In this document: positions 1-59,931 of the stretch, one piece after another
Layout: every line of letters starts with the position of its first letter
Position numbering within the stretch: position 1 is the first letter of the stretch
Notes under the pieces: generated by a model
The model's input: only the letters and a program-made list of their open reading frames with translations
The model's database searches: none
What the model was told of the DNA's origin: nothing
Source of the DNA: Pseudomonadota bacterium
GTDB taxonomy: Bacteria; Pseudomonadota; Gammaproteobacteria; Burkholderiales; SG8-39
NCBI GenBank assembly: GCA_031376265.1
Contig: JANMDK010000020.1
Location: forward strand, 1-59,931
Length of the DNA stretch: 59,931 nt
Direction: 5' to 3'
Program-made: the position numbers and the translations under genes

Positions 1-578
1 CTGATTTCGCGCCGAAAACGATTGCGGAACTTGTGGCGGCGGCGAAAGCCAAACCCGGTTCGATCAACTTCGCTTCGGCCGGGCCCGGAACAGCACAGCA
101 CCTGACCGGAGAACTCTTCAAATCAAGGGCGGGGATCGATCTCGTCCACGTCCCGTACAAAGGCAGCGGACCGGGGATGACCGACCTGATGGGCGGCCAG
201 GTGCCGCTGATGGTGGACAGCCTGGCGTCCGCACTGCCGCATATTCGCTCCGGCAGGATTCGCATTATTGCGGTCACTACGGCGGAGCGTGTGCCTCAGT
301 TGCCCGAGGTTCCCACCATTGCCGAATCCGGGTACCCGGGGTTTGAAGGCAGCGGCTGGTCGGGATTCGTACTGCCTGCCGCCACGCCGCGCGAGATCGT
401 CGAGAAAATCAGTTCCGACACGCAGGCCGTGCTGCGCGAACCCGGCATCCGGGAGCGCTTCATCGAACGCGGCGGCATTCCCGATCCGCGCACTCCGCGG
501 CAGTACACGGAGTTCATTCGTGCCGAAATCGCCAAGTGGGGCGAAGTCGCCCGTGTCGCCCGCGTGAGGCTTGACTGA
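1..578 (+). CDS. Bug/TctC family tripartite tricarboxylate transporter substrate-binding protein (5' truncated by window start)
   Basis: Motifs FASAGPGTAQHL, HVPYKGSGP, DLMGGQV, LPEVPTIAESG and a C-terminal EIAKWGEV, typical of Bug proteins. Confidence 0.9.
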   Translation, partial: DFAPKTIAELVAAAKAKPGSINFASAGPGTAQHLTGELFKSRAGIDLVHVPYKGSGPGMTDLMGGQVPLMVDSLASALPHIRSGRIRIIAVTTAERVPQLPEVPTIAESGYPGFEGSGWSGFVLPAATPREIVEKISSDTQAVLREPGIRERFIERGGIPDPRTPRQYTEFIRAEIAKWGEVARVARVRLD

Positions 579-579
579 C

Positions 580-1266
580 ATGGCGCAGAGTCCGGCATTG
601 AAATCCCCGACGGAGTCGATGGTCGAGACAGCGTACCGGGCGATTCGCGCGAAGATCCTGGACAACGTCTGGGCCCCGGGATACCAGGCGCTTGAAGGCG
701 TTGTCGCGCTCGAACTCGGAATGAGCCGTACGCCGGTGCGCGAGGCGCTGGTCCGGCTGGCGAACGAAGGCCTCGTCGAGGTGATTCCGCGGCATGGCAT
801 GCGCGTACTGCCGGTCTCGCCGGCCGACATGCGCGAGATTTACGAGATCCTCACGAGCCTCGAATCGATGGCGGCCGAACTCGTGGCACGCGCGCGGCCG
901 GGCGCCGCCGCGCTGGCGCCGCTCGAGAAGGCTTCCCGCGACATGGCAAAGGCCCTGAAGCGCGACGATCTGGACGGATGGGCGGAAGCGGATGAGCGAT
1001 TCCATCGGCTCCTGGTCAACATGTGCGGCAACCTCCGGCTGGCCGGGATCGTCTTCAACTACTGGGATCGCGCGCACCGCGCACGAATGGTGACGCTCAG
1101 GATGCGGCCCAAGCCGCTCAATTCGACACGCGAGCACCTTGCCATCGTTGCAGCCATCCGAAGGGGCGATGCCGAGGAGGCCGGCGCGTTGTTCCGGGCG
1201 CATCGCGAACGCGCCAGCCGCGAATTGACCGAATTGCTGCAACGTCACCGGCTCAACCAACTGTGA
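580..1266 (+). CDS. GntR family (FCD) transcriptional regulator
   Basis: N-terminal wHTH with LGMSRTPVREALVRL; FCD-type DERFH; ATG at 580 (alternative TTG at 571). Confidence 0.9.
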   Translation: MAQSPALKSPTESMVETAYRAIRAKILDNVWAPGYQALEGVVALELGMSRTPVREALVRLANEGLVEVIPRHGMRVLPVSPADMREIYEILTSLESMAAELVARARPGAAALAPLEKASRDMAKALKRDDLDGWAEADERFHRLLVNMCGNLRLAGIVFNYWDRAHRARMVTLRMRPKPLNSTREHLAIVAAIRRGDAEEAGALFRAHRERASRELTELLQRHRLNQL

Positions 1267-2342
1267 ATACCACACATCAGATCTGCGTCCTCCCCGGAGA
1301 CGGCATCGGCGTCGAGGTCATCGACGCGGCGCTTGTATTGCTCGACAAGCTGCAGCAAGGCGCGGGATTCGAGCTGCGTTTTTCGACTCACGCGGCCGGT
1401 GCACTGCACTACAAATCGACAGGCGAAGCGCTTCCCGAAGCAACGTTCCAGGCGGCCAGGGCCGCGGATGCGATCCTGTTCGGCGCCATGGGCTGGCCGG
1501 AGATCCGCTATCCGGACGGCACCGAAATCGCGCCCCAGCTCGACCTGCGATTCCGCCTCGAGCTCTTCGCGGGTGTGCGGCCGGCGCGGATGATCCCGGG
1601 CGTGACGCCGATCCTTGCCGATCCGCGCGCAAAGGACATCGACCTGGTGTTGATCCGCGAATCGACCGAAGGGTTGTTTGCTTCGCGGGGCAAGGGCGTG
1701 GTGATCGACGACCGCGAGGCGCGCGACACCATGGTCATCACGCGTGCCGGATCGGAGCGGGTGCACGAATTCGCCTTCCGCCTTGCTGCAAGGCGAAAGA
1801 CGCGCGGCAAGCCGGGCCGGGTGACGTGTGTAGACAAGGCAAACGTATTCGTATCGATGGCGTTCTTCCGCAAGGTGTTCGATGAAGTGGCGTCGCGCCA
1901 TCCGGGGATCACGGCGGATCACCACTATGTGGACGCGACTGCCCTGGATCTGGTGCGCAAGCCATGGACCTTCGATGTCATGGTCACCGAGAACATGTAC
2001 GGCGACATCCTGTCCGACCAGGCGGCGGCGCTGATCGGCGGAATGGGCATGGCGCCCTCGGCGGACGTAGGCCCGGAGCATGGCCTGTTCCAGCCCTGCC
2101 ACGGCTCCGCGCCGGACATTGCGGGGCAGGGAAAAGCCAATCCGACCGCGACCATCCTTTCCGCGGCAATGATGCTCGACTGGCTGGCGGAGCGCTCGGG
2201 CAACGAGGCGCTGGCGATTGCGGCCGGCAAGCTCGAGCGCGCCGTCGACGCGGTGTTCGCTTCCGGGCGCGTGCGCCCCTACGAACTCGGTGGCAAGGAC
2301 GGCACGGCGGCAATCCGCGACGCGGTCCTTTCCAATCTCTAG
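1263..2342 (+). CDS. Isocitrate/isopropylmalate/tartrate dehydrogenase family protein
   Basis: GTG overlaps the upstream stop; LPGDGIGVEV, RESTEG, VDKANV, ENMYGDILSD, HGSAPDIAGQGKANP. Confidence 0.9.
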   Translation: MNTTHQICVLPGDGIGVEVIDAALVLLDKLQQGAGFELRFSTHAAGALHYKSTGEALPEATFQAARAADAILFGAMGWPEIRYPDGTEIAPQLDLRFRLELFAGVRPARMIPGVTPILADPRAKDIDLVLIRESTEGLFASRGKGVVIDDREARDTMVITRAGSERVHEFAFRLAARRKTRGKPGRVTCVDKANVFVSMAFFRKVFDEVASRHPGITADHHYVDATALDLVRKPWTFDVMVTENMYGDILSDQAAALIGGMGMAPSADVGPEHGLFQPCHGSAPDIAGQGKANPTATILSAAMMLDWLAERSGNEALAIAAGKLERAVDAVFASGRVRPYELGGKDGTAAIRDAVLSNL

Positions 2343-2344
2343 CC

Positions 2345-3388
2345 ATGAAGAAGCTGCGCGTTGCGGTTGCGGGCGCCGGATACTTCTGCCAGTTCCAGCT
2401 CGATGGCTGGCGGCGGATTGCGGGCATCGAGATCGTCGCGATCTGCAATCGCGATGTGGCGAAGGCGCAGGCGCTGGCGGCACGCTTCGGCATCCCGAAG
2501 GTGTTTGGCTCGGTCGCCTCGATGCTCGAGGGCTGCGAGGCCGATATCCTGGATATCGTGACGCCTCCGGCCACGCACCGTGAGTACGTTGGGGAGGCCG
2601 CCCGCCGCGGCATTGCGACGATCTGCCAGAAGCCGTTCGGCAACACTCATGCCGAAGCGCTGGCCGTCGCGGGAGTCGCTGAGGCCGCGGGAATTCCACT
2701 AGCCGTCCACGAGAACTTCCGCTTCATGCCGCATTTCCGCGAGATGAAGCGCCTGCTGGATGAAGGGCGCTTCGGCGACGTGCACTCGATCTCCTTCCGG
2801 CTGCGCCCCGGGGACGGCCAGGGACCGGACGCGTATCTGGCCCGCCAGGGCTACTTCCAGGGCATGCCGCGTTTTCTCGTCTTCGAGACCGCGATCCACC
2901 TGATCGACACTTTCCGCTTCCTTGTGGGCGAAGTGAGCGCCGTGACTGCCCGCCTGCGCCGTATCAACCCGGTCATTGCCGGCGAAGATGCAGGCTACAT
3001 CGTGTTCGAGTTCTCCAACGGCGCCACCGGCCTGTTCGATGGCAACCGGCTGAACGACCACGTCGCGGCGAACCCCCGCCGCACGATGGGCGAATGCTGG
3101 CTCGAGGGATCGGGCGGCGTGATGCGGCTTGATGGCGACGCGCGCCTGTGGTGGAAGCCGCACCAGAAGGACGAGACCGAACACCATTACGACCGCGGCC
3201 GCGACGACACGTTCGGCGGCGGCGCGTGCGACGCGCTGCAGGCGCATTTTGCGCGCCACTTGCGCGAGGGTGCGCCGCTGGAGAACAGCGGCGCGGCTTA
3301 CCTCGCAAACATGCTCATTCAGGAAGCGGTCTATGCCTCGCATGCAGAAGGCCGCCGCATCGAAATTGCCGCGCTCAAGCCGCAGTAG
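2345..3388 (+). CDS. Gfo/Idh/MocA family oxidoreductase
   Basis: Rossmann VAVAGAGYF, CQKP, HENFRF, IHLID. Confidence 0.85.
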   Translation: MKKLRVAVAGAGYFCQFQLDGWRRIAGIEIVAICNRDVAKAQALAARFGIPKVFGSVASMLEGCEADILDIVTPPATHREYVGEAARRGIATICQKPFGNTHAEALAVAGVAEAAGIPLAVHENFRFMPHFREMKRLLDEGRFGDVHSISFRLRPGDGQGPDAYLARQGYFQGMPRFLVFETAIHLIDTFRFLVGEVSAVTARLRRINPVIAGEDAGYIVFEFSNGATGLFDGNRLNDHVAANPRRTMGECWLEGSGGVMRLDGDARLWWKPHQKDETEHHYDRGRDDTFGGGACDALQAHFARHLREGAPLENSGAAYLANMLIQEAVYASHAEGRRIEIAALKPQ

Positions 3389-3464
3389 CCGCAAACAGGA
3401 GGATTGACCGTGCTACGCAGGACATCCGTGGCTAACCCGCATCCTTCCCAGCCTGATCCTCTGA

Positions 3465-4712
3465 ATGCTGCTCGGCTGCATCGCTGACGACCTCACTGGC
3501 GCAACTGACGTAGCGCTGATGCTGCAGAGCGCGGGCATGCGCACCGTGCAGGCGATCGGCGTTCCGGCGGCCGGCGCTACGCTGGACGCCGCAGACGCCG
3601 TTGTCATCGCGCTCAAGTCGCGCACGATCCCTGCCGGGGAAGCGGTTGGCGAGTCACTCGCTGCGCTCGAGTGGCTGCGCTCGCGTGGCGCACGGCAGAT
3701 CCTGTTCAAGTATTGCTCGACCTTCGATTCCACCGATGCCGGCAATATCGGCCCGGTGGCCGATGCCTTGCTCGATGCCACGGGCAGCCGTTTCACCGTG
3801 GTTTGCCCGGCGTTTCCGACCAACAAGCGCACGATTTACATGGGCCACCTGTTCGTCGGCGAGCAGCTGCTGTCCGATTCGCCAATGAAGGATCACCCGC
3901 TTACCCCGATGCACGACGCGAACCTCTTGCGCGTGCTCGCGAGGCAGACGTCAAGACGGGTCGGCCTGGTGCCGCTGGCGACCGTACGGCAGGGAGAATC
4001 GGCTCTGCGCGAGGCATTCTCGCTCTTGCGGGATACGCATCACGCCTATGCGATCGTCGATGCGGTGTCGGACGATGACCTTCTCGCGCTGGGCGCCGCC
4101 TGCTCGGACATGCCGCTGGTCACCGGCGGGTCCGGAATTGCGATGGGCCTTCCGGGAAACTTCGGTTGCCGCGCTGGGGCTGCCACCGGGTTTCCCCGTG
4201 TCGAAGGTCGAGCGGCCGTGATTTCGGGCAGTTGCTCGGCGCAGACCAACGCCCAGGTGGCCGAATGGAAGTCATCCCGACCGGCTTTCCGTATCGATCC
4301 TCTGCGCTTGGCCGACGGTGAGGACCTTGCCGGGAAGGCGCTCGAATGGGTTGCCTCACTATCGGCGGACGAGCCGTTCCTGGTTTATGCGAGCGCGGCG
4401 CCTGACGACGTGCGCGCTGCGCAAAGCCGGATTGGCGCAGCCAAGGCGGGCGAACTGGTCGAGCGATGTCTTGCACGAGTGGCGCAGGGCCTTGTCGCCG
4501 CGGGGGTACGCAAGCTGGTCGTCGCGGGCGGTGAAACTTCGGGCGCGGTGGTCAAGGCGCTCGGTGTGCAGTTATTGCGTATCGGTCCGCGGATCGATCC
4601 CGGCGTGCCATGGACGCTATCCGCAGGCGATCCCCCGATAGCCTTGGCCCTCAAATCGGGTAACTTCGGCAGCATCGACTTTTTTGCCAAGGCGCTGGAG
4701 ATGGTGCGATGA
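3465..4712 (+). CDS. otnK: 3-oxo-tetronate kinase (four-carbon acid sugar kinase family)
   Basis: GCIADDLTGATD, FKYCSTFDST, GNIGPV, AGGETSG, LKSGNFG; adjacent to otnC. Confidence 0.85.
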   Translation: MLLGCIADDLTGATDVALMLQSAGMRTVQAIGVPAAGATLDAADAVVIALKSRTIPAGEAVGESLAALEWLRSRGARQILFKYCSTFDSTDAGNIGPVADALLDATGSRFTVVCPAFPTNKRTIYMGHLFVGEQLLSDSPMKDHPLTPMHDANLLRVLARQTSRRVGLVPLATVRQGESALREAFSLLRDTHHAYAIVDAVSDDDLLALGAACSDMPLVTGGSGIAMGLPGNFGCRAGAATGFPRVEGRAAVISGSCSAQTNAQVAEWKSSRPAFRIDPLRLADGEDLAGKALEWVASLSADEPFLVYASAAPDDVRAAQSRIGAAKAGELVERCLARVAQGLVAAGVRKLVVAGGETSGAVVKALGVQLLRIGPRIDPGVPWTLSAGDPPIALALKSGNFGSIDFFAKALEMVR

Positions 4713-5341
4713 GCGAATCGAAACTGCGCGAAGACATTTGCCGGCTCGGCACATCGATCTACGAGCGCGGCCTGACCCACGGCTCGACCGGAAACATCAG
4801 CCAGAAATTGGACGATGGCTGGTTGCTTACGCCGACCGGTTCGAACCTGGGCCGCCTGGACCCGGCGCGGCTGTCGAAACTGGACTGGAAAGGCAACCTC
4901 GTTTCCGGCGACGCGCCTTCGAAAGAGGCGTTTCTGCACCTGGCCATGTACGAAGAGCGCGAAAAGAACGCAGCCGTCGTACATCTGCATTCGACCCATT
5001 CGGTCGCGGTTTCCGTGCTGGAGGATGTGAATCCCCTGGAGGTTCTTCCGCCGCTGACTGCCTACTTTGTGATGCGCATCGGCAGCCTGCCGCTGGTGCC
5101 TTACTTCGCGCCGGGCGACATCGCGCTCGCCCAGGCGGTGCGCGGGTTCGCGGGCAAGCACCATGCCGTGCTGCTCGCCAACCACGGACCGGTGGTCGCG
5201 GGCTCTTCGCTGTCGGCTGCCGCCGACGCGGTCGAGGAACTCGAGGCGACCGCGAAGCTCTATCTCCTTTTGCGTCACGAGAAAGTTCGCTGCCTCACGC
5301 CCGCGCAGGTCGCCGACCTGCGCAGGAAACATCCCGTCTGA
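4709..5341 (+). CDS. otnC: 3-oxo-tetronate 4-phosphate decarboxylase (class II aldolase family)
   Basis: GSTGNIS, PSKEAFLH, VVHLHSTH, LLANHGPV, EELEATAKL; ATGA overlap with otnK. Confidence 0.85.
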   Translation: MSESKLREDICRLGTSIYERGLTHGSTGNISQKLDDGWLLTPTGSNLGRLDPARLSKLDWKGNLVSGDAPSKEAFLHLAMYEEREKNAAVVHLHSTHSVAVSVLEDVNPLEVLPPLTAYFVMRIGSLPLVPYFAPGDIALAQAVRGFAGKHHAVLLANHGPVVAGSSLSAAADAVEELEATAKLYLLLRHEKVRCLTPAQVADLRRKHPV

Positions 5342-5350
5342 GAGGATCCC

Positions 5351-5644
5351 ATGTACGTAGTCACCGTCGATTTTCGAATCAAGCCGGAGTTCACCGCGGT
5401 GTTTCGCGAACGCATGATCGCAAACGCGCGGGCGAGCCGTGAGCGCGAACCCGGGTGCTTTCAATTCGATGTGTGCACCGATCCGGGCAATCCGGAATGC
5501 ATCTATCTATATGAGGTCTATACCGATCGCGCCGCATTCGATGTCCACCTGGATTCGGAGCACTTCAAGTCGTTCGATCGTGAAGTGACGACTTGGGTGG
5601 CCGCAAAAACCGTCCACGCGTACGCGCGCCTCGATCCGCGGTGA
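5351..5644 (+). CDS. ABM/putative quinol monooxygenase family protein (LsrG-like)
   Basis: 97 aa; EPGCFQFDV, LYEVY, AFDVHLDSEHF. Confidence 0.8.
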   Translation: MYVVTVDFRIKPEFTAVFRERMIANARASREREPGCFQFDVCTDPGNPECIYLYEVYTDRAAFDVHLDSEHFKSFDREVTTWVAAKTVHAYARLDPR

Positions 5645-5720
5645 ACATAGGCCGGGCGGCCTGATAAGGCACCCGGCCTCTGAGTCGCGCGCAGTGACGA
5701 ACGCAGTGAAGCGCGCGCTC

Positions 5721-5785
5721 TAAAAGGGGCCAGGCTCAAACCTGACGTCGCAGGCGCTTGTCAGGTTTGAGCCTGGCCCCTTTTA
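5721..5785. repeat. Perfect 26-bp inverted repeat with 13-nt loop between convergent genes (bidirectional terminator or REP-like element)
   Basis: TAAAAGGGGCCAGGCTCAAACCTGAC (5721-5746) is the exact reverse complement of 5760-5785. Confidence 0.9.
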
Positions 5786-6244
5786 AGCCTTCCACATCCG
5801 CGTGTCGTACTTGTAGGCCTTCGATGACACCGCACGAACGAGCTTGAAATCTGCATGCGCCGGATTGATCAGCACATTGTGTTCGCCTCGCGTGAGCGCT
5901 GAAGGCACCCGCAACGCGGCCGACCGGTAGCTTTTCAGCCATTCGGTGCCGACGTCCGCGGCGGCCGAGCCTGGCGGCGTTTCATCCCAGTTCCGGGGCA
6001 GCGATCCCGGCCGCAGGTCTTCGACGAGCGCATCCGGCAATTCGATTTCGATAGCCACCAGCTCGATGGCCTTGTGGAGCACTTCGAAATGGACGAAGAA
6101 CTCGAGACTGGCGAGCGACAGAGTCTGGGCGCAGTACACGATCCGGGATCCTTTGTGATGCCACCGCCCGCCGACGATCAGCCCTCCGGTGCCTCCCAGC
6201 GGATCGTGCGCGTATTTCTTCTTTGCCAGCCGGTGGACGACCAT
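5783..6244 (-). CDS. RES domain toxin (NAD+ phosphorylase family)
   Basis: GGRWH, YCAQTLSLASLE, VPSA, NVLINPAH; downstream of an Xre/MbcA-type gene. Confidence 0.88.
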   Translation of the reverse strand: MVVHRLAKKKYAHDPLGGTGGLIVGGRWHHKGSRIVYCAQTLSLASLEFFVHFEVLHKAIELVAIEIELPDALVEDLRPGSLPRNWDETPPGSAAADVGTEWLKSYRSAALRVPSALTRGEHNVLINPAHADFKLVRAVSSKAYKYDTRMWKA

Positions 6245-6687
6245 CAGGCCAGATAGCCGTGTTCCATTCGCAGCAGGACCTCCTCCACCTGCTTTGCACC
6301 GATATCGGTGCGCAGGAGCTCCTGTGGAATCTCATTGCCGAGGGAAGATTGCGACTTTGAAAGCCACGCCCTTGAATTCTCCGCGTCCTCGAGGACTTCT
6401 TCAGCCAGCCCCATGATCTTCGCGGTGCGCACCAGCCGGTCGGAATACACCGGGTCGAGCAGCTTGTCGGGGTCGTCCTGCCACCGGATGAACGTCTTCT
6501 CGCTCACACCGAGCGCGTTGCTCATGTGGATGTTGCTCAGGCCGGTATGCTGCTTGAAATAGATGACGCAGCCTACCGGGAGGCCGGATACGATCGAATC
6601 GTGCAGGTCGATTGGGGATTTCCACGCGGCTTTTCCGACGACTTTTCTTCCGCCAAGGTGCCGAAAGATCCAGGATAGCTCGCTCAT
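6244..6687 (-). CDS. Xre/MbcA/ParS-type antitoxin
   Basis: HTH (ALGVSEKTFIRW), SDRLVR, and a C-terminal toxin-binding domain (AWLSKSQSSLGNEIPQELL...GAKQVEEVLLRMEHG). Confidence 0.88.
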   Translation of the reverse strand: MSELSWIFRHLGGRKVVGKAAWKSPIDLHDSIVSGLPVGCVIYFKQHTGLSNIHMSNALGVSEKTFIRWQDDPDKLLDPVYSDRLVRTAKIMGLAEEVLEDAENSRAWLSKSQSSLGNEIPQELLRTDIGAKQVEEVLLRMEHGYLA

Positions 6688-6702
6688 GGGGTTCCCAATG
6701 TA

Positions 6703-6744
6703 GACATTTGTCAGTATTATGACTGAACTTTGTATTGCAAGCAA
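6703..6744 (-). promoter_or_regulatory. Sigma70-type promoter and palindromic operator of the RES-Xre operon
   Basis: Minus strand TTGCTT-N17-CATAAT, followed by the palindrome GACAAATGTC (6703-6712). Confidence 0.55.
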
Positions 6745-6776
6745 GCCCGACCCGGCCTCCATCCAGGAATGCCCGA

Positions 6777-8909
6777 ATGATCAATCCCCAAGCCCCGACC
6801 GAAAATTTCCTCTCCATCTACCGCCAGGGCTTCGTGCGCGTCGCGGCGTGCAGGCCTCGATGCCGCGTCGCCGACCCGGCCTACAACCTCGAGCACACGC
6901 TCGAACTCGCCCGCGAAGGCCACGACCGCTCGATCGCGCTCATGGTGTTCCCGGAGCTCGGGCTTTCTGGCTACGCGATCGACGATCTTGTCCTCCAGGC
7001 TGCGTTGCTCGACGCGGTGGAGGCGAGGCTCGGCGAGCTGGTCGAGGCTAGCCGCGCGCTGAGCCCAGTGCTTTTGGTCGGCGCGCCGCTCCGGCGCGAA
7101 GGCCGCCTCTACAACTGCGCCGTCGCGATCCATCGCGGGCGCCTCCTCGGCGTCGTCCCAAAGGGCCACCTGCCGAACTATCGCGAGTTCTACGAGAAGC
7201 GCTGGTTCGCCTCCGGGCGCGACATGAAAGGCGAGATCGCCGTCAACGGTGACGCGGTGCCTTTCGGCATGGACCTGCTTTTCGAGGCGAAGGACGTCGA
7301 GGGGTTCATCTTTCACGCGGAGATCTGCGAAGACCTCTGGGCGCCGGCGCCGCCGAGCGATTTCGCGGCGCTTGCAGGCGCGCTCATCCTCACCAACTTG
7401 TCGGCCAGCAACATCGTCATCGGCAAGGCGCAGTCGCGACGAGTGCTGTGCGAAGTCCAGTCGGCGCGCTGCTGGGCGGCGTATGTTTACTCCGCCGCTG
7501 GTTACGGCGAATCCACCACCGATCTCGCGTGGGACGGCCAGACCTGCATCTACGAGCTCGGCGCCTGCCTGGCGGAGACCGACCGGTTCTCGCTCCATTC
7601 CGCGATGGCGGTGGCCGACATCGACGTCGAGCGCCTGCAGCTCGAGCGCATGCGCACCGGGACGTTCAACGAAGCCGCAATAGCCAATCAGATGCCGGAC
7701 CGGCGCTTCCGCCGCATCGCGTTCGCTTTCGAGCCGCCTGCAGGCAATGTCGGCTTCGAGCGCAGCCTCGACCGCTTCCCGTTCGTGCCGGACGATCCGG
7801 CGCTGCTCGACCAGGATTGCTACGAGGCGTTCAACATCCAGGTGATCGGCCTCTCGCAGCGATTGCAGTCCACCGGCGGCGAGCGCATCTGCATCGGTGT
7901 TTCCGGCGGCCTCGATTCCGCGCATGCGCTGATCGTCGCCGCGCGCGCCTTCGACCTGCTCGGCCGCCCGCGCTCGGAGATTCTCGGCTTCACCATGCCG
8001 GGCTTCGCCACGAGCGAGCGCACCAAGGCGAATGCGCATGCGCTCATGCGGGGCCTCGGCATCACGGTCGAGGAGATCGACATCCGGCCGCTCGCCACGC
8101 AGATGCTCAAGGATCTGGGCCATCCCGCGGGCGACGGCGCGCCGGTCTACGATGTGACCTTCGAGAATGTGCAGGCGGGCCTGCGCACCGACCTGCTGTT
8201 CCGCGCCGGCAACCAGCGGCAGGGGTTCGTGCTCGGCACCGGCAACCTCTCGGAGCTCGCGCTCGGCTGGTGCACCTACGGCGTAGGCGACCACATGAGC
8301 CACTACAACGTCAACGCCGCGGTCCCGAAGACGCTGATCCAGCACCTGATCCGCTGGACTGCGCGCAGCAGCCTTTTCGACGAGAAGGTCAACGCGGTGC
8401 TGCTCGACATCCTCGGCACGACGATCTCGCCGGAGCTCATTCCCCAGTCGGACGACGGCGAGATGCAGAGCACCGAGAGCAAGATCGGCCCCTACGAGCT
8501 GCACGACTTCTGGATTTTTTACCTCACGCGCTTCGGCCTGCGCCCCTCGAAGATCGCCTTCCTGGCGCTGCATGCGTGGCACGACGCCGCGACAGGCGCC
8601 TGGCCGCCGGGCTTCCCGGAGGACCAGCGTCGCGCCTACGACATCAAGACCATCCGCCACTGGTTCAGCGAATTCCTGCAGCGTTTTTTCAGGAACCAGT
8701 TCAAGCGCTCGGCACTGCCGAACGGCCCCAAGGTCACCACGGGCGGGTCCCTCTCGCCGCGCGGCGACTGGCGGGCGCCCTCGGACGCCGACGGCAAGCT
8801 CTGGCTCGAGGAATTGCTGGCGAATGTCCCGGAAGCGATGGAGGCGAGTGCAATTGCACCTGATGACGCAGCAGAGGGGCGGCCCCGGCCGGCGCCCCTC
8901 AAGAGGTGA
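6777..8909 (+). CDS. nadE: Glutamine-dependent NAD(+) synthetase
   Basis: Nitrilase-like N-terminus ([21 protein letters not shown]) plus synthetase domain ([28 protein letters not shown]). Confidence 0.95.
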
Positions 8910-8928
8910 TCTCGCTATACTTTGGCGA

Positions 8929-9282
8929 ATGAAGCCCTTTATCTTCGCCGCAGCGGCACTCCTCGCGTCCGGCAACCTCGCGGCGCAGACGTACAAGTGC
9001 GTCGACGCGAAGGGCAAGGTCACCTATACCGGCAGCAAGTGCGGCGACCTGAAGCTCAAGGATGCCGGCGAGGTCAAGGAGAGAGTGCAGTACGGGCCTG
9101 GGGATACCGCAGCGGCAAGAGCGGCTCGAACGCCGGCCAAGCCCCCGGCGAACGCACCGGCCTCCACAGCAGAGGCGCCGCCCGCTGCGCCGCCAAAGGC
9201 CGAGGGCGACGACCGCCGCTGCTTCACGGTAAAGACCGCCAAGGGCACGGCCACGCGCTGCGGCGACAAGCAGGACGACTAA
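8929..9282 (+). CDS. DUF4124-like secreted protein
   Basis: Signal peptide followed by AQTYKCVDAKGKVTYT and a Pro/Ala-rich linker. Confidence 0.75.
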   Translation: MKPFIFAAAALLASGNLAAQTYKCVDAKGKVTYTGSKCGDLKLKDAGEVKERVQYGPGDTAAARAARTPAKPPANAPASTAEAPPAAPPKAEGDDRRCFTVKTAKGTATRCGDKQDD

Positions 9283-9290
9283 GGGTCGCG

Positions 9291-9731
9291 ATGGACGAAT
9301 TCTCCTGGACCGACGACTACCTGCTCGGCTACGGCGCGATGGACGACACGCATCGCGAGTTCGTCACCATCGTGAACGACCTCCTCGGCTGCGACGACTC
9401 CGCGGTCGCAGGCCACCTGCAGGCGTTTGCGCAGCATGCCGAGAAGCATTTCAGGGAAGAGGACGGCTGGATGGAGCGCACCGGCTTTCCGCCGCGCGAG
9501 TGCCACGTCGACGAGCATGCCGCGGTGCTCAAGTCCGTCCACCAAGTGCTGGAAGTCGTCAGGCAAGGCGATTTCGCCGAAGGCCGGCGCCTGGCGGCGG
9601 CGCTCAAGGACTGGTTCCCGGGACACGCCTTTCACCTCGATTCGGCGCTGGCGCAATGGATGGTCAAGCAGAGCCACGGCGGCAAGCCCGTGGTGATCCG
9701 GCGCAACGTCGTGCCGCGGGAAAAGGGCTAG
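9291..9731 (+). CDS. Bacteriohemerythrin-like protein
   Basis: W...LG...MDDTHREF, HFREE, HVDEH, H...LD di-iron ligand pattern. Confidence 0.85.
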   Translation: MDEFSWTDDYLLGYGAMDDTHREFVTIVNDLLGCDDSAVAGHLQAFAQHAEKHFREEDGWMERTGFPPRECHVDEHAAVLKSVHQVLEVVRQGDFAEGRRLAAALKDWFPGHAFHLDSALAQWMVKQSHGGKPVVIRRNVVPREKG

Positions 9732-9735
9732 GGCA

Positions 9736-10707
9736 ATGAAGACGCTTTCGGTGTTGGTTGCGGCGCTGTCGATGTTCGTCGGGGGCAACGCGCTCTCGCA
9801 GCCTGCGTACCCGGACAAGCCGGTCAAGATCATCGTCGGGTTCACGCCCGGCGTCGCGCCCGATCTCGCCGCCCGCATGCTCGCGGAAAAGTTGTCCGAA
9901 GCGTGGGGCAAGCCGGTGGTCGTCGAGAACATCACCGGCGCCGGCGGCAACATCGCCACCGAGCGCACCGCCCGCGCCGCGCCGGACGGCTACACGCTCG
10001 GCATGGTCGGCAACGGCTCGCTGATTTTCAGCCCGAGCATGTACGACAAGCTTGCCTTCGACCCGGTGAAGGATTTCGCGCCGATCACTCAGGTGTTCGT
10101 GGCGGCGAATGCGCTCGTGGTGCCCGTATCGTCCAAGGTGATGTCGCTCGCCGAACTGGTGGCGCTTGCGAAGGCACAGCCGGGCAAGCTCTCGTACGCG
10201 CATGCGGGCGCGGGAACCTCGCAACATTTGGCGGCGGAACTGTTCAAGTCGATGGCCGGGCTCGACATCCGGCCGATCGCCTATCGCGGCACGACGGCGA
10301 TGCTGCCCGACCTGCTCGCCGGCCGGGTGGATCTCTCTTTTGCAAACGTCGCCAACGCGCTCTCGCTTGCGCGCGAAGGCAAGCTGCGCGCCTTCGCGGT
10401 GACCTCGGTGCGCCGCTCGGCCTCGGCGCCGGACCTGCCCACCATGGCGGAGTCGGGCTACCCGGGGTTCGAGGCGGTGCCGTGGTTCGGACTCATGGCG
10501 CCGGCCGGCACGCAGCCGGCGATCATCGAGAAGCTGCACCGCGATTCGGTGCGGGCGCTTTCGACTGCGGAGACGCGCAAGAAGTTCACCGACTTCGGCC
10601 TCGACGTCGTAGCCGGCACGCCGGCGGAACTGGCCGCTACGATCCAGCGCGAAATCCCGCACTGGGCGAAGCTCATCAAGGGCGCGGGGATCAAGGCCGC
10701 GGACTAG
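9736..10707 (+). CDS. Bug/TctC family substrate-binding protein
   Basis: Signal peptide, YPDKPVKIIVGFTPG, VENITGAGGNI, PDGYTL. Confidence 0.92.
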   Translation: MKTLSVLVAALSMFVGGNALSQPAYPDKPVKIIVGFTPGVAPDLAARMLAEKLSEAWGKPVVVENITGAGGNIATERTARAAPDGYTLGMVGNGSLIFSPSMYDKLAFDPVKDFAPITQVFVAANALVVPVSSKVMSLAELVALAKAQPGKLSYAHAGAGTSQHLAAELFKSMAGLDIRPIAYRGTTAMLPDLLAGRVDLSFANVANALSLAREGKLRAFAVTSVRRSASAPDLPTMAESGYPGFEAVPWFGLMAPAGTQPAIIEKLHRDSVRALSTAETRKKFTDFGLDVVAGTPAELAATIQREIPHWAKLIKGAGIKAAD

Positions 10708-10728
10708 GGCGCGGAGCGCTGAGGTTTG

Positions 10729-10787
10729 TACCAAAATGGTAATTTTATATACCAAAATGGTTCAGATCTGTACCATTCCGGTATAGT
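10729..10787 (+). promoter_or_regulatory. Three TACC-N5-GGT(A/T) operator-like palindromes at 21-bp period, with -10 TATAGT
   Basis: TACCAAAATGGTA at 10729, TACCAAAATGGTT at 10750, TACCATTCCGGTA at 10771; TATAGT at 10782-10787, 6 nt before the ATG. Confidence 0.7.
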
Positions 10788-10793
10788 GATCGC

Positions 10794-11381
10794 ATGAGCA
10801 CATCCGGATCCCATGCGGCCGACGTCCTCTTTTCCATCTCGCAGCAGAGGATGCTTTGCGCGCTGTTCTCGGATATCGCGCCTCCCGAAGGGTTTGCGTA
10901 TGCCGGACTGCTGCAGTTGACCAACGCGGGGGCCGGTGGCCTTCATCGCGAGCTCAAGCAATTCCAGGCGGCCGGGCTGGTCAGGGAGCAGCTGGTCGGA
11001 GGGCGCCGCCATTACGTGGCGAACCCGGAACATCCCGTCTATGAGGAGCTCCGGTCGATCGCGCGCAAGCTGCTCGGCATCCCGTCCGTATTGGAGGAGG
11101 CGCTCGCCCCGCTCCGGGACGGCATCGAAACCGCATTCATCTACGGATCGATTGCCAGGCAAGCCGAGACTGCGGAAAGCGACGTCGATGTCATCGTCGT
11201 CGGCGATTGCGACTACGGCAAATTGCTGGGCGCCCTGCAACCGCTCGATGCGCAACTGCGGCGCCACGTGAGCGTGTCGTTGTATGCACCCCGCGAATTC
11301 CGCCGGCTCGTCCGCACGGACGCCTTCCTGAAGAAAGTCGACGCGGGGCCCAAGGTCTATCTCATCGGTGGCCCTCAATGA
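10794..11381 (+). CDS. HTH-minimal nucleotidyltransferase (MNT) domain protein, putative antitoxin
   Basis: AFIYGSIAR...ESDVDVIVVG nucleotidyltransferase motif; N-terminal wHTH-like region (LHRELKQF...GLV...YVANPEHPVYEEL). Confidence 0.85.
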   Translation: MSTSGSHAADVLFSISQQRMLCALFSDIAPPEGFAYAGLLQLTNAGAGGLHRELKQFQAAGLVREQLVGGRRHYVANPEHPVYEELRSIARKLLGIPSVLEEALAPLRDGIETAFIYGSIARQAETAESDVDVIVVGDCDYGKLLGALQPLDAQLRRHVSVSLYAPREFRRLVRTDAFLKKVDAGPKVYLIGGPQ

Positions 11382-11663
11382 GCCTGCCCGCGCAGGCGGA
11401 GAACCTGCTGAAGATCGGGATCCTTCATCACGAGAGCCATTCCGCCGAGGAGGTCGAAGAGTGCCTCAAGCTCGCCTCCTCCCACTTGCAGGTGGCAAAG
11501 GCAACCCAGTTCGACATGAAGGTGAGAGGCAAACGCCGACCGGAACGAGACGGCCTACCGCAAGAGCGCCCTTGCGCCGCTGGGTAACCAGGCGCTCGAT
11601 GCGTTGGTGGCGGCGACCGAGACGATCCTGAAATCCGCACGGAAAAAGTTAGGGAAACTTTAG
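11378..11663 (+). pseudogene. HEPN-like partner of the MNT gene, disrupted by an internal deletion/frameshift
   Basis: ATGA-coupled N-terminus MSLPAQAENLLKIGILHHE... in one frame; ANADRNETAY...LDALVAATETIL...* in a different frame (11529-11663). Confidence 0.6.
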
Positions 11664-11803
11664 GAGCGGATTGGTCGTCCGAACCCTGCATCGGCAAACG
11701 TCTGTAGGTCTTTCCAGACACTTGTTTCATCCCGCGGACGATGGTTTCCGAGTGTTCCGGGTGCAATAGTCGTCTCCAGTTCAACCCCTTTTGGAGACAC
11801 AGC

Positions 11804-12148
11804 ATGTTCAAGAAAACGCTTATCGGCACGGCCGTCGCTGCCCTGCTGGGCATCGGCATGGCAAACGCAGCCACCGTCATCGAGCATTCGCCCACGGTGG
11901 ACGCCGACGGCATCAAGGAGAAGAAAGTCGTCCTGCATGACAACGGCGACCGCACGGTGGTGAAGAAGAAGACCACGTACAACGCCGCCGGCCAGAAGGT
12001 CGTGAAGAAGAAAGTCGTGCGCCACACGGCCGGTGCGCCGTCGAACGTCACGGTGGTGCATCGCACCGGCACGACCCCTGTGGTCGTGCACAAAGTGGTG
12101 CCCGCAGTCCCGACGAGGACGACCGTGATTCGCGAAACGACTGGCTAG
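11804..12148 (+). CDS. Hypothetical secreted Lys/Val/Thr-rich protein
   Basis: RBS GGAGA, signal peptide MFKKTLIG...ANA, followed by a terminator. Confidence 0.75.
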   Translation: MFKKTLIGTAVAALLGIGMANAATVIEHSPTVDADGIKEKKVVLHDNGDRTVVKKKTTYNAAGQKVVKKKVVRHTAGAPSNVTVVHRTGTTPVVVHKVVPAVPTRTTVIRETTG

Positions 12149-12168
12149 GTCATTGCATCACTGGCAAT

Positions 12169-12198
12169 AAAGGCGGGGCTTCGGTCCCGCTTTTTTTG
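12169..12198 (+). terminator. Rho-independent terminator
   Basis: GGCGGGGC-TTCG-GTCCCGCT hairpin followed by a T-tract. Confidence 0.85.
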
Positions 12199-12200
12199 GG

Positions 12201-13367
12201 CTACGCCGAAAGCGCCTTCATCACCGAATACAAATCCGACTTGCCTTCGAACCCGATCCCCGGCAGTTCGGGCATCGTGACGTAGCTGTTCTCGACCTTC
12301 ACGCCATCGGGGAATCCGCCAAAAGGCTGGAACAAATCCGGATAAGACTCGTTGCCGCCCAATCCCAGGCCTGCTGCGATGTTCAACGACATCTGGTGCC
12401 CGCCATGCGGGACGCAGCGGCTCGGCGACCAGCCGTGGGCCTTGAGCATCTCCAGAGTGCGCAGGTACTCCACCAGGCCATAACTCAGCGCGCAGTCGAA
12501 CTGCAGCCAGTCGCGGTCGGGGCGCATCCCACCGTGACGGATGAGGTTGCGCGCGTCCTGCATCGAGAAGAGGTTCTCGCCGGTGGCCATCGGGTTCTTG
12601 TAGTAGTTGCGCAGCGTGGCCTGCAATTCGAAATCCAGCGGGTCGCCGGCCTCCTCGTACCAGAAGAGGTCGTACTGCGAGAGCGCCTTTGCATAGGCGA
12701 TCGCGGTGTCGAGATCGAAGCGGCCGTTCGCGTCGACGCATAGGCGCTGCCCGTCCCTGAGAACCGAGAGCACCGAATCGATGCGGCGCAGGTCCTCGGA
12801 CAAAGTAGCGCCGCCGATCTTCATCTTCACCACCGAATAGCCGCGGTCGAGGTAGCTGCGCATCTCGTCCTTGAGCTTTTCGTCGTCCTTGCCGGGGTAG
12901 TAGTAGCCGCCGGCCGCATAGACGAACACCTTGCGGTTCGGCTTGCCGTTGCCGTAGTCGTCGGCCAGCAGCTGGAAGAGCGGCTTGCCCTCGATCTTGG
13001 CCACTGCGTCCCACACCGCCATGTCGATGGTGCCGATCGCCACCGAACGCTCGCCGTGGCCGCCGGGCTTCTCGTTGGTGAACAGCGTGGCCCAGATCTT
13101 GTGCGGGTCCAGGTTCGTGCCCGCATCGTTCATGAGTGATTCCGGCTTTGCCTCGCTCACGCGCGGAATGAAGCGCTCGCGCATCAGCATGCCCTGGCCG
13201 TAGCGGCCGTTGGAGTTGAAGCCGTAGCCGACCACGGGCTGGCCTTCCCGCACCACGTCGGTGATGACGGCTACCAGGCTCAGCGTCATCTTGCTGAAGT
13301 CGATGTACGCGTTGCGGATGGGCGAGCTGATGGGGAGGGTTTTTTCGCGGATCTCGACGATTCTCAT
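12201..13367 (-). CDS. tarD: D(-)-tartrate dehydratase (mandelate racemase subgroup, enolase superfamily)
   Basis: PISSPIRNAYIDF, FNSNGRYGQG, NEKPGGHGERSVA, KMKIGG, PHGGHQMSL; recalled as closely matching the characterised Bradyrhizobium TarD. Confidence 0.85.
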   Translation of the reverse strand: MRIVEIREKTLPISSPIRNAYIDFSKMTLSLVAVITDVVREGQPVVGYGFNSNGRYGQGMLMRERFIPRVSEAKPESLMNDAGTNLDPHKIWATLFTNEKPGGHGERSVAIGTIDMAVWDAVAKIEGKPLFQLLADDYGNGKPNRKVFVYAAGGYYYPGKDDEKLKDEMRSYLDRGYSVVKMKIGGATLSEDLRRIDSVLSVLRDGQRLCVDANGRFDLDTAIAYAKALSQYDLFWYEEAGDPLDFELQATLRNYYKNPMATGENLFSMQDARNLIRHGGMRPDRDWLQFDCALSYGLVEYLRTLEMLKAHGWSPSRCVPHGGHQMSLNIAAGLGLGGNESYPDLFQPFGGFPDGVKVENSYVTMPELPGIGFEGKSDLYSVMKALSA

Positions 13368-13422
13368 GGCGGGGTCTCGGTGGGGGAGGGCTCTATTAGA
13401 ACTGGTTCAGGCTCCGGCGTTC

Positions 13423-13460
13423 GTTGACGAATCGTCCAAATATGTTGTTAAATAGTCAAC
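13423..13460 (+). promoter_or_regulatory. Two imperfect GTTGAC-N5-GTCAAC palindromes overlapping a promoter
   Basis: GTTGACGAATCGTCCAA at 13423 and GTTGTTAAATAGTCAAC at 13444 (21-bp period); TTGACG -35; abuts the ATG with no RBS. Confidence 0.6.
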
Positions 13461-13958
13461 ATGCTGCATGCCTACGAACCCGTCCGTGCATTGTGCGGTA
13501 GCGAGGCGCGCTTTCGCCTCGTGAGGGCGCTCTATGAGTCGCCGGGGACGGCATTCCACCTCCGGGGTCTCGCCGCGGCCGCCCGCGTGGATCCGAGCCA
13601 GGCCCACCGGCTGCTGCGCGAATTCGTGGCTGCGGGCCTGTGCGAAGAGATCCCCGCCGCGCCTTTCCGGAAGTTCCGCGCGGCCGCGGGCCATCCGCTC
13701 GCCGAAGCGCTTATCGAGACTTTCCGTGACGCGGCGCTCGAAGCCGGCAAGGGCGAAGAAGTCGACCTTGGCAAGGCGCCCGTGCTGCGGTCCCTTCTTT
13801 GGACCGGCCGCGAGCGAACGAGCATCCCCGCAGCCGAAGCTTTCAGGCACTACGAGAACAACTGGCGCCTCGTGCGGAACGCGGCCATGGGCGCCGGCGA
13901 GAAACGGCTGCTCGAAAGGCTCAAGAAGGATTATGGCCGCGGGTTGATGAATGGCTGA
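13461..13958 (+). CDS. wHTH-containing putative antitoxin
   Basis: N-terminal HTH (FHLRGLAAAARVDPSQAHRLL); C-terminal LRSLLW...YENNWRLV; overlaps the AbiEii-like gene. Confidence 0.65.
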   Translation: MLHAYEPVRALCGSEARFRLVRALYESPGTAFHLRGLAAAARVDPSQAHRLLREFVAAGLCEEIPAAPFRKFRAAAGHPLAEALIETFRDAALEAGKGEEVDLGKAPVLRSLLWTGRERTSIPAAEAFRHYENNWRLVRNAAMGAGEKRLLERLKKDYGRGLMNG

Positions 13959-14670
13959 GTTGCATCGTCCGCTGCATCGGCGCATTGCGGAGATCCTGTC
14001 GCGCATGGATGCCGGGTTCCTCGCCGAGGCGGAATGCTATTTCGGTGGCGGCACGCAATTGGCGATGTCGCACGGGGAATACCGCGAATCCCGCGACATC
14101 GATTTCCTCGTTTCGTCCGCCCGGGGAATCCGGGCGCTGCGCGAAACGGTCAGCGAGCGCTCGCTGGGAAAGCTATTCAAGGGCCGCATCAGCCTCGAGC
14201 GCGAGGTCCGCGCCGACCGCGACGCGATCCGCACGTTCATCAGGGAGTCGGCTGCGGCCGCGCCGATCAAGTTCGAGATCGTGTTCGAGGCGAGGATCGA
14301 GGTGGAGGGCGGCCTGGATCCGATGCTTGGCGTGCCGGTGCTGGGACTGCGTCACGCGATCGCAGAAAAGCTTCTCGCCAATGCCGACCGTGGACGGGCG
14401 AAGGAGCACCGGGCGCGGGACGTCGTCGACCTGGCTTTCATCAGCCTGCAGGCGGGCGCGGCGGATTTCCATGCCGGCCGGAAGATCGCAGAGGGAGCCT
14501 ACGGTGCAGTTGTCCTGAAAGAACTCGACGAGGTGCTGAAGATGCTTCGCCTGGACCCGAAGTTCCGCGCGCAGTGCGTGGCGGACCTGCTGATCGAGGA
14601 TCCCAAGGCGCTTGCCCGGGGGCTCGATAAACTGCAGGTCCTGAAGCGCACCCCCAATTCCAGGAACTAG
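13951..14670 (+). CDS. AbiEii/AbiGii family nucleotidyltransferase toxin
   Basis: YFGGGTQLAM, YRESRDIDF, IKFEI, EKLLANADR, RDVVDL. Confidence 0.85.
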   Translation: MAELHRPLHRRIAEILSRMDAGFLAEAECYFGGGTQLAMSHGEYRESRDIDFLVSSARGIRALRETVSERSLGKLFKGRISLEREVRADRDAIRTFIRESAAAAPIKFEIVFEARIEVEGGLDPMLGVPVLGLRHAIAEKLLANADRGRAKEHRARDVVDLAFISLQAGAADFHAGRKIAEGAYGAVVLKELDEVLKMLRLDPKFRAQCVADLLIEDPKALARGLDKLQVLKRTPNSRN

Positions 14671-14687
14671 CCAGCCGTGTGGCCCGC

Positions 14688-15683
14688 TCAGTCGACCTTC
14701 GCGCCCGAGAACCTCACCGCCTCGGCATACTTGGCCATCTCGCGCCTGATAAAAGCCGTGGTCTCCGCGCGCGAGCTGGCCATGACCTCGACACCTTGCT
14801 TAGTGAGCTCGCCGCGGATCGCTGGTTCATTCAGCACGCCGGCGAACTCGGCGTTCAGGCGCTCGAGGATGGCTACTGGCGTGGCGCCCGGCGCAAGGAA
14901 GAGGTAGGCCGAGTTCGACTCGAAGCCCTTGATGCCCTGCTCGTCGATGGTCGCCACGTCCGGCAGCTGCGGCATGCGCGAAGGGTGCGCCATCGCGATC
15001 GCGCGCAGCTTGCCGGCCTGCACATGCGGCACCGCGTTCGGCGTGTTGGCGAACGCGACCTGGATCTGGTTCGAGAGCAGGTCGGTGAGCACCGGCCCCA
15101 TGCCTTTGTACGGGATGTGGACGACGAAAATGCCGGCCTGTTTCTTGAGCATCTCCATGCCCAGGTGGAAAGACGTGCCGTTACCGACCGAGCCGTACGA
15201 AAGCCGCCCCGGATTCGCCTTGCCGTAGGCGACGAACTCCCTGAGGTTCTTTACCGGCAGCGAGGGATGCACCACCAGCGTATGCGGCGTGACGCCGGCG
15301 TAGGTGACCGCGGCGAGGTCCTTGTCCGAGTCGTACGGGAGTTTCGCAAACAGCGCCGGGTTGACCATGAAGGTGTTGGCCACCAGCAGCAGCGTGTGGC
15401 CGTCGGGCTTCGATTTCGCCACGATCTCGGTGGCGATCTGGGTCGAGCCGCCGGGACGGTTCTCGAGGATGAAAGGCTGCCCGAGCCGCGCGGCCACGCG
15501 GTCGCTCATCAGGCGGCCGATGATGTCCGAAGTGCCGATCGGGGCGTAGGGGATCAGGACGCGGATCGGCTGGGTAGGGGTCCACTGCTGCGCGAGCGCC
15601 GCGCCGGGGAGGAGGAACGACGCTGCGAGCGCAAAGGCGCGTACAACTCCGAAAGGCACCGCAAGTCGGTCGCTGGTTTTCAT
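14688..15683 (-). CDS. Bug/TctC family substrate-binding protein
   Basis: Signal peptide, ENRPGG, PDGHTLL, HIPYKG, LPDVATIDE. Confidence 0.92.
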   Translation of the reverse strand: MKTSDRLAVPFGVVRAFALAASFLLPGAALAQQWTPTQPIRVLIPYAPIGTSDIIGRLMSDRVAARLGQPFILENRPGGSTQIATEIVAKSKPDGHTLLLVANTFMVNPALFAKLPYDSDKDLAAVTYAGVTPHTLVVHPSLPVKNLREFVAYGKANPGRLSYGSVGNGTSFHLGMEMLKKQAGIFVVHIPYKGMGPVLTDLLSNQIQVAFANTPNAVPHVQAGKLRAIAMAHPSRMPQLPDVATIDEQGIKGFESNSAYLFLAPGATPVAILERLNAEFAGVLNEPAIRGELTKQGVEVMASSRAETTAFIRREMAKYAEAVRFSGAKVD

Positions 15684-15807
15684 TGAGCGAGAATAGCAGG
15701 AGGACGAAAGCGGGAGAGATGACCCCTTTGTAGCCTGACGGCGCGTTAACGCACTGACGAGGCAGTCAGGGACGAGGCAAGCTTCTCGTCTCAACCGGTA
15801 AATTTCA

Positions 15808-16179
15808 GTGACCAAGGCCAAGCGGCGCATTCTCGTCGTGGAAAACGACAAGGCTTCAGGGGAAACCCTGAGGGACCTGCTCGTCGAAATGGGCTTCGAC
15901 GTCCATCTCGTGAACGATGGCGAATCCGCGGTGCAGGACGTGCCGAAATTCCACCCCTCGATCGTCCTCATGGACGTCGGCCTGCCGGGCATCGACGGCT
16001 ACGAAGCCACGCGCCAGATCCGCAAGATCGAAATCGGCCGCAAGGCTCTCATCGTCGCGCTGACCGGCTTCGGGCAGATCCAGGACATCAAGAAGGCCGC
16101 AGACTGCGGGATGGACAATTTCCTCACCAAGCCGGTCAGCCCGAAGAAACTGCTGCAGGGCCTCGCGCGCTACGACTGA
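15808..16179 (+). CDS. Single-domain response regulator (CheY-like)
   Basis: RILVVEND, MDVGLPGIDG, ALTG, LTKPV. Confidence 0.9.
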   Translation: MTKAKRRILVVENDKASGETLRDLLVEMGFDVHLVNDGESAVQDVPKFHPSIVLMDVGLPGIDGYEATRQIRKIEIGRKALIVALTGFGQIQDIKKAADCGMDNFLTKPVSPKKLLQGLARYD

Positions 16180-16201
16180 CCGGCGGGGACGACTCGGGCG
16201 G

Positions 16202-16585
16202 CTAGCCGCCCGAGGTCGCAAAGACCTGGTTCAGCTCAGCCAGGCTCGCCGGCTTCAGCAGGAAATGGTCCATGCCGGCATCGGCCGCCTGCTGCTCGAA
16301 CTTGCGCTGCGCGTAGCCGGAGAGCGCCACGACCACCGCGGACCGGCCCGACTCTTCCCGCCGCATTTGCCGCGTGGCCTCGTACCCGTCGATGCCGGGG
16401 AGGCCGATGTCCATGAAGACGAATGCCGGGAGGTATTGGGGCACGACCTGTACCGCGGTCTCGCCGTCGGTGACGATCTGGACATCGAACCCCATCGTTA
16501 CGAAAAGATCCCTCAGGCTCTCGCCCGAGGCCTTGTCGTCTTCGACTATAAGGATGCGCCGACCGGCTCCGACCACGCTCATCAA
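16202..16585 (-). CDS. Single-domain response regulator (CheY-like)
   Basis: RILIVEDD, MDIGLPGIDG, ALSG, LLKPA. Confidence 0.9.
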   Translation of the reverse strand: MMSVVGAGRRILIVEDDKASGESLRDLFVTMGFDVQIVTDGETAVQVVPQYLPAFVFMDIGLPGIDGYEATRQMRREESGRSAVVVALSGYAQRKFEQQAADAGMDHFLLKPASLAELNQVFATSGG

Positions 16586-16652
16586 CAGCCCCCGAAAAGC
16601 GCGAATTTACCCTACCGGGGGGGAAAGTCGGTGCTTTCGACTACTTACTGCC

Positions 16653-19298
16653 CTAGTTGCGATCCCTTCTCGGGGGAACGTACGGCGGCACGTAGGGGGG
16701 TGGGGGTACGACCACGGGCACAGGCACCGGCTGCGGCGCGAGCTGCACCGGCGGCTGGACGATTTCGAGGACCAGAGGTGCGGGGACGTTGACGCCGGCC
16801 ACGGTGAGATTGAAGGCGGGTGAGTGCGACAGGAACGGCGTCGCGCCGATCATCATGCCCGGCACGAATAGCACGGGCAGCACCTCGGAGGCGGCGACGG
16901 CCGCTTCGCCGGCAACCGGCGCAACGACATCCGGCGCAACGACAACCGGCGCCACGACAACCGGCGCCACGATCACCGGCAAGACCACCACGGCGGGTGT
17001 GATCGATGCTGTCGTCCGACCGACGATCGGGGCGCAGCACGTCGCCGGCAGTGCGAAGGCGGCCGCGTTTGCGCCGGCGAGCGTGAACCCGGTGAAGGTC
17101 ACTGTCTTGGCGACCCCGACGCCGGGGGTGTCGAAGGCGGCCGCGGCACCAGGCCCGGCCACCAGCGATACGCCGGCCGGCGTCCCCTTGAGTGCGGTAA
17201 AGACTGCGGTGGTGGTGCCGTCGAAAGCCTTGTCAGCGCCATCGGGGAAGACCAGCATGCGCGAGACGACCGGACCGGCGTTGCCGGTAAAGCGGCCCGA
17301 ATAGTCGGTAGGCGTCAGGTACGAGGTCGGGTTGTAGAAGATGTTGATCGGCGTGACGCCGGCCGGCCCGGTCGCGGTGATGAAGGTGCCGCCGGTGAAC
17401 GTAACGGTGCCGGCTGCCGCGCCCGGCCCTGTGCCGCCGTTGCCGGCGTTCAGGGTCAGTCCGCGAGGCACGCCGAAGTTGGAGAGGCTTTCGCCCACAG
17501 TCACGCTGCCGCGCGTGAGCGTAATCAGCGGCCCGGCATCGAAGGTATTGCTGAGGACGATGTCGTTGGCGGAGCACATCTGGATGTTGCCGTCCGTGGT
17601 GACGATGCCCGCGGTCTGCGAATTCACCGTCAGGCCGTTGCGGATGACGTTCACGTTTCGGCCGCCGGAGAGCAGCACGCTGCCGTTGGTCGTCGTGATC
17701 GGCGCGTTGACGTTCACGTCGCGCCCGCAGCACACGACGAGGTTTCCGCGGGTGGTGGTTATTGGTGCGTTTATGTTCACGTCCCTCGCGGCCAGCAACG
17801 AAAGCGTCGTGGGATTCGTCGGCGTCCACGTAAGCGCCGAATTCACGCTGATGTCGCCGGCGCCGTTGCCGGCTGCGCCGACGTTGGTCGTGGTGACGGT
17901 GATATTGGTCCCGCCGCCGGCTTCGAGTGCAACCCGCAATGCGCCCACGTCGACGGTTGCGGCGCTTACGCCGGAATTCGGGGTGAAGACGTTGCCGATC
18001 AGGGTCGCGTTGGTTGTGCCGGCGCCGATGATCACGTCGGCGGGGTCGAGGAGCCAGGTGCCGGCCTTACCGTTCGCGGCGCTGGCGTTGATGCTGATCC
18101 CGTTGACCTCGAGGGCGTGGCCGGACGTCTCGATCAGGCCGCCGTCGCCCCCCAGCGCGCCGCCCTTGGCCGAGATGCTGCCGGAAGCGCGCGTCGAATC
18201 GTTGGACCACAGCACCACGGTGCCGCCGTTGCCGCGTGAGATGGCATCCGCGGTGATTTTCGCGTCTGCGCTCATGTAAGTCGCGGAGGCGTTGGGCACC
18301 GCCGCGTTGTTGCCCTGGTAGCCGCCGCCGACGAGCACCGTTCCGCCGCCTGCGTCGCCGGACGCGTTGACCTGCGCGCCGAAGAGGCCGACATGATGGC
18401 CGGCCAACGTGATGTTGCCGCCGGTTTGTCCCGCGCCAAGGCCCGAGGCATCCAGCGTTCCCCCGGCGCTCACGGTGCCGTTTTGCATGTCGCCGACCAG
18501 CCGGATCGTCCCGTTGCGGGTATCGATCGTCTGCGCTTGGATCACGCCGGTGTTGTTAACCGCGCTTTGCAGGAGGCTTTCGGCCGACTTTGCCGTGAGC
18601 AGCACGGTCCCGCCGTCGGCGCGAATCATCCCGGAGTTCTGCGCCAGCGCGTTGACCGCGCCTTCGTTGACCGCGAGGTTGAGCAGGCCGTCACCCGCCA
18701 CGTCGAGCGTCATCGCATTGCCGGAGGCGAGCACGACGCTGCCCAGGCGCGCGGTGATGATCCCCTCGTTGCTCACGTTTGCGCCGAGCAGCGCGACGTA
18801 GCCGCCATCGGACGCATTGATCGTGCCGCGGTTGACGACCGAGCCGTTGCCGGCACCGTCGAATTTGTAGCGGCCGGCCATGAAATCGGCGTCCGAAATG
18901 TTCCGCGTCGAGGCCACCAGCCCCCCGACGTTTACCTGCGCACCGGGCGCAAAAAGAATCCCGTTCGGGTTGACCAGGAACACCTTGCCGTTCGCCGAAA
19001 GGCTGCCGAGGATATTGGAGGGATCGGCACCCAGCACGCGGTTCAATGCGACCGAGCTGCTGTTGGGCTGCACGAACCGCACCGCCTCGGCCGCACCGAT
19101 GCCGAAGGATTGCCAGTTGATCGCGGCATTCTGGCTCGATTGCGTGATCGTCGTCGTGCCGGGCGTCGCGACGATGCTCGCGCTGCCGGCCGAGACCGCG
19201 CCGCCGGTGGGCGCCGCGAACGCGGTCATGGCGTTCGAGACCGCAAGGCCGAGCGCGGCCATCCGGGTGAAGCGGAAATATCGATTGCGATTGTTCAC
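16653..19298 (-). CDS. TpsA exoprotein with filamentous-haemagglutinin N-terminal (TPS) domain
   Basis: Signal peptide, INWQSFGI, LNRV, VFLVNPNGILF, GGLIETSG, WLLDP; one YDG-like repeat (DKAFDGTT); Pro/Val-rich tail. Confidence 0.9.
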   Translation of the reverse strand: MNNRNRYFRFTRMAALGLAVSNAMTAFAAPTGGAVSAGSASIVATPGTTTITQSSQNAAINWQSFGIGAAEAVRFVQPNSSSVALNRVLGADPSNILGSLSANGKVFLVNPNGILFAPGAQVNVGGLVASTRNISDADFMAGRYKFDGAGNGSVVNRGTINASDGGYVALLGANVSNEGIITARLGSVVLASGNAMTLDVAGDGLLNLAVNEGAVNALAQNSGMIRADGGTVLLTAKSAESLLQSAVNNTGVIQAQTIDTRNGTIRLVGDMQNGTVSAGGTLDASGLGAGQTGGNITLAGHHVGLFGAQVNASGDAGGGTVLVGGGYQGNNAAVPNASATYMSADAKITADAISRGNGGTVVLWSNDSTRASGSISAKGGALGGDGGLIETSGHALEVNGISINASAANGKAGTWLLDPADVIIGAGTTNATLIGNVFTPNSGVSAATVDVGALRVALEAGGGTNITVTTTNVGAAGNGAGDISVNSALTWTPTNPTTLSLLAARDVNINAPITTTRGNLVVCCGRDVNVNAPITTTNGSVLLSGGRNVNVIRNGLTVNSQTAGIVTTDGNIQMCSANDIVLSNTFDAGPLITLTRGSVTVGESLSNFGVPRGLTLNAGNGGTGPGAAAGTVTFTGGTFITATGPAGVTPINIFYNPTSYLTPTDYSGRFTGNAGPVVSRMLVFPDGADKAFDGTTTAVFTALKGTPAGVSLVAGPGAAAAFDTPGVGVAKTVTFTGFTLAGANAAAFALPATCCAPIVGRTTASITPAVVVLPVIVAPVVVAPVVVAPDVVAPVAGEAAVAASEVLPVLFVPGMMIGATPFLSHSPAFNLTVAGVNVPAPLVLEIVQPPVQLAPQPVPVPVVVPPPPYVPPYVPPRRDRN

Positions 19299-19310
19299 GC
19301 TGAGTCCTGT

Positions 19311-20969
19311 CTAGAAGTACTTCACGCCTTGGATCCAGAATCGGCTTTTCGCGTCGGGGGCTGAAGTCGCGACCGCGTTGCCGAGCTTGTGCGCCCAATA
19401 CGCGCGCACGACGAAATTGTTGTAGTCGGCCCAGGTCAGGCCGACACCGGCGCCGCTGAGCGTCCTGCTGTTGTTGCCGGGCAGCCACGGGTTCTTGTTG
19501 ATCGTGACGCTGCCGGTGTCGACGAAGCCGACGAGGTGCATCTGGCCGACCAGGTTGGCCGGTTTCGGCAGCAGCATGCGGGCTTCGAGGTTCACTACGT
19601 AGCCTTCATCTGCGTAGGCCTCGCCCTCGGGATAGGCGCGAACTGCGTACGCGCCGCCGAGCGACATTTTCTCGGAGATGTCGAGGTTCTTCGAGGCCAC
19701 CTGCCCGCGGATCGCGGCATAGAGCGAGAAAGGCCCGCCGAGCGTCTGCAGGCGCATCGCGTGGAAGCCGAACTTGTCGTAGTGCCCGTTGCTGCGCGCC
19801 GTCAGCGCATCGGCGGCGCGCGCGGCCGGCGTCTCGATGTCCAGCGACCCCGTGGACCAGGTCCCCGAATAGGCCGTGAAGCCGCCACCGCCCCAGTTGT
19901 CGCGGCGGTCGCCGGCGAGGCCGAAATGTGCAACGCCGATCTTGCGGTCGGTGGTTGCATTCGTCAGGTCGATGCGGTCGTGGAAAGTCTTGGCGTCGAA
20001 CCCGGCCAGCGCATACAGGTTGGTGTTGCGCGAGCGGATCAGCGGGTAGCTGCCGTAAATGCTCGCGATCTGCGCGGTGCCATGCGCGCCGAGGTTGGCG
20101 AACTCCCGGCCGAGCCGGTATTCGAGCGCCGTAAAAGCGACCCCGAGCGTCGCCCGGCCGAATTGCGCCTGGTACGAGATGCGGCCGTAGGTCAGGCCCG
20201 ATGAGGCCAGCGCGCGCACCGAAAGCACGTCGCCCTGGCCCGCGAGGTTGTTGAGGTTGACGGTGCCGCCGACGCGGTATTCGCCGGTGTAGCGGTTGCC
20301 GTGGTTATCCGCTTCGACGCTGCCGTTCACGCGGCGCCCTGGGACCACGTCGACGATGAGGTCCGATGTGCCGGCCGCCTGGCCCGGCACAAGCGAGGAA
20401 CGCACGCCGATGCCCGGGATGTCCGAGAGCAGCAGCAGGCGCTCCTCGAGCGGCGCAATGGTGATCGTATCGCCGGCGTTTAGCCCGCTTAACAACCCGT
20501 TGGCGAGCCCGTCGTTCAGGTTCGACGAATTGCGCAGCACGACCTGCCCATAGCGGCCTTCGATGACCTGGATGGCCACCGCGCCGTCGCGAATGTTCTG
20601 GGCGGGCAGGTAGGCCTGGGCGACGATGTACCCGTTGCGGTTGTAGTGGTCGGTGATCCGAGCCGCCATGGCTCGCAGTTCGGCCAGGCTCAACTCCCGG
20701 CCGGGCAGGAAGCCGGCGATTTCGAGCAATTCGCCGACCGAGTAGACGGTTTGCCCGGTGATCGAAAGGGTATTGACCCGGATGCGGGTGTCGTCCGCAA
20801 GCGGTGCGGCCGGCTTGCCGCCCTGCTCGATGCGCACGTCCGGCAAGGGCCGTTGCGGGGCCGGCGCAGGGGGTACCTGCTGGATCAGCCCGCCGGAGCT
20901 GGGGGGCTGCTGGGCGAACGCGGCCGTGCCGAATACGGCGATCGACGCGAGAAGGATGGTTCTTTTCAA
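19311..20969 (-). CDS. TpsB (ShlB/FhaC/HecB family) outer-membrane transporter
   Basis: Signal peptide, POTRA motif (YNRNGYIVAQAYLPAQ), DNHGNRYTG, GGAYAVRAY, C-terminal Phe. Confidence 0.92.
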   Translation of the reverse strand: MKRTILLASIAVFGTAAFAQQPPSSGGLIQQVPPAPAPQRPLPDVRIEQGGKPAAPLADDTRIRVNTLSITGQTVYSVGELLEIAGFLPGRELSLAELRAMAARITDHYNRNGYIVAQAYLPAQNIRDGAVAIQVIEGRYGQVVLRNSSNLNDGLANGLLSGLNAGDTITIAPLEERLLLLSDIPGIGVRSSLVPGQAAGTSDLIVDVVPGRRVNGSVEADNHGNRYTGEYRVGGTVNLNNLAGQGDVLSVRALASSGLTYGRISYQAQFGRATLGVAFTALEYRLGREFANLGAHGTAQIASIYGSYPLIRSRNTNLYALAGFDAKTFHDRIDLTNATTDRKIGVAHFGLAGDRRDNWGGGGFTAYSGTWSTGSLDIETPAARAADALTARSNGHYDKFGFHAMRLQTLGGPFSLYAAIRGQVASKNLDISEKMSLGGAYAVRAYPEGEAYADEGYVVNLEARMLLPKPANLVGQMHLVGFVDTGSVTINKNPWLPGNNSRTLSGAGVGLTWADYNNFVVRAYWAHKLGNAVATSAPDAKSRFWIQGVKYF

Positions 20970-21065
20970 GGCAGGTCTCCCAACTGAGGCCCGAGTTTGT
21001 CCTACACGCCGTAGACAAACTGTTCGCCAACTAACATAGGACGAAAAGCTAAAAACCCCCTAGAT

Positions 21066-21785
21066 TCAACTCTCTGGCAACGGGGCCAGAAGGCGGTCGA
21101 ATTCCAGTTTAACCACTCCGTAGCACTCGCAGACAGCCTTTTCGACGCCGGGCCGGTCGAGGACGTCGATGCGGCCCCGGGCGTAGCTGATGAGCCCGGC
21201 CCGCTGGAGCTTGCCGGCCGCCTCGGTGACCCCTTCCCGGCGCACGCCAAGCATGTTGGCAATGAGCTCCTGCGTCATGCGGATCGATTGCGTCGGCAGC
21301 CGGTCCAAGCTCAGCAGCAGCCAGCGGCAGAGCTGCTGCTCGACCGTATGGTGCCGGTTGCACACCGCGGTCTGCGTCATCAGCGTGATCAGCGCCTGCG
21401 TATAGCGCAGCAGCAGCCGGAGCATCGGGCCCGCGCGGTTGAACTCCTCCTTGAGCAGCCGCGAGCGCATGCGATAAGCGAAGCCCGCGCTCTGCACAAC
21501 GGCGCGGCTGGGCGTGGTTTCCCCGCCCATAAAGAGCGAGATGCCGAGGATGCCTTCGTTGCCGACCACGGCGATTTCGGCGGAGGCGCCGTCGGCGAGC
21601 ACGTAGAGCAGCGACACGATCGAGGTTGTCGGGAAGTAGACATGCGACAGGCGGCCGCCGGATTCGTAGATCGCCTGGCCGAGCTTCAGGGGAACCAACT
21701 CGAGGTCCGGCGCGAGGCGCTGGAACACGTCCGCGGGCAATGCGGCAAGCAGGCAATTCTGCAGCGGGTTGTGGGGGCTCGGCAT
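21066..21785 (-). CDS. Crp/Fnr family transcriptional regulator (paralog 1)
   Basis: cNMP-binding-like domain and HTH MTQELIANMLGVRREGVTE; C-terminal CECY. Confidence 0.92.
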   Translation of the reverse strand: MPSPHNPLQNCLLAALPADVFQRLAPDLELVPLKLGQAIYESGGRLSHVYFPTTSIVSLLYVLADGASAEIAVVGNEGILGISLFMGGETTPSRAVVQSAGFAYRMRSRLLKEEFNRAGPMLRLLLRYTQALITLMTQTAVCNRHHTVEQQLCRWLLLSLDRLPTQSIRMTQELIANMLGVRREGVTEAAGKLQRAGLISYARGRIDVLDRPGVEKAVCECYGVVKLEFDRLLAPLPES

Positions 21786-21950
21786 GGCAACGAATTGTCG
21801 CCAACGCAGGTAGAACTATCTGTTCGCTATCAGACATATGGGAAAATTTTCGTCTCTGTTCGGTACCAAACATAGGTGCGTATTTTTTATGTGCGTTACC
21901 CCGCATAAGGGTGTAATCTTCTTTCCCCCCCAATTTCAGCGAGGCTGCAC

Positions 21951-22715
21951 ATGACGACGAAAGTCTCGGCAGCCAGGCCTCCCCCCAGGACGAATCACCT
22001 GCTCGCGGCGCTGTCCGACACGGACTTCGAGCGGCTGTCACCCCACTTCGACTACGTCGACATGCCGCTTGGCTCTTCGCTGAGCGAGTCGGGCAGCCGC
22101 ATGGACCACGTGTACTTCATTACCGACGGCATCGTTTCGCTGCTCTATGTGATGGAGAACGGCGCGTCGGCCGAGATAGCCGTGACCGGAAACGAAGGCA
22201 TCGTCGGCATATCGCTCTTCATGGGCGGCGAAAGCACCACCAGCCGCGCGATCGTGCAGAGCGAAGGGCACGCCTACCGGCTGCCTGCCCGGTTCCTGCG
22301 CGCCGAATTCGAGCGCGGCGGCGAATTGCAGCACCTGCTGCTGCGCTTTACCCAGGCGCTGATCACGCAGATGTCGCAGACCGCGGTGTGCAACCGCCAC
22401 CACGAGGTCGAGCTGCAGCTCTGCCGCTGGCTCCTGCTCAGCCTCGACCGGCTGCCCACGAACGAACTGCACATGACGCAGGAACTGATCGCGAACATGC
22501 TCGGCGTGAGGCGTGAAGGCGTGACGGAGGCGGCGGGCCGCTTGCAGGAAGCAGGGCTCATCGAGTACCGCCGAGGTCACATCAAGGTGCTCGACCGGCC
22601 GGCCTTGGAGAAGCGCGTCTGCGAATGTTACGCGGTCGTCAAGAAGGAATCCGACCGCCTGCTGAATTACGTGGCTTCCAAGAGCACAGGGGCGTCCGGA
22701 TCCCACGTTCGATAG
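21951..22715 (+). CDS. Crp/Fnr family transcriptional regulator (paralog 2)
   Basis: Same architecture; VCNRHH, GVRREGVTE, CECY. Confidence 0.92.
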   Translation: MTTKVSAARPPPRTNHLLAALSDTDFERLSPHFDYVDMPLGSSLSESGSRMDHVYFITDGIVSLLYVMENGASAEIAVTGNEGIVGISLFMGGESTTSRAIVQSEGHAYRLPARFLRAEFERGGELQHLLLRFTQALITQMSQTAVCNRHHEVELQLCRWLLLSLDRLPTNELHMTQELIANMLGVRREGVTEAAGRLQEAGLIEYRRGHIKVLDRPALEKRVCECYAVVKKESDRLLNYVASKSTGASGSHVR

Positions 22716-22757
22716 CGAACAGACGGAGCCCCGGATGGGGGGCCACCATGCGTCACA

Positions 22758-23465
22758 GTGGCCGCCATCCCCAACATCCTGCTTCGCCTTCTACCGCGCA
22801 AGGACTACCTTCGCTTTGCTTCCGGACTGACGCCGGTCACACTCGAATTCGGGAAGGTTCTCTACGAGCCGGGCAAGCCGATCCGTGATGTGTATTTCCC
22901 TAGCGCCTGCCTGATATCGCTGCTCAAGATCGCCGCGGGACATCGTGCCCTTGAGGTGGGCATGGTCGGCCCGGAGGGCATGCTCGGCATCCCGATCGCG
23001 CTTGGCATCGGGAGCTCTCCGATTCGCGCGCTGGTGCAGGGGGAGGGAACCGCACTGCGCATGGGCAAGGCCCGCTTCCTGAAAGAATTCAATTCGTGCG
23101 CGCCGCTGCACCGGATCGTCCTGACCTATGTGCACGCGCTGATGGGCCAGATCGCGCAGACCGCGGCGTGCAACCGGTTCCACGTCGTCGAGGGCCGGTT
23201 GGCCCGCTGGCTGTTGATGACCCGGGATCGCATGGCTTCGGGCGATTTCCGCATGACGCACGAATTCCTCTCGCACATGCTCGGCGTGCGGCGCGAAGGC
23301 GTCAGCGAAGCCGCGGCGGGTTTCCAGGAGAAGGGCCTGATCGAGTACAGCCGCGGGAAGATCCGGATCCTCAATCACCGTGGGCTCGAGGCGGCCGCGT
23401 GCTCCTGCTACGGCGAATCGCCCAAGGGGCCGGAAGCGATCCCGGCCTGGCGGCCCGCGCGTTAG
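22758..23465 (+). CDS. Crp/Fnr family transcriptional regulator (paralog 3)
   Basis: More divergent; ACNRFH, GVRREGVSE, CSCY. Confidence 0.9.
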   Translation: MAAIPNILLRLLPRKDYLRFASGLTPVTLEFGKVLYEPGKPIRDVYFPSACLISLLKIAAGHRALEVGMVGPEGMLGIPIALGIGSSPIRALVQGEGTALRMGKARFLKEFNSCAPLHRIVLTYVHALMGQIAQTAACNRFHVVEGRLARWLLMTRDRMASGDFRMTHEFLSHMLGVRREGVSEAAAGFQEKGLIEYSRGKIRILNHRGLEAAACSCYGESPKGPEAIPAWRPAR

Positions 23466-24217
23466 CCGGCGACGACCTTAAGGGTCTCGACGCGTGGGAT
23501 ATCCGACATCAGGCGATCGAACTCGGTCTTGACCACGGCATAGCACTCGCAAGAAAGCTTTTCCAGGCCTTCGCGTTTCAGGACGGTGATGTGCCCGCGC
23601 CGGTAATCGATGACGCCGTCCACGCGCAGCCGCCCGGCAGCTTCGGTGATCCCTTCGCGGCGCACCCCGAGCATGCTGGCGACGAGTTCCTGCGTCATCG
23701 TCAATTGTCCCGAAGGCACGCGGTCGAGGGTCACCAGTAGCCATCGGCACAGTTGCTGCTCGACCGAATGGTGCCGGTTGCACACGGCGGTCTGGGTCAT
23801 CTGCGTGATCAGCGCCTGCGTGTAGCGCAGCAGCAGGCGAAGCATCGGCCCGGCGCGGTCGAATTCCTCCATGAGTCGCCGACGTTCGAGGCGATAGGCG
23901 AAGCCGGCCGTCTGGACCACCGCGGAACTCGGGGTCGTGTCCCCGCCCATGAAGAGCGAGATGCCGACGACCCCCTCGTTGCCGACGCCGGCGATCTCGG
24001 CCGAATCGCCGGATTCGATCACGTAGTGGAGCGACACGATGGACGAGGTCGGGAAATACGCGTGCTGGAGCTGGCCGCCGGGTTCGTAGAGGACTTGGCC
24101 GAGTTTCAGCTCGACCAGCTCGAGGTTCGGGGCGAGGCGGTCGAATTCGGCCTTCGGCAGCGCCGCAAGCAGGTGGTTCCGGTTCGGGCTGTGAAGCGAG
24201 GGATCGACGATAGCCAT
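23462..24217 (-). CDS. Crp/Fnr family transcriptional regulator (paralog 4)
   Basis: VCNRHH, GVRREGITE, CECY; last gene of the kinase-receiver operon. Confidence 0.92.
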   Translation of the reverse strand: MAIVDPSLHSPNRNHLLAALPKAEFDRLAPNLELVELKLGQVLYEPGGQLQHAYFPTSSIVSLHYVIESGDSAEIAGVGNEGVVGISLFMGGDTTPSSAVVQTAGFAYRLERRRLMEEFDRAGPMLRLLLRYTQALITQMTQTAVCNRHHSVEQQLCRWLLVTLDRVPSGQLTMTQELVASMLGVRREGITEAAGRLRVDGVIDYRRGHITVLKREGLEKLSCECYAVVKTEFDRLMSDIPRVETLKVVAG

Positions 24218-24229
24218 CGGGCGCCCGGA

Positions 24230-25051
24230 TTATTTCTTGTGGCTGGTTTCGACGCCGATGCCGCGGTACCCGATGAAGCGGCAGGACTGGTTGAACATCG
24301 GCTCGCCGCTCACCTGGTATCTCTGTTTCGTCCCGTCGGCATTCATGCGGCTGAAATTGAAGTCGAGGAAAGGCTGCCGAGAAGCGATTGTCGCCTGGAG
24401 CTTTTCCCTTTCGGCGTCGTTCCAGCCGTCGTTATTGGCGCTGGGCGTGGTTCCCGCTAGGTTCGATACGCGCATTCCGAGCATTTCGAGCACCGGCCCG
24501 GAAACCTTGGTGAAGTTGCCGTTTTCGTCCTGTTCCCAATACCAGTCGGACGCAAGCTCGGTCAGGCTTCGATAGCGGGCCTCGCTTTCGCGCAGCTCCG
24601 CGGTGCGCTCCTTCACCGTCTGCTCGAGTTCGCGGCTGTAATTGGCGAGCCGCTTGTAAAGGAGCCGCACCTCGAGCATGTTGCGGATGCGGGTGCGCAC
24701 TTCCACGAGGTCGAAAGGCTTCGAGACGAAATCCCTTGCGCCGGCCTGCAACGCGCGGATCTTGTGCCCCGGCTGGGCGGTGATCACCAGCACCGGGAGA
24801 TAGCCGTCGACCAGATTGATTTTCAGGCCTTCCATGACCTGGAACCCGTCCATGCCCGGCATCTGCAGGTCGAGCAGGATCAAGTCGTAGTTGTTCTTGC
24901 GGTGCAGGGCGCAGACCTCGAGCGGGTTCATTGTCGAGGTGACCGCGGTATATCCGGATTCGGCGAGCATCTGCTCCAGCAGGCCGACGTTGGATTCCTG
25001 GTCGTCGACGATCAGGATGCTGGCGTTGAGGATGGCGTCGTCGTCGATCAT
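24230..25051 (-). CDS. Response regulator with REC, coiled coil and PAS domains and no output domain
   Basis: ILIVDDQ, LDLQMPGMDG, SKPF; RYRSLTELASDWYWEQD...SGEP...GYRG PAS. Confidence 0.85.
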   Translation of the reverse strand: MIDDDAILNASILIVDDQESNVGLLEQMLAESGYTAVTSTMNPLEVCALHRKNNYDLILLDLQMPGMDGFQVMEGLKINLVDGYLPVLVITAQPGHKIRALQAGARDFVSKPFDLVEVRTRIRNMLEVRLLYKRLANYSRELEQTVKERTAELRESEARYRSLTELASDWYWEQDENGNFTKVSGPVLEMLGMRVSNLAGTTPSANNDGWNDAEREKLQATIASRQPFLDFNFSRMNADGTKQRYQVSGEPMFNQSCRFIGYRGIGVETSHKK

Positions 25052-26706
25052 TGCGAGAGTTCCTTTTTCGCCCGGACCGCGGCAGTTTTCGAGTATGCCA
25101 ATGCTACATCGAGGGCTTCCATGAACTGGCTGACCACGATCGGCTTGGTGAGGTAATTGAAGAATCCCGCTTGGAGCGCCTTCTCGATGTCGCGCGGCAC
25201 CGCATTCGCGCTCAAGGCAATGATCGGGATGTGCGCAGTCGCCGGAGTGAGGCGCAGGATCTCCATGGCTTCCAGGCCGCTGATGCCCGGCAGGTTGATG
25301 TCCATGAGGATAACCTCGGGCAGGTAGGCGCGCGCGAATTCGATGCCGAGGTTGCCGTCGGCCGCCGAAAGAAGCCGAAGTTCCGGCCGCCGCGCGACGA
25401 GCTGCTCGACCAGCTCGAGGTTGGCTGGGTTGTCCTCCACATAGAGGATCGTCCGAAGCGGCGCGCCCGGCGGGAGTTGCGGGCGGATCGTTTCCTTATG
25501 ATCGGCCTCGTGCGCCTCCAGCGCCGGGGCGCTCGTGAGGGTCAGGTCGATCCAGAACACGCTGCCGACGCCGACGGTGCTCTCCACGCCAATCTGCCCG
25601 CCCATGAGCTCGACCAGCCGCTTGGTCACTACCAGCCCGATGCCGGTACCTTCCTCGGCGGTCGCTTCCTTTCCCAGCCGGTTGAAAGGCTGGAAAAGCT
25701 GCGAAACCTGCTCCGGCGTGAGCCCGACGCCGGTGTCGCGAACGCTGATGTGGACGGTGTTCGCGGCGCTCATTGCCCACTCGACGGCGACCGAGCCGCC
25801 CGGCCGGTTGTACTTGACCGCGTTGAAGAACAAATTGATCAGCACTTGCTTGACGCGGGTGCGGTCGGCGTTGACGAACAGCGGCTTGTCGAATCTCGGG
25901 AAGGTCATCGCAATGCCGCGCTTGTGCGCCTGGGGCTCGACCATTGCGCGGCATTCGAGCATGACCTCGGTGAGCGAAACCGGCTCGCCCGACAGGGTCA
26001 CTTTGCCCGACTCGATCAGCGCGAGGTCGAGGATCTCGTTGATCAGGTCGAGCAGGTACCAGCCGGCCTTGAGGATCTGCTCGAGGTTGCGCTTCTGCGA
26101 AATGGTGGGCGCGGGGAGGCCGGTTTCCATGAGCTGAGCAAATCCGAGGATTGCGTTTAGCGGCGTGCGCAGCTCGTGGCTCATGCCGGAGAGGAAATCG
26201 GTCTTCGCCTGGCTCGCTTTATCGGCTGCGACCATCGCACGCTTGAGCTCGGACTCGACGCGCTTCCTGACCGAGTTGTTGGTGCCGATCAGCAGGTAGC
26301 CAATGAGGGCGCCGTCGTCGTCCAGCAAGCCGGTAATCGACACGATCGCCGGAAAGCGGTTGCCGTCCTTGCAGATGTAGGTCAGCTCGTAGATATCTTC
26401 GATGCCCCGCGAGGCCTTGTAGGCAAGGGCCTCGAACCCCGGCGCGATCGGCGTGCGGAACTCGACGCTCAACGTGGCGGCGCGGGCCTTGACCTCATCG
26501 GGGTCGTGGATGTCGCTCGGGTTGATCTTGTTGACGACTTCTTCCGCCGTGTAGCCGAGCATGCGCTCGGCGCCGACGTTGAAGAACTGGATGATGCCTT
26601 TCTCGTCGGTCGCGATGATCGAAAACTTGGCGCTTCTGAGGATCGCATTCTGCAGCGCGCCGGTCTTCATTCTTGCCTTGGTGAGGGAAGGGTTTACTGG
26701 AGGCAT
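25048..26706 (-). CDS. Cytoplasmic hybrid histidine kinase (PAS-HisKA-HATPase-REC)
   Basis: FNVGAERMLGY PAS, MSHELRTPLN H-box, NAVKY, DTGVG, GTGIGL, C-terminal receiver; start 26706 or 26670 rather than 27258. Confidence 0.9.
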   Translation of the reverse strand: MPPVNPSLTKARMKTGALQNAILRSAKFSIIATDEKGIIQFFNVGAERMLGYTAEEVVNKINPSDIHDPDEVKARAATLSVEFRTPIAPGFEALAYKASRGIEDIYELTYICKDGNRFPAIVSITGLLDDDGALIGYLLIGTNNSVRKRVESELKRAMVAADKASQAKTDFLSGMSHELRTPLNAILGFAQLMETGLPAPTISQKRNLEQILKAGWYLLDLINEILDLALIESGKVTLSGEPVSLTEVMLECRAMVEPQAHKRGIAMTFPRFDKPLFVNADRTRVKQVLINLFFNAVKYNRPGGSVAVEWAMSAANTVHISVRDTGVGLTPEQVSQLFQPFNRLGKEATAEEGTGIGLVVTKRLVELMGGQIGVESTVGVGSVFWIDLTLTSAPALEAHEADHKETIRPQLPPGAPLRTILYVEDNPANLELVEQLVARRPELRLLSAADGNLGIEFARAYLPEVILMDINLPGISGLEAMEILRLTPATAHIPIIALSANAVPRDIEKALQAGFFNYLTKPIVVSQFMEALDVALAYSKTAAVRAKKELSQ

Positions 26707-26771
26707 CGGGATCCGGAAAAGTGCATGCAACCGACGGGTCGCGAATGGTGGCCGTTTTGCAACCATTTGTA

Positions 26772-26841
26772 TGTTCGTCAACGAACATTGCCCGGAAGGG
26801 TTCGCCAACGCACAGACCGCGTGGGGAACGGCCCCTAATCT
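26772..26841. promoter_or_regulatory. Divergent promoter region with two TGTTCG-N4-CG(A/C)ACA boxes
   Basis: TGTTCGTCAACGAACA 26772-26787; GGTTCGCCAACGCACA 26799-26814; TAATCT 26836-26841. Confidence 0.7.
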
Positions 26842-26892
26842 GGGCGCATCCGAATTCACGCAGTCAACCAGCCACACAAAAGGGAAATCGAC

Positions 26893-27111
26893 ATGAAGAC
26901 CATCAAAAGCATTGCAGCCACCACGCTGTCCCTCGCCCTCCTCGCGGGCCTTGCCGGTTGCGCAGGCATGTCCGGCCAGGATCGTAACACCGCCATCGGC
27001 GCCGGCGTCGGCGCAGTGGGCGGCGCGGTCCTCACGGGCGGCAGCCCCATCGGTACGGTCGGCGGCGCCGCAGTCGGCGGCCTGATCGGGCACGAAGTCG
27101 GCAAACGCTAG
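26893..27111 (+). CDS. Glycine-zipper lipoprotein (OsmB-like)
   Basis: Lipobox LAGC; RNTAIGAGVGAVGGAVLTGG...GGAAVGGLIGHEVGK. Confidence 0.88.
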   Translation: MKTIKSIAATTLSLALLAGLAGCAGMSGQDRNTAIGAGVGAVGGAVLTGGSPIGTVGGAAVGGLIGHEVGKR

Positions 27112-27131
27112 AACGCAAGTCTCGGAAATCG

Positions 27132-27157
27132 CCGGCCCCGCGGGGCCGGTTTTTTTT
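27132..27157 (+). terminator. Rho-independent terminator
   Basis: CCGGCCC-CGCG-GGGCCGG followed by T8. Confidence 0.88.
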
Positions 27158-27330
27158 GGCGAAATCCACCGCCAGCACTTACAAAAAATAAATGAACCAA
27201 ATGCGCTTCCATGTTCGCTGACGTACGGACGGCACGGTTTAGCGAACGTAATCTCCACTCAGACACAACAGGCACACGCGGGAATCTTTCCGAGGCGGAT
27301 GCCGAAGCAGTACCAAACCGGAGTTACCGC

Positions 27331-28266
27331 ATGAAAACCGAAATTCGCATGGCCCTACTGGTCCTCGCCTCAACGTCGGCGACCGCTTTCGCGCAGGACA
27401 TCCCGCAGTGCGCAGCCCTCTTCGACAGCGCTAACAACTATTTCACGGCGAACAACGCACCGGCGAACGCGCCGAACCGCCAGTGCTTCCTCACAGTGAT
27501 GCCGAAAGACGGCCCGAATTCGCTCGCCGGCTTCCCGCAGCTCGCGAGCTACCCCTCGCCGCAGATGGGCGAAGGCACCTATGAAATCCTCCTCAGCGGC
27601 GGTGGCGGCGGTGGCGGCGGCGGCGGATTCCTCTCTTCCGGTGGTGGCGGCGCAGGCGCGGTGCCCTCGAAGACCTCGCAATACCTGAGCCCGGGCGTCT
27701 ACAAGCTGACGATCGGCACCGCGGGCCGGGGTGGCGTTAACGGCGGCGACGGCGGCAACGGCAACCCGACCAGCGTGACCAAGGCTTATACGAATGAGTT
27801 GATCGCCGGATTCTCGGGCGCCGAGAACATGGTGGTGGCATCGGCCGGCAGCCGGTCGCTGGGCGGCGGCAGCTCGATGGACAGCTCCGGCGCGCGTGGC
27901 GCCAATGGCCAGGGCAATGGCGGCGCGGGCGGACGCCTGCCGGATCGCAATGGAAACGGCGAGATCCCGTCGCAGTCGGGCGGAATGATGCAAGTGGCCG
28001 GCGTGCCCACGGGTGCCCCTGGCATGGGCGGTTCGCATGACGGCGGTGGCGGAGGCGGCGCAGGCTTCGGCAACGGCAGCAATGGCAAGTCCACCGACAG
28101 CTTCGGCGACAAGAGGCTCGGCGACCAGGGCGGCAACGGCTTCGTGAGGATCACCCCGATCCAGATCGCGCAGGCCACGCCGGTCGCGCCGATGGCGGCG
28201 CCGATCGTTGCGCCGGCCCCGGCGCCTTATGTGGCCCCGGCTGCCGCAAAAAGAGATCGTAACTAA
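27331..28266 (+). CDS. Secreted glycine-rich-domain protein with Pro/Ala tail ending KRDRN
   Basis: Signal peptide (ATAFA); GGGGGGG...GGGGAG...LTIGTAGRGG...GGNGFVRIT glycine-rich domain pattern. Confidence 0.75.
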   Translation: MKTEIRMALLVLASTSATAFAQDIPQCAALFDSANNYFTANNAPANAPNRQCFLTVMPKDGPNSLAGFPQLASYPSPQMGEGTYEILLSGGGGGGGGGGFLSSGGGGAGAVPSKTSQYLSPGVYKLTIGTAGRGGVNGGDGGNGNPTSVTKAYTNELIAGFSGAENMVVASAGSRSLGGGSSMDSSGARGANGQGNGGAGGRLPDRNGNGEIPSQSGGMMQVAGVPTGAPGMGGSHDGGGGGGAGFGNGSNGKSTDSFGDKRLGDQGGNGFVRITPIQIAQATPVAPMAAPIVAPAPAPYVAPAAAKRDRN

Positions 28267-28338
28267 AGACCAGGCAGTTTCTACCGGCCCCGAGCTGTGC
28301 GTGCGCAGCCCGGGGCCTTACTTCGTACGGCAGGGTAG

Positions 28339-29136
28339 ATGACAAAAATAAAATATTTCGGGCCCGCATTGCGCATGATGGTCGCGCTTGCGTGCTTCTC
28401 CGCGACGACGGCCTTGGCGCAGGCGCCGGACGCAGCGCCGCCGGACGCAACCCAACCGCCAGCTGCTATCCCCTCGTTGCCGCCGATTCCAGAAGCGGCA
28501 CCGATGAAGGAACCCGAACCTCCGGTGAAGGAACCCGAGCCCCCGCTGCGCGCCGACTTCAAGGACGAGAACCCCGGCGACCAGGCGCGCAACGCGGCGG
28601 ACACCGCGCTGCAGACGCGGGACCATGGCGGCAAGCCTTTCGCGATCGTCGACAAGATCGCGGCCAAGGTCTACGTATTCGATGTCGAGGGCCGGCTGGT
28701 GGCCGCCGCCCCGGCTTTGCTCGGCATTGCCATCGGCGACCACATCGCGCCCGGCGTCGGCAACATGGACCTGGCGAAGATTCCGCTGAGGGACCGCACT
28801 ACGCCCGCGGGCCGCTTCGAAGCCGCGCTGGGAAAAAACTACCACGGCAAGCAGATCCTCTGGGTCGACTACGACTCGGCGCTCTCGATGCACCCGGTGA
28901 TCAATACCGTGCCCTCCGAGCGCCGCCCGCATCGCCTCGCAACGCCGACCCCCCTGGACAACCGCATTTCGTTCGGCTGCATCAACCTGCCGATCCCTTT
29001 CTTCAAGGACGTGATCGCCCAAGTCTTCAAGGACTCCGGCGGAGTCGTCTACATCCTGCCGGAGCTCCTCTCGGGCGAAGCGCGAGCCGTGCTCAAGTCC
29101 CCCGTCCCCAAAGGCCGCAGTACCGCCGGGCGATAA
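28339..29136 (+). CDS. L,D-transpeptidase-like (YkuD-fold) secreted protein
   Basis: Signal peptide, Pro-rich linker, IVDK, TTPAGRF, H...DNRISFGCIN catalytic-like motif. Confidence 0.7.
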   Translation: MTKIKYFGPALRMMVALACFSATTALAQAPDAAPPDATQPPAAIPSLPPIPEAAPMKEPEPPVKEPEPPLRADFKDENPGDQARNAADTALQTRDHGGKPFAIVDKIAAKVYVFDVEGRLVAAAPALLGIAIGDHIAPGVGNMDLAKIPLRDRTTPAGRFEAALGKNYHGKQILWVDYDSALSMHPVINTVPSERRPHRLATPTPLDNRISFGCINLPIPFFKDVIAQVFKDSGGVVYILPELLSGEARAVLKSPVPKGRSTAGR

Positions 29137-29233
29137 ACGGCAGGCCGCTCGCATAGCCGGGCCAGCTCTCGTATTTCGGCAGCTTGAATTCCTTCTCGGC
29201 GGTGTCCCAGCACTTGCCGGCCTGGAGTGCGGT
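29093..29233 (-). pseudogene. Possible 3' remnant of a lost gene (resembles C-termini of MBL-fold hydrolases)
   Basis: ALQAGKCWDTAEKEFKLPKYESWPGYASGLPFIARRYCGLWGRGT* reads as a natural C-terminus but has no credible 5' part; family resemblance is from recall only. Confidence 0.35.
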
Positions 29234-29443
29234 GCGTGAGATGTCTTCCTCCCAGAAGAGCGTTGCGGGATTTTCGCCGCGCAGTGGCACGCGGCGCGCC
29301 GCAAGTGTCGGGGAGATTTCGCAGAGAGGTCAAGCGTGCTCGGCCCGCCGGACCCGCGTGTATGATCGACGCGACTTCGCGACGCAACAAACGCGGAATA
29401 AAACCCCGTCGGGAGAGGTGAATGGCGGCCGGCCCATGTTCGC

Positions 29444-30622
29444 ATGAGTAAACGCTGGCTGGTCCTCGGGGTGCTCGCCTTCGCGCGCATCGCGATGGGC
29501 TTCCAGTTTCAGGCGGTGGCGTCGGTGGCGCCTTTCCTCGTCGACGAATTCCGCATCGACTACGCGGCGGTCGGCACGCTGATCGGCCTGTACCTCCTGC
29601 CCGGCATCGTGCTCGCGCTGCCCGGCGGTTTCCTTGGCCGGCGCTTCGGCGAGAAGCGCATGGTGCTGATCGGCCTTGGCCTCATGGCCGTCGGCGGCGC
29701 CGTGAGCGCAGCGGGCACTTCGTACGCGATGCTCATCATCGGCCGCGCGATCACCGGCGTCGGCGTGGTGCTGCAGTTCGTGCTCATGACCAAGATGCTC
29801 TCGGACTGGTTCAAGGGCCGCGAACTCATCTTCGCGATGTCGCTGTACCTCAACGGCTGGCCGCTCGGCATCGGCCTGGCGCTGGTGACCCAGCCCGGCC
29901 TCGCGGCTGCGTCGACCTGGCGCACCGTGTTCTTTGCAACGGCGATCCTCTCCGCGGCGACGCTCGCGGTGCTAGCGCTGCTGTATCGCAGCCCGGCCGA
30001 CGCGCCGAAAGCGCAGCCCGGCGCCGCAGCTTACGGCCTGTCGATGCGCGAGACAGTTTTGGTGAGCCTCGCGGGGCTCATCTGGACTTTCGTCAACGCC
30101 GGCTGGGTGGTGTGCGTGAGTTTCGCGCCGGGTTACCTGCGCACGCAGGGCCTTTCCTTGAGCGAGTCCGCCGCGATCACGAGCCTGGCCACCTGGCTCG
30201 CGATCATCGGCGTGCCGGTCGGCGGCTGGCTGGCCTCGCGCTGGCGACGGCCGGACACGCTGATCATTGCTTCGACGGTCATCGGCGGCCTCGCGATGCT
30301 GGCGGTGCCGTACACCTCCGCCTACGTGCTCTGCTTCTCGGTCATCGGCCTGATCCTCTTCCTGCCGGCCGGGATCATGGCGGCGCTGCCGATCGAGGTG
30401 CTGCGCCCGGAAAACCGAGCGACCGGGCTCGGCCTTTTCTATACGTGGTGGTACGCCGGCGTGGCCGCGCTGCCGCCGGTCGGCGGGTGGACCTATGACG
30501 TGAGCGGCCAGGCTTCGGCGCCGGTGCTCTACGCGAGCGGCCTCGTTTTCCTCACGCTCGGGGCGCTGCTGGCTTTCCGGCTCTGCCAGCGCGTGCCGGC
30601 GGGCGCAAGGTTGGTACGATGA
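29444..30622 (+). CDS. MFS transporter
   Basis: About 12 hydrophobic segments; motif A GFLGRRFGEKR. Confidence 0.88.
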   Translation: MSKRWLVLGVLAFARIAMGFQFQAVASVAPFLVDEFRIDYAAVGTLIGLYLLPGIVLALPGGFLGRRFGEKRMVLIGLGLMAVGGAVSAAGTSYAMLIIGRAITGVGVVLQFVLMTKMLSDWFKGRELIFAMSLYLNGWPLGIGLALVTQPGLAAASTWRTVFFATAILSAATLAVLALLYRSPADAPKAQPGAAAYGLSMRETVLVSLAGLIWTFVNAGWVVCVSFAPGYLRTQGLSLSESAAITSLATWLAIIGVPVGGWLASRWRRPDTLIIASTVIGGLAMLAVPYTSAYVLCFSVIGLILFLPAGIMAALPIEVLRPENRATGLGLFYTWWYAGVAALPPVGGWTYDVSGQASAPVLYASGLVFLTLGALLAFRLCQRVPAGARLVR

Positions 30623-30662
30623 ATGCTTTGGCAGTCTTGGCCCCAATGACCGTGCAGGCACC

Positions 30663-31364
30663 GTGACCAAACGACTGACGCTCACCCGCGAATCGATCCT
30701 GGATGGAAGCCTGCGCGCCTCCGCCAAGGAACTGCTCGGCCCTGGCGTCGTCTTCATGACCGACGAGGAGCGCACGCGCCAGATCCGCGCAATGCTCGCG
30801 GCCACGCCGCGCCCGGATCGCGTCTGGGTGTTCGGCTTCGGGTCGCTGATCTGGAACCCGGCTTTCCATTTCGTCGAGCGGCGCACCGCACTGGTTCGGG
30901 GCTTCCACCGCCAGTTCTGCTTATGGGCGCGCGCCGGGCGCGGCAGCCCGCAGAGTCCGGGGTTGATGCTGGCGCTGGAGCGCGGCGGCAGCTGCCATGG
31001 CGTCGCCTACCGAATCGCGCCGGAGCAGGTCGAGGCCGAGCTCGACGTGGTCTGGCGGCGAGAGATGCTCACCGGCGCCTACCGCGCGGTCTGGGTCAGC
31101 GTGCAGACGCCGGAGGGCGTCGAGCATGCGATCGCCTTCGCCGCCAACCATGGGCATGAAAGGTACGTGCGCGGCCTGGACAACGACGAGACCGCGCGGT
31201 TGCTGGCCACCGGCAAGGGGCCGCTCGGTACTTGCTGCGACTATCTCTTCGATACCGTCACGCACCTCTCGGACCTCGGCATCCGCGACAAGCGCATGGA
31301 AGCGCTGGTCGAGCGCGTGCGCGCCCACCTCGACTCGGCTACGCCACCAGAACTTTCGGATTGA
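30663..31364 (+). CDS. chaC: ChaC family gamma-glutamylcyclotransferase
   Basis: [30 protein letters not shown]. Confidence 0.85.
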
Positions 31365-32313
31365 CCACGTTGATCGGCTTGCCCGCCGCGTAGGCGACAA
31401 CCTGGTCGAAGATGTCGGAGAACTGCAGCTCGTATTCGTCGCGCGTGACATAACCTATGTGCGGCGTGGCGACGACGTTGTCGAGCTTGAGCAGCGGGTC
31501 GTCGACGTTGCGCAGCGGCTCTTCCTCGAACACATCCACAGCAGCGCGTCCGGGCCGGCCCGCGCGCAGGGCGGTCACCAGCGCACTGGGCTCGATGAGT
31601 CCGGCACGGCTGGTATTCACCAGGATCGACGAAGGCTTCATTAGCGCGAGGTCGGCCCGCGTGACGATGCCGCGCGTCTCCTTGTAGAGCCGCATGTGCA
31701 GCGAGAGCACATCGCACTGCTCGAAGAATTCGCGCTTGCTAGCAGCGGGCGCGTAGCCGTCCGCGGCCGCGCGGGCGCGCGATTCGTCGCGAGCCCAGAC
31801 GATGACCTTCATGCCGAAAGCCTTGCCGTACCCCGCGACCGTGGCGCCGATACGGCCGTAGCCGTAGATGCCGAGCGTCTTGCCGCGCAGGGTGTCGCCG
31901 ACGCCGATCTGCCACTTGCCCGCCTGCAGCGCGGCCATCTGCTGCGGAAGCTGGCGCGCGGCGGCAAGGGTAAGCGCCCACGTAAGCTCCGCAGCCGCAT
32001 AGGAAGGCGTGCCCGCATGCTGGTCGGACGAGACGATGATGCCTTTTGCGGTGCAGGCATCGATGTCGATATGCGGGTAGACGCTGCGCTGGCTGATCAG
32101 CCTAAGCTTTGGCAGGCGCTCGATCAGCGGCGCGCGGATCTGCGTGCGCTCGCGGATCAGCACCAGCACCTCGGTGTCCCTGAGGCGCTCGGCCAGCCGG
32201 CCGACTTCCTGCACATGGTCGTTCCAGATCGTGATGCTGTGCCCGTCGAGCTTCGAAAAGCAGGTGAGCGTGTGGATCGTGTCGAAATAGTCGTCGAGGA
32301 CGGTGATGTTCAC
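31339..32313 (-). CDS. D-2-hydroxyacid dehydrogenase family protein
   Basis: [28 protein letters not shown]. Confidence 0.9.
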
Positions 32314-32444
32314 GGGGATCCCGAGCTTGGTCAGCGTCCCGGGATTGTTTCAAGTTTTGCGCCTTGACTCCAGCGGGGTGAGGCGAGCGCCGGCAGCCTG
32401 GCCAGCGGCGGCAGGGCGAATTTTCCCGAAGCAAAGCTGCCTGA

Positions 32445-32508
32445 AAATGTCAGCAAGTTAACTGGAGAGCCAATGGACACGCGGGGACGGCAAAAAAAAT
32501 GTCAGTAG
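32445..32508 (+). repeat. 64-bp boxed dispersed repeat, copy 1
   Basis: AAATGTCAGCAAGTT-N7-GAGCCAAT-GG-ACACGCGGGG-N6-AAAAAAATGTCAGTAG. Confidence 0.85.
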
Positions 32509-32634
32509 TGCATTTGCGTCAGCGGCAGGCCGGTGACTGGCGGCTGAAAATTCTTCATTGGCGTGCGTGGTCGTCGCGGCTCGCGTAAGCTTCGCCGTTT
32601 CGACCCGTCTCTCAAGCCCGAAGGGAACCCACGA

Positions 32635-33435
32635 ATGCGCATCAACCGCGTGAAACAGCTCTGGCGCGAAGGCAAGACCGCCGTCGGCGGCTTCCTGTCG
32701 ATTCCTCACGTCCTGTCGGCCGAAGCGATGGCCCACACCGGCCTCGACTGGCTTTGCATCGACATGCAGCACGGCTGCATCGACTATTCGGACGCGGTGC
32801 CGATGCTCGCCGCGATCTCGACCACCGCGGTGACGCCGATCGTGCGCGTGCCCTGGAACGAGCCGTCGATGATCATGAAGGTGCTCGACGCTGGCGCCTA
32901 CGGCGTGATCGTGCCGATGGTGAGCAACCGCGAGGAGGCGATGCGCGCGGTCGCCGCCTGCCGCTACCCGCCCAAGGGCAGCCGCAGCAACGGGCCTAAC
33001 CGCGCGATTTTCTACGGCGGGGCCGATTACCAGAAGCACGCCGACAACGAGATGCTCTGCATCGTGATGATCGAGACGGCCGAGGGCATCGAGAAGATGG
33101 ACGAGATCGCCTCCACGCCGGGCATCGACGCGGTGTACATCGGGCCGACCGACCTCGCGCTCGCGCTCGGCCTGCCGCCGGTCATGGACAACGACGATCC
33201 CAGGCACGTGGCCACCGTGAATCGCGTGCTGGAGACCTGCCGCAAGCACAAGGTGGTCGCGGCCATGCACACGATGAGCGCCAAGTACACGCAGCGCTAC
33301 ATCGACCAGGGCTTCCAGATGGTGATGCTCACCTCGGACCGCCTTGGGATATCGAATTGGCTCAAGGCCGAGGTGGGCAAGCTCACCGGCTGGACCCCGC
33401 TGGTGCCGACCGAGGCGCCGCTGCGAAACAGCTGA
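32635..33435 (+). CDS. HpcH/HpaI aldolase family protein
   Basis: IDMQHG, IVRVP, VLDAGAYGVIVPMV, MIET, YIGPTDL. Confidence 0.9.
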   Translation: MRINRVKQLWREGKTAVGGFLSIPHVLSAEAMAHTGLDWLCIDMQHGCIDYSDAVPMLAAISTTAVTPIVRVPWNEPSMIMKVLDAGAYGVIVPMVSNREEAMRAVAACRYPPKGSRSNGPNRAIFYGGADYQKHADNEMLCIVMIETAEGIEKMDEIASTPGIDAVYIGPTDLALALGLPPVMDNDDPRHVATVNRVLETCRKHKVVAAMHTMSAKYTQRYIDQGFQMVMLTSDRLGISNWLKAEVGKLTGWTPLVPTEAPLRNS

Positions 33436-33525
33436 GGTTGGGCGACGTTCTAGCCCGTACAGGCGAAGTCCGCGCGCACGCGCCGGGCTAGACTCGCGCA
33501 TGGCCTTCCGGGGAATTTTCACCAA

Positions 33526-34716
33526 GTGACGTTCGACGCCCGCGCGCTGCTCATCGTCGGCGCCTTCCTGTGCTGGATCCTGGCACTGGCGATCGAATTC
33601 CTCGCGATCCGCACCGACGCGCGGCGCTGGCTTCCCGGGGCGTATACCGCCGGCCTCCTGATCCACGGCCTCGGCCTGATCCTCATCTCGCAGCGCGGCC
33701 TCATCGGCGACCTCTGGAGCATCCTGCTCGCCAACGTGCTGCTGCTGCTGGCGCCGCTCTTTTACTTCTCGGCCCTGCAGGCGGTACGCGGCCTCAAGCC
33801 CGACTACCGGGTGCTTGCGGCGATGCCGGTGAGCATGGCGGTCCTGCTGCCGGTGGTCGGCTTCTCGCAGCAGGCGTTCACTTCGCGCGTGATGATTTTT
33901 ACCTGCGCCGCGCTCTTCGCTTTCGGGCTGATCTGCTGGGCTGCCTTCCGCATCGCCCGCGCCGGCAAGTCCGGCGGCTGGATGATCCTCGGCGCCATCG
34001 GCACGCTGGCCGTGATCACCCTCACGCGTGCAATGTCGGTGGCTGCCGGGCAAGTGTCCGGCGTGTTCGACTCGCAGGGCGTGCAGCTGGCGTTCTACCT
34101 CGTGAATGACGCGTGCATCGCGCTTGCGGCGTTCGGGTACATGGACATCATCCGCGCGCGGCGCCAGCCCCAGCTCGACCGGCCGTCCGAAATGGCGCCG
34201 GACGCGCAAACCGGCCTCTACTCGCGCGCGGCCTTCCTGCGCAGCGGCATGGAGGAGCTCAACCGCGCGCGCCGCAAGGATTACGCGATCACGCTGATGC
34301 TGATCCAGGTCGACCGCATCGACGCCACCACGGCGGCCAAGGGCGCCGGGTTCGTCGAGCTGGCGCTCAAGCGGGTCGCTACCTCGATCCTGCGCGACAT
34401 CCGCATGTACGACGTCGCGGGGCGCCTGTCCGAGAGCGTGATGGGGGTGATCATGCCGGAGCTGGCCCTGGCCGATGCCGTGGACGTTGCCGAGCGCATC
34501 CGCTCGGCCATCGAGGAGGACCCCGCCATCCGCAACGGAACGTACGGCGTGACCGTCAGTGCCGGCGTCTGCGAGGTGGAGAAGATCCACCAGGAGCTGG
34601 GCGAAGTCATGGCCGTCGCCCACCAGTGCCTCGAGCGCGCCCGCGCGCTGGGCGGCAACCGGGTGGTGACCCCCGACCGGTCCCTGTCAAAGAGCTTCGT
34701 CGCGGACACGATCTAG
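33526..34716 (+). CDS. Membrane protein with degenerate GGDEF domain
   Basis: About 7 TM segments, DAQTGLYSR, AERIR, TVSAG, GGNRV; active site reads SESVM. Confidence 0.8.
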   Translation: MTFDARALLIVGAFLCWILALAIEFLAIRTDARRWLPGAYTAGLLIHGLGLILISQRGLIGDLWSILLANVLLLLAPLFYFSALQAVRGLKPDYRVLAAMPVSMAVLLPVVGFSQQAFTSRVMIFTCAALFAFGLICWAAFRIARAGKSGGWMILGAIGTLAVITLTRAMSVAAGQVSGVFDSQGVQLAFYLVNDACIALAAFGYMDIIRARRQPQLDRPSEMAPDAQTGLYSRAAFLRSGMEELNRARRKDYAITLMLIQVDRIDATTAAKGAGFVELALKRVATSILRDIRMYDVAGRLSESVMGVIMPELALADAVDVAERIRSAIEEDPAIRNGTYGVTVSAGVCEVEKIHQELGEVMAVAHQCLERARALGGNRVVTPDRSLSKSFVADTI

Positions 34717-34861
34717 CCCCTGCGTGTCATCCGTTTTCCGGGTTTGTACGTTATTCGCCTACATGCGGTCGCGCACCTGTCGTACAGACGGCGGGGCCTT
34801 CAGCACGGATAGTCGGCGTTCATAGGGAACGTGTTTGCTGGGCACTTAAGCGGGGTGTGTC

Positions 34862-35098
34862 ATGGGCGAGCAACAAGGCACGAATGACCTGTTCGGCGAG
34901 CGGCCGGTGCGGCTGCCGGGGGGCATGAATGCAAGCCAGATCCGGCTGGCTTCCGAGCCGGCGGAATTGCGGGCCGCCAAGGCCCTCGCGGCGAAGATGC
35001 GCACCAGGCGCAGCCGTCGCGAGAAGAAAGAGGTCGCGCACCTCATCTGCCTCAACCTCATCACGATGCTCAAGCACGGCGGCGGCGCCCGGCGGTAG
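34862..35098 (+). CDS. Small basic hypothetical protein
   Basis: 78-aa ORF preceded by a G-rich RBS-like stretch and a candidate promoter (CGTACAGAC-N18-GATAGT). Confidence 0.45.
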   Translation: MGEQQGTNDLFGERPVRLPGGMNASQIRLASEPAELRAAKALAAKMRTRRSRREKKEVAHLICLNLITMLKHGGGARR

Positions 35099-35241
35099 GC
35101 GCCGCGGAGCGCTGCGCCTTAGTCGCGGAGCTTGCACTTCTCCTGCATCGCCGGGCTCACCAGGTCGAGTTCATCGCAGGATATTTAAAGAAGCATCCCG
35201 GCGAACTCGCGAGTGTCGGCATGGTCGGGATTGGAAGTTGG

Positions 35242-35305
35242 AAATGTCAGTAAGTTCCCCGCTGAGCCAATAAACACGCGGGGTTTGAGAAAAAAATGTC
35301 AGTAG
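35242..35305 (+). repeat. 64-bp boxed dispersed repeat, copy 2
   Basis: AAATGTCAGTAAGTT-N7-GAGCCAAT-AA-ACACGCGGGG-N6-AAAAAAATGTCAGTAG. Confidence 0.85.
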
Positions 35306-36649
35306 CTAACGCCGCCGGGCCAGCGCCAGCGGGATGAGGCCAAGGCAGATCCCGCCAACGCCGATCGTCACCGTCGGCGCGTCCATGCCGCGCACCGCCA
35401 GCGCCGCAGCCCACCATAACGCAAGGGCGCTCGCCAACGGCCAGAGGACTGCGAACGCCATGAGCCCCGCGGAGCCCAGCGCCTCGCGGCGAAAATGCCA
35501 AGCGCACGCCATTGCGGTGAGGCCGTAATAGAACGCGATCTCCAGGCCGATCGCATTCACCGAGGCCTTGAGCAACGCGTCGATGCCGGGCAGCGCGAGG
35601 GAGGCCGCAAGCAGTGCGAGGCCAAGCCAGGTATTCAGCCAAGTCGCCGCGTGTGGCGTCTGCCAGCGCGGATGCACCGCCGCCCAGCGCGGCGGCAGGT
35701 CGCCCGCCCGGGACGCGGCGAACAGCGTTCGCGCAAACTGCAGCAGGGACACCTGCAGCGAGCCCAGGCTGCTGAGCATTACGGCCAGCACCGCGAGGTA
35801 GCTCCACGGGCGCGGCACCACTTTTTCGGCGAGCGCGAAGAGCACGTTCGCGCCGGAGGCTTCGATGCCCCCGGTTCCCAGTACAGAAAGCGTCACGACG
35901 GCGAACGCAACGAAGGCGAGGGCGACCACCAGCATCGCCATCACCGCCGCGACGCCGGGCGTGCGCCGCGATTCGCTCGTTTCCTCGCTGGCATTCAGCG
36001 TGACGTCCCAGCCCCAGAAGAAGAACACCGCGATCACCGCGCCGGCCGCGAACTGCTCCGCAGAAAAGGCCAACGGCGAGAAAGAGGTGTCCGAAACGAA
36101 GGCAGCCACCTGCCGACCGTTTTTCACGAGCGCTACGACCGCCAATCCCGCGAGCACCGCAATCTCGATCCCGGTTATCCATGCCTGCAGCGTTCCGGTG
36201 AGCCGCATGCCGCGCACTTCCACCAGCGTGATCGCCACGATCCAGCACGCAGCCACGCCGGTCACCAGCAGCTGGTCGCCGGCCAACTCCGGCGCGAGCA
36301 GCAACAGCGTCGCGGTGGCCGCTGGAATCGTCGCCGAGACCGTGAAGAGCACCGAAGTGACGAGCACCACCCAGCCGCAGAGAAAGCCCAAGTCGCGATG
36401 CAGCACCCGCCCGACCCACGCGTACGAGGCGCCGGCATCCGGATGCACGCGGTTGAGGTTCACGAACGCGCAGGTGATTCCGGCCATCACTAATCCGCAA
36501 TACAGCAGGATCGCCGGCGCCAATACGCCCGTGGCCGCCACCAGCGCGGCAGTCGAAACGGCGATGGTGTAGGAGGGCGCCGTCCCGGCGATGCCGATGG
36601 CGACGACGTGGACCAGCTTCAGCGCATCGCCGCGCAGCATCGGATTCAT
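35306..36649 (-). CDS. APC family permease
   Basis: GTAPSY, PDAGASYAW, FWGWD...SEE, ARTLFA...G.LP, QTPH. Confidence 0.88.
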   Translation of the reverse strand: MNPMLRGDALKLVHVVAIGIAGTAPSYTIAVSTAALVAATGVLAPAILLYCGLVMAGITCAFVNLNRVHPDAGASYAWVGRVLHRDLGFLCGWVVLVTSVLFTVSATIPAATATLLLLAPELAGDQLLVTGVAACWIVAITLVEVRGMRLTGTLQAWITGIEIAVLAGLAVVALVKNGRQVAAFVSDTSFSPLAFSAEQFAAGAVIAVFFFWGWDVTLNASEETSESRRTPGVAAVMAMLVVALAFVAFAVVTLSVLGTGGIEASGANVLFALAEKVVPRPWSYLAVLAVMLSSLGSLQVSLLQFARTLFAASRAGDLPPRWAAVHPRWQTPHAATWLNTWLGLALLAASLALPGIDALLKASVNAIGLEIAFYYGLTAMACAWHFRREALGSAGLMAFAVLWPLASALALWWAAALAVRGMDAPTVTIGVGGICLGLIPLALARRR

Positions 36650-36676
36650 GGGGGCGACGGCAGGGCGGCCGGGTCG

Positions 36677-36720
36677 TTGACTGCAGCGCTTAAAAAATGT
36701 ACGATTAATTTGTACAAATT
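36677..36720 (+). promoter_or_regulatory. Promoter and operator of the vapBC-type operon
   Basis: TTGACT-N17-TACGAT; TGTACG-N7-TGTACA; palindrome AATTTGTACAAATT. Confidence 0.7.
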
Positions 36721-36740
36721 AATGCCAAACGGGAGTCGTC

Positions 36741-36986
36741 ATGGCGAAGCCTTCCATCACCGAGGTGAGCGTGAGCGAATTGCGCCAGAATCTTCCGGCC
36801 TACCTTGCGCAAGTCGGCAAGGGACGGGAGATCGAGGTGACGTCCCACGGCAGGATCATTGCACGCATCGTTGCTGGCGGAAATCCCGGGCAGGAGGCGC
36901 GCGAGCGCCTCCTGGCGGCTCGGGCGCGCTGCAAAGTCGGTGATGTCCTGAGTCCTTCCGGAGACCGCTGGGACGCAGAGGATTGA
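36741..36986 (+). CDS. Phd/YefM family antitoxin
   Basis: VSVSELRQNLPAYL...GREIEVTSHGRIIARI. Confidence 0.88.
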   Translation: MAKPSITEVSVSELRQNLPAYLAQVGKGREIEVTSHGRIIARIVAGGNPGQEARERLLAARARCKVGDVLSPSGDRWDAED

Positions 36987-37375
36987 TCGTCCTCGACACC
37001 CATATTCTTGTCTACGACGCACTTTCGCCGTCTAAACTTTCGGCGCGCGCACGCAAGGCAATCGAATCGGCTTTCGCGGACCGGACGCTCGCCTGCAGTG
37101 ACATCAGCCTTTGGGAAATCGCCATGCTGATCTCGCGCCGGCGACTGGACACCGGGATGGACGCGCGCGAATTCATCGACGACTTGATCCGGGCACGGGA
37201 GATTCGAGTCTTGCCGATCTCTGCCGAGATAGCGGCTTTGTCCCAGTCCGACGTTTTTGCTCATGGAGACCCGGCGGATCGTCTCATCGCCGCCACAGCC
37301 ATTCTTCATCGGGCCACGCTCGTGAGCTCGGATGCGAAGCTCCGCAAGCTCAAGGAAGTCGCCGTCATTTGGTAA
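36983..37375 (+). CDS. vapC: VapC family PIN-domain toxin
   Basis: IVLDTH, SLWEI, HGDPADRLIAATA, LVSSD. Confidence 0.9.
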   Translation: MIVLDTHILVYDALSPSKLSARARKAIESAFADRTLACSDISLWEIAMLISRRRLDTGMDAREFIDDLIRAREIRVLPISAEIAALSQSDVFAHGDPADRLIAATAILHRATLVSSDAKLRKLKEVAVIW

Positions 37376-37378
37376 CTA

Positions 37379-38071
37379 TTACGGCAGCGGGAGGTGCTTC
37401 GCCAGCATTTCCCTCGTCCGGCGCCAGGCGTCCGCAGTTGTGCTTGGCTGGTACGCATTGCCCCACATGTTGAAGCCGTGGCCGGCGCCGCGATAGCTTA
37501 CAAGCTCCAGCGGCACCTGCTTCGCCTTGGCGGCGGCGTCCAGTTCGCGCATGTGTTCGATCAGGCAGCAGTTGTTGAAGCGATCGGCTTCGCCGGCGAG
37601 CACCAATACCGGGACCTTGATGCGCGCTGCGAGGCCGGGCAGGTTGCCTGACGCAAAGCTGATCGCCGGGTAATAGGCGACGGCGCCGCTCACCAGTTCG
37701 GGCATCACCACCGCGTGCGCCAGCGCGCCGCCACCGCCCTGCGAAAAGCCCACGACAAACACCTTGCCCGGCAGCGCGTTTGGCGTCGCCTGCGCGTTCG
37801 CGATGACCTGGCGCAGGTTCCACTCGCCATCCACGACGCGCGAAAGGATCGCGTTACCGTCGACGAGCACTGCGTAATAGCCAAGCTCGGCGACGTCGGT
37901 GCCGTAGTAGCGATAGTTCGTCGTGCCCGAGGCGCCGGAGAGCAGCACGACGACCGGCGCGGGCTTGCCGGATTTTGGCGGGAAGTGCTCGAGCGGCGGG
38001 CCGTAGGGCTGGGCCTGCGCGACGGACACTGTCAGCGCCGTCAGCAGCACGAGCGCCGCGAGGAATTTCAC
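37379..38071 (-). CDS. Dienelactone hydrolase family protein (secreted)
   Basis: GTG start, signal peptide, GFSQGG, LAGEAD, GAGHGF. Confidence 0.82.
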   Translation of the reverse strand: MKFLAALVLLTALTVSVAQAQPYGPPLEHFPPKSGKPAPVVVLLSGASGTTNYRYYGTDVAELGYYAVLVDGNAILSRVVDGEWNLRQVIANAQATPNALPGKVFVVGFSQGGGGALAHAVVMPELVSGAVAYYPAISFASGNLPGLAARIKVPVLVLAGEADRFNNCCLIEHMRELDAAAKAKQVPLELVSYRGAGHGFNMWGNAYQPSTTADAWRRTREMLAKHLPLP

Positions 38072-39480
38072 AAGACCTTCCCCGGATTCATGATCCCCTG
38101 AGGGTCGAGCGCGTCCTTCACCTTTTGCATGAGCTCCATCTCGACCGGCGACTTCCGTGACTTGATCGCCTCGCGCTTCTGCTGGCCGACGCCGTGCTCG
38201 GCCGAAATAGATCCGCCGAGTTTGCCGACCACCGCGTAGACGATCTCGTTGACTTCCTTCTTCCGGTCCATGAGCGCCAGCGTGCCGGCTTCGTCGGGCA
38301 TCGCGATGTTGTAGTGCAGGTTGCCGTCGCCGATGTGGCCGAAGATCAGGCCCACGCACCCCGGGAAGGCCTTGGCGAGGTCGGCAAGGCCTTCGTCGAC
38401 CATGCGCGGGATGCTCGACACCGGCACCGAGACGTCGTGCTTCACGTTGGTGAATTGCGCCTCGGGAATCGTCTCGCGGATCTGCCAGAGCGCCTTGGCC
38501 TGGCCTTCGCTCTGCGCGAGTGCCACATCGGCGAGGATGCCGCGCTCGGTGCATTCGATGAACGCAGTTTCAGCACGCGAGGCGAGGTCTTCCTGCCGGC
38601 CGCCGTCGCTGAGTTCGGCGAGCACGTACCACGGGTGCCTTTCGCGCAACGGATCCATGATCGACGGCTTGCACTGGATGACCGCGTCGAGGCAGACGCG
38701 CGAAATCAGCTCGAACGCGGTGAGGCGGTCGCCCATGAGGTTGCGAAGCGCGGCTAACAGCTCGACCGCTTTTTGCGGGTTCTCGACCGCGATCCACGCG
38801 GTGGCGCTCGCCGAAGGCTTGGGAAAGAGCTTCAGCACCGCGGCCGTGATGATGCCCAGCGTTCCCTCCGCCCCCATGAAGAGGTGCTTGAGGTCGTAGC
38901 CGGTGTTGTCCTTGCGCAGCGCCTTCAGGCCCTCCCAGATGCGGCCGTCCGGCAGCACCACTTCGAGCCCGAGCACGAGATCGCGCGCGTTGCCGTAGCG
39001 AAGCACGCCGACGCCGCCGGCATTGGTGGAGAGATTCCCGCCGATCTGGCAGCTGCCTTCCGCGGCCAGCGAGAGCGGAAACAGCCTTCCCGCGTCATCC
39101 GCCGCCTGCTGCAGGTTCTGCAGGATGCAACCGGCTTCGACCGTCATCGCGTCGTTCAGAACGTCGAGGCTGCGGATCCTGTTCATGCGCGAAACCGAAA
39201 GCACGATCTCCCGGCGCTTGCCGGTGGGGATCGATCCGCCGACGAGACCCGTGTTCCCCGCCTGCGGCACGATGGCGATGCCCTCGGACGCGCAGAGCGC
39301 AACCACATCGGCCACTTCCTGCGTGTTGCCCGGACGCACCACGGCAATGCCTGTTCCCGCAAACACGTGGCGCCAATCGGTGTAGTACGGCGCGACGTCC
39401 TCCTTTGCGGTGAGGACGTATTGCGGGCCGACGATCGAGGCGAGTCGGGAGGGGAAGTCGGGCTGCGGGACGGAGGCCAT
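38068..39480 (-). CDS. FAD-linked oxidase (D-2-hydroxyacid dehydrogenase-like)
   Basis: GNTGLVGG, GGNLSTNAGG, KDNTGYDL, GHIGDGNLH, SAEHGVG, DPQGIMNPGK. Confidence 0.9.
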   Translation of the reverse strand: MASVPQPDFPSRLASIVGPQYVLTAKEDVAPYYTDWRHVFAGTGIAVVRPGNTQEVADVVALCASEGIAIVPQAGNTGLVGGSIPTGKRREIVLSVSRMNRIRSLDVLNDAMTVEAGCILQNLQQAADDAGRLFPLSLAAEGSCQIGGNLSTNAGGVGVLRYGNARDLVLGLEVVLPDGRIWEGLKALRKDNTGYDLKHLFMGAEGTLGIITAAVLKLFPKPSASATAWIAVENPQKAVELLAALRNLMGDRLTAFELISRVCLDAVIQCKPSIMDPLRERHPWYVLAELSDGGRQEDLASRAETAFIECTERGILADVALAQSEGQAKALWQIRETIPEAQFTNVKHDVSVPVSSIPRMVDEGLADLAKAFPGCVGLIFGHIGDGNLHYNIAMPDEAGTLALMDRKKEVNEIVYAVVGKLGGSISAEHGVGQQKREAIKSRKSPVEMELMQKVKDALDPQGIMNPGKVL

Positions 39481-39535
39481 CCGGTATTATCTCAAACGAC
39501 CGCCACGAGTTTCAGTTTCCCCCGGAGCCACCGCC

Positions 39536-40267
39536 TTGACCGATCCTTCCCACGGAGCCCTTCCCTTTGCCGCCGGCGCGCGCGCCATTACGGTGGAGGA
39601 GGCGCTGCTCTCCCGCCGCAGCGTGCGCGCCTTCCGCCCCGATCCGGTCGCGCGCGGCACGGTGGCCGAGATCCTCGCCCTGGCGAGCCGCGCGCCGTCG
39701 GGCACCAACATCCAGCCGTGGAAAGTCCGCGTGCTTGCCGGTGCGGAGCGCGACCGGCTCTCCAAGGCCATGGTCGCCGCTTACTTGTCCAAGGGCGAGG
39801 AAAGCTTCAAGTACCCGTACAACTATTACCCGGTGAAGTGGCGCGATCCCTACCTCGCGCGACGCCGCAAGGTCGGCTGGGACCTGTACGGGCTGCTGGG
39901 CCTCACCCGCGACAACAAGGAAGGCATGGCCAAGCAACATTCGCGCAACTTCGAGTTCTTCGGCGCCCCGGTCGAGATGATCTTCACGATCGACGCCGAC
40001 ATGGAGCTCGGCAGCTGGCTCGACTACGGCATGTTCCTCGAGAACATCATGATCGCGGCGCGCGGAAAGGGGCTCGATACCTGCCCGCAGGCGGCGATCG
40101 CTTCGGGGCACACGGTGGTGCGCGAGGTCCTCGCGATTCCCGAGTCCGAAAAGATCGTCTGCGGCATGTGCCTCGGTTATGCCGATCCCGATGCGATCGA
40201 GAACACCCTGGTCACCGTGCGCGAGCCGGTGGGCGAGTTCGCGCAGTTTCTGGGGTTCGACAAATGA
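39536..40267 (+). CDS. Nitroreductase family protein
   Basis: RRSVRAF, APSGTNIQPW, FFGAP, GLDTCPQ; start approximate (TTG 39536). Confidence 0.88.
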   Translation: MTDPSHGALPFAAGARAITVEEALLSRRSVRAFRPDPVARGTVAEILALASRAPSGTNIQPWKVRVLAGAERDRLSKAMVAAYLSKGEESFKYPYNYYPVKWRDPYLARRRKVGWDLYGLLGLTRDNKEGMAKQHSRNFEFFGAPVEMIFTIDADMELGSWLDYGMFLENIMIAARGKGLDTCPQAAIASGHTVVREVLAIPESEKIVCGMCLGYADPDAIENTLVTVREPVGEFAQFLGFDK

Positions 40268-41466
40268 TGCGCGCGGCGCAAGCGAAGCGCATTGTGTCGG
40301 CGCTCGCAGCGCTCGCCGCCGGCCTGGCGATTTCGCTGGGCGCTTCGGCGCAGGGCAAACCCGTGGTCATCGGCGTCGCGAATGCGCAGACCGGTTTCCT
40401 TTCCGACCTGGCCGTCGGAACGCAGAAAGGGCTCGAACTCTGGGTGGAGCAGGTCAATGCGGCCGGCGGGCTGCTCGGCCGGCCGGTGGAGCTCAAGATC
40501 GTCGACGACGGCAGCGACGCGACGCGCTCCACCGAGCTCTACGAGAAGCTCATCAAGGAAGACACGGCCGACCTCCTCATCGGTTCGTTCGGATCGGCCG
40601 CGACCTCGATGGCCGCCGCGGTGGCCGAGCGCAACCGGCGCGTGATGATCAATGCGAGCGGGCCCTCCGCCGAGATCCACCGGCGCGTCTACCGCTACCT
40701 TTTCCAGGTGCCGCCGCCTTCCGACAAGACGCTGGCCGGTGTGTTGCCGATCGCGGAGAAATTCGGCCTCAAGACGGTCACGGTCACCGCGCGCGACGAC
40801 GGCCAGGCCGCGCCGCTCCTCGAGCAGCTTCGGCGCGACGCTGTGAAGCGCACCGTGGAGATCCGCCCGCCGATGCCTTTCCAGCCGGACCCGGTATTGG
40901 CATTGGTCCCGTTCGCCAAGCGCCTCGCGTCGTCCAATCCGGATGTGATCGTGAGCCCGGCTACCGCGCATGACGCAGCCGACTTGCTGCGCGGCCTCAA
41001 GGCGGCCGGATACACGCCGCGGCTCTTCGTCGCCGGCGGCGTGATCCAGCCGGATTACATCCGCCTCGTCGGGCAGGACGCGGAGTATTCGGTGGGCTAC
41101 TCATCCTATGAGCCGCGCGCAAAGACGCCGGGCAATGCCGAATTCGTGCGCGCTTATCGCGCCAAATACAGCCGCGTGCCGGATTTCCATGCCGCCAGCG
41201 CCTGGGCCGCCGGAAAGGTCATCGAAGCGGCGGTCGCAAAAGCTGGCACGCTGGACCAGGAAAACCTGCGCGCCGCATTCGCCGCCGTCGAGCTGCACAC
41301 GGTGCTCGGCGGCTACAAGGTGGCAGCCGACGGCAGCCAGCTCGCGGCCACCGCTTTCCTCGTGCAGATCCTCAAGGGCCGGCGCGAGGTAATCTGGCCC
41401 GAGGCCTATCGCAGCGCCGAGCCGGTGCTCCCGGCGCCTGACTGGAATCGGCGCAAGCCGTTGTGA
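40264..41466 (+). CDS. ABC transporter substrate-binding protein (branched-chain amino acid/LivJ-like)
   Basis: Signal peptide, VNAAGGLLGRPVEL..VDD. Confidence 0.82.
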   Translation: MMRAAQAKRIVSALAALAAGLAISLGASAQGKPVVIGVANAQTGFLSDLAVGTQKGLELWVEQVNAAGGLLGRPVELKIVDDGSDATRSTELYEKLIKEDTADLLIGSFGSAATSMAAAVAERNRRVMINASGPSAEIHRRVYRYLFQVPPPSDKTLAGVLPIAEKFGLKTVTVTARDDGQAAPLLEQLRRDAVKRTVEIRPPMPFQPDPVLALVPFAKRLASSNPDVIVSPATAHDAADLLRGLKAAGYTPRLFVAGGVIQPDYIRLVGQDAEYSVGYSSYEPRAKTPGNAEFVRAYRAKYSRVPDFHAASAWAAGKVIEAAVAKAGTLDQENLRAAFAAVELHTVLGGYKVAADGSQLAATAFLVQILKGRREVIWPEAYRSAEPVLPAPDWNRRKPL

Positions 41467-44237
41467 GCCGGCCCGCGGCGGGGAACGGCAAGGACCAGCC
41501 CCTCTCGGAGGACATCCGGCTGCTGGGGCGCATGCTGGGCGACACGCTGCGCGAGCAGGAAAGCGAGGCCGCCTTCGAGCTGGTCGAGCGCATTCGCCGC
41601 ATCGCCGTCGAATTTCACCGGGGCGGCGACCCGCGCGCCGGCACTTCGCTAGCGTCGACGTTGCGGGCGCTCGACCCCGATGCAGTCATGACGGTGGTGC
41701 GCGCGTTCACGCAGTTCTCCCAGCTCGCCAACATCGCGGAGGACCGCCACCACATCCGCCGCCGCCGGGCGCACCGCCTTGCCGGCTCGAAGCCGCAGAA
41801 CGGCTCGATGGCCCTGGCGGCGCAGCGAGCGGCCGCCAGCGGCGTGACGGCGGCGGACGTTTCCGAGTTCCTCGTCCATGGCCTCGTGATGCCGGTGTTG
41901 ACCGCGCACCCGACCGAAGTGCAGCGAAAGAGCATCCTCGACTCGCACATCGAGATCGCGCGCCTGCTCGACGTGCGCGACCGCTCGCGCCTGACGCCCG
42001 AGGAAGCCGTGCAGGGCGAGGAGGCCTTGCGCCGCGTGATCCTGATCCTCTGGCAGACGCGCATGCTGCGCGCCGCGCGGCTCACGGTGCAGGACGAGAT
42101 CGACAACGCGCTTTCGTTCTACAGCTACACCTTCCTCGCCGCGATCCCGCGCCTCATCGAGGAGATCGACGCGGAGCTGCACGCGCATTACAAGCGCCGC
42201 CTGCCGCCGCCGCAGATGCTGCGCATGGGCAGCTGGATCGGCGGCGACCGCGACGGCAATCCTTTCGTGTCGCACGAGACGCTCGCATACGCGGTCGAGA
42301 CGCAATCGGCGATCGCGCTTTCGCATTACCTCGAGGAAGTCCACAAGCTCGGGCGCGAATTGAGCCTCTCGCTGCAGCGCGTGGACATATCGCCGACGTT
42401 GAAGCGCCTCGCCGATTCCGCAGGCGACGGGTCCGACCAGCGGCGCGACGAGCCCTATCGGCGCGCGATGACCGGCATCTATGCGCGGCTCGCGGCCACC
42501 CGCACCGCGCTCGGCCAGCCCGAGGCCGCGCGCAAGCCGACGGTCCGCGCGCTTGCCTACGCGACGAGCGAGGAATTTCTCGCGGAGCTGGACACGATCA
42601 TCGACTCGCTGCGCCTGCACGGCAGCGCGCGCGTCGTGTACGGGCGCCTCGTGCGCCTGCGCCACGCGGCGCAGGTGTTCGGCTTCCATCTCGCCTCGGT
42701 CGACCTGCGCCAGCACAGCGGCATCCACGAAACCGTCATGGCCGAGCTGGCGGAGCGCTCGGGCGCGGTCTCAGGCTATGCGCAGCTCGACGAGGAGGCG
42801 AAGATCGCCTTCCTCTTAGCGGAGCTTGGCAATGCGCGCCTGCTGCGTTCGCCGTTCGTTAAATATGGCGAGCTCGCAGCCAAGGAGCTCGCGATCTTCG
42901 ACGCCGCACAGGCGATGCAGGCCCGCTTCGGTAAGGTGGCGCTGCCGACCTACATCATCTCGAACACCAATTCGGTCAGCGACGTGCTGGAGGCGGCCGT
43001 GCTGCTTCGCGAAGCCGGCTTGCTGCGGCCTGCATCGCCGCCGCAGCTCGACCTGAACATCGCGCCGCTCTTCGAGACGATCGACGACCTGCGCCGCGCG
43101 GGGCAGATGATGGACCGGCTGTTGAGCCTGCCGGCCTATCGCGCGCTGGTGAAGGCGCGCGGCAACCAGCACGAGGTCATGCTCGGTTATTCGGATAGCA
43201 ACAAGGACGGCGGTTACGTCACCTCGAACTGGGAGCTCTATCGCGCGACGCTGGACCTCGTTGAGGTGTGCGAGAAGCACGGCGTAAAGCTGCGCCTTTT
43301 CCATGGCCGCGGCGGCACGGTGGGCCGCGGCGGCGGGCCGAGCTACGACGCGATCCTTGCGCAGCCTGCCGGCAGCGTGAACGGACAGATCCGCATCACC
43401 GAGCAGGGCGAAGTCATCGCCAGCAAGTATTCGGACCCGGAGATCGGCCAGCGAAACCTGGAGACGCTCGTGGCCGCCACGTTCGAGGCCTCGCTCTTGC
43501 GGCCGGCGAAAGGCGCGGCCCGGGCGGCGCGCGAGCGTCCCGAATGGCGCGCCGCGATGGAGGAGATCAGCGAGAGTTCCTTCAAGGCCTATCGCGCGCT
43601 TGTCTACGACACCCCTGGCTTCGTGGAGTTCTTCCGCGACGTGACGCCCATAGGCGAGATCGCCGAGCTCAACATCGGCAGCCGGCCTGCGGCGAGGAAA
43701 GCCTCGGATCGCATCGAGGACCTGCGCGCGATTCCGTGGGTGTTCAGCTGGTCGCTGGCGCGCATCATGCTGCCGGGCTGGTACGGATTCGGCACTGCGC
43801 TGGATAAATTCGTCGCGAAAAACAAGACGGCGAACCTCAAGCTCCTGCGCGAGATGCACGCCGGCTGGCCTTTCTTCCGCGTCATGCTGGCCAACATGGA
43901 CATGCTGCTCGCCAAGACCGACCTCGGCATTGCCTCGCGCTATGCGCGCCTGGCGCGCGACCAGAAGCGCGCCACCGCGCTCCTCAAAAGGATCGAGGAC
44001 GAGCAGTCCCTTTCAATGCGCCACCTGTTTGCGATCGAGCAGGCCAAGGCGCTGCTGGCCGGCAACCCGACGCTGGCGCGCTCGATCCGCAACCGGCGGC
44101 CTTACATCGACCCGCTGAACCACCTGCAGATCGAGCTGCTGCGCCGGTTGCGCGCCGGCGACACCGACGACCGCGTGAAGCGCGCGCTGCTGATCACCAT
44201 CAACGGCATCGCCGCCGGCCTGCGCAACAGTGGCTGA
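41463..44237 (+). CDS. ppc: Phosphoenolpyruvate carboxylase
   Basis: VLTAHPTE, WIGGDRDGNP, MLGYSDSNKDGG, FHGRGGTVGRGGGP, LRAIPW, GLRNSG. Confidence 0.97.
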   Translation: MSRPAAGNGKDQPLSEDIRLLGRMLGDTLREQESEAAFELVERIRRIAVEFHRGGDPRAGTSLASTLRALDPDAVMTVVRAFTQFSQLANIAEDRHHIRRRRAHRLAGSKPQNGSMALAAQRAAASGVTAADVSEFLVHGLVMPVLTAHPTEVQRKSILDSHIEIARLLDVRDRSRLTPEEAVQGEEALRRVILILWQTRMLRAARLTVQDEIDNALSFYSYTFLAAIPRLIEEIDAELHAHYKRRLPPPQMLRMGSWIGGDRDGNPFVSHETLAYAVETQSAIALSHYLEEVHKLGRELSLSLQRVDISPTLKRLADSAGDGSDQRRDEPYRRAMTGIYARLAATRTALGQPEAARKPTVRALAYATSEEFLAELDTIIDSLRLHGSARVVYGRLVRLRHAAQVFGFHLASVDLRQHSGIHETVMAELAERSGAVSGYAQLDEEAKIAFLLAELGNARLLRSPFVKYGELAAKELAIFDAAQAMQARFGKVALPTYIISNTNSVSDVLEAAVLLREAGLLRPASPPQLDLNIAPLFETIDDLRRAGQMMDRLLSLPAYRALVKARGNQHEVMLGYSDSNKDGGYVTSNWELYRATLDLVEVCEKHGVKLRLFHGRGGTVGRGGGPSYDAILAQPAGSVNGQIRITEQGEVIASKYSDPEIGQRNLETLVAATFEASLLRPAKGAARAARERPEWRAAMEEISESSFKAYRALVYDTPGFVEFFRDVTPIGEIAELNIGSRPAARKASDRIEDLRAIPWVFSWSLARIMLPGWYGFGTALDKFVAKNKTANLKLLREMHAGWPFFRVMLANMDMLLAKTDLGIASRYARLARDQKRATALLKRIEDEQSLSMRHLFAIEQAKALLAGNPTLARSIRNRRPYIDPLNHLQIELLRRLRAGDTDDRVKRALLITINGIAAGLRNSG

Positions 44238-45465
44238 GCAGGCGTTACCCGGGCCGGCTTCGGCGGGCGTGCGCGACCTCATTTTGCCGGTCGGGGTCAC
44301 GCTGCTGATCCAGACGCTGGTTGCTCTGGCGGTCTACAGCGCGCCGGTGATGGCGCCGGTCGCCGGGCCGCGCGACCTTGGCGTGCCGGCCGCATGGATC
44401 GGCTACTACATTGCGATCGTCTACCTCGGCAGCATGCTGGGCTCGGTCATGGCCGGCGGCATGGTCGCGCGCTACGGGCCGCTGCGCGTGAGCCAGGCAG
44501 GCTTGCTCTCGTGCCTCATCGGGCTCTCGCTGGCCGCATCGACGCCGTCGCTCTGTGTCGTGGCCCTCGGCGCGTTCTTCGTCGGGCTCGGCTACGGGCC
44601 GACCACGCCGGCGAGCTCGCAGATCCTGGTGCGCGCCACGCCACCCCGGCTGATCGCGGTGACGTTCTCGCTCAAGCAGACCGGCGTGCCGCTCGGCGGG
44701 GCCATCGCCGGCGCGCTGGTGCCGACGATGATCCTCGCCATCGGTTGGCGCTGGTCGGCGGTAGCGATTGGACTTGCCTGCGTTTTCTTCGCGCTGATGA
44801 TCCAGCCGACGCGCAAGCGCTACGACGTCGACCTCAACAAGACGGCGAAGATCTCGCTGCGCTCGGCGTTCGCGCCGCTGGGGCTGGTGTTCCGGGACCG
44901 GCGCCTGGGCGAGATGGCGATCGTCTCGTTCATTTTCGGCGGCGTGCAGATCACGTTGGTCGCCTACCTCGTGATCTTCCTCACCGAGGCTTTCCAGATG
45001 TCGCTGGTGCTCGCCGGCTTCGTGATGGCGGTCTCGCAGGTCGCGAGCGTGATCGGGCGCGTGCTGTGGGGCGTGGTCGCCGACCGGCTGCTGAGCCGGC
45101 GCGTGATGCTGGGCCTGCTGGGCCTTGGCATGGGGATTTCGGGCCTGGCGACGATGTTCGCGAGCCCGGCGTGGCCGCTGCCGCTGCTCTTTTTCTACGC
45201 CGCAGTCTTCGGCGCCACCGCCGTCGGCTGGAACGGCGTGTTCCTTGCGGAAGTCGCGCGCATCGCGCCGCCGGGTCAAACCAGCCAGTACACCGGCGGC
45301 TGCATGTTCTTCACCTTCTTCGGCGTCGTCGTGAGCCCGCCGCTCTTTTCGCAGGCGCTGTCCTTCGGCGGCAGCTACGCAGGCGCTTATGCGATCTTCA
45401 GCGCGCCGGCGCTCCTGGCCGGCCTCTGGATGCTGATGGTCCGCCGCAAGCCGCTGCCGGCATGA
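44230..45465 (+). CDS. MFS transporter
   Basis: About 12 TM segments; KQTGVPLGG, WGVVADR. Confidence 0.88.
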   Translation: MAEQALPGPASAGVRDLILPVGVTLLIQTLVALAVYSAPVMAPVAGPRDLGVPAAWIGYYIAIVYLGSMLGSVMAGGMVARYGPLRVSQAGLLSCLIGLSLAASTPSLCVVALGAFFVGLGYGPTTPASSQILVRATPPRLIAVTFSLKQTGVPLGGAIAGALVPTMILAIGWRWSAVAIGLACVFFALMIQPTRKRYDVDLNKTAKISLRSAFAPLGLVFRDRRLGEMAIVSFIFGGVQITLVAYLVIFLTEAFQMSLVLAGFVMAVSQVASVIGRVLWGVVADRLLSRRVMLGLLGLGMGISGLATMFASPAWPLPLLFFYAAVFGATAVGWNGVFLAEVARIAPPGQTSQYTGGCMFFTFFGVVVSPPLFSQALSFGGSYAGAYAIFSAPALLAGLWMLMVRRKPLPA

Positions 45466-45475
45466 CCCCGAAGTC

Positions 45476-46111
45476 ATGACGAGCGACGTAGTCCTCCTCC
45501 ACGGCCTGTGGATGCCCGGCGTCGTCATGAAGCCGCTCGCCTCGCGCCTCGAGGCACGTGGCCTGCGCACGCATCTCTTCGGCTACGCGAGCCGGCAGCG
45601 GCCGCTGGAAGCGCATGCGGACCGGCTGGTGCGCTTCGTGCGCGAATGCGCGGGGGGCGCGCCGGTGCAGTTCGTCGCCCATAGTTTCGGCGGCCTGGTG
45701 GTGCTGGCCGCGCTCGCGCGTGAGGACGCGCCCAAGGCTTCCCGCGTCGTTCTTCTCGGCACGCCGGTGCTCGGCTGCATGGCCGGCCGCAGGCTGGGGC
45801 TCAGCGCGCCCGGACGCTGGCTGCTCGGCGAAAGCCGGCCGCTCTGGCAGGAGCGCAAGGCGGTGAAATGGGGCGGCCCTGCGCCGCTGGGCGTCATCGC
45901 GGGCAGCCGCCCCTCGATCGGGCTGGGGCGCCTCATGGGGCGCCTGCCGGGCGTGAACGACGGGGTCGTGCGCTACGACGAAACCGCGCTCGAGGGCATG
46001 GCCGAGCGCATCGTGCTGCCGGTCAGCCACACCGAACTTATCTTCTCGGCGCGCGTCGAAGCCCAGACTGCGCACTTTCTCGCGCACGGAAAATTCCTCC
46101 ACGATGCCTGA
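45476..46111 (+). CDS. Alpha/beta fold hydrolase
   Basis: LLHGLW, AHSFGG, NDGVV, SHT. Confidence 0.85.
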   Translation: MTSDVVLLHGLWMPGVVMKPLASRLEARGLRTHLFGYASRQRPLEAHADRLVRFVRECAGGAPVQFVAHSFGGLVVLAALAREDAPKASRVVLLGTPVLGCMAGRRLGLSAPGRWLLGESRPLWQERKAVKWGGPAPLGVIAGSRPSIGLGRLMGRLPGVNDGVVRYDETALEGMAERIVLPVSHTELIFSARVEAQTAHFLAHGKFLHDA

Positions 46112-47225
46112 ATTTCCCCGCGCCGCCAGGCGCCCCGCGGCGGCCTTCGTCACCGCCTTCCTCGCCGTCTTTTTCGCAGCCTCACTTTCCGGCTGCGAGA
46201 CGCTCTCGTACTACTCGCAGGCGGTCGGCGGCCAGCTCGCGCTCACCGCCAAGGCCATGCCCATCGAGCGGCTGGTCGAGGATCCCGCGACCCCCGCCGA
46301 CCTGCGCGCCAAGCTCCAGCTCGCGCGCGAGATCCGCGATTTCGCCACGCGCGAGCTCGGGCTTCCCGACGACGGCAGCTACCGCCAGTACGCCGACCTC
46401 GGCCGGCCTTATGTCGTCTGGAACCTCTTCGTCACGCCGGAGTTCTCCACCAAGGCGGTGGAGTCCTGCTTCCCGGTCACCGGCTGCGTGACCTATCGCG
46501 GCTACTTCGCGGAGGCCGATGCGCAGGCCTATGCGGCGAAGAAGCGCGCCGAGGGGTTCGACGTGCAGGTGAGCGGCATCCCGGCGTATTCGACGCTCGG
46601 CTGGTTCGACGATCCGTTGCTCAACACCTTTATCCGCTACCCGGAGGCCGAGCTCGCGCGGCTGGTGTTCCACGAGATGGCGCACCACGTGGTCTACGCC
46701 AAGGGCGACACGGTGTTCAACGAGTCTTTCGCGGTGGCGGTGGAGCGCGCGGGCGTGCGCCGCTGGCTTGCAGAGCGCAAGGTGACCGGCGACCTGGCCG
46801 CGTTTTTCAAGGGGCGCGAGCGGCAGCGCGAGTTCATCGAGATGATCGAGGCGGCCAAGGTCCGCATGGACAGGATCTACGACCAGAACCTGCCGATCGA
46901 AGGATTGCGCGCGGCCAAGCGCGCGGGGTTCGACGAGCTGCGCAAGGACTACGAGGCGCTCAAGGCGCGCTGGGGCGGCTTTTCGGGCTACGACCGCATC
47001 CTCGGCAAGGAGCCGGGCAACGCGCTGCTCGCCTCGATTACCGCCTACTCGAAATTCGTGCCCGGGTTCGAGCGCCTGCTCGAAGCGGAGGGCAGCAACC
47101 TGCCGCGGTTCTACGCTGCGGTCAAAGAGCTTGCGCGACTGCCGAAGGAAGAGCGCTGCCGCAAGCTCATGGACGGCATGCCCGGCGCCGCGCCTAGCTC
47201 AGAGGCGTGTTTACCCAGGAAGTGA
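46104..47225 (+). CDS. Putative zinc aminopeptidase lipoprotein
   Basis: Lipobox LSGC, AYSTLGWFDDP, HEMAH, FNESFA. Confidence 0.82.
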   Translation: MPEFPRAARRPAAAFVTAFLAVFFAASLSGCETLSYYSQAVGGQLALTAKAMPIERLVEDPATPADLRAKLQLAREIRDFATRELGLPDDGSYRQYADLGRPYVVWNLFVTPEFSTKAVESCFPVTGCVTYRGYFAEADAQAYAAKKRAEGFDVQVSGIPAYSTLGWFDDPLLNTFIRYPEAELARLVFHEMAHHVVYAKGDTVFNESFAVAVERAGVRRWLAERKVTGDLAAFFKGRERQREFIEMIEAAKVRMDRIYDQNLPIEGLRAAKRAGFDELRKDYEALKARWGGFSGYDRILGKEPGNALLASITAYSKFVPGFERLLEAEGSNLPRFYAAVKELARLPKEERCRKLMDGMPGAAPSSEACLPRK

Positions 47226-47814
47226 ATGCCGGCCGCTCGAGCAGCCGCTTGTGCCATGCGTTCAGGTTGGGGTGCGCGGGCCGCTCGATCGGCATGCGCA
47301 TCCACAGGTTGACGTAGCAGCCGAGGGGAATGTCGCCGATCGTGAGCCGGTCGCCCGCGATGAAGGGTGCCTTCCCGAGCTGCCTGTCGACGATGTCGAG
47401 CGTGTTCGCCGTCGCGGCGCGGTTCTTCTCGATCAAGGCGAGGTCGCGCTTTTCCGGCGCGGTGCGCACCGTGCCCCAGAACACTTCGCGGAAAGTCGGC
47501 GCCAGCTGCGCCGTGCTCCAGTCCATCCAGCGATCGGAATCGGCGCGCTGCCGCTGGTCTTCCGGGCAGAGCTTGCCGAGGCTGTACTTGAGCGCCAGGT
47601 AGCGCACGATCGCGTTGGACTCCCACAGCACGAAGCCGTCGTCGTCGATCGTAGGCACGCGCGCGTTGGGATTCATGGCCTGGTAGTCCGGCGAGCCGAC
47701 CACCCCGTGCTCCATGCCGGCGTCGATGCGCTCGAAGGGGATGCCGAGCTCGCCGATGCACCACATCACCTTCTTCACGTTGACCGAGTTGACCCGGCCC
47801 CAGATGCGCAGCAT
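47194..47814 (-). CDS. Glutathione S-transferase family protein
   Basis: IWGRVNSVNV, NPNARVP, LWESNAIVRYL, TIGDI. Confidence 0.9.
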   Translation of the reverse strand: MLRIWGRVNSVNVKKVMWCIGELGIPFERIDAGMEHGVVGSPDYQAMNPNARVPTIDDDGFVLWESNAIVRYLALKYSLGKLCPEDQRQRADSDRWMDWSTAQLAPTFREVFWGTVRTAPEKRDLALIEKNRAATANTLDIVDRQLGKAPFIAGDRLTIGDIPLGCYVNLWMRMPIERPAHPNLNAWHKRLLERPAFTSWVNTPLS

Positions 47815-47825
47815 GTTGGTTTCCC

Positions 47826-48446
47826 TTACGCGATCGGCAGTGCAACGACCTTCTTGAATGCAGGCCGCTCGGAGATGCGCGAGTACCAGGCCTCGTAGTT
47901 CGGCAGGCTCGGCTTCGAGGGCATCACGTTCTGCACCAGGTACACGATCGGGCCGAAGGCGATGTCGCCCATGGTGAGCTCGTCGCCGCCGACGAACTTG
48001 CGGCCCGCGAGGCCGCTGTCGAGGCGTGCGAGCATGTCGTTCGTGGCCTTTACGCCGGCGTCGATCTCCGCCTGGCTGCGCTTCTCGGCCGGCGTGCGGA
48101 TCAGGTTCCAGAACACCGGGCGGAAGGCCGGCCACAGCGTCGCGGTGCACCAGTCCATCCAGCGGTCCGAGTCGGCGCGTGCCTTGAGGTCGGCCGGCCA
48201 GAGCTTGCCGGCCGAGTGCTTGGCGGCGAGGTAACGCACGACCGCGTTCGACTCCCAGAGGATGAAGCCCTCGTCGTCGATCGTCGGCACGAGGCCGTTC
48301 GGGTTCAGCTTGCGGTACTCGGGCGTGTTGACCACGCCGAAGCCCAAGCCGGCGTCGATGCGCTCGTACGGCAGCGCCATCTCCTCGCACAGCCAGGTGA
48401 CCTTCTTGACGTTGGACGAATTCGCTCGTCCCCAGACTTTAAGCAT
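47826..48446 (-). CDS. Glutathione S-transferase family protein
   Basis: VWGRANSSNV, NPNGLVP, LWESNAVVRYL, TMGDI. Confidence 0.9.
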   Translation of the reverse strand: MLKVWGRANSSNVKKVTWLCEEMALPYERIDAGLGFGVVNTPEYRKLNPNGLVPTIDDEGFILWESNAVVRYLAAKHSAGKLWPADLKARADSDRWMDWCTATLWPAFRPVFWNLIRTPAEKRSQAEIDAGVKATNDMLARLDSGLAGRKFVGGDELTMGDIAFGPIVYLVQNVMPSKPSLPNYEAWYSRISERPAFKKVVALPIA

Positions 48447-48476
48447 CGAGCACTCCGTAGTTAGCTTTTAAATATC

Positions 48477-48543
48477 TCTCATGCTTTTGCGAAATCAACG
48501 ATTGCGCGATCGCGCAATCGAAGTATTTCGCAAAAGCATGAGA
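48477..48543. repeat. 67-bp near-perfect palindrome
   Basis: 19-bp outer arms (TCTCATGCTTTTGCGAAAT / ATTTCGCAAAAGCATGAGA) around a 22-bp perfect palindrome CGATTGCGCGATCGCGCAATCG. Confidence 0.9.
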
Positions 48544-48552
48544 CTTGGAAAG

Positions 48553-48637
48553 TCAAAATCGGGAGGGCGGTGAATTCGACTCTGACCCCATTTAATTCAA
48601 AACCGGGAGAGCCGTAATTCGACTCTGACCCCATTTA
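48553..48637. repeat. Two tandem ~43-bp units with an identical 22-bp core
   Basis: AATTCGACTCTGACCCCATTTA at 48573-48594 and 48616-48637, each preceded by TCAAAA(T/C)CGGGAG. Confidence 0.88.
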
Positions 48638-48643
48638 TTTTGA

Positions 48644-50254
48644 TTAGAAACCGACGGCCTGGCCATCCCTTCGCGGATCGCTCGCGGCGAAGTAGCCGCC
48701 GCCGGAATCCATGCGCCAGATGAGCTGCGCGCTGCCGAAGTCCATGTAGCCTTCCTTGAGCTCGGCGAGCTTGTGGCCGCGGCGCGTGAGTTCCTCGAGC
48801 ACGGTGCCCGAGAAGCCGCCTTCGACGTTGACCTCCATGCCTTGCACGACGCGAAAGCGCGGGCCGTCGGAAGCCGCCTGCGGATTCTGGTTGTAGTCGG
48901 CGATGCGCACGATGAGCTGGGTATGGCCCTGCGGCTGCATGGTGCCGCCCATGAGGCCGAAGCTCATGATGGGTTTGCCGTCCTTGGTCACGAAGCCCGG
49001 GATGATCGTCTGGTAGGGGCGCTTCTTCGGCGCGACTTCGTTGGGATGCCCCGGGGTGCGCACGAAGGTGGAGCCGCGGTTCTGCAGCGACACGCCAGTG
49101 CCCTGCGGCACGACGCCGGAGCCGAAGCCCATGTAGTTCGACTGGATCAGCGAGACCATCATGCCGGAAGCATCGGCCGCGGTGAGGTACACCGTGCCGC
49201 CCTTGGGCGGCGTGCCGTGGCCGAAATCCTGCGCTTTCTTCATGTCGATCAGCTTTGCGCGCGACTTGAGGTAGCCCTTGTCGAGCAGCGTTTCGGGCTT
49301 GATATCCATCCAGTCGAGGTCGGCCACGTACCGGCGCGCGTCCGCAAACGCCAGCTTCACCGCTTCGATCTGCAGGTGGAGGCTGTCGGCCGAGTCGACG
49401 GGCAGGCTGGCGACGTCGAACTGCTCGAGGATGCCGAGCGCGATGAGGGCGACGATTCCCTGCCCGTTCGGCGGCAGCTCGTGGATCGTGTAGCCGCGGT
49501 ACCCGACTTCCATTGGCGGCGTCCAGTCGGCCTTGTGCGCGACCAGGTCAGACAACTTCATCACGCCGCCGTGCTTCTCGGAGTGCGCAGCGAGCTTCTC
49601 GGCAATTTCGCCGCGATAGAAGACTTCGCCCTTGGTGGCGGCGATCTTCTCGAGGGTCGCGGCGTGGTCGTGGAAAGTGAACAACTGGCCCGGCGCCGGC
49701 GGCTTGCCACCAGGCATGAAGGCCTCGGCATAGCCTGGCTGCACATGCAATTCCTTGGCCTGCAGCGCCCATTGGCGCGCGATGGTCGGCGAGACGAGGA
49801 AGCCGTTGCGGCCGTAGTCGATCGCCGGCTCGAAGAGCTTCTCGAAAGGCAGCTTGCCGAATCGCTCCGACAGCATCTTCCACGCGGACACCGCGCCGGG
49901 CGCGGTGACCGTGTCCCAGCCGCGCGTCGGCATCGCCTTGAGGTCTGGATACTTTTTGGCGAAGTATTCCGGCGTCCAGCCCGCGGGCGAGCGGCCCGAG
50001 GCATTGATGCCGTGAAGCTCCTTGCCGTCCCAGAGGATCGCGAAGAGATCCGACCCAATGCCGTTCGACACCGGCTCGACCAGCGTGAGCGTGATCGCGG
50101 TGGCGAGGATCGCGTCTACCGCGTTTCCGCCATTGAGCATCATGCGCAGGCCGGCCTGCGCGGCTAGCGGCTGGGTGGTGGCGACGCAGTTGGCCGCGAG
50201 CACGGGCTTGCGCGGCCAGCTATAGGGGAAATTCCAGTTGTAGGGGGTAGTCAT
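48644..50254 (-). CDS. ggt: Gamma-glutamyltransferase family protein
   Basis: GGNAVDA, GIGSDLF, GTVYL (nucleophile Thr), LQNRG, MGGTMQPQGH, SDPRRDG. Confidence 0.9.
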   Translation of the reverse strand: MTTPYNWNFPYSWPRKPVLAANCVATTQPLAAQAGLRMMLNGGNAVDAILATAITLTLVEPVSNGIGSDLFAILWDGKELHGINASGRSPAGWTPEYFAKKYPDLKAMPTRGWDTVTAPGAVSAWKMLSERFGKLPFEKLFEPAIDYGRNGFLVSPTIARQWALQAKELHVQPGYAEAFMPGGKPPAPGQLFTFHDHAATLEKIAATKGEVFYRGEIAEKLAAHSEKHGGVMKLSDLVAHKADWTPPMEVGYRGYTIHELPPNGQGIVALIALGILEQFDVASLPVDSADSLHLQIEAVKLAFADARRYVADLDWMDIKPETLLDKGYLKSRAKLIDMKKAQDFGHGTPPKGGTVYLTAADASGMMVSLIQSNYMGFGSGVVPQGTGVSLQNRGSTFVRTPGHPNEVAPKKRPYQTIIPGFVTKDGKPIMSFGLMGGTMQPQGHTQLIVRIADYNQNPQAASDGPRFRVVQGMEVNVEGGFSGTVLEELTRRGHKLAELKEGYMDFGSAQLIWRMDSGGGYFAASDPRRDGQAVGF

Positions 50255-50278
50255 CCGCCGAGTATAGGAGGAAAAGTT

Positions 50279-51373
50279 TCAGCCGCCGGCGTGCTCGGCC
50301 GCCGTTTCGAAATCCAGCACCACGCGGCCGAGGATCTGCCCGGCCTTGAGCTCCTCGAGCGTGCGATTGACCTCGGAAGCCGGGCGCGTCTCGACCGGCA
50401 TGGGCTTGAGTTTCTTTTTCTTCGCCAGCGCCACGACGGCCTTGAGCTCGGCGAGGTCGCCGACGTACGACCCACTGATCGTGACCGCGCGCTGCGCGAT
50501 CGGCGGCAGCGGCAGCGTGACTTCGCCGCCGAAGAGGCCGCAGAGGATCAGCTTGCCGCCCTTGCGCAGCGCCGGGTAGGCCGTCATGAACGTGGCCGGC
50601 ATGCCCACCAGGTCGATGGCGCCGACCAGGTTGGACTGCGCGAGCGCAATGAGTTTTTGCGTCGCGTCCGGCTCGCGCGTGTTGAGCACGAGCTTCGCCC
50701 CCATTTTGCGCGCCGCATCGAGTTTGCTTTCCTCCACGTCGCAGGCGATGACGTTCTTGATGCCCATCGCTTTCATGATCGAGATCGCGACCAGCCCAAG
50801 GCCGCCGCAGCCGAGCACCGCGACCCAGTCCTTGGGGCCGAGCGCCGGCAGCTTGGTGATCGCGCTGTAGGTGGTGAGGCCCGAGCAGGCGAGCGTGGCC
50901 GCGAAGGCGTCGTCTACGCCGCTTGAGTCCACGAGGTAGCGCGGGTGCGGGATCAGCACATGGGTCGAGTACGCACCGGCGCGATTCACGCCGAGGTATT
51001 GCGTGCCCGAGACGCAGTAGTTGTCCTTGCCCGACTTGCAGACCGCGCACTTGCCGCAGCCGATCCACGGGTAGACGAGGCGGCGCTGGCCGACCTTGAT
51101 GCCTCTTACCGCCTTGGCTACACCGGGGCCGATGGCTTCGACGACACCGAACGGCTCATGCCCAAGCGTGAAAGGCGGGATGCAGCCGCGTTCCTTGACG
51201 TAGAAGCGCTTGCCCCCGCCGAGATCGAAATACCCGTCCCAGATATGCAGGTCGCTGTGACAAACGCCCGAGCGCGTGATGCGCACCAGCACTTCCGTTC
51301 CCTTGGGCCTGGGCGGGCTGGTGAAGACTTTCTGCAATGGCTTGCCGTGCTCGACGACCTGGTAACTCAGCAT
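50279..51373 (-). CDS. Zinc-dependent alcohol dehydrogenase
   Basis: GVCHSD, LGHE, CGKCAVC...C, GCGGLG. Confidence 0.9.
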   Translation of the reverse strand: MLSYQVVEHGKPLQKVFTSPPRPKGTEVLVRITRSGVCHSDLHIWDGYFDLGGGKRFYVKERGCIPPFTLGHEPFGVVEAIGPGVAKAVRGIKVGQRRLVYPWIGCGKCAVCKSGKDNYCVSGTQYLGVNRAGAYSTHVLIPHPRYLVDSSGVDDAFAATLACSGLTTYSAITKLPALGPKDWVAVLGCGGLGLVAISIMKAMGIKNVIACDVEESKLDAARKMGAKLVLNTREPDATQKLIALAQSNLVGAIDLVGMPATFMTAYPALRKGGKLILCGLFGGEVTLPLPPIAQRAVTISGSYVGDLAELKAVVALAKKKKLKPMPVETRPASEVNRTLEELKAGQILGRVVLDFETAAEHAGG

Positions 51374-51398
51374 GGTGACTCCCCTTGGATTTTCGTTT

Positions 51399-52880
51399 TC
51401 AGTCGGCCGGCACGGCACGCTCGCGCGCCCAGGCCCTAAGCGATGCAACTTTCTCCGCCATGATGACCGAGAGCGGCCGTGTGCGCCCGAATTCGGCGGC
51501 GAGGTGCCCGGTGCCCAGCGGGACCTTCTCGGCCATGGCCTCGTAAAGCGAAGAGATCACCGCCTGCTCGATCTCGGCGCCGGAGAAGCCTTCGCTCGCG
51601 GCGGCGAGCTTTACGAGGTCGAACCTGCCAGGGGCGCTCTTTTTCTTGGCGAGGTGAATCCTGAGGATCTGCTCGCGCGCCGCCGGCCCGGGCAGGTCGA
51701 CGAAGAAGATCTCGTCGAAGCGCCCCTTCCTCAGCAGCTCCGGTGGCAACGCGGAAATGTCGTTGGCGGTGGCAACAAGGAAAACGCGGCTGGTGCGCTC
51801 GGCCATCCAGGTGAGCAGGGTGCCGAGGACCCGCCGCGACACGCCGCCGTCCGAGTCGCCGCCGGAATCGCCGGCGATGCCCTTCTCGATCTCGTCCATC
51901 CACAGCACGCACGGAGACATCGCGCCGGCGATCGACAGGGCTTCGCGCATGTTGCGTTCGGTCTCGCCGTGGTACTTCTGGTAGAGCGTGCCGAAGTCCA
52001 GGCGAAAGAGGGGCAGGTGCCAGCTGCCGGCGACGCACTTGGCCGCGAGGCTCTTGCCCGCGCCCTGCACGCCGAGCAGCAGCATGCCCTTCGGCGGCGG
52101 CAACGGGCTGTCGGGCACCGGGTTGAGGAACACCTCGCGCCGCACTTTGAGCCAGCGCTTGAGGTTGGCCAGGCCACCCAGCTCTTCCACATCCGGGATG
52201 CCCGGCTCGAGCGTGAGGATCTCGCTGGCCTGCAGGAATTCGTGCTTGGCCTTGAGCACCTTGCCGATGTCCTGGAGCGTGACCGCGCCGTCGTCGCGGA
52301 TCGCCATGCGCGCAAGGCGCCGCGCATCCTCCTCGGTGAGGCCGCCCAGGTGCTGGATCAGCATGTTGAGCGCTTCGCGGCTGCCGGAGACCTTGTCGCC
52401 GGTGGACTCGCGGTAGCGCGCGGCCTCCGAGTTGATGATCTTCTGGATCTCCGCCGCATTCGGCAGGGACGGCTTGAAGCGCGCGGTGATGCGCACGATG
52501 TCTTCCGGCACCTCGAGCTTGGCCGAGAGGAAGACCAGCATGCGATGCGAGTACTCGGACTTCTGCGCGATGTCCTTGATGGTGCGCACCACGATCGGGT
52601 CGCCGAAGAAGGAATGCGCATCCAGGAACAGGTAGATGGCATTCTGCGGCGAGCCTTCGATGTGCTTCAGCGCGTCCGCGATGTTCTGGGTGTTGTAGGG
52701 CGACTCGCCGGCGGGCTGGCGCTTGAGGCCGCGGGTGATGCTCCAGACGAAGAGCGAGCGCTCGTTCAGCGTCGAAAACCGCTCGAGCATGAGGAGCACT
52801 TTCTGCTCCTCGTGGGACTCGACCGCCACGATCGGCATCCTGGCCGAGAGCAGCGATTCGAGTTCGGCGATGTCGGTCAT
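51399..52880 (-). CDS. AAA+ ATPase (Ycf46-like)
   Basis: GVQGAGKS, LWMDEIEK, ATAN, LLRKGRFDE, WARERA. Confidence 0.85.
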   Translation of the reverse strand: MTDIAELESLLSARMPIVAVESHEEQKVLLMLERFSTLNERSLFVWSITRGLKRQPAGESPYNTQNIADALKHIEGSPQNAIYLFLDAHSFFGDPIVVRTIKDIAQKSEYSHRMLVFLSAKLEVPEDIVRITARFKPSLPNAAEIQKIINSEAARYRESTGDKVSGSREALNMLIQHLGGLTEEDARRLARMAIRDDGAVTLQDIGKVLKAKHEFLQASEILTLEPGIPDVEELGGLANLKRWLKVRREVFLNPVPDSPLPPPKGMLLLGVQGAGKSLAAKCVAGSWHLPLFRLDFGTLYQKYHGETERNMREALSIAGAMSPCVLWMDEIEKGIAGDSGGDSDGGVSRRVLGTLLTWMAERTSRVFLVATANDISALPPELLRKGRFDEIFFVDLPGPAAREQILRIHLAKKKSAPGRFDLVKLAAASEGFSGAEIEQAVISSLYEAMAEKVPLGTGHLAAEFGRTRPLSVIMAEKVASLRAWARERAVPAD

Positions 52881-52887
52881 GCCGCGT

Positions 52888-54180
52888 CTATGCCTTCCTG
52901 CCCGCGGCAGCCAGTGCCTGGTCGATGTCCCAGAGGATGTCGTCGAGCGTCTCCAGCCCCACGGACATGCGCACCATGTCCGGCAGCACGCCGGCCTTGA
53001 GTTGCTCTTCCTCCGACATCTGCCGGTGCGTGGTCGAGGCCGGATGGATGATCAGCGTCTTGGCGTCGCCGATGTTGGCGAGGTGGCTCATAAAGGTGGC
53101 GGCCTCGATGAATTTTTCGCCCGCTCTGGGCCCACCCTTGACGCCGAAATTGAGCAGGCCGGAGGCGCCCTTGGGCAGGTATTTCTGCGCGAGGGCGTAG
53201 TACTTGTTGTCCGGCAGGCCGGGGTAGTTGACCCACGCGACCTGTTTGTGCCCCTGCAGGTATTTGGCGACCGCCATCGTGTTGGCACAGTGCCGCTCCA
53301 TGCGCACATGCAGCGTCTCGAGCCCTTGCATGAGCTGCCAGGCGGCCAGCGGCGTGAGCACCGGGCCGAAGGTGCGCATGATCTCCATGCGCGCGCGCAT
53401 GGTGTAGCCGAAGTCGCCGAAGGTTTCGTAGAACCGCACGCCGTGGTAGCCGGGCGAGGGCTCGGTCATGCCGGGAAACTTGCCGTTGTCCCAAGGGAAC
53501 TTGCCCGACTCGACGATGACGCCGCCCATGGTCGTGCCGTGCCCGCCGATGTACTTGGTGGCCGAGTGGACCACGATGTCGGCGCCCCAGTCGAACGGAC
53601 GGCACAGGTAGGGCGAGGGCACTGTGTTGTCGATCATCAGCGGCACGCCGGCTTCGTGCGCGATCTTCGCCACCGCCTCGATGTCGACCATGTTCAGGAG
53701 CGGGTTGCCCAGCGTCTCGGCGTAGACCAGGCGCGTGTTCGGCTTGATCGCGCGGCGGAAATTCTCCGGGTCGTCCGAATCGACAAACGTGGTCTCGATG
53801 CCGAGCTTGGCGAGGTTGACCGCCAGCAGCGTGTAGGAGCCGCCGTAGAGCGTGGAAGCCGAGACGATGTGGTCGCCGCCCTGGCAGATGGTGAGGATCG
53901 CGGTGAATTCGGCCGCCTGGCCCGAGGCGGCGGCGAGGCCCGCGCGGCCGTTCTCGATCGCGGCCATGCGCTCCTCGAACGCCGAGACGGTCGGGTTCGA
54001 GATGCGCGAATAGACGTTGCCGAAGGTCTGCAGGTTAAAGAGGCTCGCCGCGTGCTCGGCCGAATCGAACACGAACGAGGTGGTCTGGTAGATAGGCAAC
54101 GCCCGCGCGCCGGTGGCGGGGTCGGGAATCTGGCCGGCATGCAGGCACAGGGTTTCAATACCGAATCGGCGGTCTGCCAT
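52888..54180 (-). CDS. metY: O-acetylhomoserine aminocarboxypropyltransferase/cysteine synthase
   Basis: PIYQTTSF, YSRISNPT, HSATKYIGGHG, HPASTTH. Confidence 0.85.
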   Translation of the reverse strand: MADRRFGIETLCLHAGQIPDPATGARALPIYQTTSFVFDSAEHAASLFNLQTFGNVYSRISNPTVSAFEERMAAIENGRAGLAAASGQAAEFTAILTICQGGDHIVSASTLYGGSYTLLAVNLAKLGIETTFVDSDDPENFRRAIKPNTRLVYAETLGNPLLNMVDIEAVAKIAHEAGVPLMIDNTVPSPYLCRPFDWGADIVVHSATKYIGGHGTTMGGVIVESGKFPWDNGKFPGMTEPSPGYHGVRFYETFGDFGYTMRARMEIMRTFGPVLTPLAAWQLMQGLETLHVRMERHCANTMAVAKYLQGHKQVAWVNYPGLPDNKYYALAQKYLPKGASGLLNFGVKGGPRAGEKFIEAATFMSHLANIGDAKTLIIHPASTTHRQMSEEEQLKAGVLPDMVRMSVGLETLDDILWDIDQALAAAGRKA

Positions 54181-54316
54181 GGCTTGAATCTCGAACTTTC
54201 AGTTTGCCGAAGTGAGTATCCGCGCGGCTTTCCGGGCAGTTGCTATATGTATTTTCATATATGCAGTGGATCGGCCCGGGGTGCCGCTCGCACGCTGGGA
54301 AAACTATAGCATGCGC

Positions 54317-54330
54317 TATAATCCGCGCCC
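54317..54330 (+). promoter_or_regulatory. prfC promoter -10 with GC-rich discriminator
   Basis: TATAAT (54317-54322) followed by CCGCGCCC. Confidence 0.6.
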
Positions 54331-54347
54331 CCCGGCCTGACCATCCA

Positions 54348-55970
54348 ATGAACACCACGCCCTATCCCGCCGACCTCGTGCGCGAGGTCTCGCGCCGCCG
54401 TACCTTTGCGATCGTCTCGCACCCGGACGCCGGCAAGACCACGCTGACCGAGAAGCTGCTGCTCTTCGGCGGTGCGATCCAGATGGCCGGCACCGTCAAG
54501 GCAAGGAAGAGCTCGCGCCATGCGACCTCGGACTGGATGGAGATCGAGAAGCAGCGCGGCATCTCGGTGACGAGCTCGGTGATGCAGTTCGACTACGCCG
54601 GGCACACGATCAACCTGCTCGACACGCCGGGCCACGAGGATTTCTCGGAAGATACTTACCGCGTGCTGACAGCGGTCGATGCCGCGGTCATGGTCATCGA
54701 CGCGGCCAAGGGCGTGGAAGCCCAGACGATCAAGCTGCTGGAGGTCTGCCGGCTCAGGAACACGCCGATCATCACCTTCGTCAACAAGATGGACCGCGAG
54801 GTGAGGGAACCCTTTGAACTGCTCGAAGAGATCGAGTCGGTGCTCAAGATCGATTGCGCGCCGATTACCTGGCCGCTCGGCATGGGCAAGGTGTTTCGCG
54901 GGGTGTTCCACCTGCTGCAGAACCGGCTGCTGCGCTTTACGCCCGGAGAAGAAAAGCGCGGCGGCGAGACCGAGACCATCGACGGCATCGGCAATCCGCG
55001 GCTGGACGAGCTGTTCCCCGGCGAGGTCGAGCAGCTGCGTCACGACGTGGACCTGCTGCAGGGAGCCAGCGTGCCTTTCGATCTCGAGAGGTTCCTCGCG
55101 GGCACCCAGACGCCGGTGTTCTTCGGCTCGGGCATCAACAACTTCGGCGTGCAGGAGATCCTGCAGGCGCTGGTCGAATGGGCGCCGCCGCCGCAACCGC
55201 GCGACGCGGGTGTGCGCATGGTTCACCCGGCGGAGCCCGCCTTCAGCGGGTTCGTCTTCAAGATCCAGGCCAACATGGATCCGCGACATCGCGACCGCAT
55301 CGCGTTCTTTCGCGTCTGCTCAGGCCGCTACAAGCCGGGCATCAAGGTGCAGCATCCGCGCGCCGGGCGCGACATGAAGCTCGCCAACGCGCTCACCTTC
55401 ATGGCCAACGAGCGGGTGGCAAGCGAGGACGCGGTGGCCGGCGACATCATCGGCATCCACAACCACGGCCAGCTGCAGATCGGCGACACGCTGACCGAAT
55501 CGACGACCGAGATCCTCAACTTCAAGGGCATCCCTTACTTCGCCCCGGAGTTGTTCCGCTTTGCGCGGCCGCGCGACCCGTTCAAGGCCAAGCCGTTGCA
55601 GAAGGGGTTGCAGGAACTGGGCGAGGAGGGCGCGATCCAGGTGCTCGAGACGGCGACCGGCAACACGCTGCTCGGCGCCGTCGGCCCGCTGCAGTTCGAA
55701 GTCGTCGCCGCGCGCCTCGCGTCCGAGTACAAGGTCGACGCGGTCTACGACCCGGCCGAGATCCACACTGCGCTATGGCTGACTTTTCCCGACGAGACGA
55801 TGCGCAAGAACTTCGAGCGCGACCAGGCGGTGCGCCTGGCCAAGGACATCGACGGCAACCCGGTATTCCTCGCGCCGAACCGGCCGGTGCTGCAGGTCAC
55901 GCAGGAGCGCTGGCCGAAGGTGGGTTTCCATGCCGTGCGCGAGCACGGCGAGCGGATGGCGCAGGGGTAA
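54348..55970 (+). CDS. prfC: Peptide chain release factor 3
   Basis: [49 protein letters not shown]. Confidence 0.97.
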
Positions 55971-56028
55971 GAAGATAAAGGGAGGGAAGCGTCCAATTGG
56001 CTGAATTATTGCCGCTTTTCGACGGTGT

Positions 56029-56096
56029 ACTTTTATTTGGCGCATTGCAGGAATGCGCCAAATAAAGTGGCGCATTCCCTTTTTATTTGGCGCATT
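56029..56096. repeat. Cluster of direct and inverted TTTATTTGGCGCATT repeats
   Basis: Direct copies at 56032 and 56082, inverted copy at 56052-56066, partial TGGCGCATT at 56068. Confidence 0.85.
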
Positions 56097-56161
56097 ACTA
56101 TCAGCACTCTCATGACAGCTCCTGCCGGTTGCAATGCTTCAAGCTAGACCGAGGTGACGAA

Positions 56162-57361
56162 ATGAATGCGGTATTGAAGAAACTCATTCTCAAACGCTTT
56201 CGAAGCATCCCGAGTGGGACCATCGATTTCGAAAACCCGACGTTCCTGGTCGGCCGCAACGGGTCCGGAAAGAGCAATCTCGTGGATGCCTTTGCATTTC
56301 TGGCGGAGTTGATGGTGTCGCCGTTGCAGGCCGTCTTCGACCGTCGTGGCGGAATCACGTCGGTGAGGAACCGGACCTCCGGGCGGAGTTACCCGCCCAA
56401 CCTGGGGCTTTGCGCCATATTCGGCCCGATCAACGGTGCCGTCACCGGGGGGCGCTATGCCTTCGAAGTGCGCGCGTTGCCTAACTACGGGTTCGATGTC
56501 GTTCGAGAGCAGTGCATCGTCAACCTGGAGGACGGCAGCCGGCACTGGTTCGACCGGACCCGGAGCCGTTTTCGCTCCAATGTGCGCGGCATGGACCCCG
56601 CATCCGAACCTTCCGCCCTGGTGCTGCCGGTCATCGGCGGGGATGTGAGATTCGCTTCCGTGGTGCGGGCCCTGAGCGGAATCAGGACCTACTCGATCGA
56701 GCCGGGCAGACTGAGGCAAATGCAGGATCCGGACAGCGGTACCAGCCTGAAACCGGACGGCAGCAACGCGGCGAGTGTGTTGCAGGAGATCGAACGTCAA
56801 GCTCCCGAGGAGATCGAGCGCATATGCGACCTGCTCGCATCGGTTGTGCCGAACACCAGGCGGGTCAAGCCCATCAAGCATGGCAACAAGCTATCGCTGG
56901 AGTTCACCCAGGAATGGGGGCAAAAAAAGCGGCTCAAATTCGAGGCGTTCAATATGTCAGATGGGACGCTGCGAGCGCTGGGTCTGCTGGTCGCGGTGTT
57001 CCAGCGGCCGACACCGACGCTCCTGGCGTTGGAGGAGCCCGAAGCGACGATCCATCCCGGCGCGGTCGGTGCAATTCTGGATCTCCTGCTGAACGCTTCA
57101 GAGCGCATGCAGGTCGTGGTGACGACCCATAGCCCGGAAGTACTCGACGCGAAATGGCTTGAGGCGCGCAATATCCGCATCGTCGAGTGGACCGATGGTG
57201 CGTCCAGGATTGCGCCGATCGCGGAAGCTTCGCGCCGCGCACTCCACGATCACCTGATGGGCGCCGGCGAACTGTTGCGCTCCAACGCTCTCGATGCCGA
57301 ACCGCTGTTCGATGATCCCAATGCTGTCGCACAGGGCGAACTCTTCGAGACTCTCACATGA
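56162..57361 (+). CDS. ABC/AAA_21-type ATPase
   Basis: GRNGSGKSN Walker A, MSDGT signature, LEEPE Walker B, TTHSP. Confidence 0.9.
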   Translation: MNAVLKKLILKRFRSIPSGTIDFENPTFLVGRNGSGKSNLVDAFAFLAELMVSPLQAVFDRRGGITSVRNRTSGRSYPPNLGLCAIFGPINGAVTGGRYAFEVRALPNYGFDVVREQCIVNLEDGSRHWFDRTRSRFRSNVRGMDPASEPSALVLPVIGGDVRFASVVRALSGIRTYSIEPGRLRQMQDPDSGTSLKPDGSNAASVLQEIERQAPEEIERICDLLASVVPNTRRVKPIKHGNKLSLEFTQEWGQKKRLKFEAFNMSDGTLRALGLLVAVFQRPTPTLLALEEPEATIHPGAVGAILDLLLNASERMQVVVTTHSPEVLDAKWLEARNIRIVEWTDGASRIAPIAEASRRALHDHLMGAGELLRSNALDAEPLFDDPNAVAQGELFETLT

Positions 57362-57981
57362 TCATTCAGCCGATCGTGGAAGGACATGGGGAAGTAGGTG
57401 CGATTCCAGTTCTACTGCGGCGTTTTCTCGCGGAGGCCGGCGTCCATGATATTGGTGTGGGGAAACCAATCCGCCGCAAGCGCTCCGAACTGGTTCAGCA
57501 AGCGTCTGTTCAACGCTCTGTTCGCTTGGCACTTCTTCAGCCCGAGTGCGGCGGCATTCTGATCGTCTTCGACAGTGATGACGACTGCCCGAGGGATCTC
57601 GCGCCCCAAGTCGAAACATGGGCAAGGACGGAGGCTGGCGCCGTTCCGTGTGGGGTGGTGATGGCGAACCGCGAGTACGAAGCGTGGTTCCTAGCCTCAC
57701 TGGAGGCACTCCGAGGCGTTCGTGGAATCGTTGCCGACGCATCCTCGCACTCCGCCCCGGAGGTACCCCGCAACGCCAAGGGCGAACTTCGTAGACACAT
57801 GCTCGCCGGAAGGGGTTACTCGGAAAGTGTTGACCAGGCGGCCATGACCGCGCGGTTAGATTTCGGCGCGGCTTATCGCGGCTGCAGAAGCTTCCGGAAG
57901 ATGGTGAAGGCGTTCGGCGATGTCGTGGGCACCATGGGAGTGAAGCTGGCACCGTGGCCACCGGGAGTTTGGAACGCATAA
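57358..57981 (+). CDS. DUF4276-like (TOPRIM-like) protein
   Basis: IVEGHGE, FDSDDDC, EYEAWFL, SFRK; ATGA-coupled to the ATPase. Confidence 0.75.
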   Translation: MIIQPIVEGHGEVGAIPVLLRRFLAEAGVHDIGVGKPIRRKRSELVQQASVQRSVRLALLQPECGGILIVFDSDDDCPRDLAPQVETWARTEAGAVPCGVVMANREYEAWFLASLEALRGVRGIVADASSHSAPEVPRNAKGELRRHMLAGRGYSESVDQAAMTARLDFGAAYRGCRSFRKMVKAFGDVVGTMGVKLAPWPPGVWNA

Positions 57982-58060
57982 CGGGTCAGGGCCGGCGCCG
58001 CTCGCGGTGATGTCCATCTTTTCAGATGCGCAGTTGTTTGCAACAACGTAGAAGCGGGCC

Positions 58061-59931
58061 ATGAACGTTTTCCACACACATTCGCGGATCGTTGACGACT
58101 ATGCGACATATATTCGCAGCTTTCTCAACATCGCCGATCCGGCAATTCGCGCTGTCGTTGAAGGGGAGTTGAAAAAAGGAAAGCTTTGGCCCGAGCCGCT
58201 CCTCCAGTTCAATCCTGCGTTCGAGATGGCAGGCAGCGTGGCGGACCTCTCTCGCGACGGCACCTTGCACCATGACATCGCTGACATCTTCAAAGGGTTT
58301 TCACTCTATCGGCACCAGGTAGAAGCGATCGCGCTGGGTACCGCCGGCAAGGATTTCATTGTCACATCCGGAACGGGGTCGGGAAAATCGCTCACCTACA
58401 TAGGCTCGATCTTCCACCACCTACTCTGCAATCCCAGCTCACCGGGGGTGACAGCGGTCGTGGTCTATCCGATGAACGCGCTGATCAACTCGCAGTCGGA
58501 GGAATTCAATCGCTATAAGAACAACTACGAAGCGGGCACTAGGGAATTTCCGATTACCTTCGGTCAATACACCGGCCAAGAGAAGGAGGACGCGCGCCAA
58601 CGCATGCGCGATAAGCCGCCCCAGGTCCTGCTGACCAATTACATGATGCTCGAGTTGCTCCTGACCCGGATTCGGGAGCGGTCCATTCGCGACGCCATAT
58701 TCGAGAACCTGCGCTTTCTCGTCTTCGACGAGCTTCACACTTATCGTGGTCGCCAAGGGGCGGATGTAGCGATGTTGATCCGTCGCATTCGGTCGCGCTG
58801 CACCCATGACGTGACCTGCATCGGGACGTCCGCGACCATGGTTTCGGTCGGCAGCGCGGCCTCGCGACGGGGAGAAGTTGCGGGGGTTGCGACGAGGCTC
58901 TTCGGTAAGCCGTTTTCTCCGGAACAGGTGATTAACGAGACGTTGGACCGGTCACTCTCGTTTTCCGGGGCAATGCCAACCAAGCAGGCACTTGCGGCTG
59001 CCATTCAAACGGGCATCGATCCGGAAACATCAACCGAAAAACTAAAGACCCATCCGGTTGCCGTATGGCTGGAAAACCGCGTTGCTTTAGAAATTCGTGA
59101 CGGTGCACTGGCTCGCCGCAATCCCCAGATGATCGGCGAAATCGTAGCGGCGCTCGCCGAGGCTTCTGGATTGGCGGAACCGGCTTGTCGGTACTTTCTG
59201 ACGGAACTCCTCCAGTGGATCAGCACCGTCAACAAGCGGCTTCAGGATGAAGGACAGCGCTACACCATATTGCCGTTCAAGCTGCACCAGTTCATCTCCC
59301 AAACGGGTTCGGTCTACACCACGCTCGACCAAGACGAGAACCGGTTCATCACGCTGGAGCCAGGTGTCTTCAAACACGACGAAGACGACAAGAAGCCGAT
59401 CTTCCCCAATGTGTTCAGCCGCGCGACCGGGCACGCATTCATCTGCGTATCCCGTAACGGTAATCGATTGGAACCGCGCGAATTCCGGGAGGGTTCCGAT
59501 GAAGACGATGAGGCCACAGATGGCTACCTCCTCATAGGCGAGGACGTCTGGGATCCTGCCGAGGACATGGAGTTTCTGCCGCCTTCCTGGTTCCGCATGA
59601 CCAAAGGCGGACCGGTTCCGCAATCAAAGCAAAAGGCCTCGTTTCCAACCAAGATTTACTTTGACGAATTCGGAAATTGCTCGGAATCAGAGTCGTTGAA
59701 GTGGTGGGGCTGGTTCATGAAGACACCGCTGCTCTTCGACCCAACCGGCGGAGTCTTCTTCGATACGAAGACAAACGAAGGAACAAAACTAACGAAGCTG
59801 GGAAGCGAGGGGCGCAGCACCTCGACGACCATCACAGCGTTCTCGATCCTCAACCGGTTGAATGACGCGGGCTACCATGCCCGAGATCAGAAGCTGCTGA
59901 GCTTCACCGATAACCGCCAGGATGCCGCGCT
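58061..59931 (+). CDS. Large DEAD/DEAH-box (SF2) helicase, 3' truncated by window end (absent from the supplied ORF track)
   Basis: Read from ATG 58061: LYRHQ, TSGTGSGKS, YPMNALINSQ, LTNYMMLE, DELHTYRG, GTSAT; ends LLSFTDNRQDAA at the edge. Confidence 0.9.
   Translation, partial: MNVFHTHSRIVDDYATYIRSFLNIADPAIRAVVEGELKKGKLWPEPLLQFNPAFEMAGSVADLSRDGTLHHDIADIFKGFSLYRHQVEAIALGTAGKDFIVTSGTGSGKSLTYIGSIFHHLLCNPSSPGVTAVVVYPMNALINSQSEEFNRYKNNYEAGTREFPITFGQYTGQEKEDARQRMRDKPPQVLLTNYMMLELLLTRIRERSIRDAIFENLRFLVFDELHTYRGRQGADVAMLIRRIRSRCTHDVTCIGTSATMVSVGSAASRRGEVAGVATRLFGKPFSPEQVINETLDRSLSFSGAMPTKQALAAAIQTGIDPETSTEKLKTHPVAVWLENRVALEIRDGALARRNPQMIGEIVAALAEASGLAEPACRYFLTELLQWISTVNKRLQDEGQRYTILPFKLHQFISQTGSVYTTLDQDENRFITLEPGVFKHDEDDKKPIFPNVFSRATGHAFICVSRNGNRLEPREFREGSDEDDEATDGYLLIGEDVWDPAEDMEFLPPSWFRMTKGGPVPQSKQKASFPTKIYFDEFGNCSESESLKWWGWFMKTPLLFDPTGGVFFDTKTNEGTKLTKLGSEGRSTSTTITAFSILNRLNDAGYHARDQKLLSFTDNRQDAA

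Follow-up and report, generated by a model that had tools for sequence, protein, structure and literature searches.

The window (the whole 59,931-nucleotide stretch of DNA analysed, from a Burkholderiales bacterium of the lineage SG8-39) encodes four Crp paralogs, and inverted repeats recur in front of these and of neighbouring genes. The question raised by this locus is which protein reads the repeats, and to what effect. An earlier note, made from the sequence alone, had listed nine sites of the form TGTTCG-N4-CGAACA before eight transcription units, and had proposed them as the binding site of the local Crp clade in a self-amplifying stress and envelope regulon. All nine 16-mers are present at their coordinates with the hexamers assigned to them, and Pfam bears out the gene names that were given (TpsB, four Crp paralogs, kinase operon, glycine-zipper lipoprotein gene, Gly-rich gene, receiver). 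Genes were called with a simple home-made caller (Table 1).

Table 1. Sites and genes in the window. Bits are from the weight matrix trained on boxes of other species only; distances run from the box to the -10-like hexamer.
Feature	Position	Strand	Hexamer	Bits	Remarks
Marginal site 15740, GGCGCGTTAACGCACT then GAC	15740..15755	+	CAAGCT, 22 nt		upstream of receiver gene
Receiver, single-domain response regulator	15808..16179	+			Pfam; behind site 15740
Receiver, single-domain	16202-16582	-			Pfam; beside tpsA
tpsA	16653-19298	-			Pfam; TPS and YDG domains
tpsB	19311-20969	-			Pfam
Strong box 21021, TGTTAGTTGGCGAACA (as read on - strand)	21021..21036	-	CAAACT (20999-20994), 21 nt	12.9	upstream of tpsB
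crp1, Crp-clade paralog	21066..21785	-			Pfam HTH_Crp_2 and cNMP_binding; helix GVRREGVTEAAG
Strong box 21821, TGTCTGATAGCGAACA	21821..21836	-	GACAAT (21799-21794), 21 nt	18.0	crp1
Strong box 21857, TGTTCGGTACCAAACA	21857..21872	+	TAATCT (21914-21919), 41 nt	18.4	crp1/crp2 divergent region, upstream of crp2
crp2, Crp-clade paralog	21951..22715	+			Pfam
Strong box 22706, CGTTCGATAGCGAACA	22706..22721	+	CACCAT (22744-22749), 22 nt	18.7	overlaps crp2 stop codon; crp3 GTG at 22758, 8 nt past hexamer
crp3, Crp-clade paralog, CNRFH subgroup	22758..23465	+			Pfam; helix GVRREGVSEAA
crp4, Crp-clade paralog	23462..24217	-			Pfam; last gene of kinase operon
REC-PAS protein	24230..25051	-			Pfam; middle gene of kinase operon
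Hybrid histidine kinase, PAS-HisKA-HATPase-REC	25048..26670	-			Pfam; start codon uncertain, 26670-26709
Strong box 26772, TGTTCGTTGACGAACA (perfect)	26772..26787	-	CACCAT (26750-26745), 21 nt	20.2	upstream of kinase operon
Strong box 26799, GGTTCGCCAACGCACA then GAC	26799..26814	+	TAATCT (26836-26841), 21 nt	17.1	upstream of glycine-zipper lipoprotein gene
Glycine-zipper (Rick_17kDa_Anti) lipoprotein, 72 aa	26893..27111	+			Pfam
Strong box 27212, TGTTCGCTGACGTACG then GAC	27212..27227	+	TAATCT (27249-27254), 21 nt	16.8	upstream of Gly-rich protein gene
Gly-rich domain protein	27331..28266	+			Pfam
Site 34771, not a full box	34771..34786	+	GATAGT, 21 nt		followed by GAC

Seven of the nine sites are strong boxes, with 0-2 mismatches to TGTTCG-N4-CGAACA and 0-1 to the wider TGTNCG-N4-CGNACA. 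They score 12.9-20.2 bits with the other-species matrix, for which 12 bits or more were reached at just 109 of the 4.8 million genome positions. Matches at three mismatches or fewer numbered 48 across the window, against 27.3 +/- 5.3 in shuffled sequence, and none of 100 shuffles reached 48. Site 15740 (3 mismatches, 7.8 bits) is marginal; alone, it is not above chance, since 540-1155 genome positions score at least as high. Site 34771 is not a full box, because only its promoter-proximal half, CGTACA, matches; it was unmatched at three mismatches or fewer and scored -15.5 bits with the other-species matrix. The transcription unit proposed behind 34771 is thus unsupported and the one behind 15740 marginal, whereas the remaining units stand. 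Behind box 21021, tpsB, tpsA and the receiver beside it (16202..20969) probably form one unit. The spacing of 21 or 22 nt claimed between box and hexamer is found for six of the seven strong boxes, but fails for box 21857. Judged by the 41 nt read from the sequence there, the centre of that box would lie at -61.5 for crp2, a class I-like position. The crp1 mRNA is probably leaderless, since its hexamer ends 8 nt from the ATG at 21785.

The boxes extend well beyond the window. Scanned at a threshold of 16 bits with a matrix derived from the seven strong boxes of the window, the genome, which is 89% coding, gave 36 matches; 32 of them were intergenic (p = 4e-27) and 25 lay outside the window. 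Perfect boxes of the wider pattern were intergenic in 23 of 27 cases, compared with 11% non-coding sequence (binomial p = 7e-19), and at one mismatch or fewer in 69 of 190. An NAnnnT hexamer stood at 21-22 nt from 55 of these 69 intergenic boxes, but from only 25 of the 121 coding ones (Fisher p = 1e-15). Outside the window, the hexamer occurred at offset 21 in 19 of 45 site-directions, with an average of 1.7 at other offsets; the class II spacing holds beyond the sites first noticed. The genome as a whole had 18 box-plus-hexamer matches and none for the reversed control pattern. The proposed regulon extends over the whole genome, with about 55 candidate promoters, and is not a local one. A distance of 21-22 nt puts the box centre at -41.5 only if NAnnnT is the -10 element, and this value rests on an inferred start site because the definition of the hexamers is loose, requiring no more than an A in second and a T in sixth place.

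The same geometry was found in other species. Across 80 loci of Crp homologues, 127 of 384 box-directions had the hexamer at offset 21, where about 17 are expected from background (Poisson p = 1e-64), and 35 more had it at offset 22; for about 160 of the 192 boxes, the spacing varied by no more than 1 nt. Enrichment upstream of genes and a scan of other genomes with the clade were among the computational tests proposed in the earlier note, all of which came out in its favour. The boxes also lie beside the clade: 63 occur within 300 nt upstream of a Crp homologue, spread over 46 of the 80 loci, while the other 34 homologues have no box at one mismatch or fewer within that distance. In the same upstream regions, two scrambled patterns and the CRP consensus gave no match, and the FNR consensus gave one. 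A blind search of these regions for inverted repeats ranked GTGCG-N4-CGCAC at the top.

The genome of the window has eight Crp-clade paralogs, and boxes precede the transcription units of seven. Six of these have the class II spacing, crp4 by way of its operon, and crp2 has the box at -61.5; the eighth paralog (C41) has no box upstream. Among 120 other families, represented by 10 genomes with the clade and 110 without, box-plus-hexamer matches numbered 27 in the former and 24 in the latter, making clade genomes about 12 times richer (Mann-Whitney p = 7e-8); the reversed control pattern gave 31 matches over all 120. The box-plus-hexamer pattern tracks the clade across the families sampled, and the combination of protein, box and spacing recurs in Beta- and Gammaproteobacteria, plasmids included.

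Aligned boxes give the consensus T-N-TGTNCG-N4-CGNACA-N-A, with a 16-base palindrome as its core. The palindrome agrees with TGTTCG-N4-CGAACA, but the width and position 4 do not. In the 192 boxes of other species, G2 and C15 are conserved in 98%, T3 and A14 in 92%, and G at position 6 and C at position 11 in 97%; positions 5-6 are C-G in 93-98%. The degenerate position 4 has G in 47% of them, A in 22% and T in 22%. Both halves are conserved to an equal degree, and the boxes show the two-fold symmetry and GT-N10-AC core of CRP/FNR-superfamily operators. With its centre at -41.5, the box would span -49 to -34 and overlap a residual -35 element: its last CA and the adjoining GAC form caGACn, 17 nt from the weak NAnnnT hexamer. 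Conservation of the -10 region is limited to T/C-A-N3-T, and that of the -35 region to GAC at most. A C at -13, the sigma-S signature, is not enriched among the box promoters (31%), and no such signature can be claimed for them; nor is any GG or GC conserved between -26 and -12 when they are aligned.

The clade proteins carry the domains of the CRP/FNR superfamily (Pfam PF00027 and PF13545, cNMP_binding and HTH_Crp_2). The AlphaFold2 model of crp1 (pLDDT 90) resembles Mycobacterium tuberculosis CRP, GlxR and FNR (Foldseek TM 0.75 to 4a2u, with 4cyd and 8qto also matched). The clade has the canonical Crp fold, with a cNMP-binding-like beta-barrel at the N-terminus, a long dimerisation helix and a winged helix-turn-helix at the C-terminus. 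Its recognition helix, G-V-R-R-E-G-V-T/S-E, is nearly invariant in 40 members, with R182 and R183 invariant and G185, T187 and E188 conserved in at least 90%. In a HMMER alignment to GlxR, the R-E of the clade falls on the R-E pair that reads G2 and T3 in CAP, and a Glu aligns with the third contact residue, which is R185 in CAP and K in GlxR; the CAP contacts are those given in PMC10187061. The predicted contacts fit the constant GT...AC core and the degenerate position 4. No variant of the box could be assigned to a particular paralog, because the helix is almost invariant.

In the GlxR alignment the cyclic-nucleotide ligands are not kept: the Glu of G-E-L is matched by a gap, and the Arg of the Arg-Ser/Thr in the phosphate-binding cassette by a Ser; an S-R at crp1 residues 93-94 lies outside the columns conserved in at least 90%. 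No N-terminal Cys of the FNR-type [4Fe-4S] cluster is among the invariant columns. What is invariant is a Cx3H...CxC set (C142, H146, C219, C221), placed where the dimer helix ends and in the CxC of the C-terminal part. Since this Cys/His set is conserved and the cyclic-nucleotide ligands are missing, the proteins may use a sensing mode undescribed for the superfamily. NCBIfam assigns no specific family (best match NtcA, with 35 bits where the cut-off is 245), and names in the protein atlas are generic ('Crp/Fnr', 'putative CRP-like protein Clp'). They remain so throughout the at least 8000 protein clusters found at E <= 1e-30, which make the clade a very large one. Many familiar genera have members, among them Burkholderia, Paraburkholderia, Cupriavidus, Ralstonia, Variovorax, Halomonas, Methylobacter and Dyella.

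In the literature covered, which did not extend to subscription journals, we found no description of TGTNCG-N4-CGNACA or of the clade. To the CRP and FNR sites compared in the earlier note should be added that of Clr of Sinorhizobium meliloti (Crp cluster G), which has the same 6-N4-6 layout and is the closest known site: HGTYHC-N4-GRWACA, with activation from -42 to -76 (PMC10187061, PMC10127613). Both sites are 16-bp palindromes that keep G2-T3 and A14-C15-A16 and are degenerate at position 4, while position 6 is informative in each, but Clr has H-C at positions 5-6 where the present box has C-G. The proteins share the overall fold (7pza, Foldseek rank 50, TM 0.68), although Clr is not among the solved-structure sequence matches at E <= 0.01. 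The Clr helix is RPKVNR, reading C6/G11, whereas that of the clade is RREGVTE, which sets the clade apart from cluster G; Clr depends on cAMP/cGMP, whose ligand residues the clade has not kept; and Clr-like proteins are, according to the review, confined to Sinorhizobium, in contrast to a clade widespread in Beta- and Gammaproteobacteria. Class II promoters of E. coli CRP share the GT-N10-AC core and have the -41.5 centre over the -35 that is predicted for the present box; in CRP, too, an R-E opens the recognition helix. Their half-site is TGTGA (TGTGA-N6-TCACA) instead of TGTNCG, however, Arg185 takes the place of the clade's Glu, and the cAMP pocket signature is absent from the clade. FNR, Anr and Dnr have the Crp fold and an N4 spacer as well, and activate from -41.5, the position predicted for the present box, but differ in half-site (TTGAT-N4-ATCAA) and in the N-terminal Cys cluster. 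In this group, too, one genome may hold multiple paralogs, which control stress or persistence genes (PMC3721108); the lxa motif of Burkholderia cenocepacia is a different site, TGA-N6-TCA.

We consider that the box is very probably the Crp clade's own binding site, so far undescribed. A clade dimer would sit on T-N-TGTNCG-N4-CGNACA-N-A through its G-V-R-R-E-G-V-T/S-E helix, and would most likely be a class II activator, because the -41.5 centre overlies a residual -35 and the -10 is weak: promoters weak by themselves would then depend on it. Boxes before seven paralog units would make a self-reinforcing cascade, and the approximately 55 promoters of this geometry would pass its output to general stress and envelope genes. 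That the boxes form one operator family, recognised and activated in this way, is in our view likely.

The clade could instead bind the box and repress, occluding the -35 while the paralogs autorepress. Overlap with the -35 is a frequent repressor position too, and the box would cover the caGACn remnant. Repressor sites, however, tolerate variable positions, whereas here the spacing is almost constant, as for an activator that contacts RNA polymerase; the promoters also look weak by themselves, and this is a position used for activation by CRP, FNR and Clr (PMC10187061, PMC10127613). We regard repression as unlikely. It is quite unlikely that another dimeric factor, co-inherited with the clade, binds the box and the Crp genes are mere targets. 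Association with the clade is no proof of clade binding, and response regulators and other regulators share the islands. Yet a GT-N10-AC core within a 16-bp palindrome, centred at -41.5, is a hallmark of the CRP/FNR superfamily (PMC10187061), the near-invariant helix parallels a constant half-site, and the pattern tracks the clade in 120 families; no DNA-binding family other than Crp recurs beside the boxes in 145 ORFs of other species.

Very improbable is a promoter element, either an ECF sigma -35 of the GAAC type or a NifA-type UAS of a sigma-54 promoter. The right half CGAACA of the own-genome box does contain GAAC, and the box formally fits the NifA consensus, TGT-N10-ACA. But a sigma factor reading one strand leaves the equal conservation of the halves unexplained, and with C at position 13 in 47% of other-species boxes GAAC is not conserved. 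The promoters have no conserved GG-N10-GC between -26 and -12, and sites of the NifA type are found far upstream, at distances that vary, in contrast to a box at a fixed 21 nt. Chance likeness among a few GC-rich intergenic palindromes would suffice only for the weak sites 15740 and 34771; against it stand the binomial and Poisson values above and control patterns that, upstream of homologues, gave zero in three of four cases, and we consider it extremely improbable.

The stress and envelope character ascribed to the targets is backed by Pfam. Own-genome targets comprise Crp paralogs, PAS hybrid kinases, CsbD, DUF883, glycine-zipper lipoproteins, KaiC, an RsbR-like STAS protein, PAS and PAS-GGDEF proteins, a cardiolipin-synthase-like PLD and the two-partner secretion system; over all species, BON and GGDEF proteins as well as fatty-acid desaturases are also among the targets. 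Similar kinds recur elsewhere: the 145 ORFs downstream of boxes in other species include 33 Crp, 8 kinases, 6 desaturases, 4 BON, 4 GGDEF, 2 DUF883, 2 glycine-zipper, 1 CsbD and 1 KaiC. The idea that the regulon substitutes for a missing RpoS was rejected, because the genome has an rpoS match (C274, 426.9 bits) above the family cut-off.

It is conceivable, though doubtful, that the clade is a general-stress-type master regulator beside RpoS in Beta- and Gammaproteobacteria, mobile on plasmids and genomic islands, sensing through Cx3H...CxC and integrating inputs through its paralogs. If so, the signal would be sensed at the hinge between dimer helix and DNA-binding domain and not by cyclic nucleotide, with a metal, Fe-S or thiol redox switch at a position unused by FNR, and several paralogs would combine different inputs on one operator. 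SdrP of Thermus thermophilus is comparable, a stationary-phase Crp-family activator of stress genes with no cNMP requirement, but is single-copy, in a distant phylum and with a different site. A defined operator and fixed promoter geometry would make the regulon readable directly in any clade genome, including targets (CsbD, BON, DUF883, glycine-zipper, KaiC, RsbR-like, desaturases, GGDEF) otherwise credited to RpoS by default. The two-box arrangement of 26772 and 26799 is kept in only three of the five closest orthologous loci of the lipoprotein gene. Five of the other-species kinases behind boxes have the architecture of the window's hybrid kinase, and a clade member is encoded on the Pseudomonas aeruginosa plasmid pKLC102.

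Every box and hexamer position quoted in the earlier note was found in the sequence where it had been placed. The window contains 48 matches to TGTTCG-N4-CGAACA with at most three mismatches, against 27.3 +/- 5.3 in shuffled sequences (0 of 100 shuffles reached 48), and the region 21.0-27.2 kb holds 7 of the 11 matches with at most two mismatches. With a matrix derived from the boxes of other species only, seven of the nine sites listed in the note scored 12.9-20.2 bits and are far beyond chance, only 109 positions of the genome reaching 12 bits or more. The other two sites did not hold: 15740 (7.8 bits) is indistinguishable from chance, and 34771 (-15.5 bits) is only a half-site.

The window is the entire contig C185 of an assembly of 4.81 Mb (400 contigs, 65% G+C). 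The genes at 15.7-28.3 kb were identified with Pfam and are listed in the table below, together with other features with coordinates. Identity of crp2, crp3 and crp4 to crp1 is 43-71%. The fourth Crp gene, crp4, forms one operon with a PAS-HisKA-HATPase-REC hybrid kinase and a REC-PAS gene. In crp1 and crp3, 8 nt separate the predicted -10 hexamer from the start codon; the two mRNAs would therefore have no leader, or almost none.

Features of the window and of other records (window positions unless a record is given; G000, the window's own genome; C, contig; G138, a sampled genome of another family)
Feature	Coordinates	Strand	Remarks
Receiver gene	15808-16179		Pfam
tpsA	16653-19298		TPS domain and YDG domain (Pfam); a single-domain receiver gene is next after it
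tpsB	19311-20969		two-partner secretion pair with tpsA (Pfam)
crp1	21066-21785	-	Crp/Fnr gene (Pfam)
crp2	21951-22715	+	Crp/Fnr gene (Pfam)
crp3	22758-23465	+	Crp/Fnr gene (Pfam)
crp4	23462-24217	-	Crp/Fnr gene (Pfam)
crp1 hexamer to start codon	21785-21799
crp3 hexamer to start codon	22744-22760
Glycine-zipper lipoprotein gene			72 aa (Pfam)
Gly-rich protein gene			Pfam
721-aa ORF	32458-34623	-	probably spurious; no family match; plus-strand genes occupy the region
HpaI/GarL-like aldolase gene	32635-33435	+
GGDEF diguanylate cyclase gene	33526-34716	+
Second TpsB	G000:C10:3503-5071		box 240 nt upstream, without a hexamer at 21 or 22 nt
rpoS match	G000:C274:10817-11644		426.9 bits, above the family cut-off
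CCAG/CTGG-spacer sites	G000: C351:6712, C300:52053, C73:1682, C72:16397, C70:15743, C300:45676, C233:6871
Cluster in G138	G138:C1:1810359-1900752		complete 2.9-Mb genome

A matrix scan of the genome, proposed as a check in the note and run with the seven window boxes, gave 36 matches of at least 16 bits, 32 of them intergenic (p = 4e-27) and 25 outside the window. The gene calls came from a simple program based on codon bias, which gave 4701 genes and placed 89% of the genome in coding sequence. The fourth position varied among the matches (TGTGCG, TGTACG): the box proposed earlier stands, and its exact letters are corrected to TGTNCG-N4-CGNACA. Perfect boxes of this form were intergenic in 23 of 27 cases, and those with at most one mismatch in 69 of 190. 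Of these 69 intergenic boxes, 55 are followed on one side or both by an NAnnnT hexamer at 21 or 22 nt, against 25 of the 121 coding ones (Fisher p = 1e-15). Reading the sites outside the window towards the gene gave 45 site-directions; 19 of them have the hexamer at offset 21 and 5 have it at offset 22, with 0-5 at each of the remaining offsets (mean 1.7). Seven or more sites of the genome share a spacer sub-variant, CCAG/CTGG, mostly as TGTGCG-CCAG-CGCACA; these might be a subset for one paralog or heterodimer.

The clade to which crp1-crp4 belong, with the recognition helix RREGV(T/S)E, has eight paralogs in this genome, and seven of the eight have a box before their transcription unit. The box is at class II spacing for crp1, crp3 and the copies on C175, C13 and C300, at -61.5 for crp2, and reaches crp4 via its operon; no box was found before the transcription unit of the paralog on C41. 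Outside the window, a Pfam scan of 30 candidate target proteins identified CsbD, DUF883, DUF1236, CHRD, CopK and DUF6627 families, signalling proteins (an RsbRD_N-STAS protein, KaiC, a PAS protein and a PAS-GGDEF protein), and a PLD-type enzyme, an SDH-type protease, an FMN reductase and an AI-2E transporter. An rpoS match was also found in the genome; since RpoS is present, the predicted Crp regulon exists beside it and not as its replacement.

Relatives in other species were located by a back-translated pattern search, which yielded at least 598 loci; the best 80 of these (67-79% identity) were analyzed. They come from Undibacterium, Methylobacillus, Noviherbaspirillum, Paraburkholderia, Caballeronia, Pandoraea, Variovorax, Propionivibrio, Halomonas, Methylobacter, Steroidobacter, Dyella and Rhodanobacter, and from many metagenome-assembled genomes. 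When inverted repeats were counted blindly over the 250 nt ahead of each homologue, GTGCG-N4-CGCAC came out top, with 8 loci against none in the coding control. Within 300 nt upstream there were 63 boxes (at most one mismatch) in 46 of the 80 loci, 40 of them between -200 and -101, over a background of about 2 per 100-nt bin. Two scrambled patterns and the CRP consensus gave no match in the same 300 nt of the 80 loci and the FNR consensus gave one, which sets the box apart from both known operators. The 192 boxes of the 80 loci give 384 box-directions. Of these, 127 have the hexamer at offset 21 and another 35 have it at offset 22, over a background of 8-32 per offset (mean 17; Poisson p = 1e-64 for the peak).

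Among 145 ORFs downstream of box and hexamer in other species there were 33 Crp genes, 8 kinases (5 of them hybrids with the architecture of the window kinase), 6 fatty-acid desaturases, 4 BON and 4 GGDEF proteins, and 2 each of DUF883 proteins, glycine-zipper proteins, fumarases and ice-binding-like proteins. CsbD, KaiC, FMN reductase, CFA synthase, Band 7 and LemA were found once each, and many small ORFs had no family match. The two-box layout of the lipoprotein gene, with its TAAnCT hexamer, is kept in 3 of the 5 closest orthologous loci.

Alignment of the 127 other-species sites with the hexamer at offset 21 extended the motif to T(-51, 78%) and A(-32, 87%), that is, to a 20-bp palindrome. 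The flank facing the promoter breaks the symmetry with G(-33, 73%), A(-32) and C(-31, 56%). The last CA of the box and its flanking bases form caGACn at -35 to -30, which has the TTGACA core and lies 17 nt from the hexamer. Apart from the two positions imposed by the search, the -10 region shows little conservation other than a T or C at -12; in these 127 sites C is not in excess at -13, and no -24/-12 element was found. Judging from the alignment, these would be weak sigma-70-type promoters with a predicted operator centred at -41.5.

We also took a single genome per family for 120 other families of the class, counting a clade member at E <= 1e-40 and using a strict pattern (perfect box, 22 N, ANNNT). 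Ten of the 120 had a clade member. The pattern matched 27 times in these ten and 24 times in the 110 without the clade; since a reversed control pattern gave 31 matches over all 120, the clade-negative genomes are at chance level. The window's own genome had 18 matches against 0 for the control (Mann-Whitney p = 7e-8; related genomes are not fully independent). G077, a clade-negative genome in this tally, is flagged as unpublished. Matches often adjoin Crp genes. In G138, a stretch of about 90 kb holds 6 of the 8 matches together with five clade paralogs, a regulon island resembling that of the window. The earlier reading of the box as the operator of the local Crp clade, in class II position and defining a self-reinforcing stress/envelope regulon, is backed by every computational test available and remains a prediction from sequence. 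The extent of the regulon proposed there is to be amended: the predicted regulon is genome-wide and spans many genera.

An AlphaFold2 model of crp1, built from 40 aligned clade members, had a pLDDT of 90 and resembled M. tuberculosis CRP, GlxR and FNR (TM 0.7-0.76, identity 13-23%). In a HMMER alignment the R-E pair of the clade helix aligns with that of GlxR; the corresponding residues of CAP contact G2/T3 and the partner of G4, and its third contact, Arg185, is Glu in the clade (CAP contacts as given in PMC10187061). These predicted contacts fit the conserved GT core and the free fourth position. The alignment showed that the cNMP ligands are not retained. C142, H146, C219, C221 and Y222 (crp1 numbering) are invariant in all 40 sequences, while H145 and C153 are kept in at least 90% and missing from the crp3 subgroup. 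Going by the secondary structure of the model, C142 and H146 (Cx3H) end the long dimer helix, and the CxC of the CxC-Y motif in the C-terminal extension lies between two extra C-terminal helices. The invariant Cx3H...CxC-Y, with the cNMP ligands gone, might act as a switch based on a metal, an Fe-S centre or thiols. In the crp3 subgroup, to which the C13 and C300 copies also belong, CNRFH...LARW stands in place of CNRHH...LCRW.

Among described operators, the one closest to the box belongs to Clr of Sinorhizobium meliloti: HGTYHC-N4-GRWACA, with the same 6-N4-6 layout and a degenerate fourth position; Clr activates from -42 to -76 (PMC10187061 and PMC10127613). Clr, however, has the helix RPKVNR and reads C6/G11, which are G6/C11 in the present box. 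Its activity requires cAMP or cGMP, whereas the clade does not retain the cNMP ligand residues. A search of solved structures by sequence did not have Clr among its matches. Burkholderia cenocepacia has the lxa motif, which is FNR-like (PMC3721108). NCBIfam has no model for the clade, its public names are generic over at least 8000 clusters, and our literature search, with supplements and subscription journals outside its scope, found no description of box or clade.

Plasmids and chromids carry the clade too, in 62 records from genera that include Burkholderia, Cupriavidus, Mycetohabitans, Caballeronia and Ralstonia, and the regulon may travel as an island. A Burkholderia cenocepacia record has five boxes with the hexamer at 21 nt within 12 kb of the clade gene. 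In Pseudomonas aeruginosa pKLC102, a conjugative plasmid, the clade gene (9001-9720) lies beside desaturase and methyltransferase genes, and boxes at 10185 and 14380, with the hexamer at 21 nt, are found ahead of hypothetical genes.

Follow-up and report, generated by a model that had tools for sequence, protein, structure and literature searches.

A candidate C-terminal anchoring tag on unrelated exported proteins, paired with a divergent YkuD-like enzyme

Two exported proteins encoded in the window (the whole stretch of 59,931 nucleotides analysed) ended in the same short tail. The first, a TpsA-type two-partner-secretion exoprotein of 881 amino acids (16653..19298, minus strand), comprised a signal peptide, a TPS domain (Pfam PF05860, 142 bits), a YDG domain (PF18657, 31.5 bits), a Pro/Val-rich C-terminal spacer and the tail, and also matched NCBIfam TIGR01901. 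Its partner, a TpsB outer-membrane transporter with ShlB (PF03865, 82.4 bits) and POTRA_2 (PF08479, 64.7 bits) domains, was encoded at 19311..20969 on the same strand, so that a TPS domain and an adjacent Omp85-type ShlB/POTRA transporter, the defining pair of two-partner secretion, were both found at 16653-20969. The translation of TpsA ended ...VVPPPPYVPPYVPPRRDRN-stop, the last five residues being RRDRN; we delimited the tag as PYVPPYVPPRRDRN with its TAG stop (16653..16697, minus strand). It was kept in relatives, namely in the orthologue of genus genome G014, which ended ...EVYVPPYMPPRKDRN and was 56% identical over the last 300 residues, and in TpsA proteins adjoining a YkuD-like gene in other genomes.

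The second was an exported glycine-rich protein (27331..28266, plus strand) matching Gly_rich_2 (PF21722) at residues 122-314 with 32.4 bits, above the gathering cut-off of 24.3; most of its homologues bear the precomputed PF21722 label. The frame was open from 27211 (27211-28266), and the Met at 27331, which gives 311 amino acids, is probably the start because homologues begin MKTEIRMALL... The translation ended ...VAPAPAPYVAPAAAKRDRN-stop, and the tag PYVAPAAAKRDRN with its TAA stop occupied 28225..28266 (plus strand). The shared tail and the signal-peptide-like N-termini that the earlier note had ascribed to both proteins were present in the sequence, and the synonymous codon differences it had reported were real (AGA AGG GAT CGC AAC TAG in TpsA vs. 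AAA AGA GAT CGT AAC TAA in the glycine-rich gene). A 72-nt spacer separated the glycine-rich gene from a YkuD-like gene and contained a GC-rich hairpin (28286..28317, plus strand; 13-bp stem, minimum free energy −33.3 kcal/mol, z −1.77), which may be an attenuator or terminator, a role weakly supported by RNA folding, 11 of 200 shuffles having folded equally well.

The YkuD-like gene (28339..29136, plus strand) was predicted from its translation, alignment and model to encode a divergent periplasmic cysteine enzyme of 265 amino acids with an L,D-transpeptidase-like (YkuD) fold, comprising signal peptide, Pro-rich linker and a catalytic domain that bears His185 and S211-x-G213-C214-I-N216. L,D-transpeptidases are characterised by a catalytic His and a Cys within (S/T)-x-G-C-h-(N/R), and the 28339-29136 protein carried both. 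Within the enzyme family, the His and the cysteine motif (S/T)xGC(I/V)N were conserved: H185, S211, G213, C214 and N216 were invariant in all 15 sequences of the family alignment, and of the 150 best library representatives, 149 kept (S/T/P)xGC and the other was a truncated sequence. The protein had no match to Pfam YkuD (PF03734) at E ≤ 10 and no significant Pfam match; YkuD was reached weakly and by only two of the four family members tested, two of three relatives scoring 16.7 and 14.8 bits, below the cut-off of 23.4. A profile of the family alignment likewise matched no chain among PDB sequences, with no L,D-transpeptidase at E ≤ 1. Searching the PDB with the AF2 model (mean pLDDT 66.5) in Foldseek gave 57 matches (E ≤ 0.001); nearly all of the ones listed were L,D-transpeptidases, including LdtMt2, LdtMt1, Ldtfm and Bd1075 (probability 1.00, TM-scores only ~0.3). 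Judged from this model, the protein has a YkuD fold. The L,D-transpeptidase-like gene described in the earlier note therefore stood by fold and motif, and did not by Pfam score. The four canonical YkuD genes of the genome lie elsewhere.

The tail was rare in this genome, which has a GC content of ~65%. Only four open frames ended in (K/R)RDRN-stop after a Pro-rich spacer: TpsA, two glycine-rich paralogues and a contig-edge fragment (contig C298). Among 29,494 six-frame ORFs of at least 80 amino acids in the 4.8-Mb genome, three ended in DRN and all three bore the Pro-rich tail (TpsA, the glycine-rich protein and a glycine-rich paralogue on contig C300), while the other five orderings of D, R and N closed 1, 1, 2, 1 and 1 ORFs. 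A loose form of the pattern occurred in 36 of 48,440 six-frame ORFs (0.07%), 4 of the 36 being real tails. The tail was present in 73 of the 120 glycine-rich homologues listed, down to 36% identity, and 70 ended exactly in DRN; in 29 of the 120 it was replaced by the OmpA C-terminal peptidoglycan-binding domain (PF00691).

The candidate tag comprises a Pro-rich spacer, often with a Y-V-x-P element, and a terminal (K/R)-x-(D/G)-R-(N/H/Y) whose last residue has the free carboxyl group; many of the proteins end in (K/R)-x-D-R-N. The terminal pattern counted in the wider survey was broadened after the data had been seen, and at least one counted match, a 47-aa ORF at locus L094, looks like chance. 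In a position-by-position profile of 53 unique tails, position −2 was R throughout, position −1 was N (47 tails), H (4) or Y (2), position −3 was D in 43 and G in 7, and position −5 was K in 44 and R in 9, of which only the frequencies within the allowed sets are informative because the selection pattern constrained these four positions. Eight of the 53 tails had no Lys in the last eight residues; Lys-free examples are the RADRN-type tails and the RRDRN end of the window TpsA. No NCBIfam or Pfam model covered the tail in scans of 4, 15 and 25 proteins.

The enzyme family occupied at least 582 loci in species-representative genomes, 77 of which were kept for examination. A tail-ending ORF lay directly upstream on the same strand in 53 of the 77, in several phyla (56 ORFs in total); a recount gave 55 loci with such an ORF upstream, 12 with one nearby (≤3 kb), 5 with none, 4 where the contig ended and 1 that lacked a motif ORF, the loci lacking a tail gene numbering 5 to 11, some of them at contig edges. 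At nine Chromatiaceae loci, a convergent gene ~1 kb away encoded a lipoprotein of ~45 amino acids ending ...YEPKPDRN. The tagged proteins were of unrelated kinds: TPS/YDG/MBG exoproteins, Gly_rich_2 proteins, OmpA_membrane or OMP_b-brl barrels without the OmpA C-terminal domain (matching the N-terminal barrel of OmpA only), lipobox mini-proteins giving lipoproteins of ~25 mature residues, and disordered secreted proteins bearing signal peptides. Several unrelated exported families thus bore the tail, in line with what the earlier note had expected of exported proteins.

Related genomes are not independent of one another in these counts. Within the genus, all 13 tailed glycine-rich genes (seven genomes) had an enzyme homologue directly after them, and the only two enzyme paralogues of this genome each followed a glycine-rich gene. 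The enzyme was found at 22 places in 13 of 18 genus genomes, with a tail-ending ORF directly before it at 18; two of the remaining places had the order enzyme, glycine-rich gene, enzyme, and two were at contig starts. Where no glycine-rich gene was present, the preceding gene was a tailed TpsA (genomes G010, G016, G007 and G011) or, in G014, an unknown tailed ORF. Tail-less, lipoprotein-type glycine-rich paralogues had no enzyme gene adjoining them. Searches with a tail profile found matches in none of five genus genomes without the enzyme and in five of five with it, although the profile is blind to tails that are not Pro-rich (it missed the G014:C9 tail and the RADRN-type tails), so that the absence of the tail where the enzyme is absent is weak evidence. 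In a 150-genome sample of the order, five genomes had the enzyme and a tail ORF preceded it at five of six places; weak profile matches in the other genomes of the order corresponded to real tails at 0 of 11 loci. Profiling the tail against the enzyme subfamily, the check proposed in the earlier note, hence agreed with a pairing both gene by gene (13/13 and 18/22 in the genus, 53/77 more widely) and, with the profile, genome by genome. Neither the window TpsA, ~9 kb from the glycine-rich and enzyme genes, nor its G014 orthologue was adjacent to an enzyme gene, and action in trans is therefore assumed for them.

The contact between tail and enzyme was modelled with a 30-residue tail of the glycine-rich protein. 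The complex scored 0.65 (0.66, 0.65 and 0.64 in three runs) against 0.00 for the best control; 58 of 80 solved complexes attain this mark, as do 2 of 110 mismatched pairs. Between runs, at least 95% of contacts were shared, with a partner pLDDT of at least 57. Residues K26 to N30 of the tail touched the active site in the model: Arg(−2) and Asn(−1) contacted Cys214 and residues 211-213, and Asp(−3) contacted His185 and residues 181-183. The tail is thus predicted to dock on the catalytic Cys in a model that was fed custom alignments and may reflect known structures in which L,D-transpeptidases are bound to stem peptides.

The same tail on unrelated exported proteins, with a gene of one enzyme family almost always alongside, looks like an undescribed anchoring tag, and our literature search found no description of such a tail paired with this YkuD-like enzyme. 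We consider it reasonably likely that the C-terminal tail marks proteins for sorting or anchoring and that a dedicated YkuD-like enzyme recognises it, probably to tether them to peptidoglycan. The earlier suggestion that the tail acts in the periplasm as a tag for tethering, processing or proteolysis, with the adjacent transpeptidase-like protein perhaps as its reader, gained support from the unrelated exported carriers, the pairing by gene and genome and the docking model. Tagged proteins would be exported by Sec, most of them would be retained within or next to the outer membrane through a lipid, an OmpA-type barrel or a TpsB partner, and the spacer would extend into the periplasm, where the enzyme would most likely link the tagged C-terminus covalently to peptidoglycan. 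As to the chemistry, we infer that D-R-N-COOH may mimic the peptidoglycan donor stem D-iGlu/meso-DAP/D-Ala-COOH; in an attack on the Arg-Asn bond, the catalytic Cys would release the terminal Asn, and the tagged protein would then be handed to the free amine of meso-DAP, which amounts to sortase-like chemistry in a protein of L,D-transpeptidase fold. The glycine-rich protein and the enzyme would make up the cassette of the window, with TpsA served in trans. Known L,D-transpeptidases cut an L-D bond and Arg-Asn is L-L, which counts against this donor chemistry, and we know of no YkuD enzyme that uses a ribosomal protein as acyl donor.

A linkage of the Braun-lipoprotein type would reverse these roles, with a tetrapeptide stem as donor, the amine of a tail Lys (position −5 or −4) as acceptor, and D-R-N serving for recognition only. 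A protein amine is indeed the acceptor in every protein-peptidoglycan link listed in a 2025 L,D-transpeptidase review (Lpp, OutB, LimB, Lpg1810 and beta-barrel N-termini), and Lys stood at −5 in 44 of the 53 tails. However, the other nine had Arg there, the eight Lys-free tails included that of the window TpsA, the invariant or nearly invariant positions were Arg(−2) and the terminal residue rather than Lys, and in the complex model it was Arg(−2) and Asn(−1) that lay at Cys214 rather than Lys(−5). We therefore regard this linkage as rather unlikely; the analogy with Braun's lipoprotein drawn in the earlier note breaks down at the chemistry, since the tail does not conserve Lys.

Somewhat less probable is a hydrolase, an amidase resembling DpaA or a protease resembling L,D-carboxypeptidases, that would shorten the tail or take it off, so that the tagged protein matures, is released or loses stability without any covalent anchoring. 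The YkuD fold includes hydrolases, among them DpaA, which detaches Lpp, and Bd1075, one of the fold matches, is described as an L,D-carboxypeptidase; terminal residues docked on the Cys would suit cleavage as well as transfer. Against this, the lipoproteins of ~25 mature residues contain nothing besides lipid anchor, spacer and tail, and so no domain to mature or release, and in sister proteins the place of the tail is filled by the peptidoglycan-binding OmpA C-terminal domain, which therefore indicates anchoring. Gene pairing and predicted binding would equally be expected of a non-covalent docking peptide that recruits the enzyme to envelope proteins, e.g., for local peptidoglycan remodelling at a TpsB pore or a barrel, or that blocks the active site as a regulator. 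Such a peptide need not lie at the extreme C-terminus or keep its last residues so strictly across phyla, and disordered secreted proteins and mini-lipoproteins would be odd targets for local remodelling, making this role improbable. Functionless convergence of Pro/Ala-rich linkers by chance or composition is conceivable for low-complexity spacers in a GC-rich genome, yet hardly credible for a pattern with a 0.07% background that came immediately before the enzyme gene at 53 of 77 loci spread over several phyla and whose codons differ at synonymous sites.

Returning to the candidate anchoring tag, its closest points of comparison lie in several known systems. The window TpsA and TpsB resemble FhaB/FhaC in carrying the defining TPS, POTRA and ShlB domains, and the C-terminus of FhaB remains in the periplasm during secretion. 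To our knowledge, TpsA proteins have not been linked with any peptidoglycan-directed tag or YkuD partner, and our literature search found neither. The OmpA C-terminal domain occupies the same position as the tail, both after the glycine-rich domain (29 of the 120 homologues listed) and after an OmpA-type barrel with a Pro-rich hinge, but it is a folded, non-covalent binder of ~100 residues that needs no partner enzyme, whereas the tail has ~5 to 15 residues and a paired enzyme gene. LdtGo-type LD-1,3-transpeptidases are described as detectable YkuD-domain proteins with His245/Cys264; the 28339-29136 protein was not assigned to them, having no recognisable YkuD domain and no PDB sequence match, and its His and Cys are 29 residues apart, vs. 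19 in LdtGo.

Attachment of outer-membrane proteins by L,D-transpeptidases is known from bacteria without Lpp, in which, according to the 2025 review, beta-barrel N-termini of Brucella Omp25 and Coxiella BbpA are joined to meso-DAP; there the N-terminal amine of the mature barrel is used, whereas the tagged barrels are extended at the C-terminus, where the tag sits. Lpp with LdtA/B/C (E. coli), OutB with Ldt03/84 (Dickeya dadantii) and Lpg1810 (Legionella) are tied to peptidoglycan at the C-terminus by a YkuD-family cysteine enzyme, as we infer for the tag, and some tagged proteins are, like Lpp, small outer-membrane-type lipoproteins. These C-terminal anchors end in Lys dipeptides (Lys-Arg, Lys-Lys or Lys-Thr in the 2025 review) and use housekeeping L,D-transpeptidases. 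In contrast, the tag ends in N, H or Y, with D-R-N where those anchors have a terminal or penultimate Lys, and with Lys dispensable, occurs on many protein families, and has an enzyme of a separate family, below the Pfam cut-off and encoded beside its substrate.

In its overall layout, the system can be set beside sortase A/LPXTG, exosortase/PEP-CTERM, rhombosortase/GlyGly-CTERM and myxosortase/MYXO-CTERM, which likewise combine a short C-terminal tag on unrelated exported proteins with a dedicated cysteine transpeptidase-like enzyme whose gene lies nearby. Unlike the tripartite LPXTG and PEP-CTERM signals, the tag is itself the C-terminus, with no hydrophobic helix or basic stop-transfer segment after the motif, and none of the NCBIfam sorting-signal models matched the tagged proteins scanned. 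Its enzyme has a predicted YkuD rather than a sortase or exosortase fold, and its hosts are diderm. The likeness to sortase would extend to the proposed chemistry, in which the tagged protein donates the acyl group and a cell-wall amine accepts it, and a short tail with an enzyme of its own looks like an undescribed anchoring system.

Both C-terminal tails described in the earlier note were present in the window as written there, with codons differing at synonymous sites, and the shared tail is real. One terminates the TpsA exoprotein (881 aa with TPS and YDG domains; 16653-19298, minus strand), which ends in RRDRN and whose transporter partner TpsB is encoded at 19311-20969, also on the minus strand. 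The other terminates an exported glycine-rich protein (Pfam Gly_rich_2) encoded on the plus strand in an open frame from 27211, with a probable start at 27331 and ending at 28266. Six-frame translation of the 4.8-Mb assembly (400 contigs) gave 29,494 ORFs of at least 80 aa; just three had a DRN end, each within a Pro-rich ...PYV(A/P)P...(K/R)RDRN context, namely TpsA, the glycine-rich protein and a paralogue of the latter encoded on contig C300. Among glycine-rich homologues (134 found), the tail was present at the end of 73 of the 120 listed, being exactly DRN in 70 of the 73, and it persisted at 36% identity, where the linker itself could no longer be aligned. The TpsA tail is retained, as ...EVYVPPYMPPRKDRN, in an orthologue (56% identity across the 300 C-terminal residues) from a second genome of the genus.

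The tail of the glycine-rich protein is followed, after a 72-nt spacer, by a gene on the plus strand (28339-29136) encoding a 265-aa L,D-transpeptidase-like protein, hereafter the enzyme, with its own signal peptide and Pro-rich linker. Within the spacer lies a 13-bp GC-rich hairpin (28286-28317; z-score only −1.77), which could reduce read-through into the enzyme gene. An antisense frame of 390 aa (28318-29490) was discounted: it shadows the GC-rich gene on the plus strand, whose product has conserved homologues. A single-domain response regulator (16205-16585) is encoded just downstream of TpsA, and three Crp/Fnr-type regulators, an RR-PAS protein and a hybrid histidine kinase occupy 21951-27258, between TpsAB and the glycine-rich cassette; this regulatory cluster may control these envelope genes. 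Upstream of the region, a gene with an AbiEii-type nucleotidyltransferase toxin domain (type IV toxin-antitoxin) was found at 13951-14667 (plus strand).

The enzyme had no Pfam match even at E ≤ 10, and no NCBIfam model covered either it or the tail; two of three relatives tested gave sub-threshold Pfam YkuD matches, and its Atlas neighbours were clusters of 'hypothetical proteins'. Searching the PDB by Foldseek with an AlphaFold2 model (mean pLDDT 66.5, core above 90) gave 57 matches at E ≤ 0.001; those listed were almost all L,D-transpeptidases, though with TM-scores of only about 0.3. In an alignment of 15 family members, His185 and the motif S211-x-G213-C214-I-N216 were invariant, and (S/T/P)xGC was kept in 149 of the best 150 library representatives, the single exception being truncated. 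The four canonical YkuD genes of the window's genome were separate from the enzyme. Searched against PDB sequences, the family profile gave a chance ribosomal-protein match only (E 0.65), and the LdtGo (1,3-crosslinking) type was rejected as its identity, the profile having matched no L,D-transpeptidase chain there. Based on the fold matches, the invariant His/Cys motif and the distinctness from canonical YkuD proteins and LdtGo, we therefore call it a putative divergent YkuD-fold cysteine enzyme. Clustered at 50% identity, the family comprised 1,773, 1,246 and 506 clusters at E ≤ 0.001, 1e-10 and 1e-30, respectively. Inserted between the catalytic His and Cys is a stretch of some 25 residues (186-210), of low pLDDT in the model and with R195, R196, R199, D207 and R209 invariant, which may be a family-specific substrate-capping loop.

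Tail and enzyme were closely paired within the genus. An enzyme homologue directly followed all 13 tailed glycine-rich genes (7 genomes), and five tail-less, lipoprotein-type glycine-rich paralogues had no enzyme neighbour. The window's genome encodes only two enzyme paralogues, both after glycine-rich genes. A profile search located 22 enzyme places in 13 of the 18 genomes of the genus; a tail-ending ORF directly preceded 18 of them, two were at contig starts, and two showed the order enzyme, glycine-rich gene, enzyme. Enzyme paralogues flanked the glycine-rich gene on both sides in genomes G009 (contig C171, 4109-6997) and G012 (contig C197, 4496-7321). Without a tailed glycine-rich gene, the enzyme gene followed a TpsA with TPS and YDG (and sometimes ESPR) domains, ending in ...YVPPVRERKPDRN, ...KVDRN, ...KADRN or ...RKPDRN (the last carrier, a contig-edge C-terminal fragment, being presumably of this kind), or, in one case, another ORF ending in ...PPKKDRN. 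Because the enzyme also follows tailed proteins that are not glycine-rich, its partner is the tail rather than the glycine-rich domain. The proposal of the earlier note, a periplasmic tag for tethering, processing or proteolysis that is perhaps read by the neighbouring transpeptidase-like protein, holds up.

A profile of the tails recovered all three complete tails of the window's genome and matched none of the five genus genomes lacking the enzyme (completeness 88-97%) and five of five with it, a co-occurrence among genomes that are kin, obtained with a profile insensitive to non-Pro-rich tails, and hence supporting evidence only. The profile missed a fourth copy of the tail in the window's genome (a fragment cut by the start of contig C298; 1-186, plus strand; ending ...APAPAPAPYIAPAAPRRDRN), a tail on contig C9 of genome G014 and RADRN-type tails; a match on contig C270 (E 4) was spurious, and weak matches across the order held real tails in none of 11 loci. 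These misses and false matches made it unfit as a census. No enzyme gene was present downstream of the C298 fragment. On contig C28 of the same genome (416-878, plus strand), an exported, Ser/Thr/Gly-rich disordered protein ended in ...APAPRRMKKDRG, possibly a variant tail with Gly replacing Asn; this protein resembles the disordered RADRN-type carriers adjoining the enzyme in other Burkholderiales.

Beyond the genus, enzyme relatives were confirmed at no fewer than 582 loci (at least) in species-representative genomes, with Burkholderiales, Rhodocyclaceae, Chromatiaceae, Syntrophobacteraceae, Geobacteraceae, Syntrophorhabdus, Desulfarculales, Moraxellaceae and others named in the titles. Among the 77 loci kept, a filter for exact DRN ends found a directly upstream tail at 40, which is an undercount; with the pattern widened to (K/R)-x-(D/G/E/P/A)-R-(N/H/Y)-stop, 53 loci had a directly upstream ORF on the same strand with such an end (56 ORFs). 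Under a single rule, a recount of all 77 placed the tail upstream in 55 (one of which, L094, looks like a chance match) and nearby in 12; of the others, 5 had none, 4 lay at a contig edge and 1 lacked a motif ORF. As a background for the loose pattern, 36 of 48,440 six-frame ORFs in the window's genome carried it, 4 of them being real tails. In nine Chromatiaceae loci, a convergent gene about 1 kb away encoded a lipoprotein of about 45 aa that, once mature, has roughly 25 residues: the lipobox Cys, a brief run of Pro and Ala, and the end ...YEPKPDRN. Across 150 genomes sampled evenly from the order, the enzyme occurred in 5, and five of its six places were preceded by ORFs ending in RADRN, RVDRN, RADRN, KADRH and RMDRN. 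The arrangement was also found in cultured Variovorax paradoxus, where a 97-aa gene ending in ...PARADRN precedes a gene annotated 'L,D-transpeptidase' (strain VAI-C, INQ48_38540 and INQ48_38545). Thiocapsa roseopersicina DSM 217 (locus L059) is a second cultured carrier.

On the megaplasmid of V. paradoxus VAI-C (3080-3373), this 97-aa gene is labelled 'proteophosphoglycan ppg4', probably an annotation artefact of low-complexity sequence. Plasmid STP1 of Sphingomonas taxi carries an alphaproteobacterial enzyme relative (3297-4073) preceded by a 91-aa lipobox protein (2985-3260) of coiled-coil-like sequence, with only sub-threshold coiled-coil Pfam matches, which is similar in architecture to Braun lipoprotein and ends in ...RARRPRG, a further variant. 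On one Burkholderiales metagenome-assembled contig (L075, 1-5732), a tailed TpsA ends at 2898, but the frame bearing the enzyme motif (4362-5732) is itself TPS-like at its beginning, perhaps through chimeric assembly or a rearrangement of the locus.

The composition of the tag was profiled from 53 unique tails. Since positions −5, −3, −2 and −1 (counted from the end) were restricted by the selection pattern, only frequencies within the allowed sets are informative there: K 44 and R 9 at −5, D 43 and G 7 at −3, R in all 53 at −2, and N 47, H 4 and Y 2 at −1. Position −4 was variable (Q, R, K), Pro occupied −7 and −10 in 34 tails each, and a Y-V-x-P element often lay some 9-12 residues before the end. 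Lys was absent from the last eight residues in 8 of the 53, and RRDRN is likewise the end of the window's TpsA. Inspection revealed the end variants GRN, DRH, DRY, PRN, ERH and ARH.

The carriers were diverse in their domains (Pfam, NCBIfam), and included TpsA exoproteins (with TPS, ESPR, YDG, MBG_2 or collagen repeats), Gly_rich_2 proteins, eight-stranded OmpA-type barrels matching the barrel half of OmpA only, lipobox mini-proteins of 60-114 aa in Syntrophobacteraceae and relatives, Chromatiaceae mini-lipoproteins, Gly/Tyr-rich small proteins, and disordered proteins rich in Gln, Ser and Thr with a signal peptide. Common to them were export, usually an outer-membrane anchor, and then an extended spacer and the tag. 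In 29 of the 120 listed glycine-rich homologues, the position of the tail was taken by the peptidoglycan-binding OmpA C-terminal domain, and some carriers consist of a lipid anchor, spacer and tag and nothing else; mainly for these two reasons, our reading is that the tag would serve as a wall anchor.

A complex of the enzyme core (residues 75-250) and a 30-residue tail, modelled with alignments of both families, scored 0.66, 0.65 and 0.64, vs. 0.00 for the best of three controls. Of 80 solved complexes 58 attained that mark, as did 2 of 110 mismatched pairs, counts that are only rough because the alignments were supplied by the analysis itself. Runs agreed in at least 95% of contacts, with a partner pLDDT of at least 57. 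In the predicted complex, Arg(−2) and Asn(−1) lie on Cys214 and residues 211-213, and Asp(−3) lies against His185 and residues 181-183. The docking result may echo solved complexes of transpeptidases with peptide stems.

Given the invariant Arg(−2), the restricted last residue, the dispensable Lys and the docking, we prefer a donor-type reaction on the tail. The catalytic Cys would attack the Arg-Asn bond and release the terminal Asn, much as D-Ala leaves the tetrapeptide stem, and the new Arg C-terminus of the protein would be joined to the amine of meso-DAP. By textbook peptidoglycan chemistry, D-R-N-COOH could thereby imitate the D-iGlu/meso-DAP/D-Ala-COOH donor stem. The less likely alternatives are Lys-acceptor chemistry as in Lpp, ranked below the donor type as Lys is not conserved in the tails, removal of the tail by hydrolysis, the activity of DpaA and L,D-carboxypeptidases, and use of the tail as a non-covalent docking peptide. 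In full, the donor-type reaction would amount to a sortase-like system of diderms built on the L,D-transpeptidase fold, in which a D-R-N donor mimic loses its Asn to a dedicated YkuD-like enzyme and is ligated through Arg to meso-DAP; the proteins covalently stapled to the wall in this way would be TpsA adhesins, barrels of the OmpA type, glycine-rich and disordered polypeptides, and lipopeptides some 25 residues long. We advance this complete scheme tentatively, at somewhat below even chances.

Ties between outer membrane and wall are only partly known outside Enterobacteria. If correct, the anchor reading would add to the known links a tag-plus-enzyme module at 582 or more loci and about 1,250 protein clusters (E ≤ 1e-10), assign a role to an enzyme family mostly labelled 'hypothetical protein', suggest how certain two-partner-secretion adhesins might remain attached to the cell, and define a set of minimal staple lipoproteins. 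Under the donor-type reaction, no smaller staple between outer membrane and wall would be known than the lipopeptides of about 25 residues, and the system would extend over Burkholderiales, Rhodocyclales, Chromatiaceae, Syntrophobacteraceae, Geobacteraceae and other groups. Its chemistry, if it holds, would mean that the L,D-transpeptidase fold accepts a ribosomal protein as acyl donor, and would provide a short tag, encodable in a gene, with which proteins could be fixed to the walls of Gram-negative cells.

The full-text literature searched (supplements and subscription-only papers being outside its scope) held nothing relevant on the tag motif or concept, and we could not find a description of this widespread module in the searchable literature. 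A 2025 review of L,D-transpeptidases gives six kinds of protein link made by these enzymes, with Lpp, OutB, LimB, BbpA, Omp25 and Lpg1810 as attached proteins, none of which has the D-R-N-type tag; a term search of a 2026 envelope review gave Lpp only. We rate the module as falling under two already-known kinds, YkuD-mediated protein anchoring and C-terminal sorting tags, with a substantial chance that the chemistry of the tag reaction is new.

Follow-up and report, generated by a model that had tools for sequence, protein, structure and literature searches.

The window, meaning the whole stretch of 59,931 nucleotides analysed here, contains two 64-nt direct repeats placed on either side of three plus-strand reading frames, with a minus-strand gene beyond each repeat. 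Pfam matches bear out the names that a preliminary description of the locus had given to the aldolase, GGDEF, small-ORF and permease genes. The features are as follows, the repeats being listed under the type (T1) described below:

31339..32313, minus strand: D-isomer 2-hydroxyacid dehydrogenase gene, divergent from the aldolase gene (PF02826, 1.5e-51; PF00389)
32445..32508, plus strand: T1 element, copy 1 (nhmmer E 6.3e-12; model R2 E 3.9e-13)
32445-32455, plus strand: box 1 of copy 1, AAATGTCAGCA
32497-32507, plus strand: box 2 of copy 1, AAATGTCAGTA, then G
32635..33435, plus strand: HpcH/HpaI aldolase gene (PF03328, 5e-37)
33526..34716, plus strand: gene for a membrane protein with a GGDEF domain (PF00990, 1.3e-19)
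34862..35098, plus strand: 78-aa ORF without a Pfam family, kept beside the GGDEF gene in relatives
35242..35305, plus strand: T1 element, copy 2 (nhmmer E 1.6e-13; model R2 E 1.6e-14)
35242-35252 and 35294-35304, plus strand: boxes 1 and 2 of copy 2
35306..36649, minus strand: amino-acid permease gene (Pfam AA_permease)

A repeat search of the window returned a 67-nt gap-free direct repeat at 32442-32508 and 35239-35305, with 79% identity and a start-to-start distance of 2797 nt, in agreement with the description of two 64-bp copies that align without gaps and share four near-identical blocks split by three free spacers. Within the 64-nt copies the blocks measure 15, 8, 10 and 16 nt, in that order, and the spacers 7, 2 and 6 nt; the 15-nt block holds a single C/T difference and the other three are identical, whereas the spacers match at 2/7, 0/2 and 1/6 positions. 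The internal repeat that had been noticed in each copy is equally real: AAATGTCAGYA occurs four times in the window, starting at 32445, 32497, 35242 and 35294, always on the plus strand and 52 nt apart inside each copy, against a shuffle expectation of 0.49 (four matches were reached in 0 of 100 shuffles). The central GAGCCAATNNACACGCGGGG is confined, within the window, to the two copies (0.14 expected; two matches reached in 1 of 100 shuffles). Copy 1 occupies the divergent intergenic region between the dehydrogenase and aldolase genes and also appears on a metagenome contig of a related strain. Copy 2 has the convergent setting first described for it, its 3' end lying one base before the CTA (the TAG stop codon) of the minus-strand permease ORF.

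The preliminary description had further proposed, as one possibility, that the two copies delimit a gene cassette, and this does not hold. The pair accounts for 2 of the 39 T1 copies in the genome, and the genes it encloses are syntenic in relatives lacking copy 1. Where relatives with the cassette missing had been anticipated, the aldolase-GGDEF-ORF block stands in the same gene order in G017, G008 and G014, and copy 1 is missing from the orthologous intergenic region of all three; aldolase orthologues at the same place in relatives share 81-90% DNA identity. G008 has a T1 element at the place of copy 2, in the same orientation, G017 has neither element nor box there, and at the orthologous locus of G012 the permease gene and the element are both missing. 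Contigs from four metagenome DNA runs bridge both window copies, and among the joints listed for these contigs none skips 2797 nt, as excision of the segment would; one run has a joint from 32536 to 35580, which is out of register with the repeat. Among the sequencing runs listed for the sequence there was no RNA run.

Nor does the pair stand out within its family. When T1 copies were placed at random, pairs within 3 kb arose with a simulated mean of 0.81 (P = 0.56 for the one observed), and the identity of the window pair, 79.4%, falls at the 83rd percentile of random T1 pairs. The preliminary description had held that finding no other copies would speak against it; since many copies exist, that objection falls away, and their number marks a dispersed repeat, not a paired site. 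The two window repeats are probably independent members of this dispersed family and not matched ends, a degree of confidence that applies jointly to the whole explanation developed below. Setting aside the cassette boundary avoids a false lead.

Copy number and architecture of the repeat family

Membership of the window repeat in a genome-wide family of dozens of copies is invisible from the window alone. Across the genome, the exact two-box pattern matches 21 times and a reversed control pattern 0 times; allowing at most one mismatch per box yields 36 copies, and nhmmer returns 59 matches at E ≤ 1e-3 and 77 at E < 1. All types together amount to 153 elements: 39 T1, 19 T2, 68 T3, 26 T3 cores and one unassigned. 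Model R2 detects T1 or T2 in 15 of the 18 genomes of the genus, at 3 to 115 copies, with none at E ≤ 1e-4 in G011, G004 and G005. The exact T1 pattern is present in 7 of these 18 genomes and in 0 of the 23 from other genera that were searched, and no copy was found in the plasmids or the viral contigs searched with the whole element. In a wider contig scan, 18 of 103 loci among the matches listed were true copies by profile, most of the matches being chance ones in AT-rich genomes. At gathering score Rfam gave 0 matches for the window, and none on elements at E ≤ 1 to 5. Among the matches listed by a motif search of the literature we found no description of the repeat family, the papers listed being on unrelated matters such as primers, and a further literature search likewise brought up nothing pertinent. 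Judged from these searches, the family is apparently restricted to a single uncultured genus of Burkholderiales-like bacteria.

T1 elements are 63-64 nt long and carry AATGTCAGYA at both ends. A 5' box, AAATGTCAGYA(AGTT), is followed by a variable interior of ~40 nt, an A-rich run and the second box, AAATGTCAGTA(G), with the box-to-box distance fixed at 52-53 nt among genome copies; the interior can often, but not always, form a hairpin. The sister type T2 has AATGGCAGYA at both ends, with G for T at the same position of both boxes, and the larger T3 begins, on the 5' side, with an 18-bp palindrome and has an interior core in common with T1 and T2. The elements are modular, combining three kinds of 5' end, one common core and two kinds of 3' end. 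In an alignment of 22 copies (mean column identity 73%), invariant columns cluster in the boxes, so that the conserved boxes and free spacers first seen in the window turn out to be family-wide, with near-invariant end boxes around a variable interior; this conservation is in part an effect of copy detection, as the profile leans on the boxes. At the T/G position the two boxes of an element always agree, T with T in 14/14 copies and G with G in 8/8.

Both boxes belong to the element, because two empty orthologous sites, one in G017 and one in G011 (a 9-nt spacer between two stop codons), carry no box. The elements are discrete insertions that bring both boxes along. Box 1 reads CAGCA in 19/36 copies and box 2 in only 2/36, and since these counts differ the boxes did not arise by duplication of a target. 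We accordingly rejected one particular 11-mer as a duplicated target, on this systematic difference at the Y position, on the boxless empty sites and on the scarcity of solo boxes (of 73 AATGTCAGYA words, only 4 are found away from elements). The comparison of filled with empty sites covered only species ~80% identical, at which distance exact insertion borders or small duplications are unreadable. Random T1 pairs are 73% alike (sd 5.8%), and because near-identical copies are missing, the data do not speak for recent movement. We also considered, by eye only, a sigma-54 or sigma-70 promoter reading of the boxes and set it aside; the GG-to-GC spacing of T2 is one base short of the sigma-54 consensus.

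Gene context and local orientation

Elements are intergenic and usually lie 0-15 nt from a stop codon. The 59 nhmmer matches divide into 26 between convergent genes, 21 between tandem genes, 5 between divergent genes, 3 at contig ends and 4 inside genes as called by a crude gene caller; where a stop codon lies within 60 nt, it faces the 5' end of the element 26 times and the 3' end 25 times. The insertion preference is for intergenic sites, for the most part immediately after a stop codon, and both orientations relative to the gene occur. In about ten cases the T3 palindrome lies 20-60 nt upstream of a start codon. Behind one conserved gene an element is present in 10 of 11 species, in the same orientation throughout, and is of type T1 in 2, T2 in 6 and T3 in 2 of them; elements persist at a locus through speciation, and the type found there varies by species. 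A link to a paralogous family of 44 substrate-binding proteins was dropped, as only 4 element ends adjoin a member. Local hopping was likewise rejected: pairs within 3 kb show no excess (9 observed, 12.4 in the simulation), and neighbours are not clearly more alike, with 2/12 pairs above the 98th percentile.

Of 48 pairs of neighbouring elements within 10 kb in three genomes, 43 share one orientation (22/25 in G000, 6/7 in G014 and 15/16 in G017). Among adjacent pairs within 6 kb, 15/16 are direct, at distances of 0.6-5.5 kb, and co-orientation fades beyond ~20 kb. Replication polarity does not explain this: elements lie on the G-rich strand in 78/153 cases, and the aggregate GC skew over 114 contigs is -0.00009. 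On contig C12 of G014 the skew is positive from 0 to 980 kb, yet T3 strands change near 411-549 kb; dnaA is on a different contig, where the six surrounding elements have no clear strand switch. A gene-strand rule fails as well, given the balance of stop-facing ends. GC skew does not account for co-orientation, nor does the strand on which the flanking genes lie. It is far above what an indifferent selfish repeat would be expected to show, and a mobile-repeat explanation does not account for it.

Nature of the elements

We think it likely that T1 is a genus-specific family of short dispersed intergenic elements to which the window repeats belong independently of each other. Most likely, the family is a non-autonomous mosaic repeat, genus-specific, whose boxes are putative protein recognition sites. 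The elements would be DNA of the REP/BIME kind that moves or once moved, and their near-invariant boxes may serve one trans-acting DNA-binding protein, which could be the enzyme that moves or converts the elements or else a host protein that came to use the boxes, and which would exist in T- and G-specific forms or in one tolerant form. The protein-bound site postulated from the window stands in part: the box pattern fits a recognition site, whereas copies as cassette limits are not supported. It counts against our explanation that the family has no link to a transposase, a recombinase or any other protein. The genome has three Y1 (RAYT-type) transposase genes, each flanked by its own, different inverted REPs and not by T1-T3, and the family, a repeat superfamily ~150 copies strong, sits beside these three classical REP-RAYT systems without belonging to them.

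Generalized to all copies, the cassette idea would make the elements sites of a site-specific recombinase, with the segments between direct copies integrated and excised. Two direct copies would result if a circle integrated at a site already present, in keeping with the co-orientation of adjacent elements in each of the three genomes, and the specificity position of the box changes in both boxes together; gene content also varies between species around two other pairs, on contigs C53 and C382. We nevertheless regard this as quite improbable, as the window block is syntenic without copy 1 in G017, G008 and G014 (in G017 without copy 2 too), empty sites are boxless, close pairs are not in excess and the ends are direct, not inverted as in attC. 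At C382, a 2.3-kb stretch absent from one G008 contig is found on another, and the second T2 copy lies inside this stretch, not at its borders. At C53 and C382 many paralogous matches blur the cassette test, and such borders as are readable do not fall at elements. Less improbable, but still unlikely, is a domesticated role in which a host protein of chromosome structure or topology binds the elements as oriented sites; one oligomer of it would occupy two sites five helical turns apart, and local polarity would be functional. The fixed spacing of 52-53 nt, the fading of co-orientation beyond ~20 kb, the retention of presence and orientation at one locus in 10/11 species and the enrichment between convergent genes (26/52 matches with a called gene on both sides) are all consistent with such sites; positive supercoils, as known from BIMEs and gyrase, would collect between convergent genes. 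Against this, no protein is known, copy number ranges from 3 to 115 between species, as in selfish repeats, and polarity does not follow GC skew. At E ≤ 1e-4, T1/T2 are missing from three genomes of the genus, and the function would therefore be dispensable.

A function at the RNA level (stabilising 3' UTRs, signalling processing or serving as a small RNA), with the boxes as RNA-protein sites around an interior hairpin, appears improbable. Elements do lie directly behind stop codons, some copies in relatives have perfect 8-9-bp interior stems of unrelated sequence, and the T3 consensus pairs in 79.5% of cells versus 30-45% in slid controls. However, elements take both orientations to the preceding gene (26 vs 25), folding energies of T1/T2 interiors are not below those of shuffles (mean -11.7 vs -10.2 kcal/mol, 58 copies), RNAalifold returns no consensus structure for 40 T3 copies, covariation does not exceed shuffles in pair counts, wobble pairs lack strand asymmetry, Rfam gives no match, and the sequence after the hairpin is A-rich, not U-rich. 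We give very little credence to the idea that the two boxes serve as paired operators through which a transcription factor controls the adjacent genes. The divergent promoter region around copy 1 and the T3 palindromes upstream of start codons would suit operators, but only 5 of the 59 T1/T2 copies lie between divergent genes, most being at stop codons or in convergent regions, and the neighbouring genes are functionally unrelated, with only 4 ends adjoining the one large paralogue family checked.

A more speculative proposal, which we hold unlikely, is that the elements are a new kind of oriented protein-binding landmark, with paired direct 11-bp boxes five helical turns apart and, as predicted reader, an invertase-like recombinase or a chromosome-structuring protein. 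One specificity base would have been switched in both boxes together between T1 and T2, and copies lying close together would either be purged when inverted or be read as one unit. If true, this would explain co-orientation in 43/48 pairs, and the direct pair in the window would be one case of a general rule.

Returning to the mosaic repeat that we favour, the family resembles several known systems without matching any of them. Integron attC core sites have inverted ends, RYYYAAC ... GTTRRRY; T1 elements likewise have conserved ends, a variable middle, a place right behind a stop codon and co-oriented neighbours. Unlike attC sites, however, their ends are direct, they are scattered and not in arrays, and the genes they flank are syntenic in relatives without the sites. 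Like MITEs, T1 elements are small, non-coding, dispersed and inserted as discrete units, but they lack terminal inverted repeats, one and the same 11-mer standing at either end in direct orientation. Neither of the two empty sites shows a target duplication, although one of 2-4 nt could escape at ~80% identity. No parent insertion sequence with matching ends was seen, and plasmids and viral contigs, searched with the whole element, hold no copy. A CRISPR mini-array has direct repeats of >20 nt around spacers, whereas the boxes are 11 nt long and never more than two per element. Mosaic intergenic repeats include BIMEs of enterobacteria, RIMEs of rhizobia and NIMEs of Neisseria, which T1-T3 resemble, with no sequence relation seen, in their interchangeable modules and in the different module types found at the same locus across species. 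To our knowledge, a doubled 11-nt direct box with a common specificity base is not a feature of BIMEs, RIMEs or NIMEs.

Two papers describe REP/REPIN-RAYT systems as short imperfect palindromes (stem-loops), also in inverted doublets (REPINs), that are extragenic and of high copy number, with a single-copy RAYT gene flanked by the family's own repeats (PMC3337134, PMC3116915). The T1 family is similarly short, high-copy, extragenic, genus-restricted and long-lived in its lineage, and is most often met at the 3' ends of genes and in convergent regions. It differs in that the T1/T2 unit is not a short palindrome and its interior folds no better than shuffles, in that the terminal boxes are direct and the elements singletons, not inverted doublets, and in that none of the three RAYT genes is flanked by the family. 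For the study of bacterial repeats, the interest lies in the doubled direct end box with its co-varying base and in a strong local co-orientation for which the usual causes do not account; if a protein reads the boxes, it could be sought with the many natural sites of the family. A single T2 copy adjoins the 3' end of one of the Y1 transposase genes.

The repeat family and its types

The two direct repeats of the window, which a preliminary description had proposed to be the ends of a cassette, were recovered by a repeat search as a gap-free 67-nt match (32442-32508 and 35239-35305, 79% identical) whose copies lie 2797 nt apart. The other features of that description held: the succession of blocks and spacers (15/7/8/2/10/6/16 nt) is readable directly in the window sequence; the internal repeat 52 nt apart in each copy corresponds to AAATGTCAGYA, of which the 59.9-kb window has four matches, two per copy, versus 0.49 expected from shuffles (0 of 100 shuffles reached four); and copy 2 abuts the permease gene, ending one base before its stop codon. 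The setting is as follows.

32445-32508 (+): copy 1
35242-35305 (+): copy 2
Around the copies, divergent: 2-hydroxyacid dehydrogenase gene
Between the copies: HpcH/HpaI aldolase gene
Between the copies: GGDEF protein gene
Between the copies: 78-aa ORF without a family
Beside copy 2, minus strand: amino-acid permease gene
36741-36986 (+), right after the permease gene: Phd/YefM-type antitoxin gene

A genome-wide search for further copies, suggested in the same description, found dozens in G000, the genome containing the window (4.81 Mb, 400 contigs, 65% G+C). The exact two-box pattern of type T1 (AATGTCAGYA at both ends) matched 21 times and a reversed control pattern not once; allowing up to one mismatch per box gave 36 copies, and a profile built from G000 copies gave 59 matches at E <= 1e-3 and 77 at E < 1. 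All copies of the T1-box set measure 63 or 64 nt and share a common plan: AAATGTCAGYA-AGTT, a variable interior, an A-rich run and AAATGTCAGTA-G. The same profile search recovered type T2, in which both boxes read AATGGCAGYA; at this T/G column box 1 (the 5' end 11-mer) agrees with box 2 (the 3' end 11-mer) in 22 of 22 rows of an alignment of 14 T1 and 8 T2 copies. Weak profile matches led to a larger related type, T3 (for example C1:2827-2910 and C166:770-853), which has no copy in the window. Its 5' end is an 18-bp palindrome, TGTAYCGGTACCGRTACA, also describable as (GTACCG)2GTAC; its core is that of T1/T2 (CCCGGAGAGCC, then a loop) with, in T3, a complementary arm GGCTCTCCG as well; and its 3' module is GAAWGT-N4-GAAWT. 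In total G000 holds 153 elements: 39 T1, 19 T2, 68 T3, 26 palindrome-less T3 cores and one unassigned. Blocks 2 and 3 of the window copies, GAGCCAAT and ACACGCGGGG, mark one subfamily with about a dozen other copies (e.g. on contigs C97, C69 and C148), and are identical in both window copies because both belong to it. The T1 copy on C97 is followed, about 310 nt downstream, by a tRNA gene (1875-1947 of L005, a stretch of C97).

The two window repeats belong to a new family of dispersed repeats that is specific to the genus. Of the 18 genomes of the genus, 7, G000 included, carry the exact T1 pattern; a search of 23 genomes from other genera within the family and order found it in none. A T1/T2 sequence model finds 3 to 115 copies in 15 of the 18, the high counts being lower bounds as no more than 150 candidates per genome were scored; at E <= 1e-4 it finds none in G011, G004 and G005. 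The T3 palindrome (up to one mismatch) likewise occurs in 15 of the 18, and at one site among 43 genomes outside the genus. Searches of plasmids and viral contigs returned no copy, and no Rfam family matches any element type. Among 103 loci listed in a wider genome-contig scan, 18 are true copies by profile, almost all of 58-68% G+C.

Elements as discrete units placed behind genes

Two comparisons of filled with empty sites show that the element is a discrete unit including both boxes. At the permease locus, the two sequences that border the 64-nt element of G008 adjoin each other in G017, another species of the genus, whose empty site has no box. The second site follows a conserved gene of contig C162: in G011 only nine bases, and no box, separate the two convergent stop codons, and ten other species carry an element at this place, its 5' end always toward the conserved gene.

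Element type at the C162 locus
T1: G000, G013
T2: G012, G017, G008, G010, G006, G015
T3: G002, G007

The spacer preceding the element is also alike among members of G017/G008/G010 and among those of G006/G015, so within each of these subgroups the element was inherited, its boxes being kept as its interior drifted. Elements thus persist at a locus and the type found there turns over; where types differ at one locus, either an element was replaced, or one copy converted another, or insertion struck a favoured spot more than once. The 11-mer cannot be a target duplication, since the empty sites are boxless, solo boxes are few (4 of 73) and the boxes differ systematically, CAGCA being read in box 1 of 19 of 36 copies and in box 2 of 2 of 36.

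Elements are placed behind genes. With gene positions taken from a crude codon-usage gene caller covering 81% of G000, the 59 T1/T2 matches fall into 26 convergent, 21 tandem and 5 divergent settings, 3 contig ends and 4 called inside a gene. The nearest stop codon is mostly 0-15 nt away and often overlaps the element's first A's. They show no preferred orientation to the gene: where a stop codon comes within 60 nt, it is the 5' end of T1/T2 that faces it in 26 cases and the 3' end in 25; T3, placed in the same way, gives 37 and 46.

The window pair and the co-orientation of neighbours

The window pair is not a cassette boundary; pair spacing, pair identity, synteny and the separate presence of the copies all oppose it. 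One T1 pair within 3 kb is observed versus 0.81 expected (P = 0.56; 39 T1 copies, random contig placement), and the window copies, 79.4% identical, stand at the 83rd percentile of random T1 pairs (mean 73.1%, sd 5.8%). G017, G008 and G014 keep the order of dehydrogenase, aldolase, GGDEF region and permease, and their dehydrogenase-aldolase spacer, which contains no element, is 110-150 nt long; in the window, where it holds copy 1, it measures 320 nt. A look for relatives with one copy and no cassette had been suggested; G008 keeps the gene order with a T1 counterpart of copy 2, in the same place and orientation, and lacks copy 1. G017 has neither, so the arrivals of the two copies were separate in time. 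G012 lacks both permease and element, and there a Phd-type antitoxin gene orthologous to the window's comes immediately after the small ORF. G008 and G017 have a small minus-strand gene between small ORF and permease, of which window ~35100-35200 holds a shortened, apparently decayed remnant.

Nor did metagenome contigs bear out excision: in four runs both window copies are bridged, and among the matches listed no joint skips 2797 nt. These contigs also show copy 1 in a related strain (~95% identical) and A-run variants inside copy 2. One contig of run X1 joins window 32536 to 35580 with five other letters between; the offset is out of register with the two repeats, and another organism may be the source of the contig.

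The direct orientation of the pair, which failed as a sign of a cassette, is one example of a general rule that may still lead somewhere: of 48 adjacent pairs less than 10 kb apart in G000, G014 and G017, 43 share their orientation, an effect that no longer shows past about 20-40 kb.

Co-oriented adjacent pairs by distance (<10 kb; 10-20 kb; 20-40 kb; 40-80 kb; >80 kb)
G000, all types: 22/25; 4/6; 0/1; 1/1; none
G014, T3: 6/7; 6/7; 7/10; 9/22; 3/10
G017, T1/T2: 15/16; 7/10; 6/16; 8/15; 4/8

Replication direction was rejected as the cause on GC skew: 78 of 153 G000 elements lie on the G-rich strand (aggregate skew -0.00009), and on contig C12 of G014 the skew is positive over 0-980 kb, yet element strands change near 411-549 kb. 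Gene strand does not account for the rule, the T1/T2 ends facing stop codons being balanced (26 vs 25), and pair spacing in G000 reveals no clustering. Recent copying nearby is an unlikely cause, as neighbours do not clearly resemble each other more than other pairs do. A recombinase that made nearby inverted pairs costly would fit the rule, as would integration of circles at existing elements, but for the window pair the synteny data oppose the latter.

Level of action and relation to known repeats

Interiors of T1/T2 fold no better than shuffles, and RNAalifold predicted no structure on 40 T3 copies. In the two T3 helices 79.5% of cells pair versus 30-45% in slid controls; their covariation does not exceed column shuffles, and wobble pairs favour neither strand. 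The case for selection on a single-strand structure is weak, the elements also standing behind genes in either orientation. Since some relatives' copies hold perfect stems of unrelated sequence, the hairpin is often present yet not required, and on both grounds we favour reading the element as double-stranded DNA, with the boxes as putative recognition sites of a protein. Of the protein-bound site first proposed, the conserved-box pattern stands and would fit a recognition site; a cassette site is opposed by synteny and the separate copies.

G000 carries three Y1 (RAYT-type) transposase genes, each lying between inverted copies of a classical REP of its own.

C81:587-1375: Y1/RAYT-type transposase gene
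C220 (L147:1171-1866): Y1/RAYT-type transposase gene
C55 (L148:1129-1866): Y1/RAYT-type transposase gene

Their REP words, GGGGCCAGGCTCAAACCTGAC, GGGGTCAGAGTCGATTTA and GGGACAGACCACGTTT, each occur about 70-120 times in G000. None of the three genes is flanked by T1-T3; a single T2 copy lies just behind one. REP-RAYT systems are defined by a palindromic unit, inverted doublets and a flanked RAYT gene (PMC3337134, PMC3116915). T1/T2 lack the first and T1-T3 the other two, so the family coexists with REP-RAYT systems yet stands outside them. Without terminal inverted repeats it is not a MITE, and without inverted core sites it is not an attC site. Among the papers listed by a full-text literature search with three family motifs, all were unrelated, primer lists for example. 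Mosaic intergenic repeats occur in enterobacteria, rhizobia and Neisseria, and these are closest in style to the family's modular make-up. G000 also encodes 44 paralogous ABC-type substrate-binding proteins, partly in tandem arrays (contigs C53, C382, C314 and C167), and the gene content of these regions varies between species of the genus.
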